From: Sphagnum compactum
Lineage: Eukaryota
Assembly (NCBI GenBank): GCA_965153455.1
Contig: OZ234493.1
Span: forward strand, 16,544,213 to 16,608,212
Length of the DNA: 64,000 nt
Direction of reading: 5' to 3'
Translations under genes and position numbers: made by a program
The notes under the pieces: generated by a model
Seen by the model: only the letters and a program-made list of their open reading frames with translations
The model's database searches: none
Told to the model about the DNA's origin: nothing
Shown here: piece by piece, positions 1 through 64,000 of the stretch
How the letters are laid out: each line of letters opens with the position of its first letter
How positions within the stretch are numbered: the stretch's first letter is position 1

Positions 1-1074
1 AAATCACCAACCAGAAAATCAACAATGGATATCAAATATTGAGAGCAAAGACATCAAGTTGCAACACGGTTGCGAGGAACATTGATGCTCAAAAAGAAAG
101 TTCTTTTGGTGGAGTGGGATGCTAGAAATCAACCAATCTGAATACCACACTCTTGACCTCTGTTTCTGAATGCAAATGGTGCTACTTTCAGAAATGTTCC
201 TACTTTCTTTCTTCTCAAATTTCCAATGATCTCCAATGCAATTAGCAAAGGTGTAAACATCTCCAATGATCTCCAATGCACTTAGCACAGGGGCATTAAA
301 TGAAAACCTCCCCCAACCCACTTAACTCTAAACCCTAGAACATGAACCCTCAACCAGTTATAAAAAATATACAAAATGTAAGATAAATCCAAGTATCCCC
401 TACACCTCCAATAACCAAAAATAAATATTTAAAGGCTAGAACCCACCCACTCCGGAAGAAAAGCAAACCCTTTCCCACTCCACCTATTAAGACCCCTAGA
501 ATCCCACCCCCTCCCCCCCTCCACGAAAAAAATAAAAATAAAATCGTGACCCTCCTAAACCCCCTAGCCCATCCATCCTTCAGGAAAGAAAAAACCGGAC
601 CCAAATCCCCTCACCCACCCTCCAAATCCCAAAAAAGCCTCCCCCAACACCCTCGCCTCCCCTCCGCAATCCAAAAGTTGATATTTTCAACTTCTTAGAC
701 TGTCCACCTATTCAAGCCAGTCTTGGACTGTCCACCCTATTTTAAGCCAGTTACATGCGCACCCACCACAGTCAGGGTGACTTTATGGACCACTGGGACT
801 CAAGGCGAAAAATTTAATAGGGTATGACACACCCTGTGAAACTCCTGCTGAATTTACCGATTTCTTTAATGTATGCCCAACACCACTACAGGCATGAGCA
901 GCGAGCATGTGATGAAGATTCAACAGCTCACATGACAGCAAACCATTTCTGTTGCCTTAGTATATTGTATGTATGGCAAAGGCAAGTTCTCAAATGGGCC
1001 ACTTTACTTTGGGAGCACTTCAATGGGCCGATAAGTCTTCTTGGCTGACAAACGATCAATTCAGAGGGTCCAGC

Positions 1075-1419
1075 CAGTGTTTCTTTTTCTCAATTTCTCA
1101 TGTCACATCAAAACTGGCGATCAGCCACAAGGGGATGTAGTCAGGTATGGTTACAAGACAAATAAAAAAGTAAAAATTATGGCAATCTTATTACATGTTG
1201 GCAAACCAATAAAACCTATTAACCAAATATGGGGATTTCACAAAAAGAAAGCTAGAAATCTGCCCAAGTCTTTCAAAAAAATTTGGCTATTTCATAACTC
1301 TCTTCTTCCTGAAAATGTTACAATTGTTTTAGGATTTTTCCAAAAAGTTCCCCTGACCATCTTGCTTGGGAGTTTCATCTATAGCAAAATGGCGAATTTC
1401 AGCAACTAAAATTTCACTG
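1075..1419. mobile_element. Non-autonomous hAT-like MITE
   Basis: Ends CAGTG...CACTG, flanked by a near-perfect 8-bp target-site duplication (ggtccagc 1067-1074 / gttccagc 1420-1427). Related internal motifs recur near 3200-3460, 15370-15441, 18440-18700, 19190-19440 and 58200-58330. Confidence 0.65.
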
Positions 1420-3743
1420 GTTCCAGCTCTAACAACCCCAATTATATCTGCTGACTCAGGTTGTGCATTATCAAACAATGACCAAATACATCAATTTTGT
1501 ACGCCTGAAAAGCACCGGTCACAGGAAAATATTCAAGTCTAAAACCTACACATGCTCAATTTTGGGGCCAAGCACCAACATGGGGCACGTGCCATGACTT
1601 TATGGTAAATGAAATTATGAACAATGTTTCCCAGCAGGTAATGAGGGGAGAAAAAGCTACACAGAGCAAAGAGTTGATATATTCTATATAAGAGGAAAGT
1701 TCTGACTAAGGACCAGCCTCACTTTTCTTTGCTGACACATGGACGGTGCAATCCATCAATGACCACTTGCATCCATTATCTTGTAGCCAGAAAAATCAGT
1801 GATCACAGGAAGTTGCAGGTCTAGTACTCACGCACAGACTGCATCGCTTTATTAAAGACTTCCAATCTTGAGCAATGTGAAAGCACAAGACGACAAGAGA
1901 AAAGACAGAAAAGCATCCAGCTGCAATAATATATTCCTGAGTAAAGTTCTGAGCAGGTAGCACAGAAAACTTTAACCAGCCTAAATTATGGCACACAGTA
2001 TGCACCATCCTAGAAGGACCACTTGGATCCTTTCTCTCAACCTCTAATCAGAACCACCCTTCCAAGATGTTCGCTAGACGGGCATAAATGCAAGGAGTCC
2101 AACGGACTAATACTCCCTTGGCTCAAATTTGCACCCGGGAGTTTGCTACAAATTTATATCAAGGTTGGTTCCCTTGTTGCGCTATTGCCGTCAATCTCCT
2201 CGCATATGTTTGTATGGCTTTGTGGCTCAATGCAACAACAAGAAAAGTGTTCATCATCCAATCACCACGTGCGAATGCTTTTCACATATCATCACGTCTT
2301 TTATGTCAAACTTGGTATTTCTCAAACATCAAATCTTTGGTTCCATGTCCTTGAACACATTAGTAATGTTATGAATATTTGACCTCAAGTAACGATTGTA
2401 TAATGATTCAAATTTGCACAAAGGCTCATCTACCATGATTTTCTATTAAGGTGGGTTAACTTGATGTTTTTCTTGATTGCCGTAGTGTTCACATGCATAT
2501 CATTGGGCTAGCAACCAACGCAAAACGACAACAAAAACTATCAAAGGTCATTTGAACATCACATCTTTTGCAATTTCTCAAAACTTGTAGGTATGTGTTT
2601 CACACAAAAACTTTTTAGCATCTTGAACTCAATATGTCTTGCAACGTCAAAATTAAGTTTGTGTTCTTATTCAAGGATATGAAAGGTATGAAGGTTGTGA
2701 TGAATGGAATGAGTGAATAATTAAAACATGAATACGATATTTTAAGGTTTCAAATGATATTATATTGAAAAGTTTAATTTGAACAAAAGTGGGACTTGCA
2801 TAAGCTAGTTACTCCAAATAGTTTTGCAACAATTAAAAGTTATGAATTTCCCATAAATAGAGTACTACAATAGTAACGTTTGCCAAGGAAAGAATCCCAT
2901 TCTACAACAATAATGTTAGACAAGGTTTGTGCATATGCATGTAAATATGCACGTGATGGAGTTGTGCAACAATATTGTTCAACAATGATCAAGTTTGTCA
3001 TTCAAATCACATTGAAATGGAATATCAACATGAGAACTAACTACATCAATGCATGTTCTAAATGATTCAATAATTTGTTCTTTGTAATTTATCATTTGTC
3101 CATTTATGTTTGGACCAAATCAATTTTGTAAACATTGACAAGGGAATGGGAAGAGAAATTTCAATAATAAGACATGAGACAAAATAATGATCAATCAATG
3201 TTTTGGGCAAAAATCACCAAAAGGCAACACAAGTTTTTACATACATATTATTTTGTTGCAAATTCCTTTTTTTGGATTTTTTTTGGCCTAAAAGTGATTT
3301 TAAAATATTTTTAGGGTGAAAGCATTGTTACACCTATGCCTATTAATTCCAAATTTTTAGAGTTCCTTGAAATAATGTTGTTAGTTAAATCAAATCTTGC
3401 CTAGGGATGCTTGTCACCTTAGCTCCATCGAGAAATGGAAAATATATATATTGATTTGGACGCACATCTTTTATCTACATTTACTGAATTGAACAAATTG
3501 CATAATGTAATGAAATGTTTATTACCAAATCACATTCTTTAAACTAAATGGAATAATCATCAATGATAAGAATCATGTGCTAATCATTGTGTAAGTAATG
3601 ATTACATTTCAATTTTATGTGAAAGTAAGATGACATAGGTTTGGTGGAATATCCCAAAAAAAAATCTCTATCACAATTATTTTGTTTCATGTTCAATATA
3701 TATATATATTCAATTATTTCATGTTCTTGACAAATGAAATGTG

Positions 3744-3800
3744 TATGAAAAAACCATGGAAGACCTTTACAAGGCTAGTGTTCATGAATTAAACAATGGA
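3744..3800 (+). pseudogene. Isolated degenerate TPR unit upstream of the main array
   Basis: tatgaaaaaaccatggaagacctttacaaggctagtgttcatgaattaaacaatg translates YEKTMEDLYKASVHELNN, matching the array consensus YQGALEDLDKADVLEPNN. Confidence 0.65.
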
Positions 3801-3819
3801 ATCATTTAAATAACACAAA

Positions 3820-4346
3820 ATCAAGGGAGCACCGAAATCCAATATAGACCATGTAGTTGGTTGCATAGGTAATCTTGGTCTGCCTACATGAGGGCGGCCT
3901 TTAAAGAGAGGGCTCACGCTATGGAAATTCCAGAAGAAATCCTGCAGGCTCTGTTTACCATGTACGCAGAAGGAAACGATGCGCCCCTAGATTTTCTTTT
4001 TGTTTGCTGTGTGCTCTCGTTTAACCGTCTTGGTCTTGAGAGAAGGCCTCGCACAGCTTCTTGTCGCATAAATTTAGGCGTGGGCTTGAGGTTTTTTATT
4101 TGAAATCCTCTAGGGTCCAAAATTCATAGCAAAATGGTCGCAGGAAGAAAACCGAGAGGAATGTTAAATGACCTGGCCTCCCTGACTTGACCTTCCAGTT
4201 ATGCTCCTGCAGCTCTACCGGTTCCCCTCGGTTTCCTTGTTGTTGGAATTTTCCTGTATGCTTTCGTGCAAGTAAAAAATAAATATATATTTTTTGCGGG
4301 CCGATCCCGTGATTGCGTCTTCGACTCTTGCCTGGTTCGGCAGGTT
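3820..4346 (-). other. Foreign GC/CpG-richer insertion (block A) inside the TPR array; possible 5' part of a group II intron (organelle-derived?)
   Basis: Abrupt composition change between TPR remnants on both sides. Minus strand reads ATGCGACAAGAAG from 4069, one change from the IIB-type GTGCGACA start. 3878-3910 is 32/33 identical to 39294-39326 in the block that carries domain V. Boundaries are approximate. Confidence 0.5.
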
Positions 4347-6313
4347 TATGTGGAAAATGTGAAAAAAAACGTTGAAACATTATCAAGTAGCCTTGGAAGA
4401 CCTTGACAAACATGATGTTATTAAATCAAGCATCGCAAATATTTTAAGGATTTTTATTAACAAACAGGTGTTGAATAATTATGAAAGAGCTTTCAAGGAC
4501 CTTGACAAGGTTCATGTTTTTGAACTAAACAATGCATTCACTTTGAAAACTTATGGAAAATGTCAAATATATGTTGCATGATTATCAAGGAGTAGCCTTG
4601 GAAAATATTCACAAGACTCATCTTCTTGACTCAAACAATGCATGCACTTTGAGAATTTTTGAACATGTTGGATGATTATTAAGAAGCCTTGGAAGACCTT
4701 GACAAGGTTGATGTTCTTGAACCAAACAATGCATTCCCTTTGAGGACTTGTGAATATGTCAAAAGGATGTTCCATGATTATCAAGGAGCCTTGAAGGACC
4801 TTGACAAGGTTCATGTTCTTGAACTAAACAATGCATCCACTTTGAATAGTCGTGAAAGAGTGAGATATATGTTGAATGATTATTAAAGACCTTTGGATGA
4901 CCTTAACAAGGTTCATGTTGTTGAACTAAACAATGCATTCACTTTGCAAATTCGTGGAGAGGTCAAAAAGATATTACATGATTCTCAAGGAGCCTTGAAG
5001 GACTTTGATAAGGTTGATGTTTTTGAACCAAATAATGCATTCACTTTGCAGACTCGTGGAGAGGTCAAAAGGATGTCGGTGATTATCAAGGAGCTTTGGA
5101 GGAGTTCGACAAGGTTAATGTTCTTGACCAAAACAATGCAATCACTTTGAGGACTCATGGAAATGTAAAAGGGATGTCACATGACTATTAAGGAGCCTTG
5201 GAGGACATTGACAAGGTTGATATTGTTCAACCAAACAATGCACTCATTTTGCGAACTTCTTGTAAGGTCAAAAAGATGTTTGATGACTATTAAGGAGCCT
5301 TGGACGACATTCACAAAGCTGATGTTCTTGAGCCAAACAATGCAACCACATTGAAGATTCGTGGAGATGTTAAAAAGATGTTGCATCACTATCAAGGAGC
5401 CTTGGAGGACTTTCACAACGTTGATGTTCTTGAACCAAACAATGCACTCATTTTGATTATTCATGCAGAGGTCAAAAAGATGTTGGATGACTATCAAGGA
5501 GCTTTACAAGACCTTGACAAGGCTGATGTTTTTGAACCAAACGATGCATTCACTTTGAGTGTTCGTGGAGATGTCAAAAGGATGCTAAATGACTATCAAG
5601 GAGCCTTGGAAGACCTTGACAAGGCTGATATCCTTGAACCAAACAATGCATTCACTTTGAGGAGCCGTGGAGATGTCAAAAGGATGCTACATGACTATCA
5701 AGGAGCCTTGCAGGACCTTGACAAAGCTGATGTTCTTGACCCAAACGATGCATTCACTTTGAATGTTCGTGGAGTTGTCAAAAGGATGCTACTTGACTAT
5801 CAAGGAGCCTTACAAGACCTTGACAAGGTTGATGTTCTTGAACCAAACGATGCATTCACTTTGAGTGTTCGTGGAGATGTCAAAAGGAAGCTGGATGATT
5901 ATCAAGAAGCCTTGGAAGACCTTCACAAGGCTGATGTTCTTGAACCAAACGATGCATTCGCTTTGACTGTTCGTGGAGATGTCAAAAGGAAGCTAGATGA
6001 CTATCAAGGAGCCTTGGAAGACCTTGACAAGGCTGATGTTCTTGAACCAAAGGATGCATTCACTTTGAGTGTTCTTGGAGATGTCAAAAGGAGGCTAAAT
6101 GACTATCAAGGAGCCTTGCAAGACCTTGACAAAGCTAATGTTCTTGAACCAAACGATGCATTCACTTTGAGAAGTCGTGGAGATGTCAAAAGGATGTTAG
6201 TTGACTATCAAGGAGCCTTGCAAGACCTTGACAAGGCTGATGTTCTTGAACCAAACGATGCATTCACTTTGAATGTTCGTGGAGCTGTCAAAAGGAAGTT
6301 GTATGATTATTAA
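4347..6313 (+). pseudogene. 5' portion of the TPR array, disconnected from the kinase ORF by stops and frameshifts
   Basis: Frameshifts in 4347-5190. TAA replaces the Gln codon of DYQ at 4680, 4884, 5189, 5291 and 6311. Units between 5294 and 6310 are otherwise intact and in frame with the downstream ORF. Confidence 0.75.
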
Positions 6314-8605
6314 GGAGCCTTGCAAGACCTTGACAAGGCTGATGTTCTTGAACCAAACGATGCATTCACTTTGAGTGTTCGTGGAAATGTCAAAAGGATG
6401 CTACTTGATTATCAAGGAGCCCTGCAAGACCTTGACAAGGCTGATGTTCTTGAACCAAAGGATGCATTCACTTTGAATGTTCGTGGAGATGTCAAAAGGA
6501 AGCTAGATGACTATCAAGGAGCCTTGGAAGACCTTGACAAGGCTCATGCTCTTGAACCAAATGATGCATTCACTTTGAGTGTTCGTGGAGATGTCAAAAG
6601 GAAGCTACTTGACTATCAAGGAGCCTTGCAAGACCTTTACAAAGCTTATGTTCTTGAATCAAACGATGCATTCACTTTGAAGAGTCGTGGAGATGTCAAA
6701 AGGATGTTAGTTGACTATCAAGGAGCCTTGGAAGACCTTGACAAGGCTGATGTTCTTGAACCAAACGATGCATTCACTTTGACCGTTCGTGGAGCTGTCA
6801 AAAGGAAGCTCGATGACTATCAAGGAGCCTTGGAACACCTTGACAAGGCTTATGTTCTTGAACCAAACGATGCATTCACTTTGAGTGTTCGTGGAGATGT
6901 CAAAAGGAAGCTCGATGACTATCAAGGAGCCTTGCAAGACCTTGACAAAGCTGATGTTCTTGAACCAAACGATGCATTCACTTTGAATGTTCGTGGAGAT
7001 GTCAAAAGGAAGCTAGATGACTATCAAGGAGCCTTGCAAGACCTTGACAAGGCTGATGTTCTTGAACCAAACGATGCATTCACTTTGAGTGTTCGTGGAG
7101 ATGTCAAAAGGAAGCTAGATGACTATCAAGGAGCCTTGGAAGACCTTGACAAAGCTAATGTTCTTGAACCAAACGATGCATTCACTTTGAGTGTTCGTGG
7201 AGATGTCAAAAAGAAGTTGGATGACTATCAAGGAGCCTTGGAAGACCTTCAGAAAGCTTATGTTTTTGAACCAAATGATGCATTCACTTTGAGGAGTCGT
7301 GGAGATGTCAAAAGGAAGTTGTATGACTATCAAGGAGCTTCGGAAGACCTTGACAAGGCTGATGTTCTTGAACCAAATGATGCATTCATTTTGAGTGTTC
7401 GTGGAGATGTCAAAAGGAAGCTACTTGAGTATCAAGGAGCATTGCAAGACCTTGACAAAGCTGATGTTCTTGAACCAAACGATGCATTCACTTTGAAGAG
7501 TCGTGGAGATGTCAAAAGGATGTTAGTTGACTATCAAGGAGCCTTGGAAGACCTTGACATGGCTGATGTTTTCGAACTAAACGATGCATTCACTTTGAAT
7601 GTTCGTGGAGCTGTCAAAAAAAAGTTGTATGATTATCAAGGAGCCTTGCAAGACCTTGACAAGGCTGATGTTCTTGAACCAAACGATGCATTCACTTTGA
7701 GTGTTCGTGGAGATGTCAAAAGGAAGCTACTTGACTATCAAGGAGCCTTGCAAGACCTTGACAAGGCTTATGTTCTTGAACCAAACGATGCATTCACTTT
7801 GAATGTTCGTGGAGATGTCAAAAGGAAGCTACTTGACTATCAAAGAGCCTTGCAAGACCTTGAGAAGGCTTATGTTCTTGAACCAAACGATGCATTCACT
7901 TTGAGTGTTCGTGGAGATGTCAAAAGGAAGCTCGAGGACTATCAAGGAGCCTTGGAAGACCTTGACAAGGCTTATGTTCTTGAACCCAACGATGCATTCA
8001 CTTTGAAGGCTCGTGGACATGTCAAAATAGTGTTATATGACGATCAAGGAGCCTTGGAAGACCTTGACAAGGCTTATGTTCTTGAACCAAATGATGCATT
8101 CACTTTGATGAATCGTGGAGTTGTCAAAAAAATGTTGCATGACTATCAAGGAGCCTTGCAAGACCTTGACAAGGCTGATGTTCTTGAACCAAACGATGCA
8201 TTCACTCTGAAGACTCGTGGAGATGTCAAAAGAATGCTACATGACTATCAAGGAGCCTTGGAAGACCTTGACAAGGCTAATGATCTTGAACCAGACAATG
8301 CATTCACTTTGAGGTTTCGTGCAGTTGTCAAAATCATGTTGCATGACTATCAAGAAGCCTTGGAAGACCTTGACAAGGCTGATGTTCTTGAACCAAACGA
8401 TGCATTCATTTTGAAGACTCGTGGATATGTCAAAAAGGAGTTGGATGACTATCAAGGAGCCTTGGAGGACCTTCACAATGCTAATGTTCTTGAACCAAAC
8501 GATGAATTCATTTTATCAGATTATGCCCACACGAATTGGAGTTTAAACAAATATCAAGCGGCATTGGAAGCCATGGATAAACTTCTTTTTATCAATCCAA
8601 ATGAT
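4347..8605 (+). repeat. Tandem array of ~102-bp units encoding 34-aa TPR motifs (~41-42 units)
   Basis: Consensus AFTLSVRGDVKRKLDDYQGALEDLDKADVLEPND has canonical TPR G8, Y17, A20, L24, A27, P32. Exactly 31 x 102 bp without indels from 5342 to 8503, a divergent capping unit at 8504-8605, and ~9-10 degenerate units at 4347-5341. Confidence 0.97.
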
Positions 8606-9187
8606 GATTTTATATTACGAGTTCGAAAATGGTTGAAATGGATGTTGGATGTATATCAACCCACAATAGAATTGTTGCCATTCAAATCAAATATTCAATC
8701 TTTTCCATACAATGAATTGAATCGTGGAAGAATATTGGGGAAAGGAATCTCTAGTAAAGTGTATCAAGGTTGTTGGAAAAACACCGAGATTGTGATTAAA
8801 GTTTTGGAATGGAGTGGCGACCATAATGAAGGTGCAAAAAGATTTTTCATATCAGAAGTGAACACCTTGGGATCAATTCAACATAACAATTTGGTTCGTC
8901 TTAAGGGCTATTGTATCGAAGGTCTACAACACATGGTGGTGTATGAATACATTTCAAATTCATCTCTTGACAAATGGCTCTCTGAAAATAAGATTTTGGA
9001 TTGGGATAAACGAATATGCATCATTATAGGGGTTGCTCAAGGATTGGCACACTTGCATCATAAATGTGATCCAGTTATTCTTCATCTTGACATCAAACCA
9101 CAAAATATCCTTTTGGATAAGGATTACACCCCAAAATTGGCTGATTTTGGGTCGGCAAAATTTTTAAATGGCCGGGATGAAAATGTG
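6398..9187 (+). CDS. TPR-array/protein kinase fusion, exon 1 (~21 TPRs + kinase subdomains I-VII)
   Basis: First in-frame ATG after the 6311 stop is at 6398 (true start uncertain). TPRs run directly into LGKGISSKVY, IVIK, FISEV, HNNLVRLKGYC, HLDIKPQNILLD and ADFG. Donor GTG|GTATGT at 9188. Confidence 0.88.
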
Positions 9188-9576
9188 GTATGTTCCCCAC
9201 CTTTTTTTTTGTTGATTAAGTGCATGGCATTATATTTTAGTGGAATTATGAACCTTGCAAATTTGAACACTCTTGTGGGCCACAATTTATTAATTTTATA
9301 TTTTCATTATTGTAGGTCATGGAATAAATATGATAAACAATCACAATTTAAAATGAATATTTGAAAAACACTTAATGTAATAATTCATATTACAATTTTT
9401 TTTTATGTGTGCACAAGTAATGACACAAGGATTGCAACTTTTGTTATTAAAAAAAAATCAAATTCCCTATTGGTATTAGACTATCTTGGGTGTGGGTTTT
9501 ATGAACTTCAACATTTATATTCAATGCATGCAATGCCCATTGAAATTATTGATTTTTAAAAAAAAATTACATTCAG

Positions 9577-9888
9577 ATTGCATTAGCATCAACTTCTACG
9601 CCAGGAACAATCGGATATATGGCACCAGAAATTCATTTAAATCAAGCATCGACAAAAAGTGATGTGTACAGCTTTGGAGTATTGTTGATTCAAATTGTGA
9701 ATGGATCACCATTGACTTTAGATGGAAAGAAAGTTCACATTCGCGACTTCATCCGATGGGTACGAAAGGTTCATGAAAAAGAAAATGGATTTCAACAAAT
9801 TTTTGATGTTGCAATCAATAATTCAATTGCCGGGTTTGATCAAAATGAAGCCAAATCACTTTTGCAAATTTCCCTTCAATGCATCAAG
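9577..9888 (+). CDS. TPR-kinase exon 2 (subdomains VIII-X)
   Basis: Acceptor ttcAG at 9575-9576, phase 0. Translates IALASTSTPGTIGYMAPE...KSDVYSFGVLL...ISLQCIK. Donor AAG|GTAAAT at 9889. Confidence 0.9.
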
Positions 9889-9967
9889 GTAAATTTTGTG
9901 CCAAACCTTTTATTTTATCAAAAACCTAAAATCATGGATTCGATGTAATATTTGAAACAATATGAAA

Positions 9968-11408
9968 CACTAATAAAAATCTTGTAGTTTATAACCATTC
10001 CTTGTGCAACTATGTGTGACTAAATGTTGCCTATGACAATGAATGGTTGCCTTTGAGACTAATTTTCAAATTTGGATGGATTTTGGTCTTCTTTTCAACT
10101 AGGTTGCAACTATGATCTATTTCTTCTTTCTGAAAGGTTGATTTTTCATAATGTCTTTGTTTTTTTTACAACATCATATATATATATTTAGTTGAACATG
10201 CAACCAAAATAGTTACATTATAGATACATAAAGTACATATGCTACTTAGTAGCTACACATATAGATTATTTAATAATACATACTTATCTATATGTATATA
10301 CCTACCTATTGAATGCCTACCTACCTAATTACCTACCTACCTATTTAATTACTAGGTACCCACATATGTACCATATACCTACCTATGTATTATTTATCTA
10401 CCTAACTACCTAGTTATTTACTAGGTACTTACATATATACCTATGCACCCATTAGCTACCTATAAGGCCTATTTAATTATAAATATTTATTTAGGGACTA
10501 TTTAAACAAGTATTTTAAATAATTAATTAATTATAAAAATTTAAATTTTTACTTAAAATAAATATTATCTAAATAGGTATCTAGTAAAAACTTATGCTAC
10601 CTAGTAGGTAGACTATGTAATAGTATGTGTTAGGGAATAGTTGCAACTAGGCTACAATTATGCGACTAAGAGCTACAACTAAAATTTTATCCCATATTGT
10701 TTGTCTTTTATTTCAAATTTACAAACTGTATAAGTAGGTTGGTTTGGTGTAGTAAACACATTCAATTTTTTCAATTGCCATATGGGAAGAGCTAATCACA
10801 TAAGCTCGACCCAATAGGCTACACTTAAAATAAAATTTGATTTTGTTGTAAAAATTTAGACCTAGACCTACCTACCTACCTACCTAAGTTAGACCATGGC
10901 TAGGTGGCCTAGGTGCCACATGGCCTATTGTAAATGGCCTAATTTGAAATTAGGTTAGGTACATTAAACACTTAATTAGGCTAGGTGGCCTAACCTAGGC
11001 CTAGCTTAGGTGCCAAATGGCCTATCATAAGTGGTCCAACCTTAAATTAACCCTAAATGATTATAATCTTAAGTTGCCACGTGGTTCAATCTTAGGCCAC
11101 CACATGGCAAAATATAGTTGTTTTAATTGGATAGTTGAAAAAAATTCAAATGATGCCACATGTTACATTCTTAAGCTATCATGTGTGAACATATTGGTGT
11201 ACATTGTAGTTGTAAGTGTAGTTGCAAGAACTCATCCTTGGATACATGTATAAAATCACCATACGTGTATTCTATGAAAAAAAAAATTTCATCCGTTGTT
11301 TGCAACTAGCATCATTTGTAATTGGTCGTTTGCTACTAGGCTGACTTTTAGTCGCAAACGTTGTTTGTGACTAGAATTTAGTTGCAAATTGCACTTTTTC
11401 TACTAGTG
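9968..11408. mobile_element. Non-autonomous CACTA (En/Spm) element in intron 2 of the TPR-kinase gene
   Basis: Left end CACTAATAAAAAT; right end tttttctactagtg (reverse complement CACTAGTAGAAAAA). 3-bp AAA on both sides. Subterminal gttgcaact repeats and internal cctacctac/cctaggc simple repeats. Confidence 0.75.
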
Positions 11409-11755
11409 AAATAAGTTAAATTGGATTGTTTAATGAATGTAAAACTTCTTTAAAAGGTTTGCACATGCAAATGGTACATTCAATTTCACTTGGAATTCGT
11501 TTAAACCATTTGCATGATTGATATGTAAAGTCAATTTGAGTATCCTAGTTTCAAATAACATAAAATTATGTTGTTGAATACATATATAAGTTGGTTTCAA
11601 CACTCCTTTTTTAAGGATATATGTTCAAATTATGTCATGAAAATTGAGACATGAGCATATGGTCTTATTTATTGAAGCATTTTGCCATGGTTTGATTGTA
11701 ATGTATAACAATTACATAATGAACATCTAACTTTTATGACATTTGTTTCTTATAG

Positions 11756-11911
11756 GAAGACCCAAATCAAAGACCGAAAATGCAAAAACTTTTGCAACAT
11801 TTGGAAGGATTGAACAAAAAGAAAGGATCGCAATATTTTACCACATTAATCCAGGCTTTCAACCCATTATCGAAACTAGTTGGTGCCTTCTGGGACCTGG
11901 AGTGGAGGTAG
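11756..11911 (+). CDS. TPR-kinase exon 3 (subdomain XI and C-terminus)
   Basis: Acceptor tatAG at 11754-11755, phase 0. Translates EDPNQRPKMQKLLQHLEG...WDLEWR* (TAG 11909-11911), the expected DPxxRPxM motif. Spliced product from ATG 6398 is 1085 aa. Confidence 0.85.
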   Translation, partial: EDPNQRPKMQKLLQHLEGLNKKKGSQYFTTLIQAFNPLSKLVGAFWDLEWR

Positions 11912-14771
11912 GCCTATGGCTGTCTTTTATTGACTACGTCCGTCTCTCTCTCAAGTAGAGTAATACTGCTCCTGCAGCACTAACCTAAACGTTGTCAGCT
12001 TGGGTCACTAGAGAGAGTCGACACAGACAGAGCGGATGATGATATTACACTCTTCCTCTGCAATATTACCTAGTCACTACCTATTAAGAAGAGGTGAGGA
12101 CTTCGAAAATTTCACATAGCCTGTTGTTTCCAGCAACTACAAACACAGTGAATGATTGCTAGTCACAGTATGAGACTTGGAAAAAAGAACAGTACTAATT
12201 TGGAACAGTTGGACTATTTACAGGATCTTAACAGACTGTTGTTCTCTAACGTTGTAAACCAAGCTGCCCAGAAAACTGAATACTACTTAGCCTACTACAT
12301 TAGGGGGGGGGGGGGGGGGGGGATAAACAAGCCAGCAGCAGCTGCAAAATCACTGGCGTACATAAGTCTTCTTCAGCACCTGGACACTTTCTGTAACTGA
12401 TGTCCACAGACATGTATCTGATGGATTTAATGATACAAATGAGATCGGAGGGGATTTTCACAAGAGCCCTGTGAATTATATGGTCTTGGACTTCTTGTGC
12501 AACTCTAGCTCACCTTTTTTTTTTCCCCAAAATAAATATTGCTGTTAGTGAGAACCGGCATGTAGGTTGCAATAGCCTGTCATTGTGCCCTTTATTAGTA
12601 CCCAACATATTTATTTAAAAACAATTCCCCAATAACAGGGCAACACTAGCCTCAATGCCTTGATTGTTTTTATAAAACAAATTGTGGACTCTGAGAAACT
12701 TTTTCAAATTCCCATCTTGCTATTAAGTAGTTTCAATGATATTCCATCAGCCAACAAGGGCACAGTGACTTGAGAGCCTTTGGGTGAACCCAAGCCAGTC
12801 CATTTAAATTAATTCTAAACATTACAAATATCCCATGCTAAGACTAAATCAGGGTGTCTGAGTTCAGATTTAACATTTTTTGGGGTTACGATGGCCACTA
12901 AGAGGCCTCACTCAAAAAGGTCAAGGTACCAACATGGGTGCTGGTTCACCCTGGCCAACTTGCGGCACCTACACTGATGACTGGTTGGTCACCTTCAGCT
13001 TTCCTTTGAAAGTGTTTTAAATGATGCCACGTGGCACTTTGCAAATTTAGATTGCGTTTTGAACCCTCAGGCCTACCTCCACTAAATATTTGGATCCACT
13101 TTCAAAAGGATTTGATTTGTATATTCATTATACGATTAAATTCAACATGTATATTTAATGTTACATTTGTCCATTTAATTAATTTACCTTTTGTAAATGT
13201 GGAAAGGTATTCCAATAGGTCCATAAACTCAAAGTTTCACAATTCTTTATAATATATGTTGTCATCCAACTTGACAACTTGTGTGTTTGTATAGATGAGA
13301 AATTAGATGTTTATTAAATGAAAAAATTATCTTTATAATCATTCGTATAAGCTAGGTGTTATGGATTTATTTACATAAATGTACATACATAAATCGAATC
13401 CTTTCAAAAATTGATCTTTGTTGATCTTTCCAAAATTGGCTTGGTTATGAATATTAGCTCTTGTTTCATAATGTTTTACGCTTTTTTTTTTACACATAAG
13501 TATGCGGTAGAACATTGAACTTTTTTCCCAAATGGTTTTGGGCATATATAATTATGATAGACAACAATATTTTAAATGGGTCCAAGGTCAGTTGAACCCA
13601 ACCACTAGTAAATTACTTGGTAGACATCAATATCAAATTCTTGGGTTATTGGGCGCATGATGTAATAATGGGTAACATTAAGCATGTCCTAAAGGTGATT
13701 TCAACCCACAACCATTTGCATAGTGACCATGAATTCCTCCAACCGTTTAAATGATTGAATAGCTATTTTAAATTAAGCATTTAATTTATGGAAATTTGTT
13801 TAATGAAAAATTTGAAATATGGACATGAAATATGGCATTAGACCATAAAGTTTTGGAAAAATCTATGGTCCACATAATGGTAGTTATGTACAAACTTTAA
13901 ACAAACATAAAACAATGGCTTGTAATTCATGACACCTTGCCATGTGGTTGTAGGTCGAACTCAAGTCATGTTAAATTACCCATACCCAATTGTATTAAAG
14001 TCATCCAAGATACACAATTCATCCAAATTTGTGGAAATAAGCTTAAAGTCTTTTAGTGCTTGTGGGGTTTTGGGTGAAAAGATGTCCATTCCTTTGGTTA
14101 CAAAAATTTGAATTTTCTAAATAGTTTGGGTTCCTTTGACATAAAACTACCCCTTGCAAATATATGATAAGTTTAAAATATATATTTAATAAATATTCTT
14201 TCTATAAAAAAATCCCAATGCAATACATATTTAGTTTTGTTCATGATTTGATAACATATCACCTTTACAAATGTAAGGTTGTTGCAATATGCAATTTGAT
14301 GTTGACAATAATACATCTGTTTATGACATTTGGAACAATGATTTGTTATAACAAGTCCAACTCTGCTAACATCATATACAAATTTTGGCCCATCAAATTA
14401 CATTAAACTATTACAATTCTTTAGTTAAAAAGTAGCAATAATAATAAGTTATATGTCCTATTGATGCAATTGAGGCACCTTTCATGTAATTAAAGACTAT
14501 GTTTAGGAAAAATGAATGATTTAAAGTTTAAGGCAATCAAGAATAACCTTTATTTTATAGGCAAAAATTTGCCTGCAAGTCGAGGAAAAAAAATGAAAAT
14601 TATGAATTGATTTGGGAGCATTTCAATTGCTATAAGTGGAAAAAAAAAACAATTCCTAAGCTTTTATATTTTATATTAAGTGTGGTGCCATAAATATAAA
14701 AGGTTGATTAAAAAAATATTCATTTCATATTTGGTTTATGGTTATATTTAACAAAATCCTCATGGGGGGGG

Positions 14772-15360
14772 GGTCCAAGCATGGTAATTAGACCAAAAAA
14801 TACGTATGCCTAAAATACCATTTCAAAATATGATAATTTTCAAAAACACACAAAAATAAATTGGAAAGTTTTTCATCTTTCATTTTGAAAACATCTATGC
14901 CTCCATTGGGTTTATGGTAAGTGAATATAAAATCTGAAAAAAATTAATATAATAAAAGTAAATAACAAGTAGGTTTGAAATTGATTGTTAAATATTTTTT
15001 TCAAACCTATTTTTACCTTACAAGCTAGATATATTTTTATTAGAATGTGAAAAAGATGAAAAGCCACAAGTACATTTTAAGGCCCCATTAATTCAAAAAA
15101 AATTTAAAATGTGATATTTCATCTACTTCCAACCTATTTTAAAGTTATAAAATAAATTGTGAGTTTTGCTTGAGTTCCCATGAATCTACTTAAACCTATT
15201 CTAAACATGTAATCCTTATTTAAAGTTTTTGAAGAAAATTTTCATATTAATCCTTGAACTATATAATATTTTTAAATTCAATATATCAAAGCATACTTGA
15301 TGATTACTTTTAATTTATGTCACAAGGAACATTTGAGGTCTAATTTCTCATGCTTGGACC
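14772..15360. mobile_element. MITE with 12-bp terminal inverted repeats
   Basis: ggtccaagcatg (14772-14783) and catgcttggacc (15349-15360). Its right end is clearly homologous to 61665-61749. Confidence 0.6.
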
Positions 15361-17199
15361 TAGGGCTGATTTCCATTTTCTAAATCTTCCTATGGATGAT
15401 CGCCACTTATGCTACATAAAAATTTCCTTAAAAAAACACTGATAAAAAGGGGAGAAAGTTGATACCTTCAATAATTAAAAATCACAATTTTGTTCAATTG
15501 TGACATGAGATTTCGGTTCATTCTTGACATTGAAATTGATTGAAATGATGTGTACACAATAAACTAATATAAATTTAGCACATGTTATGTATTATCTAAA
15601 TTTAATGATGGTAAATAGATATTCATATCATCATTTCCAATAATTGGATCTCACCAACTAGATGTTCAATGTAGGGAGGATTTTAAATGATTATTAAAAA
15701 AAGTTAAATTTTTTTTAGAATTGAAATTTCTATATATATTTGTACATTAAAAATACAAATTAGGGATTTGGGAGGGAAGTTAACCTCCTTTAAATGTAGT
15801 GATAATACATATGACTAACTTCAACACCCACAAATGTTGCCCATTTTTAAAGAGCATATACAAACATATAGAGACACACACATTAGGCATCAAATACATG
15901 CCTTCATATATATGTTGCCACCATTGTTTTATAAGTATGTTTGTGACATAAGATGACATATTAGAATTTAGAAGTTCATTTGTTAATGGCCATGTACTTC
16001 TCCATAAGCACATTTTCACCCTATCCCAATAAAGTGCACATTCCTTTCAAGTTTACCCTTGTGCAAGTTACCTACCTATGTTGATCACCTATAACATAGT
16101 ATGGTCATTGCTTAATTTTCCCCTTTAACTACACATCTATGTATTCCCCCTTTCCATGGGCCTCCTATTACTGATTGTGTCCTATTAAATATTGCTTGAT
16201 CCCAACATTGTTGGGTGCGTCCTTTGGCCCATGCGGGTCATTGAAGTGAACACGGTTGTGCTTTATGCTTGAAGGGGGTCTATGCATTATTTTTTTCCTA
16301 TATTATTCAATTTTTTCCTCAAATAATTAATCTAAATTTAAAAATCTTATTTCTTACAATTAATACCTTGAAATCACATCCAATCATGTCATTGAAGAAA
16401 ATTTAAAAAGGTGGGATTTAACATTCTTTCATCAATTGTTATTTTTTTGGATATAATGGATGAATCACACATGGTTCCATCTATTTTCTAACCCACGCTC
16501 CTCTCTCTCTAAAATTATTTCACATAATTTTGTAAATCACTTGTGGTTTAGACCACCTATTTTTTAGGGTATAATATCTTATTTTCTAAATGTTACTCCA
16601 AGGCATACATTGAACCCTAGTCATATGTTGTCAATTGACATATTGACCTCCCTTAAAATCTTAAGTCCCATCAAAGTGGTCATCTTGAATTTGCATTATT
16701 AGTATTCTTTCATGCGCCTACTTATGAGCTTGTATTTTCATGTTTATATACACATTGCTTGGTTTAACTAGCTTTTAAAAATTGGTGTCTATTCAAAGTT
16801 TGGGGCTTAAGGTGAATTGCATAGGGGTTAACCATGGCAATGGATATGAATTATTTTTAAACTTGTCTTTTCATGCATTTTAATGACATCCCAAAAAATG
16901 TGATTGTTATTTGGGCGATCAAAGTTGTTGGGGCAATGTGGGGAAAAATGAAATGATCATAAGGTTGATCAATTATGATCTCAACACTCTAACCCCAATG
17001 TCATAAGCCATGATTTGGCTATGTGACTAATTGGTTGTGAGTTGCAACCAACCATTATTGTTTTGGTACAAGGTCATTACAATTTTCATACATGGAAACA
17101 TCATGCATCTTTAAATGAAATTGCTTGTTATTTATAAGTGTTTGTTGCACAAATTAATGGTCAATATTATTCATAGTTGTTATGTTCATTATGTTGTTC

Positions 17200-17975
17200 A
17201 TTTATGAGTGTAATTTGAACCTTATTTGATTGTTTAATAATTTCAAATTGTTGATGTGGAAATTGAAGTAACCTTTAATTTTATTTACACAATGCATATA
17301 ATGGGTTAGTGATTTTTTAAACATTTTTTTCAATTGTCAACATGGTACATGAATTGAACCATCAACTTTTAACATCCTAAACCATTGTTTAAGAGTTACT
17401 TTTTCACTTACCATAATTTCTTAAAACATATAACAATTTTAAACTCCACATTTATATTGGAATGAATTGGTGATTTTTTTTCATGTCTTTCAATTATCAA
17501 AATGTGTACATGAGTTGAATTATTCACTTTTAATTTGTTGAAATCATTATTCATAAATTGCATATTATAGTTATTATAATGTCCTAAAACGCATGCAACT
17601 CAATATTTTGCAATTATACTTGAATGGTTAAATCATTTTTCCCACTTTTTTTGAATTATAAACATATTTACATGAGTTGAATCATCCATTTTGAACTTAT
17701 TGAAATCATTATTCAAACATTGCATGTTACACTTATTAGTATATATTGAAACACACACAACAATTTAATGCTTCACATTTATACTTGATTAAGTTAGTGA
17801 TTTTTTTTGCATATTTTGAATTATTAACATTTGCACATGAGTTGAATCATTCACTTCGAATGTTGTTAAATCCATTATTCATGATTTGTATTTTGCACTC
17901 ATCACAATTTTTTGAAATGGATGGATAAAAACTTGGTAAGTCTCACATTTATATTTGAGTGGGTTAGTGATTAAG
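17200..17975. repeat. Degenerate tandem repeat, ~160-bp period, ~5 copies
   Basis: catgagttgaatcat-like anchors near 17350, 17510, 17672 and 17837, each followed by tgaaatcattattc ... cacatttata ... ttagtgatttttt. Confidence 0.7.
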
Positions 17976-19837
17976 TCAAAATGTTCATGCATGCAAAGTT
18001 TAGGATGCATGTAAACTTTATTTTATTTTTTCATATATTAAATTTTTGTACATTTATGTAATTTAGAATGTATTTTTTCCCTTATTTTCTTAGGCATCAT
18101 GAACAAGTTTATTATTATGAATTTCCATGATGTCACACGAAAAAAAATCCCAAAAATTATCCTTAATTTTTTTCCCATTTTTTAATCTTGGTGTATGAAA
18201 AAAAATCCATGTTAAAAGCAATGATTATTTTCAAAATTTTAATAATAATAATAATTTAATAATATAAATATATTATATATATTATTATTTTAAACACAAT
18301 TTATCAAAAATTTAAAGCTAGTTTTGTTACAGGTTTATGTTTAAATATTTAGAAATGAATTTTAAAAATTCATTTAAAAACATTAATGAATTATAAATGA
18401 TGATCATAATAATGACATCAATGATTTTTTTAAGTTTTTTACTTTTTCAATTATGTAATCTTCTTCAAGATCATCCAAAAAATAATTTAGCCATGTTTTG
18501 GCTATAAGCCATATATGGGAGTAAATGTTTTTCAAATATTTATATATTTTTGTTGCAAGTCCTAAAACCCATTGTAGAATGATATCATTTTTAAAATATT
18601 AAAATATTAATTATTCAAAAAATAATTTAATTTTTTTGTTGATGTTAATGACCTTTCTTATGTTTGAAAAATGGTGGAAATTCATCACACAAAAAAAACA
18701 CTCAATTACATCATTAATATTTATTTTAAATTTTCAAAAAACTTGGATAGGTTTATAATGATCTCAAAGATTGAACTTCAAAATTTTCAAATAAATTTGA
18801 TGTTGTAATTGTTTACTTGTTCAATGTTGGAATGATTAGAATCACCTTTATACTTTTAACCATTAGGAGTAACCTTTTTTCTTTGAAATTTTTTATCTCA
18901 ATTTTTTTGGCAATGTTTTTGTTGTTTACATTTTTCCTTGAATTTGAAACCAAAAAACATTGTTGGTTGGGGCAAGGGGGGGTAAATCCAACTATTTAAA
19001 CTCAAAATTTCACCAAATTACTTTTACAAAGGAAAAAATGTAATATTTTTTTTGACATCATTAAAATATATGTTGCAATTTTTTTTCAGAATTGTGTAAT
19101 TAATCATTTGTATTAGTGTATGATTCATCTTGCTAAACAAATATGGTATTGATAATGAAATGGCTATATTGATAATTTAATTAATATTTATTTTTGTGGC
19201 CAATTTTTGCCAATTTAAGGGGGCAACAACATCAAGAAAGGATTTATTTGAAAGGATGTTTTTATGCCAAATTTCAAATATATATTGTCAATTTTTTTAC
19301 AATAGAACATAATAAATAACCATAATATTGAAGGATTCAAACAAGTTTCCAACTACACTACTTGCCTATAACTAAATGTGGTAAATTATTTATGGATGAT
19401 TGCCATTTTAACAACATCACAAAAATAAAAGAAATAAATTGTACATAATCATATTGAGGAAAATAAAACTTACAATTCTACAAAAAAATGAACATATTTT
19501 ATGTAATGAAAATAGAATTGAAAAATACTTAATGGATGCATTTTTGAAGTGACATTGAATTCAGAAAGATTCTATATCAATTTAAACAAAAAGAGATTTA
19601 TACATTTATTATAGACATATAATTTCAGGTTATTTTTTAACCCTTTAAATTTAAGTTTTGTAAATTATAATATTTTATTGAATACATTATTGAATAAGCT
19701 TCAAAATCATATTTTCATTTGTAACACTTGAATAAATTTTGAAAAAAAAAAGTATGTTAAAGTTTGAACTTCCTAAACAATTTCATGCCAAACACAATAA
19801 AGTTAAACTTTCTCTTCTTTGTTACTAAAGTCTTGAA

Positions 19838-19893
19838 GTTTGGTGGTTAAGACCTTGGTGTACTTCCATGAAGTCATGGGTTCAATCCTTGAT
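19838..19893 (+). mobile_element. tRNA-derived (SINE-like) head remnant
   Basis: A-box-like tggtggttaa and B-box-like gggttcaatcc at tRNA-like spacing; no complete cloverleaf. Confidence 0.3.
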
Positions 19894-22800
19894 GGATGCA
19901 TGCATAAACATATATTGTACAAATGTAGTCTATAAGCATCTGTAAATCATGGTGAATGGTGTCAAAATTTGTTTTTGACAATTTTTTTTGAAAAAAAGTT
20001 AAAATTTTTCATAACATGTAATTTTGTCACACCATGCCATCCGTGATTCCATGATCTAAAAATAAAATTTTAAAAAATTGTATGATGACATGGCATGTTA
20101 TTCCACGTCATATTAACCTGGGACCTCATATATCCATGTCATAATTTTAAAATTAAAATTATTTAATGCAACATGTGATTATCTCGAAAATGACTAAAAA
20201 ACATTTCATGAAAAATGTCCTAATTAATTTTTTTTACCAAAACCATACAAGTTGCATGTTAGTTAATTTTATCGTATTTCATTAAAAACCTAGTGAATTA
20301 CAATAGTGGAAAAAAACAAGATTTCTTCTTGTGTTATGACAATGTGGACAAGGGCCGTCCATAACCTAATTTGGCCTAAGTATCCACACCCGTTAGCATT
20401 GACATTTTTGGGCACATATGTAGTTTAGCTACAAATGAGTGCCCCTTCACCCCTAGCAAACATCTAATGAATTTGCAATCCATAATTACTATGTTGCTTC
20501 ATCTACATGAACATTTCCAATTGTCATTATTTCATATGTAGATGTTAGAAGCCAAATCAAAGATCATGGTGACCTGAAAATTGAGGTTTATTTTGAATCC
20601 ATCTAAACACGTCTCTCTTCAAGTGTAATCTTATTTGTCATTCATGTATTTTGATAATGTTGAACGAAGAAATTAATTTTCATAAATTAATAAATAATTG
20701 CAATTTAGCATGTGATTACAACAAGCTAGGGATCTTACTAACTTGTGATTGTGGGGTGATTGTGCACTCTTAACAATGGATTCTCAAATTAGGGAATGAA
20801 ATGACAATTTTTAGTCAAAATAAAATCTTGCAAATGTGCATCCAGAACACATTATCATGTCCAAAGCAATGGTATATTTAATAATCTTTCTATGGAAAGG
20901 CAATGGATTTCCCTTTGGACAAATATTTTGCAACAACACTGGAAGACATGAAGTCATTAGCCCAAGTGGTTGAATGTTCAACTTGGAAATAATTTAGGTT
21001 CACTTCACCATAAATGTCAAATTTGATAGTTCCAATGACATTCCAAATAACTAATATATTGATAGATTGTTAATCAAGGTCATTGGTGAATTCACCACCA
21101 AAAACCATGTGGGGTCATGTGGTGTGATTGAAAAGTGATTATTTGAAAATTTGATCATAATGACTGAAAAAGTGATCACATTTTGTCTTTCTTTATAATA
21201 ATAATACCTATAAAGGTGCCCATGTTGCAAAAATTGACAAATTGGTCATATGAAATTAAATCCCAACTCTAATGAACACCATAACAATTGGGGTGGGTCA
21301 TATGATATTGTACATGTTGTTTTGGATTCTTATCTTGTGCACTATGCAAACCCTTGAATGCATTTGCACTCAACTTGCAACATGTCCAGTCATATCACTT
21401 TTTCGATGCATGCATGTGAAGGATATTTATGATGAAGGGAGCGAATGTGGTTAGTGCAACATGATATCAATGAGCTCATAATCATGATATATAAATATTA
21501 TTCTCTTGAACATGAATTCTAAAAACATGTTCATCAAATGAAAATTCAATAATAAAGTAGAGTTTGGGGAACACTACTATGAAATGCATATGATAATAGA
21601 TTTCTTGATGAAATTAATGCAATCAAGTTCTATGTCAACTTTCAAGACAAAAAGATTTCACACAATTTTTATGTTTATATCAATTGGGTGTAAGAAAGTT
21701 ACAAATATAGTTAGGTTGTTCATTACTTGGTAATGTTTAAGGCAAATGTTATCAACAAAGATGAAATGGTGTCCATAAGTTAGAAAGTTAATTTGAAAAA
21801 TGGAGCATGTTTAAATTTTTTGCAACTTGGTCTTATTTCGCTTGTTCACAAGGTTTGGTTTGGTTATGTTGTTCTTCATAATGTTCATTCGAAGGGTGAA
21901 AGCATAATCAAATATACATTTCATGATCAAGAAAAATGTAAAGTAGCCATAAATTAAGCCTTAACATATTAGATCTTGAAATATTATTTATTTTAGTGAT
22001 CAATATGAACATATTTAAAAAATTTATGTTGATGATATTGAATAATCACATGTTTTCAATACTTTTAAGTAGATTTTTTAAAAATGCAAGTAGATTTTTT
22101 TTAATAAAAATTAGGTTGTTTGAATAAACAAAATAATTTTTAAATAGATGAAAAATTGGATTTTTTTACTTTCTTGGTTAATGGCGATCTAAAATTTATT
22201 TATGAACTTTGAACTTCTAACTTAAAAGTAATAATATATCAATCTTTTAATGTAAAAGTATTTTTGAACATAATTCCACTACTTAATTTCAAAAATACTT
22301 TGACCTATTTTTAGTACACTAAAGTTTTTCAAACTTTGTATATAACATACTATAAACTCAACATTTAGCACCATGATAGTTTAACAATCATTCAAAAGGT
22401 TTTGACTCTACTTTCTTGCATTTATGTGTAAAAATATGACTGCAACTACTCAAAGTCCCTTTTCATGTTTATTTGATTGTGTTTTCACCCTAAGGTAGTA
22501 TAGTCATGGCTTCCTTTACACCCTGCCAAGTGAAAAAGGGTTATTCAACTAAGTTAACCTTGTATGGCATTTATATCTATGGCATTCTTCCTCTTCCTAA
22601 TTGTAGATTGCATTTTGAAAAGTATTATTAGTCATATTCAAACTTTGATGGTAAAATGAGATGTAGTTCATAACAAATGGATGATGAAATCTAAAGACCA
22701 AATCATCTTGAACTTCCATGTATAAATCCAAGAAAGATTTTTGATCTTTGTAGGAAAATGGCCAACCTTAGCAAAGGGCCCATGAACCTGATGTTAAAAA

Positions 22801-25800
22801 AATAAACATCAATCAAAAGGCCGATAGGATTTTTTTTCTAAAGGCAAATGAAGTGAAAAATTGTGTATTGAAAGTTATCCATGGATCGCACTAGATCTTA
22901 AGAAGCAGAGGGAGGCTGCAAATAGCCTCTTTTGTAAGAACATGGGAAAAAAACATGTGGCAAAAAAATGGGGTTAAATGTGTGGAATATTGCTCTTGAA
23001 GCCAAATACATAATTAGTTTGGAACATGGAAAAGAAGATATGTCCATTACCTGTAAATCACACTCTTCAAAACTTCTTCACCACTAGTCTGTTGTTGCCA
23101 AGTTTTGTTTTCCAAGATTCCACCTTTGAACTTGAATTCACGAAAAAACAAAGACTCCCATGATTCAAGCTTCCAATGACTTATGAAGTTTTCAAGACTT
23201 TGAACCTTGACACTCTCAAGGATAGACATACCAAGGTTTGTGTTATAATAAAAGCTTCTTGGCCTCCACTTCCAATTACAATGATAACACAAATGCAAAG
23301 CCATCAACGCGAACGCCCAATGAAAAACCCTAAAAAGAATTTCAATGTATAATTGAAATAACTAATAGGGTACTTGAAACCAAAACATTGCCTTGTGAAG
23401 CCATTTCTCAAAAATGGCATTTGACAACCCAACCTTAAGAAATTTTTGAACTTCCCTATGAACCAGTGATTGGTTCCACTGCTTTAACCAATAAGCCTTT
23501 TTTTTTGTTGCTCACTTGTGAAGACACAAACAATTGTAACTTCTCAATCATCATTTATGGATCAAGATTCATGTTATAATGAACTTGTACTTGTTGGAGA
23601 AATTCAACGCCAAATGCAAGGTCACAAACGGGCAACCTTTTAGGGAATGTGTCATGTGTTCTTTTCGAACATTCTCCATTACCTTATTACTTAGCGAAGC
23701 CAACATTTTTGAATCCCAAAAAATGATATCTAAAACATCTACATAATACAAATAATGTGTGGTGTCGATAGTAAACACAAGTTCCTCTATAAGAAATATT
23801 ATTAATCAAAATGAACATTTGAAATTTGATCCACGAAGAGATCAAAACAAGTTAAAATTTTACAAAATTGTCTTGATTAATTTTTTAGAATACTTAATAA
23901 TAGTTACAAAAACATACGATCCCCCCTTCCCTCTTCCCCAAAGTAATTTGAAGATGCCAAAAACACAATACATTAATGAAAATTTTAACTTTTATTCGAA
24001 ACAAATAATAGTGAATGAGACTTCAAGATTTTGCCAATCCTAATCAAAATTTCATTGTTGTGCCATTCTAAGTGTTAAAAGTTAGAGTTACTCATATATG
24101 TGTTCCCATGTGAAGTGTTGTTGTTACTACTTTGAATTTCACTTGCTATTTCATTTTTATTCAAAACCTAGTCATTGATCAAAACATTGGTTTATAAAAT
24201 CAAATTACAATAAGAATACAACAATATCAACTTTGGAATTTTTTTGATATATATTTGATTTTAATGTTTTTGTTCATTGTTACATAAGGTTACATACATT
24301 ACAGATATTGTCAAACACTATTTGCTTGAAAAATTCCTAGGTTTTTGGGGTGCACAACCTAATAAAAAATTGCATTTCATAAGTACTTACTTTTAATATA
24401 ACCACCACACTCACTTGGATAAGTTTTTTTTTTCCACAACCTCAATTTGATGTTATGGTATTGTTTTCAAAGCTATTTAATATTCATAAATAAAACCCCA
24501 TGGACCATTTTCACATACAACTTTGGAACATAAAAAAATATAATTTCACACATTCAAATGTAAAGCCATGTACCCCAAAGTTTTTGTAAACAGGTTTGCA
24601 TTTTTAGGATTTGAACATGAATTCTTTCAAGACCTTTTCACATTTTCATCAATTTTGATGACCACTTTTTGGTATTAACATTGTCAAATATTGATTGTAA
24701 TATTTGGATCATTTGTCAAAATATAGCAAATCATATGGAGGCGAACATCAACATGTTAACACCTTTCTTCTTCACATGAATTTTGAACAAAAGCTTTTAG
24801 CCCATTCCTCCCATTTGGTATATAGTTCTTTTTCAAAGCCAAACAATAATAGAAAACCCCCTTTTACAGCTTGAGTTCAACTACAATTATAATTCATGAA
24901 AATGACCCTTCCAACTACAATTGTTTTTACAACTATTGACAAGTTGAAGATGAATTGCAATTGAAAATGATGGCCATGTTGTCGACACCACAACAATAGT
25001 CACTTTCAACCATTTTAATTGGAAATGACATCCACAAATATAGTTGAAAGTTGTTTTCAAATGTAACCTCCCATTGGGTGAACTTCATCCATTGACAAAT
25101 CATGACATCATCAAATAATTAGAACTTGCATTACATATTATTGGTTTTAAAAAAATTACATTCAAATGTTGAGAATTTATTTAAGTATGACTCAAGTGGA
25201 ACTTATTACTGAAGAAAAGATTATGGCAATGGTTTAGGAGAGAAAAGATTCTTGGACGGATTTCATTCAAGAAAGGAGAAATTTGTTAATGCTTCCTATG
25301 CAACTTGGGTAGGGAAATGGTTGGAACTTGGAAAGCAAAGTTGTGTTGCCCATGGAAAATTATGTTCGCCAAGGAGGGTAATGTTGTTGAGGTAGTGTTC
25401 CCCACATTACTTAGCACCTTCCCAAGGAAGCATTGGGGAGCAATAATTGTTTTGCTAGTGGAAAATGATGTTCCCTTGGAAAACATTAATGTTCCCCCAC
25501 AAAACACTGTACAACCTTCCTAGGGAAGTTGTGCCCCTCTATTTTTCTTTTTCACTTTTAATGTATTTATCGTGTTGTTTTTTGAGTTGGGGTTTTTAAT
25601 TTTCTGAAATATTCTTGGGCATGCTTTTTTTTTTTTTTTTTTTTGGTTACTTTCTTTTTACACTAGGTCGAAATTTTTCCCCCACGGGGTAGAATGCCTT
25701 GGATTTTTTGAATTTCTCTCTTTTCCATGGGAAAGGTGGTAATGTTACTTAGGGAACATTGCCTTGTGCAACATTATTGCCTCCCCGTGCAAAACTAGTT

Positions 25801-26353
25801 GTTGGGATGTTTTTCTACGTGTACTTTGGCCCCATTTCCCTTAGAATTGAGGTCATATTTTCCTTGGGAGTCTATATACACTCCCTTGGATAAACATACA
25901 AAGTTGGTTAAATTATTCAAGGGAGAAAATTAATTTAGGCCAAGTTCCCTTAGGAGAAGGGGAATCGGTGCCATGCTTTCTTTGAGAACTTGAAGTTCAC
26001 TTCTTGAAATCACATCCAAAGAAGTTACAATGCCTTAGAATTTTGATAAGGTTGTCCATGAATGGAAAAATGTGCCCTTAGCTTTGCATCTTTAATCTTC
26101 AATTTTTTGTGTATTTTTACATGTTGAAGACTTCAAAGTTTTAAAGGTCATTGTGGAATTTTTCATCCATTATTCAACTTTTTTTGGAACTTATTAAGAA
26201 GCTAACTTTTTCCAAATGTTGTGAGATATTTCATGATGGATGATTTTTTTGAAAAAATTATTAAGGGATGAACATTTAGGGAATTAAAGTGCAAAATGGA
26301 AACAAAATAAAAAAACATGTTACTAAATGGTTGAAGTATCAATGGGTCACTAC

Positions 26354-26833
26354 TATTGTTGGTTGATTATTGAGTTTTGACCCAATTATTAACCAGGTTA
26401 TCAATAAATTATTAATAATATACTAACTAATTATTGATTTCTTGATAGCCGATTAATAAACTAATTAACTAGTATTAATAATCTCAAAATCTAATAACTT
26501 ACTCGGATGATTTGGTTATCAACTAAGTAGGTTATCAATTTTAAAACACTTAACATTTTTGCGATAAAAACCCAAAAAAAAGGAAAGAAATATTTATGTT
26601 ATTTTTGGTAAAACCCTACAGTTGACTAATAACCAATAGGATAACCAATAGTTATCAATTGGTTATTTGATAACCTACCGTTATGCATAATTAATGATTG
26701 TAAAATCTCAAATATTGATAACCTAATCGACATCCAATTTTTTTAATAAAAATTGATAACCTAATTTGAACGAATTTATATAAAGAAAATCTACCCCATG
26801 ATTATGAAAAAAAACAATAACCAACCAACATTG
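26354..26833. mobile_element. hAT-family MITE
   Basis: ~19-bp imperfect TIRs (tattgttggttgattattg / caataaccaaccaacattg) and a perfect 8-bp TSD gtcactac (26346-26353, 26834-26841). Confidence 0.8.
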
Positions 26834-27589
26834 GTCACTACTTAGCATAAAGCATTGAGCCATGTATAATGACATCATGTTATGAATGAAGGCCATGTCC
26901 CCCACCAAATTGACATCAATCACAACACCATAAGTTGGTCCAAAAATGGGTTGTGTTGTTTTTCCATTGAGTCACTGCCTATGAGATGCCAAAACATTCA
27001 ATGACACACCAGACTTACTTCCATTTTTTCCATAATGCCCAAAAATGTCATAGGAAAAAAAAGGCGTGGCATTTCAAAAAAATAATGCCCACTCATGGTA
27101 GGACTTTGTGTTGGGGGAGGGGGGGAATTTGTTTTCCAAAATGCCCTACCTTTTGGTGGAGGAAAAATTCAATTCAAAGAGGCACTTAGTGAATACAAAT
27201 ACACCAAAGAAATATCTCTCCATGCTTTATGGCTACTTGTTTGTGACTATAGATTATTTCAACTAGTGTCGTTTGGGAACCCTATTGAGTCAAATTGTTT
27301 GCATCGGTCACCCTTGAGATTTGAAGAAATACAATATTTAACATTGGAAATCATAATGCTTAAATAAGTAGAAATTTGTGGGATGTGGAGAGGAATTGTG
27401 GCATCTTTATTCGCATCAATCTTTTTTTTACTCACCAAATGTTGCTGAAAATCAAAATTAAAAATTGAAAACTGAATATTGAAACTTGAAAGTTCTTTTA
27501 GAGTTCTAATGGCTGGAAATGAGAGAGAAAAAAGAAAAATCACTAGATTTCTATATGTGGTTTTTCATATATGACGAATTGATAAATAA

Positions 27590-28860
27590 TTCAAGTCCAA
27601 AATCTATGTCAATTCTAAAACGTAGGTTTTTTGGAATTGATGTAGGTTTTGATATCCATACCTTTTACTTTGCAATGTTAATAAACAATTGAAACTTATG
27701 TCAATTCCCAAAAAACCTATGTCAATGTAGGTTTTTTGGAATTGGCCTAGGTTTTGATATTCACATCTTGCGCCCATCCTATATTGATAAACATTTGAAA
27801 ATCCAAAACCTATGTCAATGTAGGTTTTTTGGGAGTGGACATAACCTTTGATATCCATGCCATGTGCCTATCCAATTCCAATAGAAAATTGAAAATAAAA
27901 AACTAGCACCCAACTTGCATAAATTCCCAAAAAATCTATGTTGACATAGTTTTTTTGGAATTGACATAGGTTTTCATATCCACGCATTGTACCTTTGCAA
28001 TGTTGATAAACAATTGTAAATCCAAAACCAATGCGAATTCAAAGAAAACATATGTTGATATAGGTTTTTTTGGATTGACATAGGTTTTGATATCCATGCC
28101 TTGTGTTAGTCCAATGTTGATAAACAATTCAGAATCCAAAATCTATGTCAATTTTTTTTAAACCTACGTTGACATAGGTTTTTCTAGAATTGACATAGGT
28201 TTTGATATCCATGCTTCATACTCTACAATACTAAACAATTGAAAATACAAAACCTAAAAATCCAAAACCTATGTCAATGTAGGTTTTGATATCCATGCCA
28301 TGTACTTGTCCAATATGGATAAACAATTGAAAATCCAAAACCTATGTCAATTCCAAAAATACCTACATTAATGTAGGTTTTTTTGGAATTGGCATAGGTT
28401 TTGATATCCATGCCTTATGCTTTGGAATGTTGATAAACAATTAAATTTTTTAAACCTACGTCAATTCCAAATAAACCTACATTGGCATAGGTTTAGATAT
28501 CCATGCTTTGTATTCTACAGTGTTGAAAAACAATTGAAAATTCAAAACCTATGTCAATTCCCCAACAACCAACAAAAAATGTTAATGTAAGTTTTTTGGG
28601 AATTGATGTAGGTTTTAATATGCATTTTTTACTTTGCAATGTTGATAAACAATTGAAAATATAAACCTACATCAATCCCCCAAAAACCTATGTCAATGAA
28701 GGTTTTTTAGGATTTGGGAATGAACATAGGTTTTGATATCCATGCCTTGCCCCCTTGCAATGTTGATAAACAATTGAAATCCAAAATCAACACTAATTCC
28801 CAAAAAACTTATCTTGATTTATGTTTTTAAAAAATTGATGTGGGTTTTGGTATCCTTTTC
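27590..28860. repeat. Tandem array (~11 units, ~110-125 bp) of internally palindromic units
   Basis: Unit: aaatccaaaacctatgtcaattcc...aaacctatgtcaatgtaggttttttggaattgacataggttttgatatccatgc[variable]caatgttgataaacaattg. aaaacctatgtcaattcc is the reverse complement of ggaattgacataggtttt. Confidence 0.9.
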
Positions 28861-28947
28861 CTTTTCATGTAGAGTTTGTTCATTTAAAGCATAAGACACA
28901 AAACTTGCATCAAGTTTGAAAAATCCTACGTCATGGCATGTATTTTC

Positions 28948-29914
28948 TAGTGTTGGGCGGTTTTTTAGTTTTTTTGAATACCGTCCCTGTAGTAGAATGA
29001 TTTGAAGATTCAACCTTGTTCTTTTTAAAAAAATTATTTTCATATTTTAAAGACTTGGATAGGGTTTTAAAAAGTTACAAAAAAAAATTCATTTGGGTGT
29101 CAAAGTGGTGGTTAGTACACATCTTATACTAATCAATTTTCAAAGTTGGTTTTCACATACTGGTCATTATGTAAATTTATTATTTCAAACATTAATTTTT
29201 GAATGTCATGTCGAACTAAATTGCATTGAAGACGAATGAATAAACATGCAGTAAGAAGAACAACATCAAGTAAGGAATGTTGTCGAATAAGGAGCAACAA
29301 CATCGAGCAAAGAGGAGCAAGAGGAGTAGCAATGTTGAGCAAGGAGTAACAAAAGGAGGAACAACGTCAAGCAAGGAGTAGCAAAAGGAGTAGTAGTGTT
29401 GAGTGTGTTGAACAAGGAGCAACAAGAGGAATAATAACATCGAACAAGGAGTAATAAGAGGAGAAGGAACGTTAAGCAAGGAGTTCGAACATCAAATAAG
29501 GACTAGTAACTACTAACCAAAGCAATTAATCAACATAAATTAATCTAAGCAACACACAACAAACACAAAATGAAACAAAAAAAACTTGAAACATTTGTTT
29601 TATATGAAGTGACAAGTGACATCGCTTATTGTTTAACCTTAAACCTAATTAAACCATACTGACTATTGACTACCAAATAATTTTAAACCCTAAAACTCTA
29701 ACCCTAATTTTTAAAATACCATGTTAAGGTTTTAATAAAATTGAATATACATTTGATCGGGGTTTCAAAAACTTGATTTTCACATTACATAAAAGCATAC
29801 AATTGGGTTTCATAAAGGGCATCACTCAATGGGATATCTTAAAGGCTTCAAATCAAGAATTGGCTTGAAACCTTGCCTGGTTTTCACATTTATTTTGATA
29901 CCTGCCCAACATTG
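28948..29914. mobile_element. Non-autonomous hAT-like element with internal gagcaacaac/gcaaggag repeats
   Basis: TIRs tagtgttgggcgg / cctgcccaacattg; 8-bp TSD gtattttc (28940-28947) / gtattttt (29915-29922). Confidence 0.75.
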
Positions 29915-32174
29915 GTATTTTTGAAAATGTAGTAAGTTTTCTACATATGTCCTTTTCTTTTCCAATGTACAAAAACTTACATCAATTTGAGAAATTACCA
30001 CATAAGTACATTTGTAGAATTAACATATGGGGTTTGTGTTTTATTAGCTTTATCAACATTGGAAGGGGTGGGATTTGAAAAAACATAAATTAATATCCTT
30101 TGATTTGAATCCGATATTTCAAGGCATATTGAAAGTTTTGATGGAAAAGATTGCTCCTTATGTTAATAACTTTATATAGTGCAACATTTCACTAAAATGT
30201 TCACATGAAAACTAATCTTTTTTAGTCTTTTTGTTTTAATTTACAACAATGTTTCAAAGCTTTACACTTTAAAAATATACTTTGTTGAACAAGTAAATCA
30301 TTAATATGTGCACGAATTTCATAATATATTGATAGATTGGGATATAACCCATCATTCATAACATATTTTGATCAAAAAATCTTTTCCCAAAATCTATCAT
30401 GATGTATCAAAATGCTACAAGTGTTGAAATTGCCACTTTTGTGACAATTTGTGTGTACATCATAACTTGCAAACACCCTTATTTTCTTTCTTTGGAATTG
30501 GGTTCGACACAATTGTTGTTACTAGGATTTGACCTTCTTAATCATTCACTTATCACAATTACTTTCGTAGATCTTTTGGAGTTTTTATGGGATTTAGAGT
30601 ACTTCCATTTCCATATTAAAATAGTTCATGTTTTGGTACATGGAATTTGAAATATCATTTATTCAAATTTATTGATGCAATTGATCAAAGCAATTTTAGT
30701 GGAATCCTCAATGTGACAAACATAAGCACACCACATTGGGGGGGGGGGGGGGGGGGGGGAAGGGATATGTTGTGGATAATAATAATATAACTAAATACAT
30801 CTCACCTCGGGAAAGTGGCACCTATTCATTGGTTTTGCAAGTCTCCATTTTTACTTGTATCCAAGGTCACATACATATTTGCAAACAATTTTTTTCTTTA
30901 AGTTATACTTTGAAATGTCTATAATGTGCAATTATTTTAATAGATTGTATTGCATGGAAATTTATATTAAATTTCATCGCATTATAAACAATTTTCTTGA
31001 AAATTAATAGTTTTTAATTATGGGTTTGAAGATTACTAAAACTTGGAATGATAGTCATATTGTTTATAAACTTGAAAGGAATCCATGTTGTAATCATTGT
31101 CTCAATTTTTTACAATAACTAATCCTACATATTACATTTTAGTTCCATGTTGCTACATACTACCAATGACAATCAACTATTTAATTTTTTTCTTATGTTT
31201 TCATGTATTTGTGTCAATGTCAAATTTAATTTAAATTAATCTAAAATTCATGGACATGAAAAGACACATGTTAATTTGTTTTTTAAAGTCCATGTTGGTG
31301 GATAGGAAAAATGAGTGAGGTAGTTATAAAATGGAGGTAGTTATTAGGAAAGGTGAGAGATAATTATTATGAAAGTTAATAGGAAAAGGAAGCAGTTATG
31401 AAATAGTTAAGCTTGAAAATGAAGTAGTTATTTTTTAATTGTCTTTTGAATGGTCCAGAAACAACCATACAACCAAAATGGTCATGTAGAAGCGACATAC
31501 AAATTTTTTTTCAAATAACCCCATATAAACCAGTTCCTACATCATTAGAATAATGTTATATGTAAATGGGTTTTCAAAAAGTTTACATCAAGCATACAAC
31601 TATCAATACAACTTATCTACAATTCCTCAACTAGGTTTGAAATATTACTAAGTTTATGTTGAAACATTATATTTTATATATGCACATCGTTACAACACAA
31701 ACATGTTAATAAAGTTATCAAAAGATTCAACATGAATGTTTAACTATACGTGGTAACAAGGTATCATCAATTTTGGAATAAAGTATTTAGGGATCCCCCC
31801 CCTCCTCCCCTAAAACAAATGACAATATGTTAAAATGGACACTATTAACAATATATATATATTTTTGTGATTGTGGGAAGTATCATATTTGCCATCACAT
31901 TTTGGAAATATCATGCAAATATGGTAATTCTATGTGAAATCTAATATGGTAAGCCAACTTCCAAATCAAAAAGTTTCGATTCATGCATATTACATTAAAA
32001 GCTTTGAACATAAACCTTGAATTAGAGTTGTGGCTAAAATATGTTCTAGAAAAATATTTGTATGAGTCATTGTCACAACCTTGAATTTACAAAACATTTT
32101 GTATCATTTGTAATACATTTGTTGACAATTTGTGATGTGTATTAAGTTTACAAGTCATTATTTGCAAAGTTTTT

Positions 32175-32830
32175 GAATAGAGAAGTGTAACCTACACTAT
32201 ATTCATATAACATGCTAAAGACAACAACTAAAGATTTTCATGAAATCACCAAGCTTGGAGAATGCGGTTTTGGGATTGTCTACAAGGTGAATCTTTTTAA
32301 CAATATTTTAGAGTGATGTAATAATTCATTTACCTTGTTTTTGTTGTGCACTTTGAACTTATCTATATGGTTATTTCATGATCTATACAATATTGCATGT
32401 TGGACATTCTATTTCATGGATGATTGGTTTTTTAAGTCCCATTTTCTTGACATATTCAAAGAGATCAATTGTCATGGATTTGATATCTAAAATCACATAC
32501 ATCTAAATGAAATAACATTTGTGAATGTCATTGCATTTTGAAATCTGTATAAACTTAAATGTGCATGCACATATTTAATTCACAACAAAACTTTTATTAT
32601 AACATTATGTATATTTTGGTGAGGTTTTTGTTAGATGAAGTAGAGTTGGCAATTAAGTTGTTAAAAGAATCTCAACAAGGGGTGATTGAAGTTTTGAATA
32701 AAGTTGTTATCTTCATTAGTGTCAAACACAAGAATTTGGTGACCTTGAAAGGATCTTGTTTATATGGTGTACTTGATACCTTCTTGTTTACAAATTTGTG
32801 GAAAAACTAATCTTGTTGAAGTTTTTTGGG
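32175..32830 (+). pseudogene. Receptor-like kinase pseudogene, kinase N-lobe exons
   Basis: TTKDFHEITKLGECGFGIVYK ends at a donor (32287). A second exon (~32623-32830) reads FLLDEVELAIKLLKESQQGVIEVLNKVVIFISVKHKNLVTLKGSC... with frameshifts, i.e. subdomains I-V of an RLK/Pelle kinase. Confidence 0.8.
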
Positions 32831-32970
32831 GTATAATCATTTCTAAAATCCCATTATGAAGTTTTCACATGCAATGCTGAAAAACATTCAAATTAATACT
32901 CGTCACTTATTTATGTCAAAACACTTGGTGACCTTCATTCCAACTTGAAACATATTGACCAAAAAATTTA

Positions 32971-33290
32971 TGTTAACAAATAGGAGATCTACTCAAGTGC
33001 AAACATAAATATTTATTGAACTAAAACAAAAATATGATGCTCACAACACAAAACATAACATCAATAACTCCTCAAGGTTCTTGTCACATGAAATACACAA
33101 ACTTGTGCAATGAAGAAAACAAAGCCAAACCGCCAAACTATCAACACCAAGGTATTTAACTAAAAAATCAAATCACAAATAACCAAACTAATATAAGTAA
33201 AGAAAGTAATTCAACATTGTGAAAGTAACCTAGTTACTTTTTTACTCCAGTAACAATGAAACCTAACTAGTTGAATTTGAATTCTCGACA
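32971..33290 (-). repeat. Putative 3' LTR of the copia element
   Basis: Begins TGTCGAG on the minus strand right after the purine tract GAGAGGGAA (33291-33299). Left limit set at tgttaac (32971), giving TG...CA; that limit is tentative. Confidence 0.55.
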
Positions 33291-36200
33291 TTCCCTCTCA
33301 AGCTCAAATCCACTTCTAGTACACCAAACATTTTTCTAAACTTCCTTAGTTTGTCTGTACCCAAAGCCTTTGTGAAAATGTCAGCAACTTGATCTTTAAT
33401 ACTGACATGAATAAGGTTAATTTCTTTTGCTAGAACTTTTCTCTAATAAAGAAGTAGTGCACCTCAATGTGCTTTGTCCTAGCATGATAGATCGGGTTGT
33501 TTTAAGTAGTATGCTACTAATGTTATCACAATAAATGACAACAAGAGCATCCATTGATTGTCCCAAATCTGAGAGTAGTTTTTGTAACCAAACTACTTCA
33601 CATGTAGCAATTGTTGCGCCTCTGTATTCTACCTCCGTGCTTGATAGTGCAATTGTTGGTTGTTTCTTACTACAACTAACAACACCACTTCTAAAAAAAA
33701 ACATGAAACTAGTGGTTGATCTTCTATTTGAAACATTGCCAACCCATTCATCATCAGAGTATCCATGTACTTATAACTAGCTTTTGACTTCATAAAAAAT
33801 TCCACACTGCAAATTATGTTTTATGTACTTCAATATGCACCTCACTGCATCCAAATGTGGCTTTTGTGGTGTTTGCATGAATTGATTCACCATTCCAAAT
33901 ACATATCTCAAATCTGGCCTTGTGATGGTCATGTAAATCAAACTCCTCACTATGCACATGTACATAGTGGTATCCTCCACAAGGTCTCCTTCATATGCAC
34001 TTGACTTCACATTTTGCTCCAATGGAATTGAAATGGGTTTGCAACCCGTCATCCCATATTTAGACAATTTGTTTAAGGCATATTGCCTTTGCAGTAACCA
34101 TATCCCTTTAGGGGACTGGATTACCTCATTGCCGAGGAAGTAACGTAATTCTCCCAAATCTTTCATCTCAAACTTTTGCTTCAAAAGCTTCTTGAAATCA
34201 AAGATGTCTGCACCACTATCTCTTGTGATAATAAAGTCATCAACATAGATGACTATGATTGCAATCCCATGATCTGTCTTTTTCACATATAGTGAAAAAT
34301 CTGCATTGGATGTTTGAAATCCACTTGTGACAAGATATTGACCTATCTTGTCTGACCAAGTTCTAGGTGCTTGTTTCAAGCCGTACAAAGTTTTTTTCAA
34401 CCTACAAACCAAATTAGGATGTGTTTGGTCAACATAACCTGGTGGTTGTTTCATGTACACTTCTTTTTGTAAATCTTCATGAAGAAAAACATTCTTTACA
34501 TCCATTTGATGTAAAGACCATCCTTTTGTTGTTGCCATAGCAATGATTACTCTTACAGTTGTCATTTTGGCAACTGGACTATAGGTCTCCTCATAGTCTA
34601 TGCCATAAGTTTGGGCATTATTTTTGGCAACCAATCTTGCTTTATATCTACTCATAGATCCATCTGCATTGTGCTTGACCTTGTACGCCCATTTGCACCC
34701 AATTGCTTTCTTGTCCTTTGGTAAAGCTACCAATTCCTAAGTAGCATTAGCATCCAATGCCGCCATCTCTTCATCCATGGCATTGTCCCACTTGGGGTTT
34801 TCAACCACCTATTCAAAACAAATGGGTTCAACCTCCTGTATAACTCTCACCATGTACGCATAATGATGAGCTACAAAGCCATCATATGTGAGTCTTTGTA
34901 CAGGGTATTTAACTCGTGTGGATCTTCGTATTCCATTGTTGTTGTCAGGTGTTTTTAAAGCTTTCTTGGCCATCCAAGCTCTGGGAGTATTAACTGAAGG
35001 GACTTTTGATTCTTCATCCACACTCTTCTCTAAATCACTTGACTCACCATCTACATGAGAATTTCTAGATGATGTTTGAGAACTACCCTGTACAATGTTT
35101 AAAGATTTTAATCTTCCTTTCCATGGAGTGCTATTGGACCCACTAATTGAAAACTCTTGTGGTCCATTAATGAATTGTGATTCTTGTTCCACATTTGATG
35201 AAACATCACCATTTCTAGCCTCTCCATCTTTTGCTATCTTCAGTGGTGAGTACCAGCTAACCATCTCATCAAACACAATATCTTTACTCACTTGCAACTT
35301 TCGAGTGGAAGGGTTGAAGCATCTATATCTTTTTTATTCTGAGGAATATCTAATGAAGATACACTTTTCAACTTTTGGATCTAGTTTTGATCTCTTCTCA
35401 TCATGAACATGCACATATGCAATGTAACCAAACACTCTGAGGTGTGAGACATCTGGTTTCTTGCTTGTGAATTTTTCTTCAGGTGTCATGCCATGAACTG
35501 CCGCTGTGGGTGTTTGATTCATGATATAGACTATAGTTGCTACCGCTTCAGCCCAAAAGTAATTTGACAATTTTTTTTCATTTAACATGGCACATGTTAT
35601 TTCTACAACGTGCCTGTTTTTCCTTTTAGCAACTCCATTCTGCTGTGGGGAATAACTACATGAGTACTTCCTTTGAATTCCATGCTCCTTCAAGTACTCA
35701 CTGAATTCATTCGAAAAATATTTTCCCCCTCCATCCAACCTTAGGCACTTGATGTTCACACCTTTCTCCTTCTCCACCATTGCTTTGAAAATCAAAAAAT
35801 GTTGAAACACTTCACCTTTGTGTTTCATGAAATAAATCCACACCTTCCTTGTGTGGTCATTAATGAAACTCACGTAGTACCTGCATCCTCCAATGGATTC
35901 TGTCTTCGTGGTCCACACATTTGAGTGGATCATTTCCAAAGGTTTGGAACTTACATGAGTTGTTTGAACTGGGAATGGATGCCTAGCTTGCTTCCCCAAT
36001 TGGCATGCTTCATAAACTTCTAACATCACCTCTTCTATTCCAAATTTGGGAAGACCTCGAACAAGATTTTGTTTTTCCATCAATTTAAAACGTCGGAGAT
36101 TAACATGGCCAACCCGCTTGTGCCAAATTCCAATGTCTCTAGCTCTTTTTCCATGTTTGAATAACATGGAATTCACCTTAGGCATGTTCACATCCAAGGT

Positions 36201-37995
36201 GAACATTTGTCCATTCCTTTCCCTTTTTGCAATCAATTTGCCTTGGTCTTTCATGTCTTCCACAAAACATCCATTAGGGTTGAATGTCACCTGTAAACTT
36301 TGTTCCACCATCTGGCCTACGGAGACCAATTTTTTTGTTATGGTTGGAACATGAAGTACATATTTTAAGTACTTTGTTTGCCCGTTTTGCATGGACAATG
36401 ACACCTTGCCAATTTGTGTGATGGGATGTGTAGTGTCATCATCAGTTTCCACAAACCCTGGTGTTTTCAAATCCCTTGTGTTTCTAAACCATTCTTCATG
36501 ATTCGTCATGTGGTTTGAAGCTCCAAAATCACATACTAGACATTATTATCTCATACACCTATCATTGAATTTGCCATGTACTACATCATAAACAATTGCT
36601 CATCACCTTGATTGCTAATTGATGCATAATTCCCTTGTTACAGCTTTCCATTTCGTGCATCATGCTCCCTTTGATAATAGTTCTTTGCCATGTGCCCAGG
36701 TTTCTCGCAGTAGTAGCAGTTTGAGTCGTTATTTGGTTGTTGACTTCAATGATTTCCACCACAACCTCCATGACTTCCTCTTCCTCCAAAGTTTCCTTGT
36801 CCACCTCCCTGAAGCTGACCTTCATGTTGATGATGTCCACCATGCGAGCTTCTGTGTCGACCTCGAAATGAGGTTTTACCACCTCTACCTCTACTTCTAT
36901 TAGTATTTGAATAAAAAACATTTTTTTGTGATCTTCTATTGGATGAAGTACCAACAATTCTCATCCCTTCACTTATAAGTAGGGTTATTAAATCTTGAAA
37001 ATGGGGAAATGTTTCTCAAACTGCAATTGAAGTACAAAACTAGCTATAGTATTTTCCAAGTCCATTCAAGGTCACAGTCACTAGATCTTCATCATCTATA
37101 GGGGCTCCTATAGATACAAGAACATCTGCAAGGTTTTTCACCTTTGTAGAATAGTCACTGATGTTCATTTTGTTTTTTTGTAGATTATGCAACTCTTGTT
37201 TGAGCTGCATTTTGCGAGCTTGGGTATTGGTGCTATACATCTTCACCAATGTATCCCAAGCTTGCTTGGGTGATTGTGCATCTTGAATATGCACAATCAT
37301 GGAATCGGACACACTCATAGAAAACCAATACAAGACTTTCCTTGGTTTTTCATGTTAAGTTTTGTTGGCTTGAATTTGTTGTTGTGTGAGGTTTTCTAGG
37401 AGAGGAGGTTCTTTCTCATCACCAGTTATGAACTCCCAATAACCTTTCCCCATCAAGAAATTCATAATCCTAAATTTCCACACTTAGAAATTATTCTTGT
37501 CTAATTTCTCAATTACAATTTGAGAAAGATCGTCCGCCATATCTCAAGACAACTTTCAATGTCTTCTTGGGGTTTCATAAATGATTTTAATTCCTTCCTT
37601 GAGTTTCTAGGATTAGGATTAGGGTTTTCCTTCCTTAGTTTCTAGGATTACGGTTAGCGTCAAGGTTGAACAAGATGGACCTTGCATATGTATGTATGTC
37701 TTGAGTATTATACGAAATTTTATACTATACATAGGTTTTACGTATATGTACGTATTTCGTGTAATATTTGTATGGTATTAAATACATGATTTTGTATGAA
37801 GGTTTTGATAATGTATTTGCGCTCCTCAATCTTCAAACTCCTTCCTTCAAGTTCTCCCAAGTTGTATTTGCTCCACTTCAAAAATTTGTTTTAATGTCTT
37901 CTCAATATAAACTTTTGTCACAATAACTTTGCAAAGCTATGACCTTGGATCGATCTGAAATTCCGGTGAACCATGAAAAACTATGTCTATTACCA
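32971..37995 (-). mobile_element. Decayed Ty1/copia LTR retrotransposon, 5' LTR missing
   Basis: Minus-strand order gag (MADDLSQIVIEKLDKNNF*VWKFR from 37540), protease (GASNHM ~36510), integrase (WHKRVGH, 35334-36509), RT (IGCKW, HQMDVKN, IYVDD, 33777-34733), RNase H (SSTEVEY, IYCDN). Many stops and frameshifts. Confidence 0.95.
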
Positions 37996-37996
37996 T

Positions 37997-39330
37997 CTCT
38001 CAAACTTTTAGCTTGTTTAACTTCATAAAATGAGAGATCTTGCTACTTCCTTGAAATCACCTCAAACTGGGACCTGAACACAAAATGACTTACAACTCGC
38101 TCTTAGCAACTCCAAATTCTTTGAGAGTTTGGAAGACACATTAGATATATGTCTTCTATATATGCGTAAAATTTCAGCTCTATTGATGATGACCACAAAG
38201 AGTTATCTCTTTCAAAAGAAATTGATTTCAAAACTAAGGCTGAAACTTTAGCTGGTATAATGAAAATACCAACAATAGTTCTAGCAAAAAGAAGAGTAAT
38301 AACGATCTTTTGTCCCATACCTATATAAATATTAAAAAATTTACAATTATCACTCGCTTCCTTTATAACAAGTCGACTAAGTCTATTAATCTTTTTATTA
38401 TAGTAAGCATGATATCTTGGATCTTTTGCTGGAAATGCCATTTTCAAGATTATTGAGAGCGCCTCTTTTAGTATCAACAAATATTTTAGAGGCATTTCAA
38501 TCTATATCCTGAGATCCATGGCCTAATGGCATCTTTAGTTTAGCTATTTTGGGTAGTCATTTTTTCCTGTTTATTAACAAAATAGGCTTCTCGTGATTAA
38601 GAATCTTGGATTGATAATTACTATAAATATCAACAAAACTCTTAAAATACAAAAGTTTGTAGGAAGCACAAATATGGAAATCTATTAGTAGTTTTACCAA
38701 TAAATAAAAAATCATGACTAGTGCGGCTAATAATATACTAGGGAAGTAAAAATTTAGTAATAGCAATAATATTAGAAAAAGATGTGACAAGATTCGGAAA
38801 TAATAATCAGAAACATGCAAAATCCATGATTGGTTGGACTTCAAGCTTGTTGATTGAAGACCTGAAAAAAAAATCCTATAAATCATCATATATAACAATA
38901 TAACACCCTTTTATCGTATCTGCTATTTGAGCAATAAAAAAAGGCTATTTGTGGCATTATTAGGTTAAGAAGGGATATATAGTAGTTTTAAGGGAAATGG
39001 CTTGGTTCTTATCCTCCCCCTCGGTCAGAACCACACGTGCAAGTTTCCTTGCATGTGGCTCGTCCATGATGACTTCTTCGAGTTTATAAACCAAGACCCC
39101 CTAGGGCCAAGCCTACATAAGCGAAACATAAAACTGATTATGTTCAGAGTTGGTGTCATGCCATATTGTCTTTTACTTTGAAAGGGTTTATTGATTATGT
39201 TTGTAGGTAGATTAATTCAATTTGCTACTTTGCCCAGTTCGTTCCTGGTTTTTTTTTTATGGGTGCTTGATCTAAAGTATATGCCTGTGGTAAGTCTGTC
39301 TACATGAGGGCGGCCTTTAAAGAGAGATCT
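37997..39330 (-). other. Foreign block B replacing the copia 5' LTR and central RLK exons; carries group II intron 3' domains and two orphan ORFs
   Basis: No copy of the 3' LTR and no HRD/DFG/APE exons where expected. Contains domain V (39028-39061), ORFs 38557-38898 and 38103-38495, and the 33-mer shared with block A. Left boundary approximate. Confidence 0.6.
39028..39061 (-). ncRNA. Group II intron catalytic domain V
   Basis: Minus strand GAGCCACAUGCAAG-GAAA-CUUGC-AC-GUGUGGUUC: 34 nt, AGC triad, 9-bp basal stem, AC bulge, 5-bp upper stem, GAAA tetraloop. Followed by a G-rich DVI-like stem (gagggggaggata...tatcccttctt) with a possible ...cctaAT 3' end at 38959. Confidence 0.92.
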
Positions 39331-39538
39331 CTAACTCCCTTTTTAAATGTTGTTGAACCATACAAACACAATAAATATTTATAAATATTTCATGTAACTT
39401 TAATTTGTTAAGATTTAACTTAAATTGTTTAAAGTTATGTCAAGTGAAAAGATAATTTGGTTGAATCCGTCAGTACCAAAATTTAACATGTGTGTGCATT
39501 TTCCATTGTCGTGAAACACATGTTAAACTTTTTGGCAA

Positions 39539-39790
39539 GCTTGCTTTTTGCATGAAAACAAGATGTTGCAAAATCTAATTGACCAAAATCTAGACACTGA
39601 CATCAATTCAAAAAGTCAAATACGTGTGATCAATTTGACATTCTTATGTGTGCAAACAATACCAACGACATGTCCATCAATGCAAGTCTTGGAATTTTAC
39701 AATAAAGATGGGTTGTCATTGGAACTTCCCAACAATAATGATGGCATGGTGGAACTTGAAACATGTTGGATCCTTGGTCATACATAATAT
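39539..39790 (+). pseudogene. Receptor-like kinase pseudogene, last kinase exon
   Basis: ACFLHENKMLQNLIDQNLDTDINSKSQIRVINLTFLCVQTIPTTCPSM matches the RLK AWxLxE..L.ELVD...RVI.IALLCxQ..P..RPSM pattern. Same strand as the exons at 32175-32830. Confidence 0.75.
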
Positions 39791-41724
39791 GATGACATAT
39801 TTATGTGTATGGGCCATTGAACAACTTGTGGTACTAGTAACCATGACATCCACAATTTCAACATGGATAGTGCACATTCGTTTTATCTTGAAACATGCAC
39901 TTGCTTGGAATTATTTTTTAAACAATTTTTTTTCAACTCTTATCGCATATTCACCACCTTAGCACTTCCTTCAACACAAGTGAGCAACTGATGAAGATAA
40001 TGCTACAACATGTGAAGTGTTTCAAATTGTAAAGGTCCACCTCTTTATGTACTGTCTTTTTCAAATTAGTTCATAGATTCATTCAACACAACCACATAAC
40101 CATAAAACTTTGCAATGTCATGTTTTAGCATCCCTCACTTCCTTCCAGGAAAGTAGGTGTTGCAGCTCAACAAATATGTTCTTTTAACTTGTAGTCATCA
40201 CACCCCATCCTAGAATGTGTTGCTTCTTTGCCAATCCCTCATGTTATTGTGAAGGAAGTTGCAACAAAGTTGGCATCCTTCTTTAACAGAAAAAAGTCTT
40301 TCCCTTGAAATAAGGGCATCTGTGAACCATGTCCAAAACAACTAAAGTTGTTGTTGATGCAATGGATGCTCCCTCAGGGCAATGTGATTTCATGAATTCC
40401 AATTCCATGGCCATGGTGCTAATCTTGAATTGAGTTATAATTTGGAGGGCAAAAGAGAGATTTTCACCCATTCCAATCTTGGGCTTTAGAGGTTGGACCA
40501 GATTTGGTGGGATAGGTGAATTGTGACATAAGTCCACAAATTAAAACATAGTGCATGGGTTATTCTATCTTGGTGGAGATGGCTTCACAGTACTTAGAAA
40601 AATAACCAAATTCACCATAGTACAATTGTCATTCTGGATGTTTGAACATTATAGCCGACCTTGTTCTTACAGAGTTGGGGTCACTAGGTACTGGGTGTAT
40701 GAGTCATCCAACTTTGTTTCAAAACCCTAAGAATTACCCAATCTTGCTAAGGCCTGCAAGGATGAAGATCCTGTAAACTTATTTTAGATGTCCATGCTGA
40801 CACAACAAGTGTGCTTCTAAACTCAGAAGTGTACTTCTGAGTCTGATATCCTAGCAATGAATCAGATGACGACGTCATCTCATACTACTAGCATTCCATA
40901 ATTCTGAAGAGAGAAAAGAATGTGCCCCATCCAAGAAACTAACTTTTGAGGGTGCAATGCACACTGGCATCTTCATTGCTGAGAAGCTGACACAGATTTG
41001 AAGAGTTTTTTTACTGTAATAGCTCAGATAGTAGACACCTGACATTTCAGGTGGATTGGACAACAAAAGTTCAATGAATGCATTGAATACAACACACCTC
41101 AAGTGTCAATGTCAACTGCACATCTCACTGTCTATTCAAACTCTTTGGTAGTTGCAAACAAAGTACTTCTGAGGCCTTTAATATTCTCCCCTCCTTGTTT
41201 GCAAATTCACATCCTCAGATCATATCTAAAACAAGCAAATATCACCAGGATGATATCAGATGATGAAAATCAGTCTTGTCGTAACATTACAAGTGTCACT
41301 TGCAAAGTATCAGACAATCAACTTCACTATGAATAGCAATGACTAGCTGCCATGACACCCTACTCACTTCATCAGCTCCCAATAGCGGGTGTAGAGAAGT
41401 ATAAATAAAATAATCCGATTACCCCATTGATCAGTCAGACAACCCTGGAACTTATTTGATAACACAACTACCATCTCTGGCCAGATCATGATATCTGGAC
41501 AACAGGGCATGAATCTTTATTACCCCATAGATCAGTCAGGCAACCTGTTTGATTGCAGGTAGAATTGCTGGGGCAAAGTAAAAAGCTTACAGATTATGAA
41601 TGCACATGTTGTGTACAGTTATTGTGTTAAAAGCCCTTAGATACTTGGTCCTTCCTGTCATATTAGTATTTTTGGCAAGCTGGGTCTCCATGTTGGTTCC
41701 TGCTTGCATTCTCATCCATCCAGT

Positions 41725-44136
41725 TCACCTGGCAATATCCAATCTGTCCAAGAAGTCTCATAACCTGTCCATATGAAGACAAAATCAAAACAACATTGGA
41801 TTCAAAAACTGCAAGCCATTACAACAAGTGGCACATAACCTTCAAAATGCAGAATAGAATGAAATCCTTCTCCAACATTAGAGAGGGCAGAAGCTTTCAG
41901 AAGTTGCAACACTCAAACCCTTTATCTGCCAGAATAATTTCTCCCTTCACCTGACAGCAACACACTTAAGGTCTGATATCAAAGAACATGGATGATTGCA
42001 GTCAGGAAGCCACAAAAAATCACAGCAGCGTAGTGTTGAGCTTAAAATGATGTATGCATCTTGACCATCTTTGGTCATCTTACATCCTGACCAAAGATGT
42101 TAAGAATTTCATGAAAACCACAAAAGGATCAGACAAAAAAAAGGAGAAAACCTTTCAGCAAGGGGAGCCTGAAAAGCTTACCGAACATTTTTGGCAATGA
42201 CAGTGTTCCCATCAGCAGCATCATGGTGACGTAACTTCACCTCCTCCCTACTTCCATCTGTAAACATATGCTGCACATGAAGGAAATTCAACATATGAAA
42301 CCAGCTAAATATGCAAAATCCTGAGCAGGACCATCCGATGCCAACTGGAGTTGTCAAATGGTGTTAAGACAACATGGTCACATGGGGGTCAGCTACACTC
42401 TGACATCACAATTTGAGTTGCACAGAGGACAGAGAACAAAACAAGCTGGTTTCCTTACCTTATAGAAGCAGCTAGTTCCAAAGGGACAGGTTCCATTTCC
42501 ATAGTCAAAATACTTGCAATCAATATCACTGCACACACAAATACACCCCTAACATTCAATTACAAAAACATTGTGCATGTATTTTTACATATGTGTGCAT
42601 CAGGAGCTAAGGTAAAGCATTCTATGTGTTCTCACATAAGAATGCAAACACCTAGAGACCAATAAGGACTTTGGGGTCACCCCTTATGCCTCCATGTCCA
42701 CATGATCTCCTTGATTGCTTGAATTGTTCAAGGGATGGAAAAGGAGGGCGTACACCAGTCATTTAATGTGCAACACACCACCCACCTATGACAAATCCGA
42801 GCACAATCTATATACACAAATATTGACAAATCAGGCACCCAACCAAATAAAACACTGATGGTCACAGCTGGGTGCAGCCACATGACAAGCCTACCAGAGT
42901 GGCTGCGCCAATCTTCCAAGTCAAAATCCAACCAGCTGGCCGGTCATTAGACAGATCCATAATAGGGTGAGTATGACCTTAAAGGGCAATTACATATCAG
43001 GTACCATCTGTCAAGTAGCATGTCAGATGGGTAATAAAACCTCAAGTCGTGATAGGGACATCAAATAGAACAAACAGCTTTAGGTTCTCATGCACACACC
43101 TGAGCTTGTTCTTATAACCGTTGATTATATCCTCCTTTTCTTCAGACTTGAGTACCAAACAACACTTGGGACTATAAAATGTGAAGCTACTCGACAAACT
43201 GGGCAGGCCTGCACAACAGTATCAATGTCCATCCACGTGCATGAGAACCACTCCGCCAACCCCGTATACAGCCAACACAAAATGGATGATCACAGCCCGA
43301 CATTAATCCAAATTTCCGCTCAGCAACTGATGGCTTTGAAAGCACCCACTCCAGACAGACACTGCATTCAATTTCTTGGCTCTTGCGAAGTGCCTCAAGC
43401 TTCTTCTGGTTACGTTCACACTGCTGCCTGTGGCTATCACGTTCTGATGGACGAAATGGATGCAAACAATGCTTCCCACAAGTTGGGCACAAGTCACCAT
43501 GAATCTGCAGGCAGTTATCACCCTGAGGGCATATGCCAGCAGCTGCAAACGCGCAGATTGGGATCTCACTCGGGTCGTTGGACCTTGGCATTTCAATCTC
43601 TTCAACATCCTTTTCATCATCTTCTTCCAGAAATCGGGGACCCAGATTAGCCTTGCCTTCTGTGAGTTGCCAGGCACTTTGTGTATGGGTATTGCTTGAG
43701 CCCTCTTCTGCCCTACTTGTGTCTGGAGATGAGTTAAGAGCTACCACTGAAGGTCTTGGTGGGGAAGGGAGAGGATTATTTGACACTGGATGGGACAGTT
43801 TTACATGCTCATACCTGCAACGACTGCCATAAGAACAAAGGCCACGCTGATAAAATGTGCATACCTGCACATGATCATACAACAATCAGTACACACACAT
43901 GACAGGACCACTGAAAAAACAATGTTCTAATTGAGGGGAAAAACAAAGCCATGCGCAAACTGAAAGCTGTGAGCATAATCTTTTTCCAGAAAGGAAACAC
44001 TTTTAACACATGAAGCTTGTTAGAGGAGAGACGATGCTCTTTACTTACCTGGCTAGCCTGGTCACTCCAGCTATGACAGAACATGCAATCTTCTCCTTTC
44101 AAACACGCTCCATGCATGAAGAACTTGCATAACACC
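41725..44136 (-). pseudogene. MKRN: Makorin-type E3 ligase (CCCH zinc fingers + RING), probably pseudogenised
   Basis: Exons 44136-44049 (VLCKFFMHGACLKG), 43864-43100 ([19 protein letters not shown]...CSVCLE...[14 protein letters not shown]...ACPVCR), 42528-42459 ([21 protein letters not shown]), 42270-42182 and 41764-41725. All junctions GT-AG with consistent phases. 1-nt frameshift at ~43233 and TGA at 41758-41760. Start exon not resolved. Confidence 0.88.
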
Positions 44137-44264
44137 CTGCGCTTGCCATACTTTCCAAACTCCAATCACTCTTGCTCACCTCTAATTTACCTTCTGCAGA
44201 TACTATTGCTTACTACTACTCTTCATCATTAAGGCAGCAGCAACATCGCTGGATCGATACATCA

Positions 44265-44466
44265 AACATCCTATGCTACTAATCTTTTCCACACAGAGAA
44301 GAAAAGAAGTCACAAGTCCAAACAGCAAAACATCCTCAATCCTCTCGACACAGAGAAGAAAGGAAGTCACAGATCCAAACAGAAAAAAACATCGCTCGCT
44401 GCTAATCAATCCTCTCGACACACAGAGAAGAAAATGAAGTTACAGATCTAAACAACAAAACATCCC
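44265..44466. repeat. Three tandem copies of a ~60-70-bp unit upstream of the makorin coding region
   Basis: aatcctctcgacacagagaagaaaggaagtcacagatccaaacag-like unit at ~44281, 44338 and 44408. Confidence 0.75.
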
Positions 44467-44469
44467 ACA

Positions 44470-44761
44470 ATCGTAAACCGCAATAAGGGCCTGCAACGGC
44501 TTGCGCCGCAATCACCAGACAATTCGAAGGAAGACGAAGCCGACGCGTCGAAGAGGTTTTCTGATCTTCTTGGCGTTTGTTTGCTCTTAGGGCTTGTTTC
44601 CTGACGAGATTGCGTCTTCTGCGGTTGTGTGTCCCTGTTCACGATTTCCGTGAAGGAAAAACGAGGGAAATACGGAGCGCAGCGCGACGGAAACGCTTCG
44701 TCTTGCGGAGTCGCACGAGACACGGCGAACGCACCGACGCCAGAAAAGAGAGGGAGAAGAG
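44470..44761. promoter_or_regulatory. CpG-rich shared 5' region (putative bidirectional promoter/UTRs)
   Basis: Strongly CpG-rich island in otherwise CpG-depleted DNA, lying between two divergent genes ~600 bp apart. Confidence 0.5.
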
Positions 44762-45832
44762 ATGGTGTCCTTCTCGTTCAGAATTGCTTCTTCGCCCAGT
44801 TACAACTGCATCATCTCCTCATCTCCATTTCTTAAGCCAATTGCTTGGCGCCTGTCTGCTTCCTGCAAGCAGCAACGCCTTCTTCCGGCGCCTGGTGCAG
44901 CGAAGGAGATGAGGTTGAACATCCACAGCAGCAACAGCAGCAGGAGCAGCACGCCGTTATGTACCACAACAAAAGCCGTCTCCCCTCACCGCCGAGACCG
45001 CTGCTACTGACGGTGAAGGTCGTGAAGCTTACAACAGTAGAGTGTTCCTTCTCTCGTTGTTGGATAAGCTTCTACAATTGCACACAATTTCAGGATTGTG
45101 CTAAAGGGGAAGAGGACGACGACTCCTCCAGGTGGTGAAGAAGAAAGCTGGCAAGCGTTCTGTGCACAGGTGGGAGGTGAATGGGATGGCTATGGAGCAG
45201 ATTTTACGACTCGGGGTGAGCCTCTGGAGTTGCCAAGTGCGGTTTTTCCAGAGACTTTCCGAGAGTGGGGAGTGGAGATCCATGATTGGCAAACGCAGTG
45301 TCCAACTCTTCCGCAGCCAGCACAGAAAGGCAAGCTTTGGTATAAGGTGATCCGTTTGGTTCCCACTGTCGGCTGCGAAGCTGATGCTGCAACCACTTTC
45401 AGTGTGGAAGAGTGCAGCACACAAAAAGGTGGAGCTGCTGCTGCTGCATCAGCACTTGTATATCATAAGAATGGTTCATATACTGCCGTGTGGCGTGGTC
45501 AGCCAACAATCCTTGAGAATCCTGGTCCTGGCCCTGGAAAGCTTGTGGTGCGAGAAGGGGAAGGTTCGGCAGTAGAGCAGTGTCTGGTGCTGCAAGACAA
45601 CAACGGCCGCACACGAGTGCGGGTGCTGCACCAGTTGCTGCCGAGACGGAACTCTATTACAGTATACCGTGAGAGTTGGGAAGGTCCTTTCCGCAATGGG
45701 GAGTCTCTTGGTGGTTGTGCTTCCAGTACCTCTGCCTTTGCTACACAAGCCAGACTTGAAGCATCTTCTCTTGCTGGCAATTGGCATGTGGATCAGTTTG
45801 CAACACAAACTGTTACTGACGCTCCTGCTGCT
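44762..45832 (+). pseudogene. Conserved uncharacterised plastid-targeted protein (resembles Arabidopsis At4g38225, from memory), N-terminus disrupted
   Basis: Ser-rich transit-peptide-like ORF from ATG 44762 stops at 45010. The conserved core GEWDGYGADF..GEPLELP...FREW..EIHDWQTQCPTL...PTVGCEADAA...WEGPFRNGESLGGCA is in another frame (45098 onward). Donor GCT|GTAAGT at 45833. Downstream exons not identified. Confidence 0.65.
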
Positions 45833-46335
45833 GTAAGTGAGGATGTCTCTCTTGCCTTATTGCCTTACAATCTACATGCATGGATTATGTTATTTATCAG
45901 TTTGAAACACAAGCAAACTGCTGCTCCTGCTGCCGTAAGTGAGGATGCAAAAGATGCCATCACTTGCAAAATGCATCTGAATCATGTGAATGAGTTTGCA
46001 ACACAAGCAAACTGTAGCTCCTGCTGCTGTAAGTGATAATTCAAAAGATGCCATCATCAATTGCTTTGCAAAATGCATGAGCATCTGTGACTCAGTTTGC
46101 AATGCAAGTAAACTGCAGCTCCTGCTGCAAAGGAGAAGGAAAGGATGCCATCATGTATTGCTTTGCAAAATGCATGTGGATGATGTAAATCAGTTTGCAA
46201 CACAAGCAAACTGTAACTCCTGCTGCAAGTGAGGATGCAAATGATGCCATCACATATTGATTTGCAAAACACATGCCACGTGTATCAGTTTGCAGTGCCA
46301 GCAAACCAAAGCTCCTGTGTATTGCTTTGCAAAAG
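45784..46335 (+). repeat. Tandem repeat (~6 x 95-100 bp) of the exon end / intron start
   Basis: Unit atcagtttgcaacacaagcaaactg..gctcctgctgct-GTAAGTgaggatgc..gatgccatca..ttgcaaaatgcat. GTAAGT retained at 45833, 45935 and 46029. Confidence 0.85.
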
Positions 46336-46493
46336 TCATGAAGGCCTTGTCCTACCCTAATGAGCTGTTCCGAGGTGAGGACCTTTCACAAATGTGTGGA
46401 ACTTGGTAAATTGTTTCTATTGGATGGGCTGATTGGATTGATAACCATTCTCCTAACTAAAATAAAAAACCCTTAGAAAGGCTCCAAGGGATA

Positions 46494-47990
46494 TTACAAA
46501 TGAGGTTCTTTTGGTGAGGACCAGCTCTTCCTCAATCTAAACTCCCTTAGATCTTGCCATGTCCACCATGAGCTTGTGTCCTCCTTCCAGAGCTGCCCTA
46601 CATGCATTAAACCCCTCTGGTACCATTTTCCATAAATTGTTTCCTTCTTCGTTCCCCATCTGTTGCCTTCCTTTGAGGTGAGAAGGTGGTTTCCATTTGG
46701 GGCTACCTGTAAATTGTTGACCAAGATTTTGGGGGAAGTTGTTCTCTTCCTCTGTCCATTGAGATCCATGCCAAATGGACAGCTTGCCAAAGCGGGGATC
46801 CTTCTTTTTTCAAGCTTAGATCCTGACATTAACCAACATGCTTGTGGTTTCAGATGCCCACCCACGTGGGGCCTAGAGTTTTAAACCCTGTAGCAAATAA
46901 GAGCTTTCCATGGGGCCCATCCCAACTCTAGACCCCTTGGATTAGCTTCACCAGGAGGGGCTTGGCCTGCAGGTGATGAATTAGGACTTTTTAGCAATCC
47001 CTGTGAAATGGGGAGTATGACTGGCACCCAATGAACTCTAGCTTTTGCATCTGCCTCTGAATTTCCTGCCCATAAGTAGTTTCTTACTAGCTGTCTTAAT
47101 TTTTAAAATACTTTTCCAGAGAGGTCTGAACATGAGCATAGGTCCATATAGAGGCTAGAACTACCTGGTTAACTACTAAAATTTTGCATGCAAGAGAAAG
47201 TTTTCTGCCATTTGAGGCCCTCAGCCTCTCCCCATGACCAGTCCTTTTCCTTAGGCAACACCCATACTGCTACAGATTTGGTTAGGTTTAGTTTGGCTAC
47301 TGAGGCTGCCCCAAATTTGTGGAGCATTGCCATTGTCCTTTCTATGTTTTCCTTTGATGCTGCCAAGTAGAAGGCTGTATCATCTGTGAACATTTGGCTT
47401 GTTGATTGAGCTCCATTAGACAAGAGCATCACTAGTACTCCATGCGTTGGGTCTTGAAGCATGTGCCCTAGCACATCCACTGTTAGAAGGAAGAGATAGG
47501 GTGCCTATGGGCAGCCCTGGCTCACTGATCTCTGAAGTTCCATCATAGGTCCTCAAGTGTTGTTGATTATAACTGAGGCTCATGCATTCCTGTATAAGGC
47601 AAGAATCCATGTGATGCATATTTTTGAAAACCCCAATGCTCTTTCATTGTATCTTGCATAACAGCCCAAGAGACTCTATCATATGCCTTCTCAAAATCAA
47701 GTAGCATTATAACTTGGTTCTGGTCGCTCTCCACCACCCACTCCACTGCCTCTGAGGCCATTATAACACTATAATCCAAAATGCTTCTATTTTGAATAAA
47801 TCCAGTCTGTGATGGCAGAATCCATTCCTGAATGTATGGCTTCATTCTGTTTGCGAATACCTTTGCTACTATTTTGTAGACAAAGGTTAGCAATGAGATG
47901 CGTCAGTACTTAGAATGGTTACATCTCCCTGCTTTGGAAGAAGAATTATTTAGCTGGTGTTAAAACTTTGTGGCATTTTACAAACTTCTA
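46494..47990 (-). mobile_element. Truncated, decayed LINE (L1-like) reverse transcriptase
   Basis: YKIVAKVFANRMK..ILPSQTGFIQNRSILD, LLDFEKAYDRVSW, SQGCP*APYLF, FTDDT (YADD-equivalent) and KLNLTKS, spread over several frames. Confidence 0.9.
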
Positions 47991-48988
47991 GAGTCATCTA
48001 TTCTGTTTGTTCTCTGAGATATATGTCAGCAAGTTGGCACAAAGCATTGGGCTGAACTACAACAATTTTATGGTTTCCTGATGGGTTTGTGCAGTTTTTA
48101 CAAATTTTTTATTTTTATTTTTCAAGAATGTCCAATTTTTATTTTTAAAATGCATTTTATAATGAAAAACACATTAAAGTTTCCAAGCTTTTCTCAAAGA
48201 AATATAGTAAAATTGGGTTGGTTGGAATTTCCAACAGGGTTGGATTGGTGATGATAGTTTATTATTGATTTTGCAACACAAAGGTTTCACTTTCGTAACA
48301 AAGACTACAAGTATTTCCCTCCAAATATTATCAATTGTGCATTGCTCTTGCTTTGGCAGCAGCATCTACTATTAATACCTTCACATTCTTGACAACATGT
48401 TTGTAGTTTTGGTGTGATTTCATATAATGTTAACATTTCTTCTAGTTTTGTGTAAAGGTAATTTTTTTGTTTCTGCTCACCATTCTGGGTTCTTCTCAGA
48501 TGAAAGAGAGTATGTTGGCAAGAAAAATTGTAGAAGCTCTCTTAGAACATGAGTAACCCTTTGTAATCAAGGGGTCAAACTAACCTTCTTATTCCACCCT
48601 AACTTACTCAAGTTGTAAAAATTACAAATATTCTTTAAAAACATGGGAGGTTACAAATCACACGATTCATAATTGAATTTTAATGTTTAAAATATTCCAA
48701 CTCAAATAAGAAATGTCAATAACTTACAAACTAAATTGAAGATTATGGATGAAGTTCTTTTATGAAATTCCACTTAACACCATTCTATGCACAGTCTTCA
48801 ACTAGTTTTTGTGCTGCCAAGTAAGAAATTTCCACTAGATAAATCATTGTTTAATTTTCATTGTTTTTGCCTATGGATCCTTGTCATGTTGGATGTTCTC
48901 CTTGTCATCTTGCCTTACTTATTGACATCATTATTACAACTTAGTGCTTCACATATTTTCCCCAACATATGTTACATCTTTTTCATTT

Positions 48989-50480
48989 ACACTTCGAGAA
49001 AAACCCCACATTTGTAATTACATCTTTAACTTGTTTTCAACTACAATTTGTAGTTGAAAATGACAAACTCAATTGGAAATGTTTTTTGCAACTAAAATAT
49101 ATTATTTACAATTGAAAAACACTAGAGTCAATAAGTACAAATAAAAAATAACATTTCAATTGTAAATGTCAACAAGTGTCAACACTTTGCCAATAACCAC
49201 TTTAAGCCACTTTAGTTGAAACAACATTTATCATTGTAATTAAAGGTTATTTAAATGTAACTCTAATGTGGATGAGCTTCATCCATTGATGTTGCATGAA
49301 GTCATCAACATTTTAGTTATAGGTTCAATTATGTTGCGATTAAGCCAAGTAAAAGATTCAACTAGTTCAATGACATGTGGTGCATTCACATCCATAGGTT
49401 ATGCCACTTAAACATAGGGCGCATTTAAACTACATGGCACTTAAACATAGGTCACATAACTTAGGCTAGGCAATGTGGCACCTAAACATATGCCACCTAA
49501 GTTAGGCTAAGTCACATGACACCTAAGCTAGGCCCAAGCATAGGCACCTAGCTAGGAAAAACATACTTCATTTTTGGTTTAATTTTTAAAGTTGAGTTTT
49601 TTTTATTGGTTCATCGCAAATGGAAATTCTATTTTCATGTTTTTAATGTTCTAATACACTTCCTCATATAGTTTAGAAGTTTGAAATAGAAGACACGCAA
49701 TATGGGATAAAATTTTTAGTTGCAATCAATTGCAACTTAATCACAATTACCACCTATTATCAACAAATTACTAGCTACTTAGTTAATTATTACCTAATTG
49801 CCTATTTAGCCTAACCTATGGCCTATTGACCTAGTTTATTACCTATTAATTAATCTAACCTACTAATTAACATAGCTTACATGGGTGGTGCCTAGGCTAA
49901 ACTTAGGGTTATGCAAGGTAACATGTAGGCTTAAACCAGCTAGGCCATGCCATGTGACACTTAGGCTACTTCCAAACCTAGGTCACACAATGTGGCACTT
50001 ATGCTAAGCTTGAACATAGGGCACATGGCATTTAGGCTAGGCCTAAACCTTGGGTACATGGCAATGATGTTAAGCTTTGACATAGGCCATAATGTGTTGC
50101 ACCTAGGTTAGGCCTAGACATTGGCCACTTACTTTAAGCTTAAACCTAGCTAGACTACGTGGTGCATAAGTTAGGCCAAATGACACCTAGCTTAAGCCTA
50201 TGGCTAAGTGACAAAGCACCTAAGCTTAAATCACTTACATACCTAAGCTAGGTATATGTATGTGAGTAAAGTTGTTATGTAAGCTAAGTAAACTAGGTAG
50301 TTTAATGTAATAGATAGTTTAACCTAAATATATAAGTAACCTAAAAGGGTTTAAAGCAGTTTACCTCGATGCAAAGGTCCAAATGTGCACAACATTTCAT
50401 CCACCTAACCTAATTTTTTTCATCCATCCTTGAAACAAGATTACCAAAATAGTTGAACATATGACTTGTGAAGTAGTCAC
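48989..50480. mobile_element. CACTA-derived element related to the one at 9968-11408
   Basis: 49678-49735 (aagtttgaaatagaagacacgcaatatgggataaaatttttagttgc) is an inverted homologue of ~10675-10720. Same cctaggc/ccacatg repeats. Possible degenerate end cacttcgagaaaaa at 48989. Limits approximate. Confidence 0.5.
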
Positions 50481-53400
50481 ATTATCCAATAATTGCACAA
50501 CACTTAATAATATCACATATTTAGTAAAAAAATCAAGGACCTTTCACTTACAAATCAACAAAGAAATTTGTTGGTGCCAAAAATATTTTGGAGGTGGCCC
50601 CCTAGTTGAGGGTCATTTTCACTTGGTCACCAAATCAATAGGGGGATTGATTTATTTGATAATCATTATTCATTTTTAAATATTAAAAAAATATAGTTAC
50701 AATATAATTGAAAATGATATGTAGTTCAAAAAAAAAAACTAAAAAATACCATTTTTTCTTAATGTTATTTTGGATTATAAAGATGAAAAATATTGAAGCA
50801 AACTTCAACTCTCCAGATGTTTTTGCAATGTGTTCATAATCTTTTAATGCAATGTTTGATATTTATTTATTTTGTGTGCATAATGAAATTTTTTGGGATG
50901 GGTATGAATGTGACGAAAAGATATAATAAGATAAAACCTCAATAATGATTGTGAGCAAAGTTTTGCTTCCAACCTATCACCCTCATCTTGACAAAAGAAA
51001 AAAGGACCACATATAACAAGTATACCATATAATTATGCATTTACAATTTATTTAATTTTGTAAAAACTTGTTAGGCTATTATTTCCACATCCATTTTAAA
51101 TCCCAATTTAATTGATATCATATCTTGTGCAAAGTTGATGTAAAACGAGATGTGCACAATGGTTGTAATTAATCTCAATGAATATTTTATTTGTAAATAA
51201 ACCATGAATTCTTAATCTCAATTCACATCCGAAAACAAAGATAACATGAAATTGCTCTTAGTGGATTTATATTGCACAACAAACCATGTTGGTGCAAAAA
51301 ATGGGCCTCCTTTGAAAGCAAGAAAGAAATTGCCTTGAAAAGATTTACCCAAAGATTAATTTATTTTCAAGTATAGTGTAGAATTGTTGGTTTTTTTCCT
51401 ATGTGAGCATTGCTTCATTTTAAAACTTTTGTGCCTTGAAATGTATGAGGCAAATTTGTAACATTTAGAAGCACTTTAAGAAGAATTTATGATTTTTACC
51501 ATGGTACTAATGTAGGTGTTGACTCACCCAAGACATTGAACAACACCTCCTTAACAATTACATTTAGATAGCATACCAATGCTTGTCAATGGTAGTGCAA
51601 AGAAATGCAAAGCACAAGATTACATTTACAATAACATACCAATGCTTATCAATGGTAGTGCAAACCAATGATAAGCACAAGTTAATTTATATATAGCACT
51701 ACCAATGGACTCAATAGGCATTGGACAAAGACAGCTTGATACAAAACTATGTAGAAATGGTCTTCACTTAATTAATTGATTCTCATGTATGATTATAGTT
51801 TTCACAGATGTACTAGAATATAGCAAATCTTGCACTTTTCAATTCATTGGACTTGGTTTGAGGGAGTTGCAACTTGCGGGAACTCCATTGTTGCACATTT
51901 GATAAATTAGCATCTAATCATTAGAAATTGAACTTTTTCTCTCACCTTTAACATCTTCTTTTCCTTTTTCTTTCGTCCCTTTGTACATTGAAGCTATTAT
52001 CAACAACAACAACATGATTAGATAATATTACTCTCACATGTGCCTCTTTACATATTTGTAGATGTTTCTTACAATTGACAGATCCTTGTAAGGAAAACTT
52101 TTGTTTAGTTTCCTACATTTGCAAGGTTTTTCTCCAGTTCTTTCTAGCTTACTTGTAATGGAGCCTTAGTCCCAATTATATGGTTCTAGCCCCCTAATGG
52201 AAAGTTGCAACCCAATATTTCCCCTTTTTTGTTTTGTTGTGGCTTGAAGGTGTTCTTTTATTTATGCCAACTCTCAATCAAATGAGAAAATAAAACTAAA
52301 ACAAAAAGTTGTACTTACATGAACCTCAGTGTTTGTTTGTAGCTCAAAAGAAATGGCAATATTCTTTGCTCCTTTGTTTCCTTACAATGTCATATAATTG
52401 AATGTATCTAAGCTCTGGCACATAGTTTATTGCAATCCAGTTGTGCTTGCTTTGTCTTGGCAGTCAGCTTTTGAGGAGTATGTCAGGGAACTCTGCTGGG
52501 TTTAGAATATAGACATAATCTGTTGTAATGGGCAGTCCCAAGTGGTACTTAATTAGTTATTGCTAAGTTTTCTGGCATTGATAAATTTGTTGTAGAAATC
52601 TCAGCCTCAACATAATTTTTCATGTTTTGTTGGCTATACATTTGGTGGATTCTCCTTTGACCCACTCCAAATCTTGTCATGCAAACTTATTATACTTTGA
52701 GCATCTCCACCCACACCCCCCAATTTGGCTCTCCATGAATGCTTACCACATCCAACATACAGGTCTAATTATTCCCTCATCCTCACCCATAAACAATGAA
52801 CAATTGAAAAGTATAAACTTTAAAGTAAAAGACCATTTACATGTCATCTCAAGGGCCAATCAAAAAACATCTTTTTTGATAGTGGCCCTTTTGGAGATTG
52901 ATATATCTTGTGCATATTTACATATTCAAATTTAATTTCATGCTATTTAAATCCATATTTGTACATGCCATTACACTGTAGTTAGTGGAGATGCTCAGGT
53001 TTTAGGCTTTAAGATTTAGGCCATCACAAGATTTAGGGTTTGAACCATTATTCTTCCAGGTAATGAAGAAAATATGTGACCAATATAGAGTGGTACATAA
53101 TACCCTCATTTCCTCAAGGACCCAATTTGCTGTTTCCAATCCACAAAGTTAGGACTTCATCAGATCTACATGGGTTCCAAACGAGGAAGTCTCATAAAGT
53201 CCTTTTAAAATTTCAACCCAAAAATTTACGAAGACAACACAACAAAATCTAGATGGTTGAAAACTTGGAAATTCCACAATACAAAAGTGATGTGTGGGAA
53301 AGATGTATCTTAAACTTTGACTCTGCACATGGAACTACTCCATGTCCCTCACAGCATGCTTGGATACTCTAACAATATGGGCTTCTTCTCTATATACTTG

Positions 53401-53927
53401 AACTGCTAGTATAGTACAAGCTCTACATGTTCAAGAATTAGACTCTACAAACTTTTGAATCACTACTGGAGTCCAAAATATTTGCATGTTTGAGTGTCAA
53501 AGCTGATCTTGCTGGCCTCGTGGGCAAGTACTTCCTTTTCTCCCTTTTTGTTTCGTGACTTTCTATTCCCCACCCAAATAACTTCTTGGCCAGGCTTTCC
53601 TCCCCATACTGAAGGAGGGAAACTGATCTGAGCTCATTGGCAACAAAAGGGTTTACCACTCCATGTGAATAGTCCCATAGAGCTTTTAGTGGCTAATCAT
53701 ATTTGGTTTACAGCCATGCAATGCAATATTTCCCATGGGTGCAAGCTTTGGATCAAGATTGTACTAACTAGTGCTGGTCTGGTGTAGAGGCTCGCATAGA
53801 GGCCTGCACTTGGTAGCAATATTGGTAGCAAGGACCCTAAAAGACTGGTATGACCTGAGGCAATTCCAGCCTGGTAAGGACTTGAGGTAATACCAGTTTT
53901 ATATTAGTTTGAAGATCAAGGATATAT

Positions 53928-54219
53928 CAGTGTTGGGTTCTTAGAATGAGGGACAGATATAACATGTCAATTATCAAATTGGGTATACATCCACTTACCC
54001 ATTGATTCTCAAAATCTTCAAAAATTTGGTTTTGCTTTATAACACTGGTTCTCCAAAAATATGAAAAAGTCAAAGAATCATTTAGAGAACCATCAACTGT
54101 TTCTTTCATGAAAACTGTTGGTTTTGTAAGGGTTTTGAAATAACTATAAATTTATTCATAATTTTCAAAGAATTGGAACTGATAGTTGCTTTAAAAATTC
54201 AAAGAACTGCACCACACAA
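53928..54219. mobile_element. hAT-like MITE remnant
   Basis: Starts CAGTGTTGGG like the 28948 element. Weak flanking duplication ggatatat/gcatatac. Related starts near 55965 and 57821. Confidence 0.4.
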
Positions 54220-57200
54220 GCATATACCTGCCTCATACAAGTTAAAAATCAGTCTTGAACCCAATACCAGGACCATGCTAGATTGTTCAAAAGTCGATAC
54301 CAGACAAACACTAGTATAAACATGAACCTCAAATGAGTTAGTTGGTACTATGGTGTTGGCCAAGGCTTGATAATCATGTGTGAGAAATGTGTGTACACAT
54401 AAGAGGGGACTCACCATTTGGGCCTTTGGAACACAAAAGTAGTATTGAACTTTCTCACATGTTTATTGCATGTGTGATGACACCATAATCAAGGAAAAAA
54501 GGGCTTCAGATGCATGACAAAGTAATTTTTTTTTCCTTCTTATATAGATGGGAAATGCATGAAAGCCTCCCACAAATATATACACTGAAAGACGAATTAG
54601 GAAACCAACTTGTACTTAGCAGGCGGACCTAAACTAACTAAATCACTTGCATTTGTGCAAAACACATTTTTGTTGTGAGCCCTTTTCCAGCTCAAGTGTA
54701 TGCATGAAATACACATTATGTGTTAGTTAGCTTTGGCCAAAAAATAGAAAACATCACTTTTTGCTGGGAAATGTGCATGGCACCATTACAGAAAAAAGGA
54801 ACCGTAACAGGGAGGACAATGGAACATGCCTTTGTCACCCACCAAGTTTTATTAATAGGGTAGCATATTCGAGCAAGGAATTGACATGTATTGTGGTGAT
54901 AATCCTGGACAACTTGGAGATGCTTGATTATTAAGGCAAGTGCTTTTTTTCATCTAGATGTTTTAGACCAGGTTCATTGGCAATAGTGTAATGGTCTGCA
55001 AATGTTAATTTGGATGAAGTTTAACCCCTAAACATTAGGGTGGACCAATTTGATCTGCTAAATTGTTGTGCTTTTGAGTGTATCGTTGTGTTTCCCTGAC
55101 ATTTAGGGGTTAAACTTAAATAGTATGTAACAAAATCTGGACATGTAAAATATGCAGAAAAAACTATGCTCTATTAAATTGTTCCTCAAAAAAAAATGAT
55201 TGGCTATGATGGCCTAGTCACAATGATTGGCCTGTGTGGTGACATTTAACTTATCGTTTAAGATGTTTAAGAGTTGAGCAAATAACTTGTAGATTATGTT
55301 GGATGTTATAAATATTTGCAAAGGCTCACATATTGGATGTGCATGGATATGTTGTTACAAAGGTCAATTAATCAATGAAATGATGTTTTGAACCATCTAT
55401 AGGTTACGTTCGTTTGAACTTTTGTTACTGTCATTCCCCACTTATGTTGAGCAAAGAATTTGATTTATATTTTAGTTGTTTAACCATAAACTAGAAAATT
55501 TATACTAACTGCTAAGTATTATTTAATCCATAGACTCAACAATGTGTCATTGATTGCTTAAATGTCAATTGCAGGTCCCACCACTGGATATGGTCAGTTG
55601 GTCAGAAGTTTGAGAATAATGGCCCCGCACCTAACAATGCTTATATTTCAATAGGCCAACCTTGACACATGAAACACCCAAACTATAAGCTCTTTAAGCA
55701 ACTAGCTTTGCAAGAAACTTGGCATTTCTCCCAAGCAAGCAAGAATGTGTAAATTGATGGTTGACAACACTTGAATTGAAAGATGCAAAATTTGCAAACA
55801 CCTATAGAACAATCTGTTACAAACAAACACTTGTTATAAACAAGCCTATCTTGTTCTATTTTCCTTTGGAAAGGCAGTCAGCTGTCTGAAAGGGGTGCTT
55901 GTCAAAAACATGGTTTCAAGTTTGAGGCTTTGAAGCTCGAACTATAATTTATATGTTCACAATTGTGTTGAGATGGGCGGTTATTAGAAATGCTAGTAAA
56001 TGACAAGCAGTTTTCAAAGTGGTATATATAGAGTTCTCAGAAAATGAAGGACCAATCCTGATATACAGCCCACGTTATGAATTTTTTAAAAAAAAATTCA
56101 TATATGGGAGTGATTCTGAAGGTATTTGAGAACTGGTCACATACCCTTCTATAAAACTGTCAATTTCTTACATAAACCCACTGGTTCTTTGAGGGTTTTT
56201 GAAAAAGCTAGAACTTGGGGTTCTTTAATTTTGAAAATTTGAAATTAATAAAATAAAATAAAGTAAACAAGAAGAAGAAGAGAGCCAGAGGTTTTTTGTT
56301 TCTTTCCAAACATTTTCAGAAAAAGAAAAAGAAAATAACTTAAACCACATGTTTTTCTTAAAATCAAATAATGGCCCAACACCCATTCACACTTTCCTCC
56401 CGCTTCAAGTGCCATCTAAAAGCGTTGATGAAATAATTAGGCCAGTCCTCCGAGGGCCAAGCCTTTGGTTTTTAAGTGTAGGGAAAAGCCCAAGGCTGAG
56501 CGTATTGCTGAAACAAGAGGGGCGTAAGGTGAGAACAGAGCACAAGCTTAATTGTGGTAATGATCTTGCCCTTGTGCTTTACATGGTGTACAATTTGATG
56601 CAACTTGTAAAGTGGGCGGCTTTACAATTTTCACAAATCGTGTTGTGAAAACAAAATGCCCACTTTGGGGGGTGGAAGGATAATTCCACACTATAACATG
56701 CCCTCCAATTACAATATATAAATTATAAGAGTTTTTTAGAGAATAGAGAAATTTGTAAAGTGAAGAAAACAAAATATGAATACACTAAGTTTGGTCAGAT
56801 TTAAAATAATAACAATAATAATAATAATACATTGCATTTAAACTAGAAGTGAAGACATGGTGAAACTTAATTATTAGATACCATAAAGTTTGTGATAATC
56901 TAAGTTTCACCTTCTCTTTCTTTCAGTTTTGTCTTTGGGTGTTTTCAATGCGGTTGTGCTTATTACTACTGCCATAATTACTTCAAGCATTGTGCATTAC
57001 ATACTTTGATATTAAGTTTCAGCCCTAATTTAATATAAAAATTCACTTTGTGAATAAGAAAGTTTGCTATTGAAATAGGTGTAGGGGGATGAAAGAAGGA
57101 CCAAAAGGCAAGGTCACTTTACAAATTTTGTGAATATCAACTTCCTCTAAACAAGCACCCAATGAAAATATTAGATGTTTTTGACCTCTTTAAATGGTAG

Positions 57201-60200
57201 ACATTGGTATATGGACTTTTCTAACATATAAGTTGCCAATTGAGCAATTTAACAAATCACATTATTAGTGTACCATTGGACTAATGCTTGTAGTATTACA
57301 TTAATATTACACTAACATGCAAAAGAAGCATTACTGAACAACAACACTAGGAACCATAAAAATTAGAGTGGGTTTTTTTAGTCTCGCAAACGGAAAGTAT
57401 ATATTATGTGTACCCTATTTTTAAAATGAAAATTCACTGAACCAAATCAATTTTTAAAATTTTCATTTGTATGATTGGTTGGTGTGACATAAAAAAACAT
57501 GGAAAAAAATTTCTCTGTTATTTGAGGGACTTGATTAGAGGCAATAACTAGCTTCCACTATGGGGTTTTTAAGCCGAAGAACCCACTCAAGGAGAGTTAT
57601 ATGAAAGATTGCATCTCAACCATTGATTTAAGCCAATCTCAGCCGTCTCATGAGGGTGAACTAGCAGCTACATGAGTACCTTCACCTTCTTGAGTGAGGC
57701 CGTATTTAACCTAAGAAAGGTTAAATTTGGAGTTAGAGACCCCTGATTTTGCCTGAAGATGAGACAGTTGTAATATTTAGAAACAAATAAATCATAGATT
57801 TGGTGGTTTCTAGTTTCTACCAGTGTTGGGTGGTTCTTTGATTTTGTTATAGCCTCTGGTTTTAGGGTTTTTGAAATTATGTAGGTGGCTTTTCTGAGAG
57901 ACTGGCAAAGGCCAGGGTAGGTTCCTTTAACAGTTCTTTGATTTTTTGAGAACCACGGTTATGGGTCAAAATGATTCTTTGATTTTTGAGTAGCGCCTCT
58001 CACAAGTCCGTATAAGCCCATCTATACTTAGCCCAGAAGACAAAGATTCTTCTACCCACAAAGGAAAGATAGTTAATCAAACAAACCCCCCAATCTAGCC
58101 CCCAAATCTGGGAAGAATTTGGAGAAGAAATCGAAGAAGATTTGTGTTGACTCAATATCATTCTCTAGATGCCCTACAATCAACCAAAGTTTTTTTTTTT
58201 AAAATTATTTTTTGTCTTCCAACTTTTTGATGTAGCCCATGTGGTAATAATCCATAAGATGATTTAGCCAAATTTGGCTATAAATAAAATATGATAGTAA
58301 AAAAAAATTAGCATCTTATGACAAATGTTGATGTAGAATCTAGTGATTTTTTGGTGTTGCCCATTTGGTTACAATTTAAAATATCCATCGATCCATTCCA
58401 TTTACTTTCAAGTTTCCATCCATCACCACTTTCAACTGGAAGAAAAAATAATCCAAAAATAATCATAACTATCTTGGCCAATAATCCATAAAGTAGGCAA
58501 TTTAGGAGGTTCCTAGCCTAAGTTGGGCATGAGTGACAAAATGGTAGATGTAGGTGTGATGAAGGAAAATAATAGGAGTCAAATTTGAAAACCTATTGAA
58601 ATTGGTAGTTGCTCGTGTTTGATCTTGTGTCTTGTGTTTCCTTTGGCAATGGTGGTGAGGCCTTATGTTTGTGTTTGTGATTTGAAGTGAAATGATTGAT
58701 TTGCGATTTGGAGCAATGTAGATAAGACTTTACATTTGCAATTTGGAGCAATGGTGGTGAGGTTTTTTGTTCTTGCAATTTGAAACAACAATGGTAAGGT
58801 TTTGTGTTTTTGCAATATGGAGCTACATGTGTGTCCAATTTTGTGTTGTTCAAATTTTGTGTGTTAACTTATGGCAAAAATGTGTGTGTGTGAAGGTTTT
58901 TTGGAAAAGAAGGTTGGGAGAGAGGTCGTTTAGTTTTGGGTTATGGGAGAATAATTTGCCTCATGCCAAGTTTCAAATGTTGGTCCTAGGTGTGGAATCT
59001 TTGCAACAAAGTTTGAATCTTGTAATATAGTTTGAAAAACTTAATTGTTGTTACAAAGAATGATTAGTTATAACAAACTCATTGGTTGTCTCAACTATGG
59101 ATCTTGGCTCTAATCCACTATTATTAATTTTCTTGCAAATAAGTAGCCTCCCCCAACTTGTCTTTGTGCTTGTTGAGAATTTTTTTCTTTTACAAAAAAA
59201 ATTGTGCAACATTAGCAAATGCAAACAAACATCCCTTTCACACATCTATTAACCAATTCTTCTAAATTATCACATGAGCATCCAAAATTCAAAATTTCAA
59301 GATGACATTGTTATAAGCTAATCAAGAGTCTCACAATTGATTAAAAAATCTCAATTCCAATTGCAATCCAAGAATTCTTGAAATTTGTAGGGCAAAGAAT
59401 GACACGTTTAAAAACCTTTCCACATGCTCCTTCCAACAAGTCAAAGGATTCATTGCTTATGCATTCACAATAGCAATGTGATGAAATACACATAATTCAA
59501 AGGCCATTATTGCATTGCTAACTTTGTTAACCAATGCCATAACATAAAAAATGGAGCTTACAAACAAATAATATGCAAGTTAAGGTGTATTGGTGTTAGG
59601 AATTGTGTTCAAGAACCCATCAACCTTTACATGCATCAATATCTTGACCTTCTTGTCATATTCACATACAAGATCTTAGTTTTTTCCTTGCCCACAAACT
59701 TGATAATACATTGTATTTTATAGGCTCCTACAAATACATGGGGTAAATAACATTAGAGCCAATATGTCATGCACTTTATTGCGTTCAAAAGCACATGCAA
59801 GTCAAAGGAGAGGTTATAAAACATTCACCACCTCTATTGCCATCCAAACATAAAAGAATCTATAGCTCCAAATTAAATTCCCCACAAACAAATAAAAGTG
59901 GTTGCACCCTTGTTCAAAAATTGTGCTCACCTTGCAACTTAATGTTAATGGAATTAATTTGTGACATTTAACACATAAAATAGGAACCAACATTTAAATG
60001 ATTGGTTGAGTACACATTGTTGCGTAGATGCAAGGTTGAGTGGCTCACTTTGGTGACATAGTGATATTTTTTTCTTGGGCACCCTTTGTTCAAATGTGTA
60101 TGGTAATATATATATATATATATATATAAAAAATTGGCAATTGAATTTAGATTAACAACTTCAGGATGAACCATCCATGTAGATATTTTTAAAAAACAAT

Positions 60201-61149
60201 TCATTCGTTAATAATAATGAACTTTTAAAGATCGAAAATTGGGACTGGTCGGCTAGATTCAAAATTAGAAAATGAAAAAATTTGTATTGATTTCCACTTT
60301 AAATGTGTTATAATGATTCAATATAAATTACAATATGAGATGAAAAACTCAAATCAAGAATCCGCCCCATTAAAAATTTAGCCAAATGATAGTTATGAAC
60401 TTTTCAATGGTCAGAATTGGACCATATTTTCATAAGTCCATAGAAGGTGCAATTCAAATTTTTTTCAATTTTTTCCCCTCACAAGAGAATGTTTCCACAA
60501 AATCTATGTGGGGAACTATTAATATGGACTCCTATCACTCCATGACATATGTTTGACCAATAAAATAGGAGCAAATTGCTAGCTCATCATTAAGCTACTA
60601 TTGTTTTGGACTTTTATGGAGTACAAAACTTGCCAATAGTTAGACACTCGATTTTGCATCCATCATGTTGTACACAAGGTGTGAATGTTTTTGTCACAAC
60701 TTAATGAATTGCCCATGTTAGCCCACTTTGCACTTGAACTTGTAATTAAAAAAAATATTTGTGGTAACAAATGTTTATTACACCTACATATTCAAGGTTT
60801 TCCTTGAAGAATACAAGCTTGTTAACAAAGTGAGTCTTCATAAAAGTTTCTAGTTTTTTGACAAGCAACCTTACTCTTTGCACATCTTGTCCCACTCTTG
60901 CCTCTTTTTTCATGACTTTTTAGCCAAAGTGATATTCTTTTACAAGGGTTATTGTGTCACCTTCAAGGAGACTTCTTTCATACCAACACATAGTTTTGTG
61001 TTTTTTGTTGCATATTGACAAGACTTGTTCATCACATGCCCAAAACACCAACTTGCAAAGGGTGTTGCAAGTTGCAATGGGGCACACAATGTACTACAAA
61101 AGACAATGTTGTGGCAAGACTATTATTTAAGTTGGATCCCTCAGCTTTT

Positions 61150-61749
61150 ACATATGTTATTAGAATAAAAAAATGGTAAATTAGACCAAAAATATATCCC
61201 ACATAAATGCAGTTTTTAAATGTGGAAAATTTCAACTAAACATAAGAAAATCAATTCAAATCATTTTAAAGGGTCATTATGAAAATGTATATGATTCCAT
61301 TGAGTTTATTGCTAGTTAATACAAAATTTGAAAAACTGTGTGTAATAAAAATAAGTAACAAGTACACTTGAAACCGATTGGTGAATATTGCATTCTTTCA
61401 TACTTTTACATTAGAAGTTCGATGCATTTTGATAATAATAGGAAAAAAATGGAAGTTTACAAGTATATTTTAGTGCACCATTAACTTGAAAGTAAGAAAA
61501 ATCTAATATTTTGTGTACTTGCAATCTATTTTGTAAGTTGTGACATTTTCAATGAATTTTATTTATAACTACTTTAAACATGTGGTTTTTAAATACAATT
61601 GTAACAATATTCATAGTCAAAGAACATGTTCATATTACACATGGTCTTAAATAATATTTGTAAGTTCAATATATCAAAGCCTACTTGATGGATATTTTCC
61701 ATTTATGTTGTAAATAACATGAGTGATCTAATTTACCATGCTTGGACCC
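61150..61749. mobile_element. Second copy of the 14772-15360 MITE family
   Basis: Shares ttcaatatatcaaagc.tacttgatg...taattt.ccatgcttggacc and tggtaa.ttagaccaaaa segments. Confidence 0.5.
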
Positions 61750-64000
61750 ATTACCTTTTGTGTAAATTGGTATTCCATTAGAAGAGGCTTCATAATATTT
61801 GCAAGGGTCGTTTCGTTAGTGTTGGGTGCCTCAAAAAATGACAATTAAAAGAAAAAATAAAAAACCATATCATCTTTATCCACAAATCAAAAATCACATT
61901 AATAGTTGCATAATTGGTTATAATTATAAGCAATACATTAGTGTCCAAGGTCTTTGTAAAAAGGCTAGGGATGTGGTCTTTCATTAATTTTTTAGGGGGG
62001 GAACATATCTTGGTGTGCCTTTGCATGATGAGTCAACGAAACCAAAGTGATTTCACAATTGACATTACATTGAGGTAAAAGCATGGTATTTTATACAAAA
62101 AAAGTTGATAGAAAAATATCAAGCATAAAATGAGATAGTTTTTCACAAAAACACAAGAAAGTAAATTCAATTTTTACTTAAATTTCATTTTGAAACCATG
62201 GTGCTTTCCATTGGGTTTATATTAAGTTGAATACAAAAATTGAGAAACTTTGGAATAGTTAAGTAGGGAACAAGTACTTTTGAATTTGACTAGCCAATAT
62301 GGTAATCAAAAGTTTCATTAGAAAATTTAATGACATAGATTTGTGTGAAGTTTTAGCATAAAGATAATTATATATTCAAAAAAAGGAAAATAAATAAAAT
62401 CTACATTCTGTATGGTAAAATATACTTGACACATATTTGAAACAAATGTTACATTGCAAAAAGTAGGTTTCAAAAGCTACTTACATTTTAAAAAGTCTAT
62501 TTGAAACCTATTTTTACAATGTAAAATTTAAAAATTAATTCATAATAGTGAAGAAGTATCTTGTTTTTCATCTTTTACATGAAAATAATGTATAACAATT
62601 TTATGATGGGTTTTAGTCTTACTTTTTGTTAGCTTAACAAGTAAACTACTAAGGTAATTGAATTATATATTTTACCATGCTTTCACCCATTGTAGCCTTT
62701 TGCTAATTAAATAATTAATAGACCGTACTTGCTCATTATCATTATTTTGGTAACCTTTGGACCATTGAAGTACTCAATGATCATTGAAGGATTGTCAACC
62801 TTTCATTTATATTGCAAAATGTTTTCCTACTTTTGCAATTGCCACATCTATTTTATATCAAACAAAATATCATGTTCATGGTCATTCAAAAGGTGTTTCT
62901 TCATGGAGGTAAATCCATGGTTATGGTTATATTACACCAAGCATCTCCATGCTTGTTTGGTAGACTACTTAGTGTTTTGAAAGCTCTTATAGTTAACTTA
63001 AGTGAAAGTTAACCAACATCACAAACGATGCACTTCATTATTTGAATAACAGTCGAATTAATTGTACTTGCTTGGTCATGGAGAACAAAAAAATACCCAC
63101 AAATGCATTTGATAAATGGTAAGGAACCCAAAACAATTGATTATTGGCAAGACCGACATATCTTACCTTCCATGTAGTTAGCTCTTCAACCCCTCAAGCA
63201 CCTTGTTTCAACTTGCCACATGTTACATTTCCTATGTGGCTTCAACAAATTCTATAATGACCACATGATCACTTATTTCATCCCCAATGTAAATGTTGAA
63301 ATTTGAGAACAAAATGTCTTTTTGTAATAACCCCAACAAATGTAAGATTCAATTTTTTAAAACATTAAGGGATAGGCCATGCTTCAAACACAAAACTCCC
63401 TTATGTAGATTGTAACCACATGAAACTATGAATGGCAATGCAAAGGCAGTGCAAAGGCAATGCCATAAGAAAAAAACATTTTGTTAAAACACATGTACCT
63501 CATTCAATGTTGAAGCAAAATTGGTTGGACAAAGATATTGTAGCAATTTTGTGTAGCCACAAATGTCTTTATGAAAGAAAGAAAATAATTGTGTATTGTG
63601 GGTGCTTAATTCTAACATCCTCCCTAATGCCTTCAAAATCATGCCCTTACTTATTTCCCTCCACCCCTCACAACCTTGAATACTAGTATCATACATAGTA
63701 TGGCAATAGACAAAATATAAGTTGGTATGGTATGGGATGGAGGTCACAAACCCTAACTTCATGCCCATCACCATAACTATATTACCAACGTATACAATAA
63801 CTTCCATATTAGTTGAGTATGTTTTCATATTATTACTCATACCAATACCATATACCCAAGTTGGTTAAGACTTTTAAATGGGCATAATCCATCCAATGTT
63901 TTTATGTTTGGCCAAAAAAATTCCAAATTTGCAAAAATGAATGTGTTTTGGATTTTTAATCACCATATTTCAGAATATTTTATAAATTTAATAGCAAATT

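Follow-up and report, generated by a model that had tools for sequence, protein, structure and literature searches.

Background

Mosaic nuclear mitochondrial DNA segments (NUMTs) and the capture of DNA by end joining are well described. Split and trans-spliced group II introns occur in organelles, for example in nad1, nad2 and nad5 of plant mitochondria and in rps12 of plastids. Introns of atp1 are named for liverworts, hornworts and ferns in passages of PMC10012718 and PMC3187804, and the same passages give no formal name for the moss atp1 intron.

The window analysed here is a stretch of 64,000 nucleotides of Sphagnum compactum DNA. A preliminary description of it had recognized two foreign blocks 35 kb apart, block A to the left and block B to the right, which share a 33-nt direct repeat and which, when joined through that repeat on the minus strand, were thought to look like the two halves of a single group II intron, complementary to each other and in permuted order. 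According to the present analysis both blocks are very probably mosaic NUMTs in moss nuclear DNA and without function, nothing in them being spliced or permuted. The surroundings are nuclear and include a TPR-kinase gene, copia reverse transcriptase and integrase, and a CCCH zinc-finger gene. The features of the two blocks are listed in Table 1.

Table 1. Features of blocks A and B (window coordinates; a dot indicates no strand)
Feature	Position	Strand	Remarks
Degenerate TPR unit left of block A	3737..3811	+	similarity stops at phase ~47-51 of the 102-nt unit
Left part of block A, filler or decayed fragment	3812..3877	.	between the end of TPR similarity and the atp1 scrap; no match in loci
Repeat copy 1	3878..3910	+	3879-3910 is the true 32-nt overlap
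atp1 group II intron fragment, sense orientation	3879..3923	+	L001:201-245, 45/45
Rest of block A	3924..4350	.	GC 0.457 vs ~0.29-0.30 in flanks; 19 CpG; supposed intron 5' end (4069) lies inside
TPR units right of block A	4351..4592	+	similarity resumes at phase ~57-63; the flanks continue each other
P1, high-depth piece	38300..38813	.	extends left of 38300; native continuation differs after 38816
P2, high-depth piece	38814..39004	.	flanked natively by sequences of its own, left and right; loose ends 38814, 39004 (records 3 and 9)
P3, 3' portion of a different organelle group II intron	39005..39236	-	DV 39028-39061 and start of DVI only; cut at 39004
P4, atp1 group II intron fragment, sense orientation	39237..39326	+	L001:143-232; loose ends 39237, 39326
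Repeat copy 2	39294..39326	+	compared with the organelle version, C>T at 39299 and loss of 1 nt after 39294

The direct repeat and its native source

The 33-nt repeat reported earlier was confirmed. Both copies lie on the same strand and are identical in 32 of the 33 positions, and the 33-mer had two matches in the window versus none in 100 shuffles. Self-BLAST did not detect a second repeat common to the two regions.

A 27-nt core shared by the two copies was searched for in 241 million records and was present in 13 metagenome loci. All 13 included the flank found on the side of block B, the repeat, and the 13 nt found on the side of block A as one uninterrupted sequence, followed by sequence absent from the window. 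Two of the loci, L004 and L001, come from contigs of 141,455 and 98,305 nt, respectively, both of which contain exons of atp1 together with nad9 and group II DVs. Within atp1 the core sits on the sense strand between exon 1 (ending in ...GLSVSRV) and exon 2 (...GSAAQLKAMKQV), approximately 1.1 kb upstream of the DV of the atp1 intron (L001:1352-1417, 37.1 bits, E 4e-05). Natively the repeat is thus situated mid-way in an atp1 group II intron of approximately 2.9 kb, and its native sense corresponds to the plus strand of the window, opposite to the DV present in the window. This orientation speaks against the two blocks being halves of one intron.

The atp1 piece in block A was identical to the intron in all 45 positions compared. 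The piece in block B agreed with it in 87 of 91 aligned columns (~96%), the differences being two C>T changes and two one-base indels. The two pieces, L001:201-245 and L001:143-232, overlap by 32 nt, and this overlap constitutes the "direct repeat". The homologous part is only 32 nt long: in block A the first G of the 33-mer lies outside the atp1 piece, and in block B the alignment crosses a 1-nt deletion at that G. Paralogous introns had been suggested as the source of the two copies, but both derive from one and the same atp1 intron, and it is the DV that comes from a different one.

The 27-nt core was also found in several further contexts in moss-derived contigs, which also counts against the two blocks being halves of one intron. 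All the runs with a matching stretch were moss or moss-metagenome runs. In L005, L006 and L008 the same atp1 piece adjoins organelle rRNA fragments, which indicates that mosaic NUMTs recur in these genomes. Mosaic NUMTs of small size appear to be numerous in this moss lineage.

Block A, an insertion in the TPR array

Block A is a simple insertion of approximately 540 nt, from ~3812 to ~4350, that sits within a single TPR unit of the repeat array in the TPR-kinase gene. Similarity to the TPR units ends at 3807/3811 and restarts at 4351/4357 within the same 102-nt unit, and block A is therefore a self-contained insertion. The preliminary description had let this foreign block end at 4069. Since the GC-richer foreign sequence extends approximately 280 nt past that position, the supposed 5' end of the intron is internal to the block, which is a further argument against a split intron.

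The junction 3923/3924 at the right end of the atp1 scrap was set by comparison with all 13 loci. Neither 3812-3877 nor 3924-4350 had a match in the loci, which total 91 kb (word size 7, E<=0.1). A 24-mer of block A and the 34-mer of the DV had no matches in genome_contigs, a blank that is informative only in giving no sign of a bacterial source. In viral_contigs both were likewise without matches, as was the 27-mer core used there as a positive control; that collection evidently does not include DNA of this moss, and its blanks carry no information. The composition of 3924-4350 (GC 0.457 versus ~0.30) and its link to the atp1 scrap suggest that this part is also mitochondrial.

Block B, a mosaic of organelle pieces

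Block B was compared with contigs of four runs, three of DNA and one of RNA, all of them assembled data with one depth figure per contig, in which rare forms are invisible. Contig depth was at organelle level in all four runs. In run X1 the mean contig depth was 243-1295 over 38300-39325 versus 5-230 beyond 39326, and the contig matching the flank exactly had a depth of 22. The left edge of the block had previously been placed at 38959; the high-depth foreign stretch actually reaches left to at least 38300.

Loose ends, at which the contigs go on into sequence unlike the window, were detected at 38814/38816, 39004, 39237 and 39326, in up to four runs each. Records 6, 13 and 21 match P3 up to 39237 and are unlike the window from there on, while record 14 (2581 nt) matches 39237-39326 only and has atp1-intron sequence on either side. 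The contigs with the DV and those with the 33-mer thus have different neighbours at 39237 and map to unrelated loci. Since the piece with the DV runs natively into other sequence than the piece with the 33-mer, the two are joined only in the nucleus. A split intron is contradicted also by the DV contigs themselves, which have organelle-level depth and beyond 39237 resemble neither the 33-mer nor block A. The RNA contigs over P2-P4 had native organelle flanks and not the junctions of the window.

Among the 17 differences listed between the window and the contigs within 38481-39154, 16 had A or T in the window and G or C in the contigs. These are changes of the C>T / G>A type in the window and represent C>T decay of the nuclear copy.

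The three leftmost pieces (38300-38813, 38814-39004 and 39005-39236) had no match in the 91 kb of loci (word size 7, E<=0.1). A mitochondrial origin is suggested for both P1 and P2. The RNA run X16 had almost no contigs over 38300-38812, a gap that was given no weight as evidence, and the DNA depth of P1 was high; P1 could be either organelle DNA or a multi-copy nuclear repeat. It was also considered as an LTR of the neighbouring copia element, and this was ruled out as it has no partner in the window.

In this search of the 91 kb the sole match lay outside these pieces, between 37700-38299 and L013 (46 nt, 74%, E 0.003), and was taken as chance.

Group II intron features

Both DV and DVI had been recognized in block B, and of these the DV stands. 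Rfam family RF00029 matches 38959-39063 on the minus strand with 52.7 bits versus a gathering score of 40, and the DV at 39028-39061 is fully paired and lies entirely in piece P3. For DVI the alignment is weak: it has an insertion of 22 nt, its posterior values are low, and two of its pairs are non-standard. Breakpoint 39004 cuts through this supposed DVI, separating its two strands before any branch site or 3' end, and the contigs diverge on both sides of it. The apparent 3' strand of DVI and 3' end of the intron are false and are supplied by P2.

Block A was searched over 3700-4500. No Rfam group II family matched at E<=10; as far as the matches show, there is no plant-mitochondrial domain I model among the families. 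The only three Rfam matches on this stretch were SNORD47, RsmY and MIR5048, all far under their gathering scores. Group II homology in block A is confined to the 45-nt atp1 scrap.

The IIB-like 5' end proposed at 4069 fared in a similar way. The string itself is present, ATGCGACAAGAAG being found on the minus strand at 4069-4057 with ATGCGAC at 4069. The motif RTGCGAC is at chance level (3 found versus 1.67 expected; 20 of 100 shuffles reach 3), and the RNA 4069->3878 showed no excess of folding (z +0.62; 147 of 200 shuffles folded equally stably or better).

No exon-like ORFs were found beside either block. The stop-to-stop frames in and around both blocks had no Pfam match at E<=1 that reached the curated cut-off.

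Formation of the blocks and alternative explanations

Short fragments of mitochondrial DNA would have been captured at chromosome breaks, probably by end joining, and ligated into mosaics. In block B, at least over 38814-39326, this would have produced a chain of unrelated organelle pieces, P2, P3 (minus strand) and P4 (plus strand). Block A (~3812-4350) would be a separate insertion of approximately 540 nt that starts with 45 nt from this part of the atp1 intron. On this view the intron-like RNA that results when the blocks are joined is an artefact of reading the patchwork on the strand opposite to the native sense of the repeat. NUMT fragments were among the options of the preliminary description, which favoured separate insertions on the ground that each block interrupts an older sequence; both points agree with the position of block A in a TPR unit with continuous flanks and with the mosaic structure of block B. 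The two insertions probably represent separate events.

Alternatively, both blocks could go back to one repair episode, in which, for instance, several breaks in the region were patched from one pool of mtDNA fragments or one atp1-intron fragment templated two junctions. This seems rather unlikely, and the result would still be a non-functional NUMT. That two scraps with equal orientation, at a distance of 35 kb, should overlap in one stretch of ~100 nt would hardly be expected by chance: in a genome of ~141 kb, a rough estimate for this gives ~1e-3 per fragment pair. This argument is weakened by the look-elsewhere effect, as the window was chosen because of the repeat. The scraps also have outer positions in the two clusters: in A, 3879-3923 is close to the left edge, and in B, 39237-39326 is at the right edge. 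Neither copy is derivable from the other, since each has atp1 sequence missing in the other. However, the flanks of block A continue each other in one TPR unit, which argues against any rearrangement linking the two sites. The atp1 piece in B differs from the intron in 4 of 91 columns and that in A in 0 of 45, which hints at different ages; at the ~2.4% divergence of cluster B this contrast is not significant (P ~0.3, an estimate).

It is improbable that the pieces, instead of coming directly from mitochondria, belong to a dispersed nuclear repeat family, in which a captured atp1-intron segment of ~190 nt had been spread by duplication or by a mobile element. Such a family would fit the three non-native flank contexts of the segment, represented by L005/L006/L008 (L001:154-346), L007 (169-308) and L013 (151-319, 86% identity), the left ends of which fall within 26 nt of the left end of the piece in block B (143). 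It would also fit two more contigs of run X6 that continue differently after 39326, and the start of the segment at a T9 run, equivalent to a run of A on the opposite strand. The search, however, needed the 27-mer, and as the fragments are only 90-193 nt long, nearby ends arise by construction. Moreover, a mobile family would be expected to give more than 13 loci in 241 million records, the ends vary from copy to copy, neither terminal repeats nor target-site duplications were detected, and the copy in block A is still fully identical to the mitochondrial version.

Very improbable, in turn, is a single complex repair with one fragment of mtDNA, or of cDNA derived from the intron RNA, used at two breaks 35 kb apart, whereby the 35-kb TPR-kinase segment would lie between 32-nt direct repeats and could occasionally recombine out as a circle.

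Halves of a split, trans-spliced or permuted intron, or recombination at the 33-mer rebuilding an intron on an excised 35-kb circle, can for practical purposes be dismissed: the DV on the minus strand, the direct repeat and the ATGCGAC at 4069 are all real, but the pieces come from unrelated organelle loci and the 33-mer has the opposite sense to the DV.

Significance and comparison with known systems

Mosaic NUMTs such as these are of an already known kind, a well-known by-product of double-strand-break repair, and there is no sign of function here. The locus has therefore little biological weight. Its value lies mainly in two cautions: where only the sequence is considered, nuclear patchworks of organelle intron fragments can pass for a ribozyme that is split or permuted, and an Rfam match to DV and DVI can span a mosaic junction. 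Of minor interest is also that a NUMT landed in the repeat array of the TPR-kinase gene.

With trans-spliced organelle introns the locus shares two separated blocks, one of them with a DV. The blocks of the window differ from such introns in having no flanking exons and in being nuclear and decayed; in addition, pieces of different introns are combined in opposite orientations, and the break is a patchwork junction instead of domain IV of one intron. The moss atp1 group II intron is matched in its middle by the 45-nt (100%) and 90-nt (~96%) pieces; the window has only 103 nt of its ~2.9 kb, without the 5' end, DV, DVI or exons.

NUMT/NUPT mosaic clusters, in which fragments of scattered organelle loci are strung together, are matched in their nuclear surroundings, in the insertion into older nuclear sequence (the TPR unit), in junctions of pieces not adjacent in organelle DNA, in C>T decay, in near-identity to mitochondrial sequence (the atp1 intron, the identity comparison covering the atp1 pieces) and in the lack of coding or RNA function. 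From these clusters the two blocks differ in nothing essential, the only oddity being that clusters 35 kb apart contain overlapping scraps of the same ~100 nt.

Origin of the direct repeat

Block A (foreign sequence at about 3812–4350) and block B (foreign sequence ending at 39326) are very probably mosaics of nuclear mitochondrial DNA segments (NUMTs), the 33-nt direct repeat common to them being the overlap of two atp1-intron scraps. The repeat itself was present as originally noted: its copies at 3878–3910 and 39294–39326 lie on the plus strand and are 32/33 identical, and the two matches in the window compare with none in 100 dinucleotide-preserving shuffles. Self-BLAST of both block regions against the window found no further sequence common to the two.

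When the 27 nt identical in both copies were used to scan metagenome contigs, 13 loci (L001–L013) were identified. In all 13, the block B sequence preceding the repeat (39237–39293), the repeat, and the 13 nt at 3911–3923 on the block A side form a continuous stretch, beyond which each locus carries sequence absent from the window. Five loci (L001, L003, L004, L010 and L012; parent contigs of 98,305 nt for L001 and 141,455 nt for L004) are near-identical copies of one context, which encodes ATP synthase alpha (atp1) and the NADH dehydrogenase 30-kDa subunit (nad9) and includes group II intron domains V (DV). Exon 1 of atp1 ends in ...GLSVSRV and exon 2 restarts at ...GSAAQLKAMKQV, directly preceded by a DV/DVI (domains V and VI) match at L001:1352–1417 (37.1 bits, E 4e-05, under the gathering score). 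The repeat, at L001:200–232, is located ~1.65 kb into the ~2.9-kb atp1 intron and ~1.1 kb upstream of its DV, with the atp1 sense strand corresponding to the plus strand of the window. Plant mitochondrial group II intron families are covered in PMC10012718 and PMC3187804, whose passages on these do not name the moss atp1 intron.

Window positions 39237–39326 correspond to L001:143–232, from which they differ by two C>T substitutions and two single-base indels; 3879–3923 correspond to L001:201–245 with 45/45 identity. By these exact alignments the true homologous overlap of the scraps is therefore 32 nt, and the 33rd base, G at both 3878 and 39294, is an accidental match.

Composition of block B

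The Rfam group II family RF00029 matched 38959–39063 on the minus strand (52.7 bits; gathering score 40). Of the DV/DVI described earlier from this block, the DV hairpin stands, with perfect pairing at 39028–39061. The DVI part does not: its alignment is weak, interrupted by a 22-nt insertion and marked by low posterior values and two non-standard pairs, because a breakpoint at 39004 falls within the supposed domain.

Contigs of three DNA runs (X1, X6 and X8; organisms A, B and C) and one metatranscriptome (X16) were aligned to 38300–40000, and their fit broke, with unlike sequence beyond, at 38814/38816, 39004, 39237 and 39326. Contigs with the DV piece (records 6, 13 and 21) fit to 39237 and are beyond it unlike both the 33-nt repeat and block A, the piece 38814–39004 (records 3 and 9) has its own neighbours at both ends, and the fit of record 14, an RNA contig of 2581 nt, is confined to 39237–39326, with L001 atp1-intron sequence on both flanks. 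Since the continuations differ at the breakpoints, three unrelated places of organelle DNA supplied the DV piece, the repeat piece and what was taken for the intron 3' end; these adjoin only in the nuclear mosaic, and the blocks are not halves of one intron.

Contig depth was in the hundreds over 38300–39325 (243–1295 in X1) and 5–230 beyond 39326; the contig fitting the right flank of block B exactly had a depth of 22. In 16 of the 17 listed differences at 38481–39154 the window has A or T and the contig G or C, which is the C>T decay expected for a nuclear copy. The depths of DV and atp1 contigs rise and fall together in all four runs, so the DV-bearing intron is most likely mitochondrial too. 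The piece 38300–38813 showed similar DNA depth with RNA contigs nearly absent, and self-BLAST found no LTR-like partner for it within the window.

Block A as an insertion

Block A departs from all 13 loci at 3923/3924, past the 45-nt atp1 scrap. The GC content of 3924–4350 is 0.457 against about 0.29–0.30 in the flanks, and this part includes no Pfam-matching coding frames and no match to the metagenome loci. The preliminary description had read 4069–3878 on the minus strand as a IIB-like 5' half, and the string ATGCGACAAGAAG is indeed found at 4069–4057. Its motif RTGCGAC has three occurrences in the window, where 1.67 are expected (20/100 shuffles reach three), foreign sequence reaches 280 nt past it, and the fold of the proposed half has no excess stability (z +0.62; 147/200 shuffles at least as stable). 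No Rfam group II family matched block A on either strand at E≤10; the three Rfam matches in all (SNORD47, RsmY and MIR5048) were each far under the gathering score. The reading as a 5' half is not supported.

Similarity to the 102-nt TPR unit stops at 3807/3811 (phase about 47–51) and restarts at 4351/4357 (phase about 57–63); about 3812–4350 is therefore a self-contained ~540-nt insertion within one unit, with flanks continuous with each other. It is unlikely that both insertions derive from one repair episode rather than separate events, as this continuity favours separate sites; the unequal divergence of the atp1 scraps (0/45 in A, 4/91 aligned columns in B) hints at the same, more weakly and without statistical significance. 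Models with a single ancestral insertion, whether split, permuted or brought in as a 35-kb circle, are excluded, because they need the left flank of A to continue into the right flank of B.

Nuclear setting

The window comes from eukaryotic nuclear DNA and also carries a CCCH zinc-finger ORF. Public runs containing 37000–46500 bear the labels of coded organisms A–F, 'moss metagenome' or 'plant metagenome', which identifies the source as a moss. The TPR array joined to the kinase is unusually long and homogeneous; its frames are broken upstream of 5300, and the NUMT sits within the degenerate first units. The Ty1/copia retrotransposon, including gag-like ORFs, spans 33777–37483 (minus strand) and is broken into several ORFs. 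Positions 32971–33540 share 573 nt (89% identity) with the start of L009, so the copia family is present in related moss contigs too, and L009 is nuclear.

Dense short inverted repeats at 27600–28830 (motif like AAACCTATGTCAAT...GGTTTT; I1, I3, I4, I6–I10, I13, I16–I18 and I21) look like a MITE-like or foldback element. Two inverted-repeat pairs, I2 and I5, link 10681–11030 and 49502–49716, about 38.5–38.9 kb apart, which suggests that one element is present twice, in opposite orientations.

Features of the window and of the metagenome loci
Feature	Position	Strand	Remarks
Tandem TPR array	4554–9364	+	~37 units of 102 nt (34 aa), 75–85% DNA identity
TPR-kinase ORF	6320–9364	+	array runs into protein-kinase domain; Pkinase at aa 802–959
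Ty1/copia element	33777–36509	-	RVT_2, rve, gag-pre-integrase
Inverted-repeat pair I2			59 nt, 83%
Inverted-repeat pair I5			51 nt, 73%
atp1 segment in L005/L006	L001:154–346		non-native context
atp1 segment in L008	L001:155–277		non-native context, common with L005/L006
atp1 segment in L007	L001:169–308		non-native context
atp1 segment in L013	L001:151–319		86% identity, non-native context
rRNA-fragment contexts	L005:4272–9085, L006:7216–12029, L008:486–3255		contigs of related mosses

Other copies of the atp1 segment

Among the 13 loci the atp1 segment was found in three non-native contexts, and longer diverged copies were present in L002 and L009 (92%) and in L011 (92%). In L005, L006 and L008, bacterial-type SSU and LSU rRNA fragments lie 1.5–2 kb from the 123–193-nt atp1-intron piece; these contexts are more NUMT-like mosaics or rearranged organelle DNA. 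In L011 (1–7772; GC 0.346), a 2.4-kb stretch covering the region of the atp1 intron and exon 2 is 92% identical and has broken atp1 frames; nad3, trnW and trnC follow. This locus is probably either a decayed NUMT of large size or mitochondrial DNA from a more distant moss. All matches overlap the 27-nt core by construction, because the search demanded it. The copies show small NUMT mosaics to be common among the mosses concerned, mobility of the segment not being thereby demonstrated. Both NUMT mosaics in general and the end-joining route of their capture are well documented.

Follow-up and report, generated by a model that had tools for sequence, protein, structure and literature searches.

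The locus described here raises the question of why, in a long tandem array of almost identical protein repeats, amino acid variety gathers at a few positions of the unit, and of whether that variety is a maintained recognition surface or the product of drift and descent. The array lies in a window of 64,000 nucleotides from Sphagnum compactum, which is the whole stretch of DNA analysed. An earlier interpretation of the letters, referred to here as the sequence-only reading, had proposed that the variable positions line the ligand groove of a TPR superhelix and form a combinatorial code under diversifying selection. The features of the locus are collected in Table 1.

Table 1. Features of the TPR-kinase locus, in coordinates of the window.
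Feature	Coordinates	Strand	Basis or remark
About 10 decayed TPR units (-9 to -0)	4330..5341	+	66-84/102 identity to unit consensus; absent from the sequence-only reading
TPR array, 31 in-frame 34-residue units	5342..8503	+	cut into 102-bp pieces; 0 indels
In-frame TAA, codon 18 of unit 10 (consensus CAA, Gln)	6311..6313	+	absent from the sequence-only reading
Two divergent capping TPR-like units (32, 33)	8504..8707	+	equal caps in Sphagnum relatives P0001-P0004
Linker and first part of kinase (Gly loop, VIK lysine, HLD catalytic loop, DFG)	8708..9187	+	Pfam Pkinase E=4.5e-29
Intron 1 (GT..AG)	9188..9576	+	RNA contigs of ~92%-identical relatives join 9186/7 to 9576/7
Kinase exon 2 (GYMAPE to QCIK)	9577..9888	+	Pfam Pkinase model 155-241, E=1.5e-8; tblastn P0001-P0003
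Intron 2 (GTAAAT...TTATAG)	9889..11755	+	loose RNA ends at 9889 run into exon-3-like sequence; motif at 11757
Kinase exon 3 (EDPNQRP... to stop)	11756..11911	+	57-69% identity to P0001/P0003 C-termini

The units of the array begin with AFTL, and Tandem Repeats Finder extends the repetition over 4665-8514 with a period of 102, 37.8 copies and 86% matches. The mean pairwise identity of the 31 units is 88% for nucleotides and 77% for amino acids; central units reach 96-97% nucleotide identity and differ at just 3-6 of 102 nucleotides. No two units are the same, 23 of the 31 combinations at positions 5, 6, 9, 13 and 15 are distinct, and among central units 6-26 no similarity between neighbours was detected (permutation p=0.66 and 0.82). 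The residue lists given previously for the variable positions were reproduced exactly. Positions 5-6 read SV in 11 units, NV in 6, RS in 3, and TV, KS and KT in 2 each, with KA, MN, RF, KI and II as singletons; position 9 reads D/A/V/N/H/Y/E, position 13 K/M/R/V/E and position 15 D/L/N/H/V/Y/E. A per-position entropy check likewise upheld the claim that variation is concentrated there, these five positions having the highest values of the unit (15, 2.53 bits; 5, 2.40; 6, 1.85; 9, 1.67; 13, 1.50). Position 28, at 1.46 bits, nearly equals position 13, and positions 25, 12 and 22 vary too (1.0-1.06 bits), a variability that the sequence-only reading had passed over. Clustering of changes in the five busiest codons far exceeds chance: they hold 54 of the 155 inferred nucleotide changes, a share reached by none of 20,000 random allocations. 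Leu14 is invariant in all 31 units and is encoded by five codons, and groove positions 2, 33 and 34 are conserved across the units.

The register of the units is, as judged from their residues, the canonical TPR register, and the units bear the TPR motif. Pfam TPR_2 (E=9e-61) and TPR_1 (E=1.4e-54) match with their model positions 2-34 falling on the equally numbered residues of the unit, the canonical residues G8, A20, A27 and P32 occur in 29, 31, 29 and 29 of the 31 units, respectively, and a sequence search of the PDB matches the units, with no shift of register, to designed consensus TPRs (E=1e-25 to 1e-30). An AlphaFold2 model of eight units, built from a 57-row alignment, gave a pLDDT of 98.3, a pTM of 0.90 and 16 helices, each modelled unit comprising helix A (1/2-13), a turn (14-16) and helix B (17-30); a single-sequence model was discarded (pLDDT 51, spurious strands). 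The best Foldseek matches of the model were the consensus TPR superhelices of 8 repeats (E=2.5e-16) and 16 repeats (E=3.1e-16) and the OGT TPR domain. The array is predicted to fold as a continuous right-handed TPR superhelix of stacked A and B helices. The concave face of TPRs is assigned by Magliery & Regan (2005, PMC1261162) to positions 2, 5, 9, 12, 13, 33 and 34, and the ligand contacts of HOP to positions 2, 5, 6, 9, 12 and 13. The proposed groove mapping holds in part: positions 5, 6, 9 and 13 lie in the modelled helix A and face the groove by those assignments, but position 15, the most variable of all, is absent from that groove list and sits in the A-B turn. The variation falls mostly on a few binding-face positions so defined, the exceptions being position 15 in the turn and positions 22, 25 and 28 in helix B.

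The first part of the kinase runs on from the repeat exon up to a GTATGT donor at 9188. In all, the kinase has three open exons with canonical splice sites, in which VIKV, HLDIKPQN, DFG and GYMAPE are legible, and it reads as a complete eukaryotic protein kinase domain of the non-RD RLK/Pelle type, the RLK/Pelle placement being suggested by its best matches. Outside Sphagnum these are receptor kinases of the LRK10-like (LRK10L-2) and G-type-lectin (SD2-5) groups, which are 37-49% identical to the kinase domain here. The readable protein showed neither a signal peptide nor an ectodomain or transmembrane segment. Relatives of the locus are transcribed and spliced at intron 1, as judged from RNA contigs; RNA runs X6 and X9 were counted as one observation because their numbers are near-identical and they may be one data set. 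RNA contigs at least 99% identical over the kinase were not seen, only the ~92%-identical relatives, and lack of cover does not amount to silence.

By homology, the array is part of a gene for a TPR-kinase, and its nearest relatives are Sphagnum proteins. S. tenellum, S. fallax and S. magellanicum all have such TPR-kinases, 61-74% identical over cap and kinase, which makes at least three species of the genus; Ceratodon has a more distant kind. In P0002, the array from S. fallax, variability likewise peaks at positions 5, 9, 6 and 13. Longer fused homologues (1674-4780 aa) were absent at E <=1e-30, a result of little weight, and a representative search with unit 31, caps and kinase at 50% clustering returned few family members, P0237-P0239 plus short ones; its top match, P0236, was set aside as an unrelated tandem kinase-fragment protein. 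A literature search for such a TPR-kinase family found no paper.

The relatives also bear on the trustworthiness of the letters. Arrays of 102-bp units assemble with difficulty, 46 variant alleles are private to single units, and the read check covered just the 3' edge of the array and the kinase, so that mis-assembly or read errors might have created part of the variation and the TAA of unit 10. However, read errors are often indels and there is none in 3162 bases, the variation is strongly codon-structured, a 437-base DNA contig (run X1) equals 8449-8885 with 0 differences, and relatives from four Sphagnum species share both unit type and variable positions. An artefact of this sort is therefore highly improbable.

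The sequence-only reading had further described a covariation of positions 5 and 13. Its counts are exact: 9 of the 10 units with K/R at position 5 lack a basic residue at 13, and 16 of the 19 units with S/N/T at position 5 have K/R at 13 (naive Fisher p=0.0012). Its interpretation as a functional pairing fails once the unit tree is considered, the pattern being explained by descent. On that tree the class at position 5 changes twice and basic 13 three times, so that the independent contrasts number one or two; a synonymous site, the first base of codon 14, shows linkage of similar strength to the class at position 5 (p=0.0057); and 39 related arrays show no negative 5-13 association (stratified z=+0.38). 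A salt-bridge arrangement, in which an acidic residue at 9 would be flanked by a single basic residue, at either 5 or 13, was also rejected (19/22 versus 6/9, p=0.32). The tree thus presents the covariation as a by-product of two unit lineages, inherited and not functional: an older one, [K/R]x...M, and a locus-specific one, [S/N/T]V...K, which has grown to 19 copies. Positions 5 and 6, whose relation had gone unnoticed, are perfectly coupled, V6 being present in all 19 units with S/N/T at position 5 and in none of the other 12.

Shared descent could be taken further, to the view that a few ancestral unit haplotypes, block-duplicated and gene-converted, mimic both the code and the 5-13 coupling with little independent change per unit. 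The [S/N/T]V units form one clade in the all-site tree (19 units, SH-aLRT 92), and elsewhere the type is nearly absent, with a single case among the 47 units of six relatives and no case among the 10 upstream units; both observations agree with this view, as does the perfect linkage of V6 to the class at position 5. Units 8-13 recur as units 21-26, a block duplication in which both copies keep the order SV, [R/K]S, NV, SV, NV, SV and differ at 41 of 612 nucleotides, and near-twin units exist (9, 14 and 22, 3-7 nucleotides apart; 10 and 23, 3 nucleotides apart). Against it stand the individuality of all 31 units and the 23 distinct combinations, together with the scaffold-only tree, which is a star (0 of 28 branches starred) where unit types are neither separated nor ordered. 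Moreover, since their duplication the two blocks have diverged 2.4 times more per nucleotide in variable codons (12/90) than elsewhere (29/522; p=0.011). Descent accounts well for the covariation but not for the variation sitting at helix-A positions, and as an explanation of the whole pattern it is improbable.

A more serious contender is relaxed constraint, in which the groove and turn positions, being the least constrained, have drifted, the locus is a decaying pseudogene and there is no code. Positions 2, 5, 9, 12 and 13 are indeed the most variable among TPRs generally according to PMC1261162, and they are also the most variable in many unrelated arrays. For the comparison of non-synonymous with synonymous change, the contact codons 2, 5, 6, 9, 12 and 13 were defined beforehand from the same source. 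These codons show 2.65 versus 1.0 changes per non-synonymous site (p=2.9e-6), and their non-synonymous site diversity is 2.7 times that of synonymous-capable sites (0.309 versus 0.113, p=0.0014), which speaks against relaxation. For codons 5, 6, 9, 13 and 15, pairwise pN is 0.355 and whole-unit pS 0.141; on the unit tree they have 44 non-synonymous changes over 12.5 sites (3.51 per site), compared with 50 synonymous changes over 21.6 sites (2.31 per site). Estimates of omega at the variable codons go from 1.5 by tree counts to 6.8 by class pN/pS. An excess of dN/dS over 1 is moderately significant (binomial p=0.028, Poisson p=0.005) but loses significance under a worst-case null for post-hoc site choice (p=0.92), and for the contact set the tree gives an omega of only ~1.15 (2.65 non-synonymous versus 2.31 synonymous changes per site), both of which suit relaxed constraint.

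The composition of the variable codons points the other way. Their eight non-degenerate sites carry on average 3.4 nucleotide states and the six strict four-fold sites 1.7 (p=0.004); all four bases are present at four variable-codon sites and at no strict four-fold site; the shared, older variants in variable codons comprise 15 non-synonymous and 0 synonymous ones; and transversions are relatively commoner there (17/26 versus 25/59, p=0.06). Synonymous diversity is very uneven (pi is 0.05 at strict four-fold sites and 0.34-0.57 at codons 14, 26 and 33), and the neutral yardstick is uncertain for that reason. A mutational hot spot was rejected, variable-codon changes being of all types, and so was a diversity-generating retroelement, the sole reverse transcriptase belonging to a copia element 25 kb away. 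Of the diversifying selection claimed at first, the non-synonymous excess at contact codons stands and the dN/dS above 1 is modest; the codon data thus suggest diversifying selection on the groove positions, as a hint rather than as proof.

The state of this particular copy enters the same balance. All upstream decayed units have an R/K/Q-type residue at position 5, half of them deviate from 102 in length (101, 91, 106, 99, 104), and they contain frameshifts as well as TAA at codon 18 in four; within positions 1-4400, the ORF list holds none of obvious coding character. In the array itself, the TAA of unit 10 ends one open frame (5294-6313) and leaves a second from 6314 on, in which the first ATG comes at 6398 (unit 11, codon 13); given this stop and the decayed upstream units, no ATG-started frame covers the whole array. 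An alternative code in which the five TAAs at Gln18 mean Gln was rejected: CAA18 is the sole consensus codon that a single transition turns into a stop, the upstream units have frameshifts, and the other genes in the window, among them a plant copia element and a CCCH gene, are ordinary plant genes. Stop and 5' decay both favour relaxed constraint, and so do the private, single-unit scaffold changes, which number 27 non-synonymous and 8 synonymous, equal to the neutral expectation of 0.70-0.77, and include P32S, P32L, G19R, Y17D and L21S. The scaffold codon differences between blocks 8-13 and 21-26 are 20 to 6. Because both sets are near the neutral ratio, the recent evolution of this copy looks unconstrained. 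On the other hand, the 31 units are depleted in stops (1 seen, 4.5-6.8 expected under neutrality) and in indels (none, whereas 5 of the 10 units upstream have them). The copy is possibly a young pseudogene; either it would be translated from an internal ATG, giving 21 units plus the kinase, or the gene was recently disabled. Relaxed constraint as the full account is rather unlikely, if still to be reckoned with.

The reading we prefer, and which we hold to be somewhat probable as a whole, is that the region encodes the sensor of a cytoplasmic TPR-kinase that is specific to its lineage and whose groove variety has been maintained. The 34-residue units would multiply by duplication of single units and blocks to form one long superhelix, joined at its C-terminus through two caps and a short linker to the putative non-RD RLK/Pelle-type Ser/Thr kinase. 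The scaffold would be held near-identical, even at most synonymous sites, and amino acid variety would be retained at the groove-facing helix-A positions 5, 6, 9, 13 (and 12), at turn position 15 and, to a lesser degree, at helix-B positions 22, 25 and 28. Since variety would be kept at groove positions, duplicating and reshuffling units would yield new groove surfaces. The groove might then bind an extended protein or peptide ligand, with the kinase reporting the binding. If so, the arrangement would by analogy resemble the recognition module of a fungal NLR, wired to a kinase in place of a NOD domain.

A broader proposition can be put forward tentatively, and we consider it unlikely to hold in full: peat mosses may own intracellular receptors without a NOD domain, in which a rapidly reshuffling, hypervariable TPR superhelix of up to at least 30 units sits on a non-RD RLK/Pelle kinase and groove positions 5, 6, 9, 12, 13 and 15 form a modular surface for pathogen or symbiont proteins. 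Were it true, it would be a plant counterpart of the fungal HET/NLR repeat sensors, arisen independently of NLRs. The fusion of such an array to a receptor-type kinase in Sphagnum suggests that bryophytes may hold receptor architectures beyond the NLR and RLK classes of flowering plants. In fungi and brown algae, non-self receptors that evolve fast are marked by arrays of near-identical repeats whose binding positions are hypervariable. The pattern at the groove positions is real; the receptor claim is tempered by the possible pseudogene status of this copy and by evidence for selection that is suggestive, not conclusive. The locus is, besides, a natural series of 31 consensus-like TPRs for repeat-protein engineering.

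Among known systems, the LRK10L-2 and SD2-5 kinases have in common with this one a non-RD catalytic loop. That loop has the form HxD in both groups; here it is HLD, and the sensor differs in being a cytoplasmic-type TPR array N-terminal to the kinase. BSK kinase-TPR proteins have the reverse domain order and few, non-repetitive TPRs. The comparison with TALE RVDs drawn earlier survives only as an analogy. TALEs, too, are built of tandem 34-residue repeats in which the scaffold hardly changes and a few positions vary from unit to unit, but they vary at 12/13 of another helix-loop-helix and read DNA bases one to one. The units described here are TPRs by Pfam and fold and vary at 5, 6, 9, 13 and 15, and a TALE identity was rejected; nothing points to DNA binding or to a code of one symbol per unit. 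TALE chains do appear in the PDB sequence search (E ~1e-13 to 1e-9), with no single stretch passing the threshold alone, and these matches are probably a by-product of shared period and composition.

Closer in structure are HOP TPR1/TPR2A and the designed CTPR proteins, which share the fold, the 34-residue register and the variable helix-A contacts 5, 6, 9, 12 and 13. Generic TPR variability, as described for them, is found between unrelated proteins, whereas here it occurs within a single gene, among its 31 near-identical repeats; position 15 is a conserved Gly in CTPR but the most variable site of the units here, in which 2, 33 and 34 are conserved. In the NB-ARC-TPR and LRR-ROCO candidate receptors of Ectocarpus (Zambounis et al. 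2012, PMC3341825), repetitive TPR or LRR modules are put forward as ligand binders that evolve fast, and codon models there give signs of diversifying selection on single repeats. They differ in having one exon per repeat (a 42-residue TPR) and exon shuffling, whereas the 31 units here share one exon, and in their partner domain, NB-ARC or a ROCO GTPase there and a kinase here. The likeness to fungal HET/NLR repeats, also drawn earlier, is the apt one. In the account of Dyrka et al. (2014, PMC4986451), high internal conservation, set at 85% or more amino acid identity between repeats, is reached by only 0.4% of such repeats in Viridiplantae; the units here average 77%, below that mark, although central ones reach 96-97% for nucleotides. 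No NACHT or NB-ARC domain was found, Pfam on 6320-9187 and 9577-9888 giving TPR and kinase families only. Fungal NLR-type repeats diversify, by the same account, through gain, loss and shuffling of repeats, as may be the case here, where an internal block duplication is seen, the output domain is a C-terminal RLK/Pelle-type kinase and the host is a plant.

The region 4665-8514 was returned by Tandem Repeats Finder with a period of 102 and 37.8 copies at 86% matches, and cutting 5342-8503 into 102-base pieces gave exactly 31 in-frame units of 34 residues, reproducing the array proposed in a sequence-only reading of the window. The residues listed in that reading at unit positions 5, 6, 9, 13 and 15 were all exact on recount, as were its raw counts of covariation (9 of 10 units with K/R at position 5 having a non-basic 13, and 16 of 19 with S/N/T at 5 having K/R at 13). 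The units are near-identical, and their variety is concentrated on the contact positions of helix A and on the turn between helices A and B. Entropy is highest at position 15 (2.53 bits), followed by 5 (2.40), 6 (1.85), 9 (1.67) and 13 (1.50); beyond those five come positions 28 (1.46), 25 (1.06), 12 (1.03) and 22 (1.00), all missing from the variable sites of the sequence-only reading. Positions 1, 4, 10, 11, 14 and 20 show no variation and most others are fixed in at least 28 of the 31 units. All 31 units differ from one another, with 23 combinations at the five variable positions. Units 8-13 and 21-26 form a duplicated block in which the order of unit types is identical, and the array has grown by duplication of units and of blocks.

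The Pfam models TPR_1 and TPR_2 place their positions 2-34 on unit positions 2-34, and designed consensus TPRs match the units in the same register (E 1e-25 to 1e-30). Since the two agree, the numbering of the positions is canonical. A single-sequence AlphaFold model was dropped (pLDDT 51); the structure model of units 11-18, built from a 57-row alignment of relatives, reached a pLDDT of 98.3 and a pTM of 0.90, with helix A at 1/2-13, the turn at 14-16 and helix B at 17-30. Its closest structural matches are the 8- and 16-repeat consensus TPR superhelices and the TPR domain of OGT. The assignment to the concave face was taken from the literature and not from the model coordinates. According to Magliery & Regan (2005, PMC1261162) the most variable positions of TPRs generally are 2, 5, 9, 12, 13, 33 and 34, located on the concave face, and TPR1 and TPR2A of HOP contact peptides via positions 2, 5, 6, 9, 12 and 13. 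Positions 5, 6, 9 and 13, together with 12, are groove positions because of their placement in helix A and this contact list. On the same basis, the proposal that the variable sites line the groove holds for 5, 6, 9 and 13 but not for 15, which is the most variable position here and sits in the A-B turn. The array is conserved at groove positions 2, 33 and 34, and the variable positions 22, 25 and 28 sit in helix B.

Diversifying selection had been proposed for this surface. In pairwise Nei-Gojobori comparisons, pN was 0.355 at codons 5, 6, 9, 13 and 15, against a pS of 0.141 over the whole unit and 0.067 within class, and the remaining scaffold gave a dN/dS of 0.30. On the all-site unit tree, where unit-unit recombination inflates the counts at all intermediate-frequency sites, the five codons accumulated 44 non-synonymous changes in 12.5 sites (3.51 per site) and all synonymous changes amounted to 50 in 21.6 sites (2.31 per site; binomial p=0.028, Poisson p=0.005). 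Post-hoc choice of sites was avoided by using the contact set of the literature (2, 5, 6, 9, 12 and 13), which showed 2.65 versus 1.0 non-synonymous changes per site (p=2.9e-6) and, at its non-degenerate sites, a mean diversity of 0.309 versus 0.113 at 38 synonymous-capable sites (p=0.0014). Eight non-degenerate sites in the five codons carry a mean of 3.4 nucleotide states, four of them all four bases, versus 1.7 at six strict four-fold sites (p=0.004). Transversions make up a larger share of the changes in the variable codons (17/26 vs 25/59, p=0.06), and the invariant Leu14 is written with five codons. Diversity at synonymous sites varies widely, from 0.05 at strict four-fold sites to 0.34-0.57 at codons 14, 26 and 33. 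The concentration of amino-acid change on the helix-A contact codons is solid (p=2.9e-6 and 0.0014), but an omega above 1 at those codons is likely and not demonstrated, since the contact-set tree rate barely exceeds the synonymous rate (2.65 vs 2.31) and a worst-case null that treats every non-degenerate site as neutral and takes the top eight gave p=0.92.

The covariation of positions 5 and 13 had been read as part of a functional code. A naive 2x2 test gave p=0.0012 on units that are not independent. The class at position 5 is fully tied to position 6, with V6 in 19/19 units having S/N/T at 5 and in 0/12 others (p=1.5e-6), and all 19 [S/N/T]V units group in a single clade of the all-site tree (SH-aLRT 92). 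In that tree the K/R-5 class changed twice and basic 13 three times, which leaves one or two independent contrasts at most. Linkage by descent predicts what is seen at the first base of codon 14, a synonymous site: its association with the position-5 class (8:2 vs 5:16, p=0.0057) is about as strong as that of residue 13. Non-basic 13 occurs in 10/10 edge units (1-5 and 27-31) versus 4/21 central units (p=2e-5). The [S/N/T]V type is found in 1/47 units across six close relatives and in 0/10 decayed units upstream, and K/R-5 stands together with K-13 in two units of the relative P0003. Across 39 informative related arrays no negative association between basic 5 and basic 13 was found (stratified z=+0.38). 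A tree of scaffold sites alone comes out as an unresolved star, from which descent is unprovable. All the same, none of the tests able to support functional coupling did so, and descent from two unit types, an older [K/R]x...M and a locus-specific, expanded [S/N/T]V...K, essentially accounts for the pairing.

Upstream of the 31 units lie about 10 decayed ones (4330-5341), with 66-84/102 identity to the consensus, indels in 5/10 and several stops. Within the 31 units the single defect is a TAA at 6311-6313 (unit 10, codon 18). Every in-register stop of the array, five in all, is a TAA in codon 18; the others are at 5291-5293, 5189-5191, 4884-4886 and near 4680. Codon 18 is CAA (Gln) in the consensus, the only consensus codon turned into a stop by one transition, so that its recurrence is explained by C-to-T decay and an unusual genetic code is not needed. 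Past function is indicated by one stop where 155 neutral substitutions would give 4.5-6.8 (P(<=1) = 0.009-0.06), by the absence of indels in the 31 units, and by the intact kinase and splice sites. Present decay is indicated by the TAA in unit 10 itself, by the lack of an opening start codon for the whole array, by private scaffold changes at a neutral ratio (27 non-synonymous to 8 synonymous), including the canonical residues P32, G19, Y17 and L21, and by a 20:6 ratio of scaffold differences between the two copies of the duplicated block. Among scaffold variants that are older and shared, the non-synonymous share is lower (14:10, p=0.03-0.14). Alternatively, the product may start at the next in-frame ATG after the TAA (6398, Met13 of unit 11) and comprise 21 units, the caps and the kinase. 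The gene models of the relatives P0003 and P0237 begin at Met13 of a unit, and that of P0001 begins MTIKEPW..., an out-of-frame (frame-2) reading of a unit, which hints that members of the family often have a 5' end that is broken or wrongly modelled. The model of P0237 also reads through into intron 1. The simplest history is that the array diversified under selection and that constraint was lately relaxed.

The array occupies the 5' portion of a gene with three exons, in which a complete non-RD kinase is fused to a long TPR superhelix. The kinase frame is intact, with the catalytic Lys, an HLD (non-RD) catalytic loop, DFG and GYMAPE. RNA contigs of relatives about 92% identical bridge 9186/7 and 9576/7, with GT..AG at the intron ends, and continue from 9889 into exon-3-like sequence; the contig tables of the metatranscriptome runs X6 and X9 are near-identical, may be one data set filed twice and count as one observation. 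The comparison of reads covered the 3' edge of the array and the kinase. Because such contigs cross the junctions, the gene family is transcribed, and its splicing follows the model. The window is plant nuclear DNA, and its other features are collected in the table.

Features of the TPR-kinase gene downstream of the array and of its neighbourhood
Feature	Position	Strand	Remarks
Two divergent capping repeats	8504-8707		after unit 31; followed by a short linker and the kinase domain
Kinase exon 1, end	9187		donor GTATGT
Kinase exon 2	9577-9888		
Kinase exon 3, gene end	11756-11911		
Intergenic tandem repeats	17305-17881		AT-rich, period 162
Intergenic tandem repeats	27937-28561		AT-rich, periods 93-114
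Copia-type element, degenerate Ty1/copia interior	33777-36960	-	gag-pre-integrase, integrase (rve) and RVT_2 split over several frames
CCCH zinc-finger ORF	43187-43885	-	cysteine-rich tail, RING-like by eye
322-aa ORF	45068-46036	+	beside the CCCH ORF; G+C-rich, without Pfam match
Tandem repeats, 94-98 bp	45896-46269		entered by the 322-aa ORF

The closest proteins are from Sphagnum species. TPR-kinase proteins sharing its caps, linker and kinase are present in S. tenellum, S. fallax, S. magellanicum and one further contig at 61-74% identity, and a model of S. balticum has one repeat and the kinase behind LRRs. No form of the family longer than 1673 aa was found among the homologues searched. 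In the S. fallax array (11 units) the top variable positions are likewise 5, 9, 6 and 13, and position 15 is a fixed Lys. Outside Sphagnum, the kinase is nearest to the LRK10L-2 and SD2-5 receptor kinases. The TPR subtype LxxRGxxKxxLxDxxGALxDL accompanies other kinases in the moss Ceratodon, NB-ARC in Botryococcus braunii, BTB in Gigaspora rosea and proteases in cyanobacteria (trypsin-like, Nostoc). Fusion proteins of the subtype with internally conserved arrays are P0125, P0137, P0174, P0182, P0183, P0203 and P0126, and positions 5, 6, 9, 12 and 13 head the variability list in many such arrays. P0236, a predicted protein of 1069 aa, is unrelated to the TPR array; in an unusual repetition of a kinase subdomain, it carries the catalytic-loop segment HRDIKPGN...DFG about 17 times in tandem.

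The TPR groove would bind an extended protein or peptide, duplication, loss and exchange of units would create new groove surfaces, and the kinase would signal the binding. Non-RD kinases are reportedly linked to innate immune receptors. A literature search over article texts found no paper on a moss TPR-kinase family. Of the systems with which the sequence-only reading had compared the array, the TALE RVDs are an analogy only, and the fungal HET repeats proved the apt choice. According to Dyrka et al. (2014), fungal NLRs with highly internally conserved TPR, ANK or WD repeats have polymorphic and positively selected sites on the concave TPR face, which makes their repeat domains the closest known system. 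The NB-ARC-TPR genes of Ectocarpus (Zambounis et al. 2012) are a second parallel. The TPR-kinase locus would work like these systems but is not a member of their class, because a NOD domain is absent.

Follow-up and report, generated by a model that had tools for sequence, protein, structure and literature searches.

Nuclear surroundings of the locus

The window, that is, the whole 64-kb stretch of DNA that was analysed, has a nuclear setting: it holds copia domains, a TPR-kinase gene and a CCCH zinc-finger frame, and the sequencing-run contigs over the flank have a depth of 12–27. The features around the locus are the following.

5294–9948, forward strand: TPR-kinase gene, in long frames interrupted by stops or introns, with many TPR repeats ahead of a protein kinase domain (Pfam)
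33777–37483, reverse strand: degraded, stop-broken interior of a copia-type retrotransposon (Pfam Retrotran_gag_2, gag_pre-integrs, rve and RVT_2)
33777–34736, reverse strand: reverse transcriptase of the copia element (Pfam and ORFs)
35334–36542, reverse strand: protease/integrase of the copia element (Pfam and ORFs)
37040–37483, reverse strand: gag of the copia element (Pfam and ORFs)
37619–38816, reverse strand: multi-copy repeat adjoining the copia gag on its upstream side, ending at 38816 (protein relatives and run contigs)
43187–43885: CCCH zinc-finger frame (Pfam)

The TPR-kinase gene is probably what the original prediction had called an RLK, the extracellular part being of TPR and not LRR type. 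No tRNA genes were found in the 64-kb window. At 27600–28850, degenerate direct repeats of ~77–150 nt (families D1–D5, 60–81% alike) form a cluster.

The repeat next to the copia element was recognised from a 132-aa frame at 38103–38501, which had 16 diverged relatives annotated as "hypothetical protein" (64–89% identity), some of them extending to 37619; these look like spurious ORF calls within the repeat. The genome-contig collection gave no relative of the repeat frame (P0004). The extent from 38502 to 38816 was defined by the run contigs only, which reached a depth of ~235–270 over 38300–38816 and showed a loose end at 38816, where the other copies of the repeat continue. No second copy of the 37619–38816 repeat was present inside the window. 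Neither an LTR pair nor a tRNA-Met primer-binding site for the copia element was found in the window, so the element is undatable, and that the repeat may be its LTR or 5′ region is a guess. The wider block 37997–39330, which the original prediction had proposed to compare with the organellar genomes, did not hold as a single organellar insertion, as 37619–38501 belongs to this multi-copy, apparently nuclear repeat.

A domain V hairpin on the reverse strand

We searched the 64-kb window with the Rfam models and folded the candidate hairpin. The results revealed a sole match at gathering level, that of RF00029 (Intron_gpII, a model spanning only DV–DVI of group II introns) to 38959–39063 on the reverse strand, scoring 52.7 bits (gathering threshold 40; E 1.7e-07). 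The 34-nt domain V (DV) within it, 39061–39028 on the reverse strand, carries the AGC triad, the 2-nt bulge and the GNRA loop of a group II intron and folds at −18.9 kcal/mol (z −4.95), with 0 of 200 shuffles folding equally well. The canonical 34-nt DV of the original prediction was thus recovered at exactly its predicted place, both by fold and by the Infernal/Rfam check that had been proposed for it. The exact 34-mer was present in 10 metagenome contigs and had 0 matches in either the genome-contig collection or the viral-contig collection.

The fragment comes from mitochondrial nad2 intron 1

We compared the whole window by BLAST with the 10 metagenome loci carrying the exact DV 34-mer (L001–L010), which are proxy contigs and not the mitochondrial genome of the species itself. 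The results showed that five of the 10 loci matched at 95.7–98.3% over 202–234 ungapped nt, always inside 39004–39237 (L006, 230/234; L008 and L001, 229/234 each; L002, 198/202; L003, 224/234). Two others (L005 and L009) were 79% identical to the window, and the match of the remaining three (L004, L007 and L010) was limited to 46 nt around DV. Outside these matches, no part of the window was similar to any of the 10 loci. The 234-nt block 39004–39237 is an ungapped, 97.9–98.3% identical copy of the 3′ portion of nad2 intron 1 on moss-type contigs of up to 141 kb. It takes in the distal stretch that precedes DV, the whole of DV and, from DVI, the 5′ strand with the loop.

39004–39237, reverse strand: NUMT fragment, nt 761–994 of the 1004-nt nad2 intron 1 (ungapped contig matches)
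39028–39061, reverse strand: domain V hairpin, 34 nt, with the same letters as the mitochondrial copies (Rfam and fold)
39004–39024, reverse strand: DVI remnant, 5′ strand and loop only (alignment with L008, L006, L003 and L009; Rfam alignment)
38959–39003, reverse strand: pseudo-DVI 3′ half and "AY end", with no intron homology, part of the neighbouring piece

The intron was identified on L008, a locus on a contig of 141,455 bp; another contig of the matching type is 110 kb long. On L008, a nad4-like Proton_antipo_M gene, present with its 3′ end, is followed in order by nad2 exon 1, the 1004-nt intron and exon 2. Exon 1 has 52 codons, from MFEHDF... to ...GLLSV, and stands directly before the intron start GTGCG. 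The exon 2 frame has 442 residues, reading LITILLLAAGAPL... after the first five, intron-encoded residues; the exon opens with LITILLL, matches the plant mitochondrial Nad2 of the solved complex I (E 6e-227, with the alignment beginning at residue 51 or 62, according to the chain) and also Pfam Proton_antipo_M. As 52 codons correspond to 156 nt, the L008 intron is nad2i156g2, and this position (after codon 52, nt 156 of nad2) was found on the source contig and not inside the window. In PMC13662536, nad2i156g2 stands among the listed moss mitochondrial introns.

The DV sequence alone is insufficient to identify the intron, as the identical 34 nt also occur in a different intron on L004, L007 and L010, standing before a Nad1-like exon (~residues 177–220 of plant Nad1). 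Zumkeller & Knoop 2023 (PMC10012718) gives nad2i156g2 and nad1i477g2 as paralogues of family F07, which explains why these three contigs share the DV; their intron fits nad1i477g2, the vascular-plant paralogue. The window and nad1i477g2, the tracheophyte paralogue of nad2i156g2, have the 34-nt DV in common, but their similarity covers only ~46 nt around it, hence nad1i477g2 is not the source. With nad2i156g2, in contrast, the window shares ~98% identity over 234 nt on moss-type contigs in addition to the identical DV, although the copy amounts to 23% of the intron; lacking the 5′ 760 nt, the last 10 nt and the exons, it is not a whole intron unit. The adjacency of nad4-like and nad2 genes on the matching contigs, together with the "moss metagenome" labels of RNA runs that contain part of the stretch, suggests that the source moss of the window has a mitogenome close to these contigs. 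The resemblance of DV to land-plant mitochondrial introns, noted in the original prediction, was therefore supported by colinearity at ~98% with the nad2 intron over 39004–39237. So was the supposition of a NUMT relic, for which a colinear mitochondrial match had been named as the mark of an ordinary NUMT: the proxy contigs with adjacent nad4 and nad2, standing in for the mitogenome of the species, match at 229–230 of 234 ungapped positions.

The copy is truncated on both sides

The fragment lacks intron nt 1–760 (76% of the intron) and the final 10 nt. Homology begins abruptly at 39237 on the upstream side and stops downstream at 39004 after ...GGATAAGAACC. Directly past ...GAACC, the window departs from all four aligned mitochondrial copies (L008, L006, L003 and L009), which run on with CTATCGGTAT and then exon 2. 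According to the Rfam alignment, the true DVI on L008 is a compact stem, CCGAGGG...CCUAUCGG, followed by UAU, and its fold has an unpaired A in the 3′ strand. The window copy is without the DVI 3′ strand, the bulged branch A, the 3′ splice site, the terminal AY and both nad2 exons. Domains I–IV with the 5′ GUGYG were likewise absent, with only intron nt 761–994 matched when the window was compared with the 10 loci by BLAST, and no flanking nad2 exon was found on either side of the fragment in the same BLAST and alignments. Thus, DV aside, the features that define a group II intron are missing, namely a DVI with branch A and a 3′ splice site 7–8 nt downstream, domains I–IV and host exons.

The homologous part alone, 39004–39063, scored 48.0 bits with RF00029 and was flagged as 3′-truncated. 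The extra 45 nt (38959–39003) added 4.7 bits, with low posterior probability and pairs marked as non-standard, and 38959–39027 folded at z +0.67, with 154 of 200 shuffles folding at least equally well. The DVI-like stem of the original prediction therefore failed, with homology ending at 39004 and folding at chance level, as did the candidate AY end at ~38959, which lies in unrelated sequence because the copy broke off 10 nt before the true intron end. A covariance model can evidently stretch a truncated match to full length through chance pairings. The remark that no organellar exon could be recognised behind DV was correct: no nad2 sequence flanks the fragment, and Pfam gave no significant family for the 12 frames across 37738–39307. 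The cut 10 nt before the intron end accounts for the lack of a translatable exon past the putative splice site.

The fragment is probably the middle piece of a patch

Logan contigs from four runs, three of DNA and one a metatranscriptome labelled "moss metagenome", were aligned to the stretch. High-depth contigs tiled 38300–39326 in separate pieces, with break points at 38814/38816, 39004, 39237 and 39326 that were common to the runs; at every break point the abundant source continued into other sequence, with the same loose ends in several runs. Contig depth was in the hundreds over the patch and ~12–27 from 39327 on. Two further pieces, each overlapping its patch neighbours by 1–3 nt, were delimited in this way.

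38814–39004, no strand assigned: flanking piece A, 191 nt, ~95–96% like high-depth contigs diverging on both sides
39237–39326, no strand assigned: flanking piece C, 90 nt, resembling contigs of depth 301–731 diverging on both sides

Piece A was covered at a depth of 359–744 among the DNA-run contigs listed and 521 in the RNA run. The RNA contigs with pieces A and C (2794 and 1688 nt) had depths of 521 and 731, respectively, and the nad2 intron contig 433; such similar depths fit mitochondrial transcripts. Pieces A and C are each probably another organellar fragment, and the pattern suggests a three-piece patch at 38814–39326 (~513 bp) whose pieces come from three different sites in abundant DNA that is probably mitochondrial.

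Alternatively, the nad2 fragment could have been captured by a repeat or mobile element of the nucleus, pieces A and C being parts of the repeat and the fragment perhaps standing in several nuclear copies. In favour of this, the patch adjoins the multi-copy repeat beside the copia gag, some of piece C has a second occurrence at 3878–3910, and a depth-12 contig of DNA run X2 carries a 92% copy of 39004–39131 with a different flank. However, in all four runs the abundant sources of piece A, piece C and the nad2 intron diverge from the window at every junction, and these loose ends indicate that the abundant forms are not joined as in the window. The RNA depths of A and C also resemble that of the nad2 intron, as those of mitochondrial transcripts would, and the X2 copy ends at 39004 merely because the window leaves the intron there. 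We therefore regard capture by a repeat as unlikely, and a patch of separate organellar pieces as the better account.

Two imperfect or partial relatives of the fragment were observed among the run contigs, namely the X2 copy mentioned above and an RNA contig of run X16 (246 nt, depth 868) that is exact over 39004–39048 and whose loose end leaves the L008 intron–exon 2 sequence seven letters later. They may represent further forms of the intron, sequence from other species, or NUMTs of greater age.

The recurrence of piece C was located by BLAST: 39294–39326 (33 nt) is found again at 3878–3910 with 97% identity. By eye, the likeness extends 13 nt further to ~3923, into the own continuation of the piece-C source past 39326. 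The 3878–3923 stretch is either a second, small capture from this source, or else it points to a nuclear repeat as the source; it would be strange for a single mitochondrial spot to have been captured twice, at sites 35 kb from each other. The 40-nt stretch 3884–3923 had 0 matches in the genome-contig and viral-contig collections. It lies in a GC-richer block at ~3800–4400, which gave no notable Rfam match and a 76-aa frame without a protein relative; the surrounding 600 nt have 42–51% GC compared to a background of 25–34%.

Decay since insertion and the intact domain V

The fragment differs from the best-matching mitochondrial references at 4–5 positions in total over 234 nt. Four sites (39154, 39115, 39110 and 39087) were specific to the window relative to all five close references. 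All four changes are C:G>T:A in the direction from mitochondrion to window, two on each strand, and the high-depth contigs of all four runs show the mitochondrial state there. RNA editing would yield C>U on the sense strand only, and the observed pattern fits deamination decay of nuclear DNA rather than editing. At commonly quoted plant nuclear rates, a divergence of ~2% would correspond to a few million years.

With so few changes, ~0.6 would be expected in the 34-nt DV, and the chance that none fell there is (200/234)^4 to (200/234)^5, i.e., 0.53–0.46. An untouched DV thus had a chance of about one half, and no selection is needed to explain it. The intact DV had originally been read as a sign that the insertion was younger than its mutated neighbours or constrained; the first half of this proposal agrees with the 4–5 differences in 234 nt, and the second is made unnecessary by the no-change chance.

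Junctions and the possibility of an assembly artefact

No run contained at least half of the sampled words of 38300–39900; the best share was 0.45, and part of them was present in 20 of the 24 runs listed. A contig of run X1 (depth 12, 0 differences) spans 39212–39404, crossing the 39326 junction with the variants of the window in piece C and extending 25 nt past 39237 into the nad2 fragment; X1 may be the source sample of the window. Among the contigs listed, none bridged the junctions at 39237, 39004 or 38814 with at least 31 nt on both sides. The window state at the four C>T sites was absent from the X1 contigs listed, which is not evidence of absence because contigs drop rare variants. Zones without contig cover (e.g., 39380–39540 in X2, X5 and X16) are uninformative.

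An assembly chimera, in which mitochondrial reads were mis-stitched into a nuclear scaffold so that the fragment is not nuclear at all, would accord with the very-high-depth mitochondrial contigs found over the same 234 nt in all four runs and with the three of four junctions left unbridged among the contigs listed. However, a chimera would be expected to carry the organellar state, whereas at the four C:G>T:A sites the window agrees with none of the mitochondrial references and with none of the high-depth contigs of the four runs. The exact X1 contig, moreover, leads from inside the nad2 fragment over piece C to the low-copy flank, and a clean 234-nt piece between two short pieces with 1–3-nt overlaps has the look of end joining and not of a read mis-join. 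A chimera is unlikely, somewhat more so than capture by a repeat, and the data favour a genuine insertion.

Origin of the locus

Taken together, the stretch 39004–39237 is very probably an ordinary young and short NUMT without function, derived from nad2 intron 1 of a moss-type mitochondrial genome. In this reading, the 234-bp piece from the 3′ part of the intron would have been ligated into nuclear DNA, probably through end-joining repair of a break and together with the two other short, high-copy and probably organellar pieces. The outcome would be the ~513-bp patch between the truncated copia-associated repeat and low-copy nuclear sequence, followed by C:G>T:A decay in the nucleus. For pieces A and C, we infer the mitochondrial origin, and likewise the filler-DNA mechanism, from the contig depths and break points. 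DV looks perfect because the insertion is young.

A NUPT, i.e., a fragment of a chloroplast group II intron, is very improbable. Weak sub-threshold matches to Rfam plastid intron families did occur over DV, but the plastid DV family reached 31.5 where gathering level is 61, and the clpP D1 family 20.5 where it is 140, while the 234 nt match at 98% the intron between the nad2 exons beside nad4. A plastid origin was rejected on these far-too-low family scores and the ~98% nad2 intron match. Equally improbable is that the nuclear copy is transcribed and its DV RNA active (e.g., binding nuclear-encoded mitochondrial splicing factors before their import), or that the patch was spread by the copia-family repeat; the RNA contigs do not separate the nuclear copy from the mitochondrial transcript.

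The least probable account, with a negligible chance, is that the locus is a nuclear group II intron element, functional or constrained, in which selection preserves DV. Although this DV is the same as the mitochondrial one and folds perfectly, only nt 761–994 of 1004 are present, the branch A, 3′ splice site, exons and maturase frame are absent, and the adjacent intron sequence shows C>T decay that left DV untouched with the even chance given above. A splicing-competent intron was rejected on the absence of the branch A, the 3′ splice site, domains I–IV and the exons.

The ordinary NUMT favoured here resembles other plant NUMTs, including mosaic or "filler DNA" insertions at repaired breaks, in being a short, non-coding, near-identical colinear copy beside transposon debris, and in its abrupt ends, its 1–3-nt overlaps and its C:G>T:A decay. 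There is no difference of substance; the piece happens to include the 34 nt by which a group II intron is most readily recognised, and a "perfect" ribozyme domain in nuclear DNA is explicable by the youth of the NUMT. In work with mitochondrial reads or intron markers on this plant, the locus should be masked as a NUMT. The patch as a whole would illustrate, on a small scale, organellar filler DNA lying next to a retrotransposon repeat that has been truncated.
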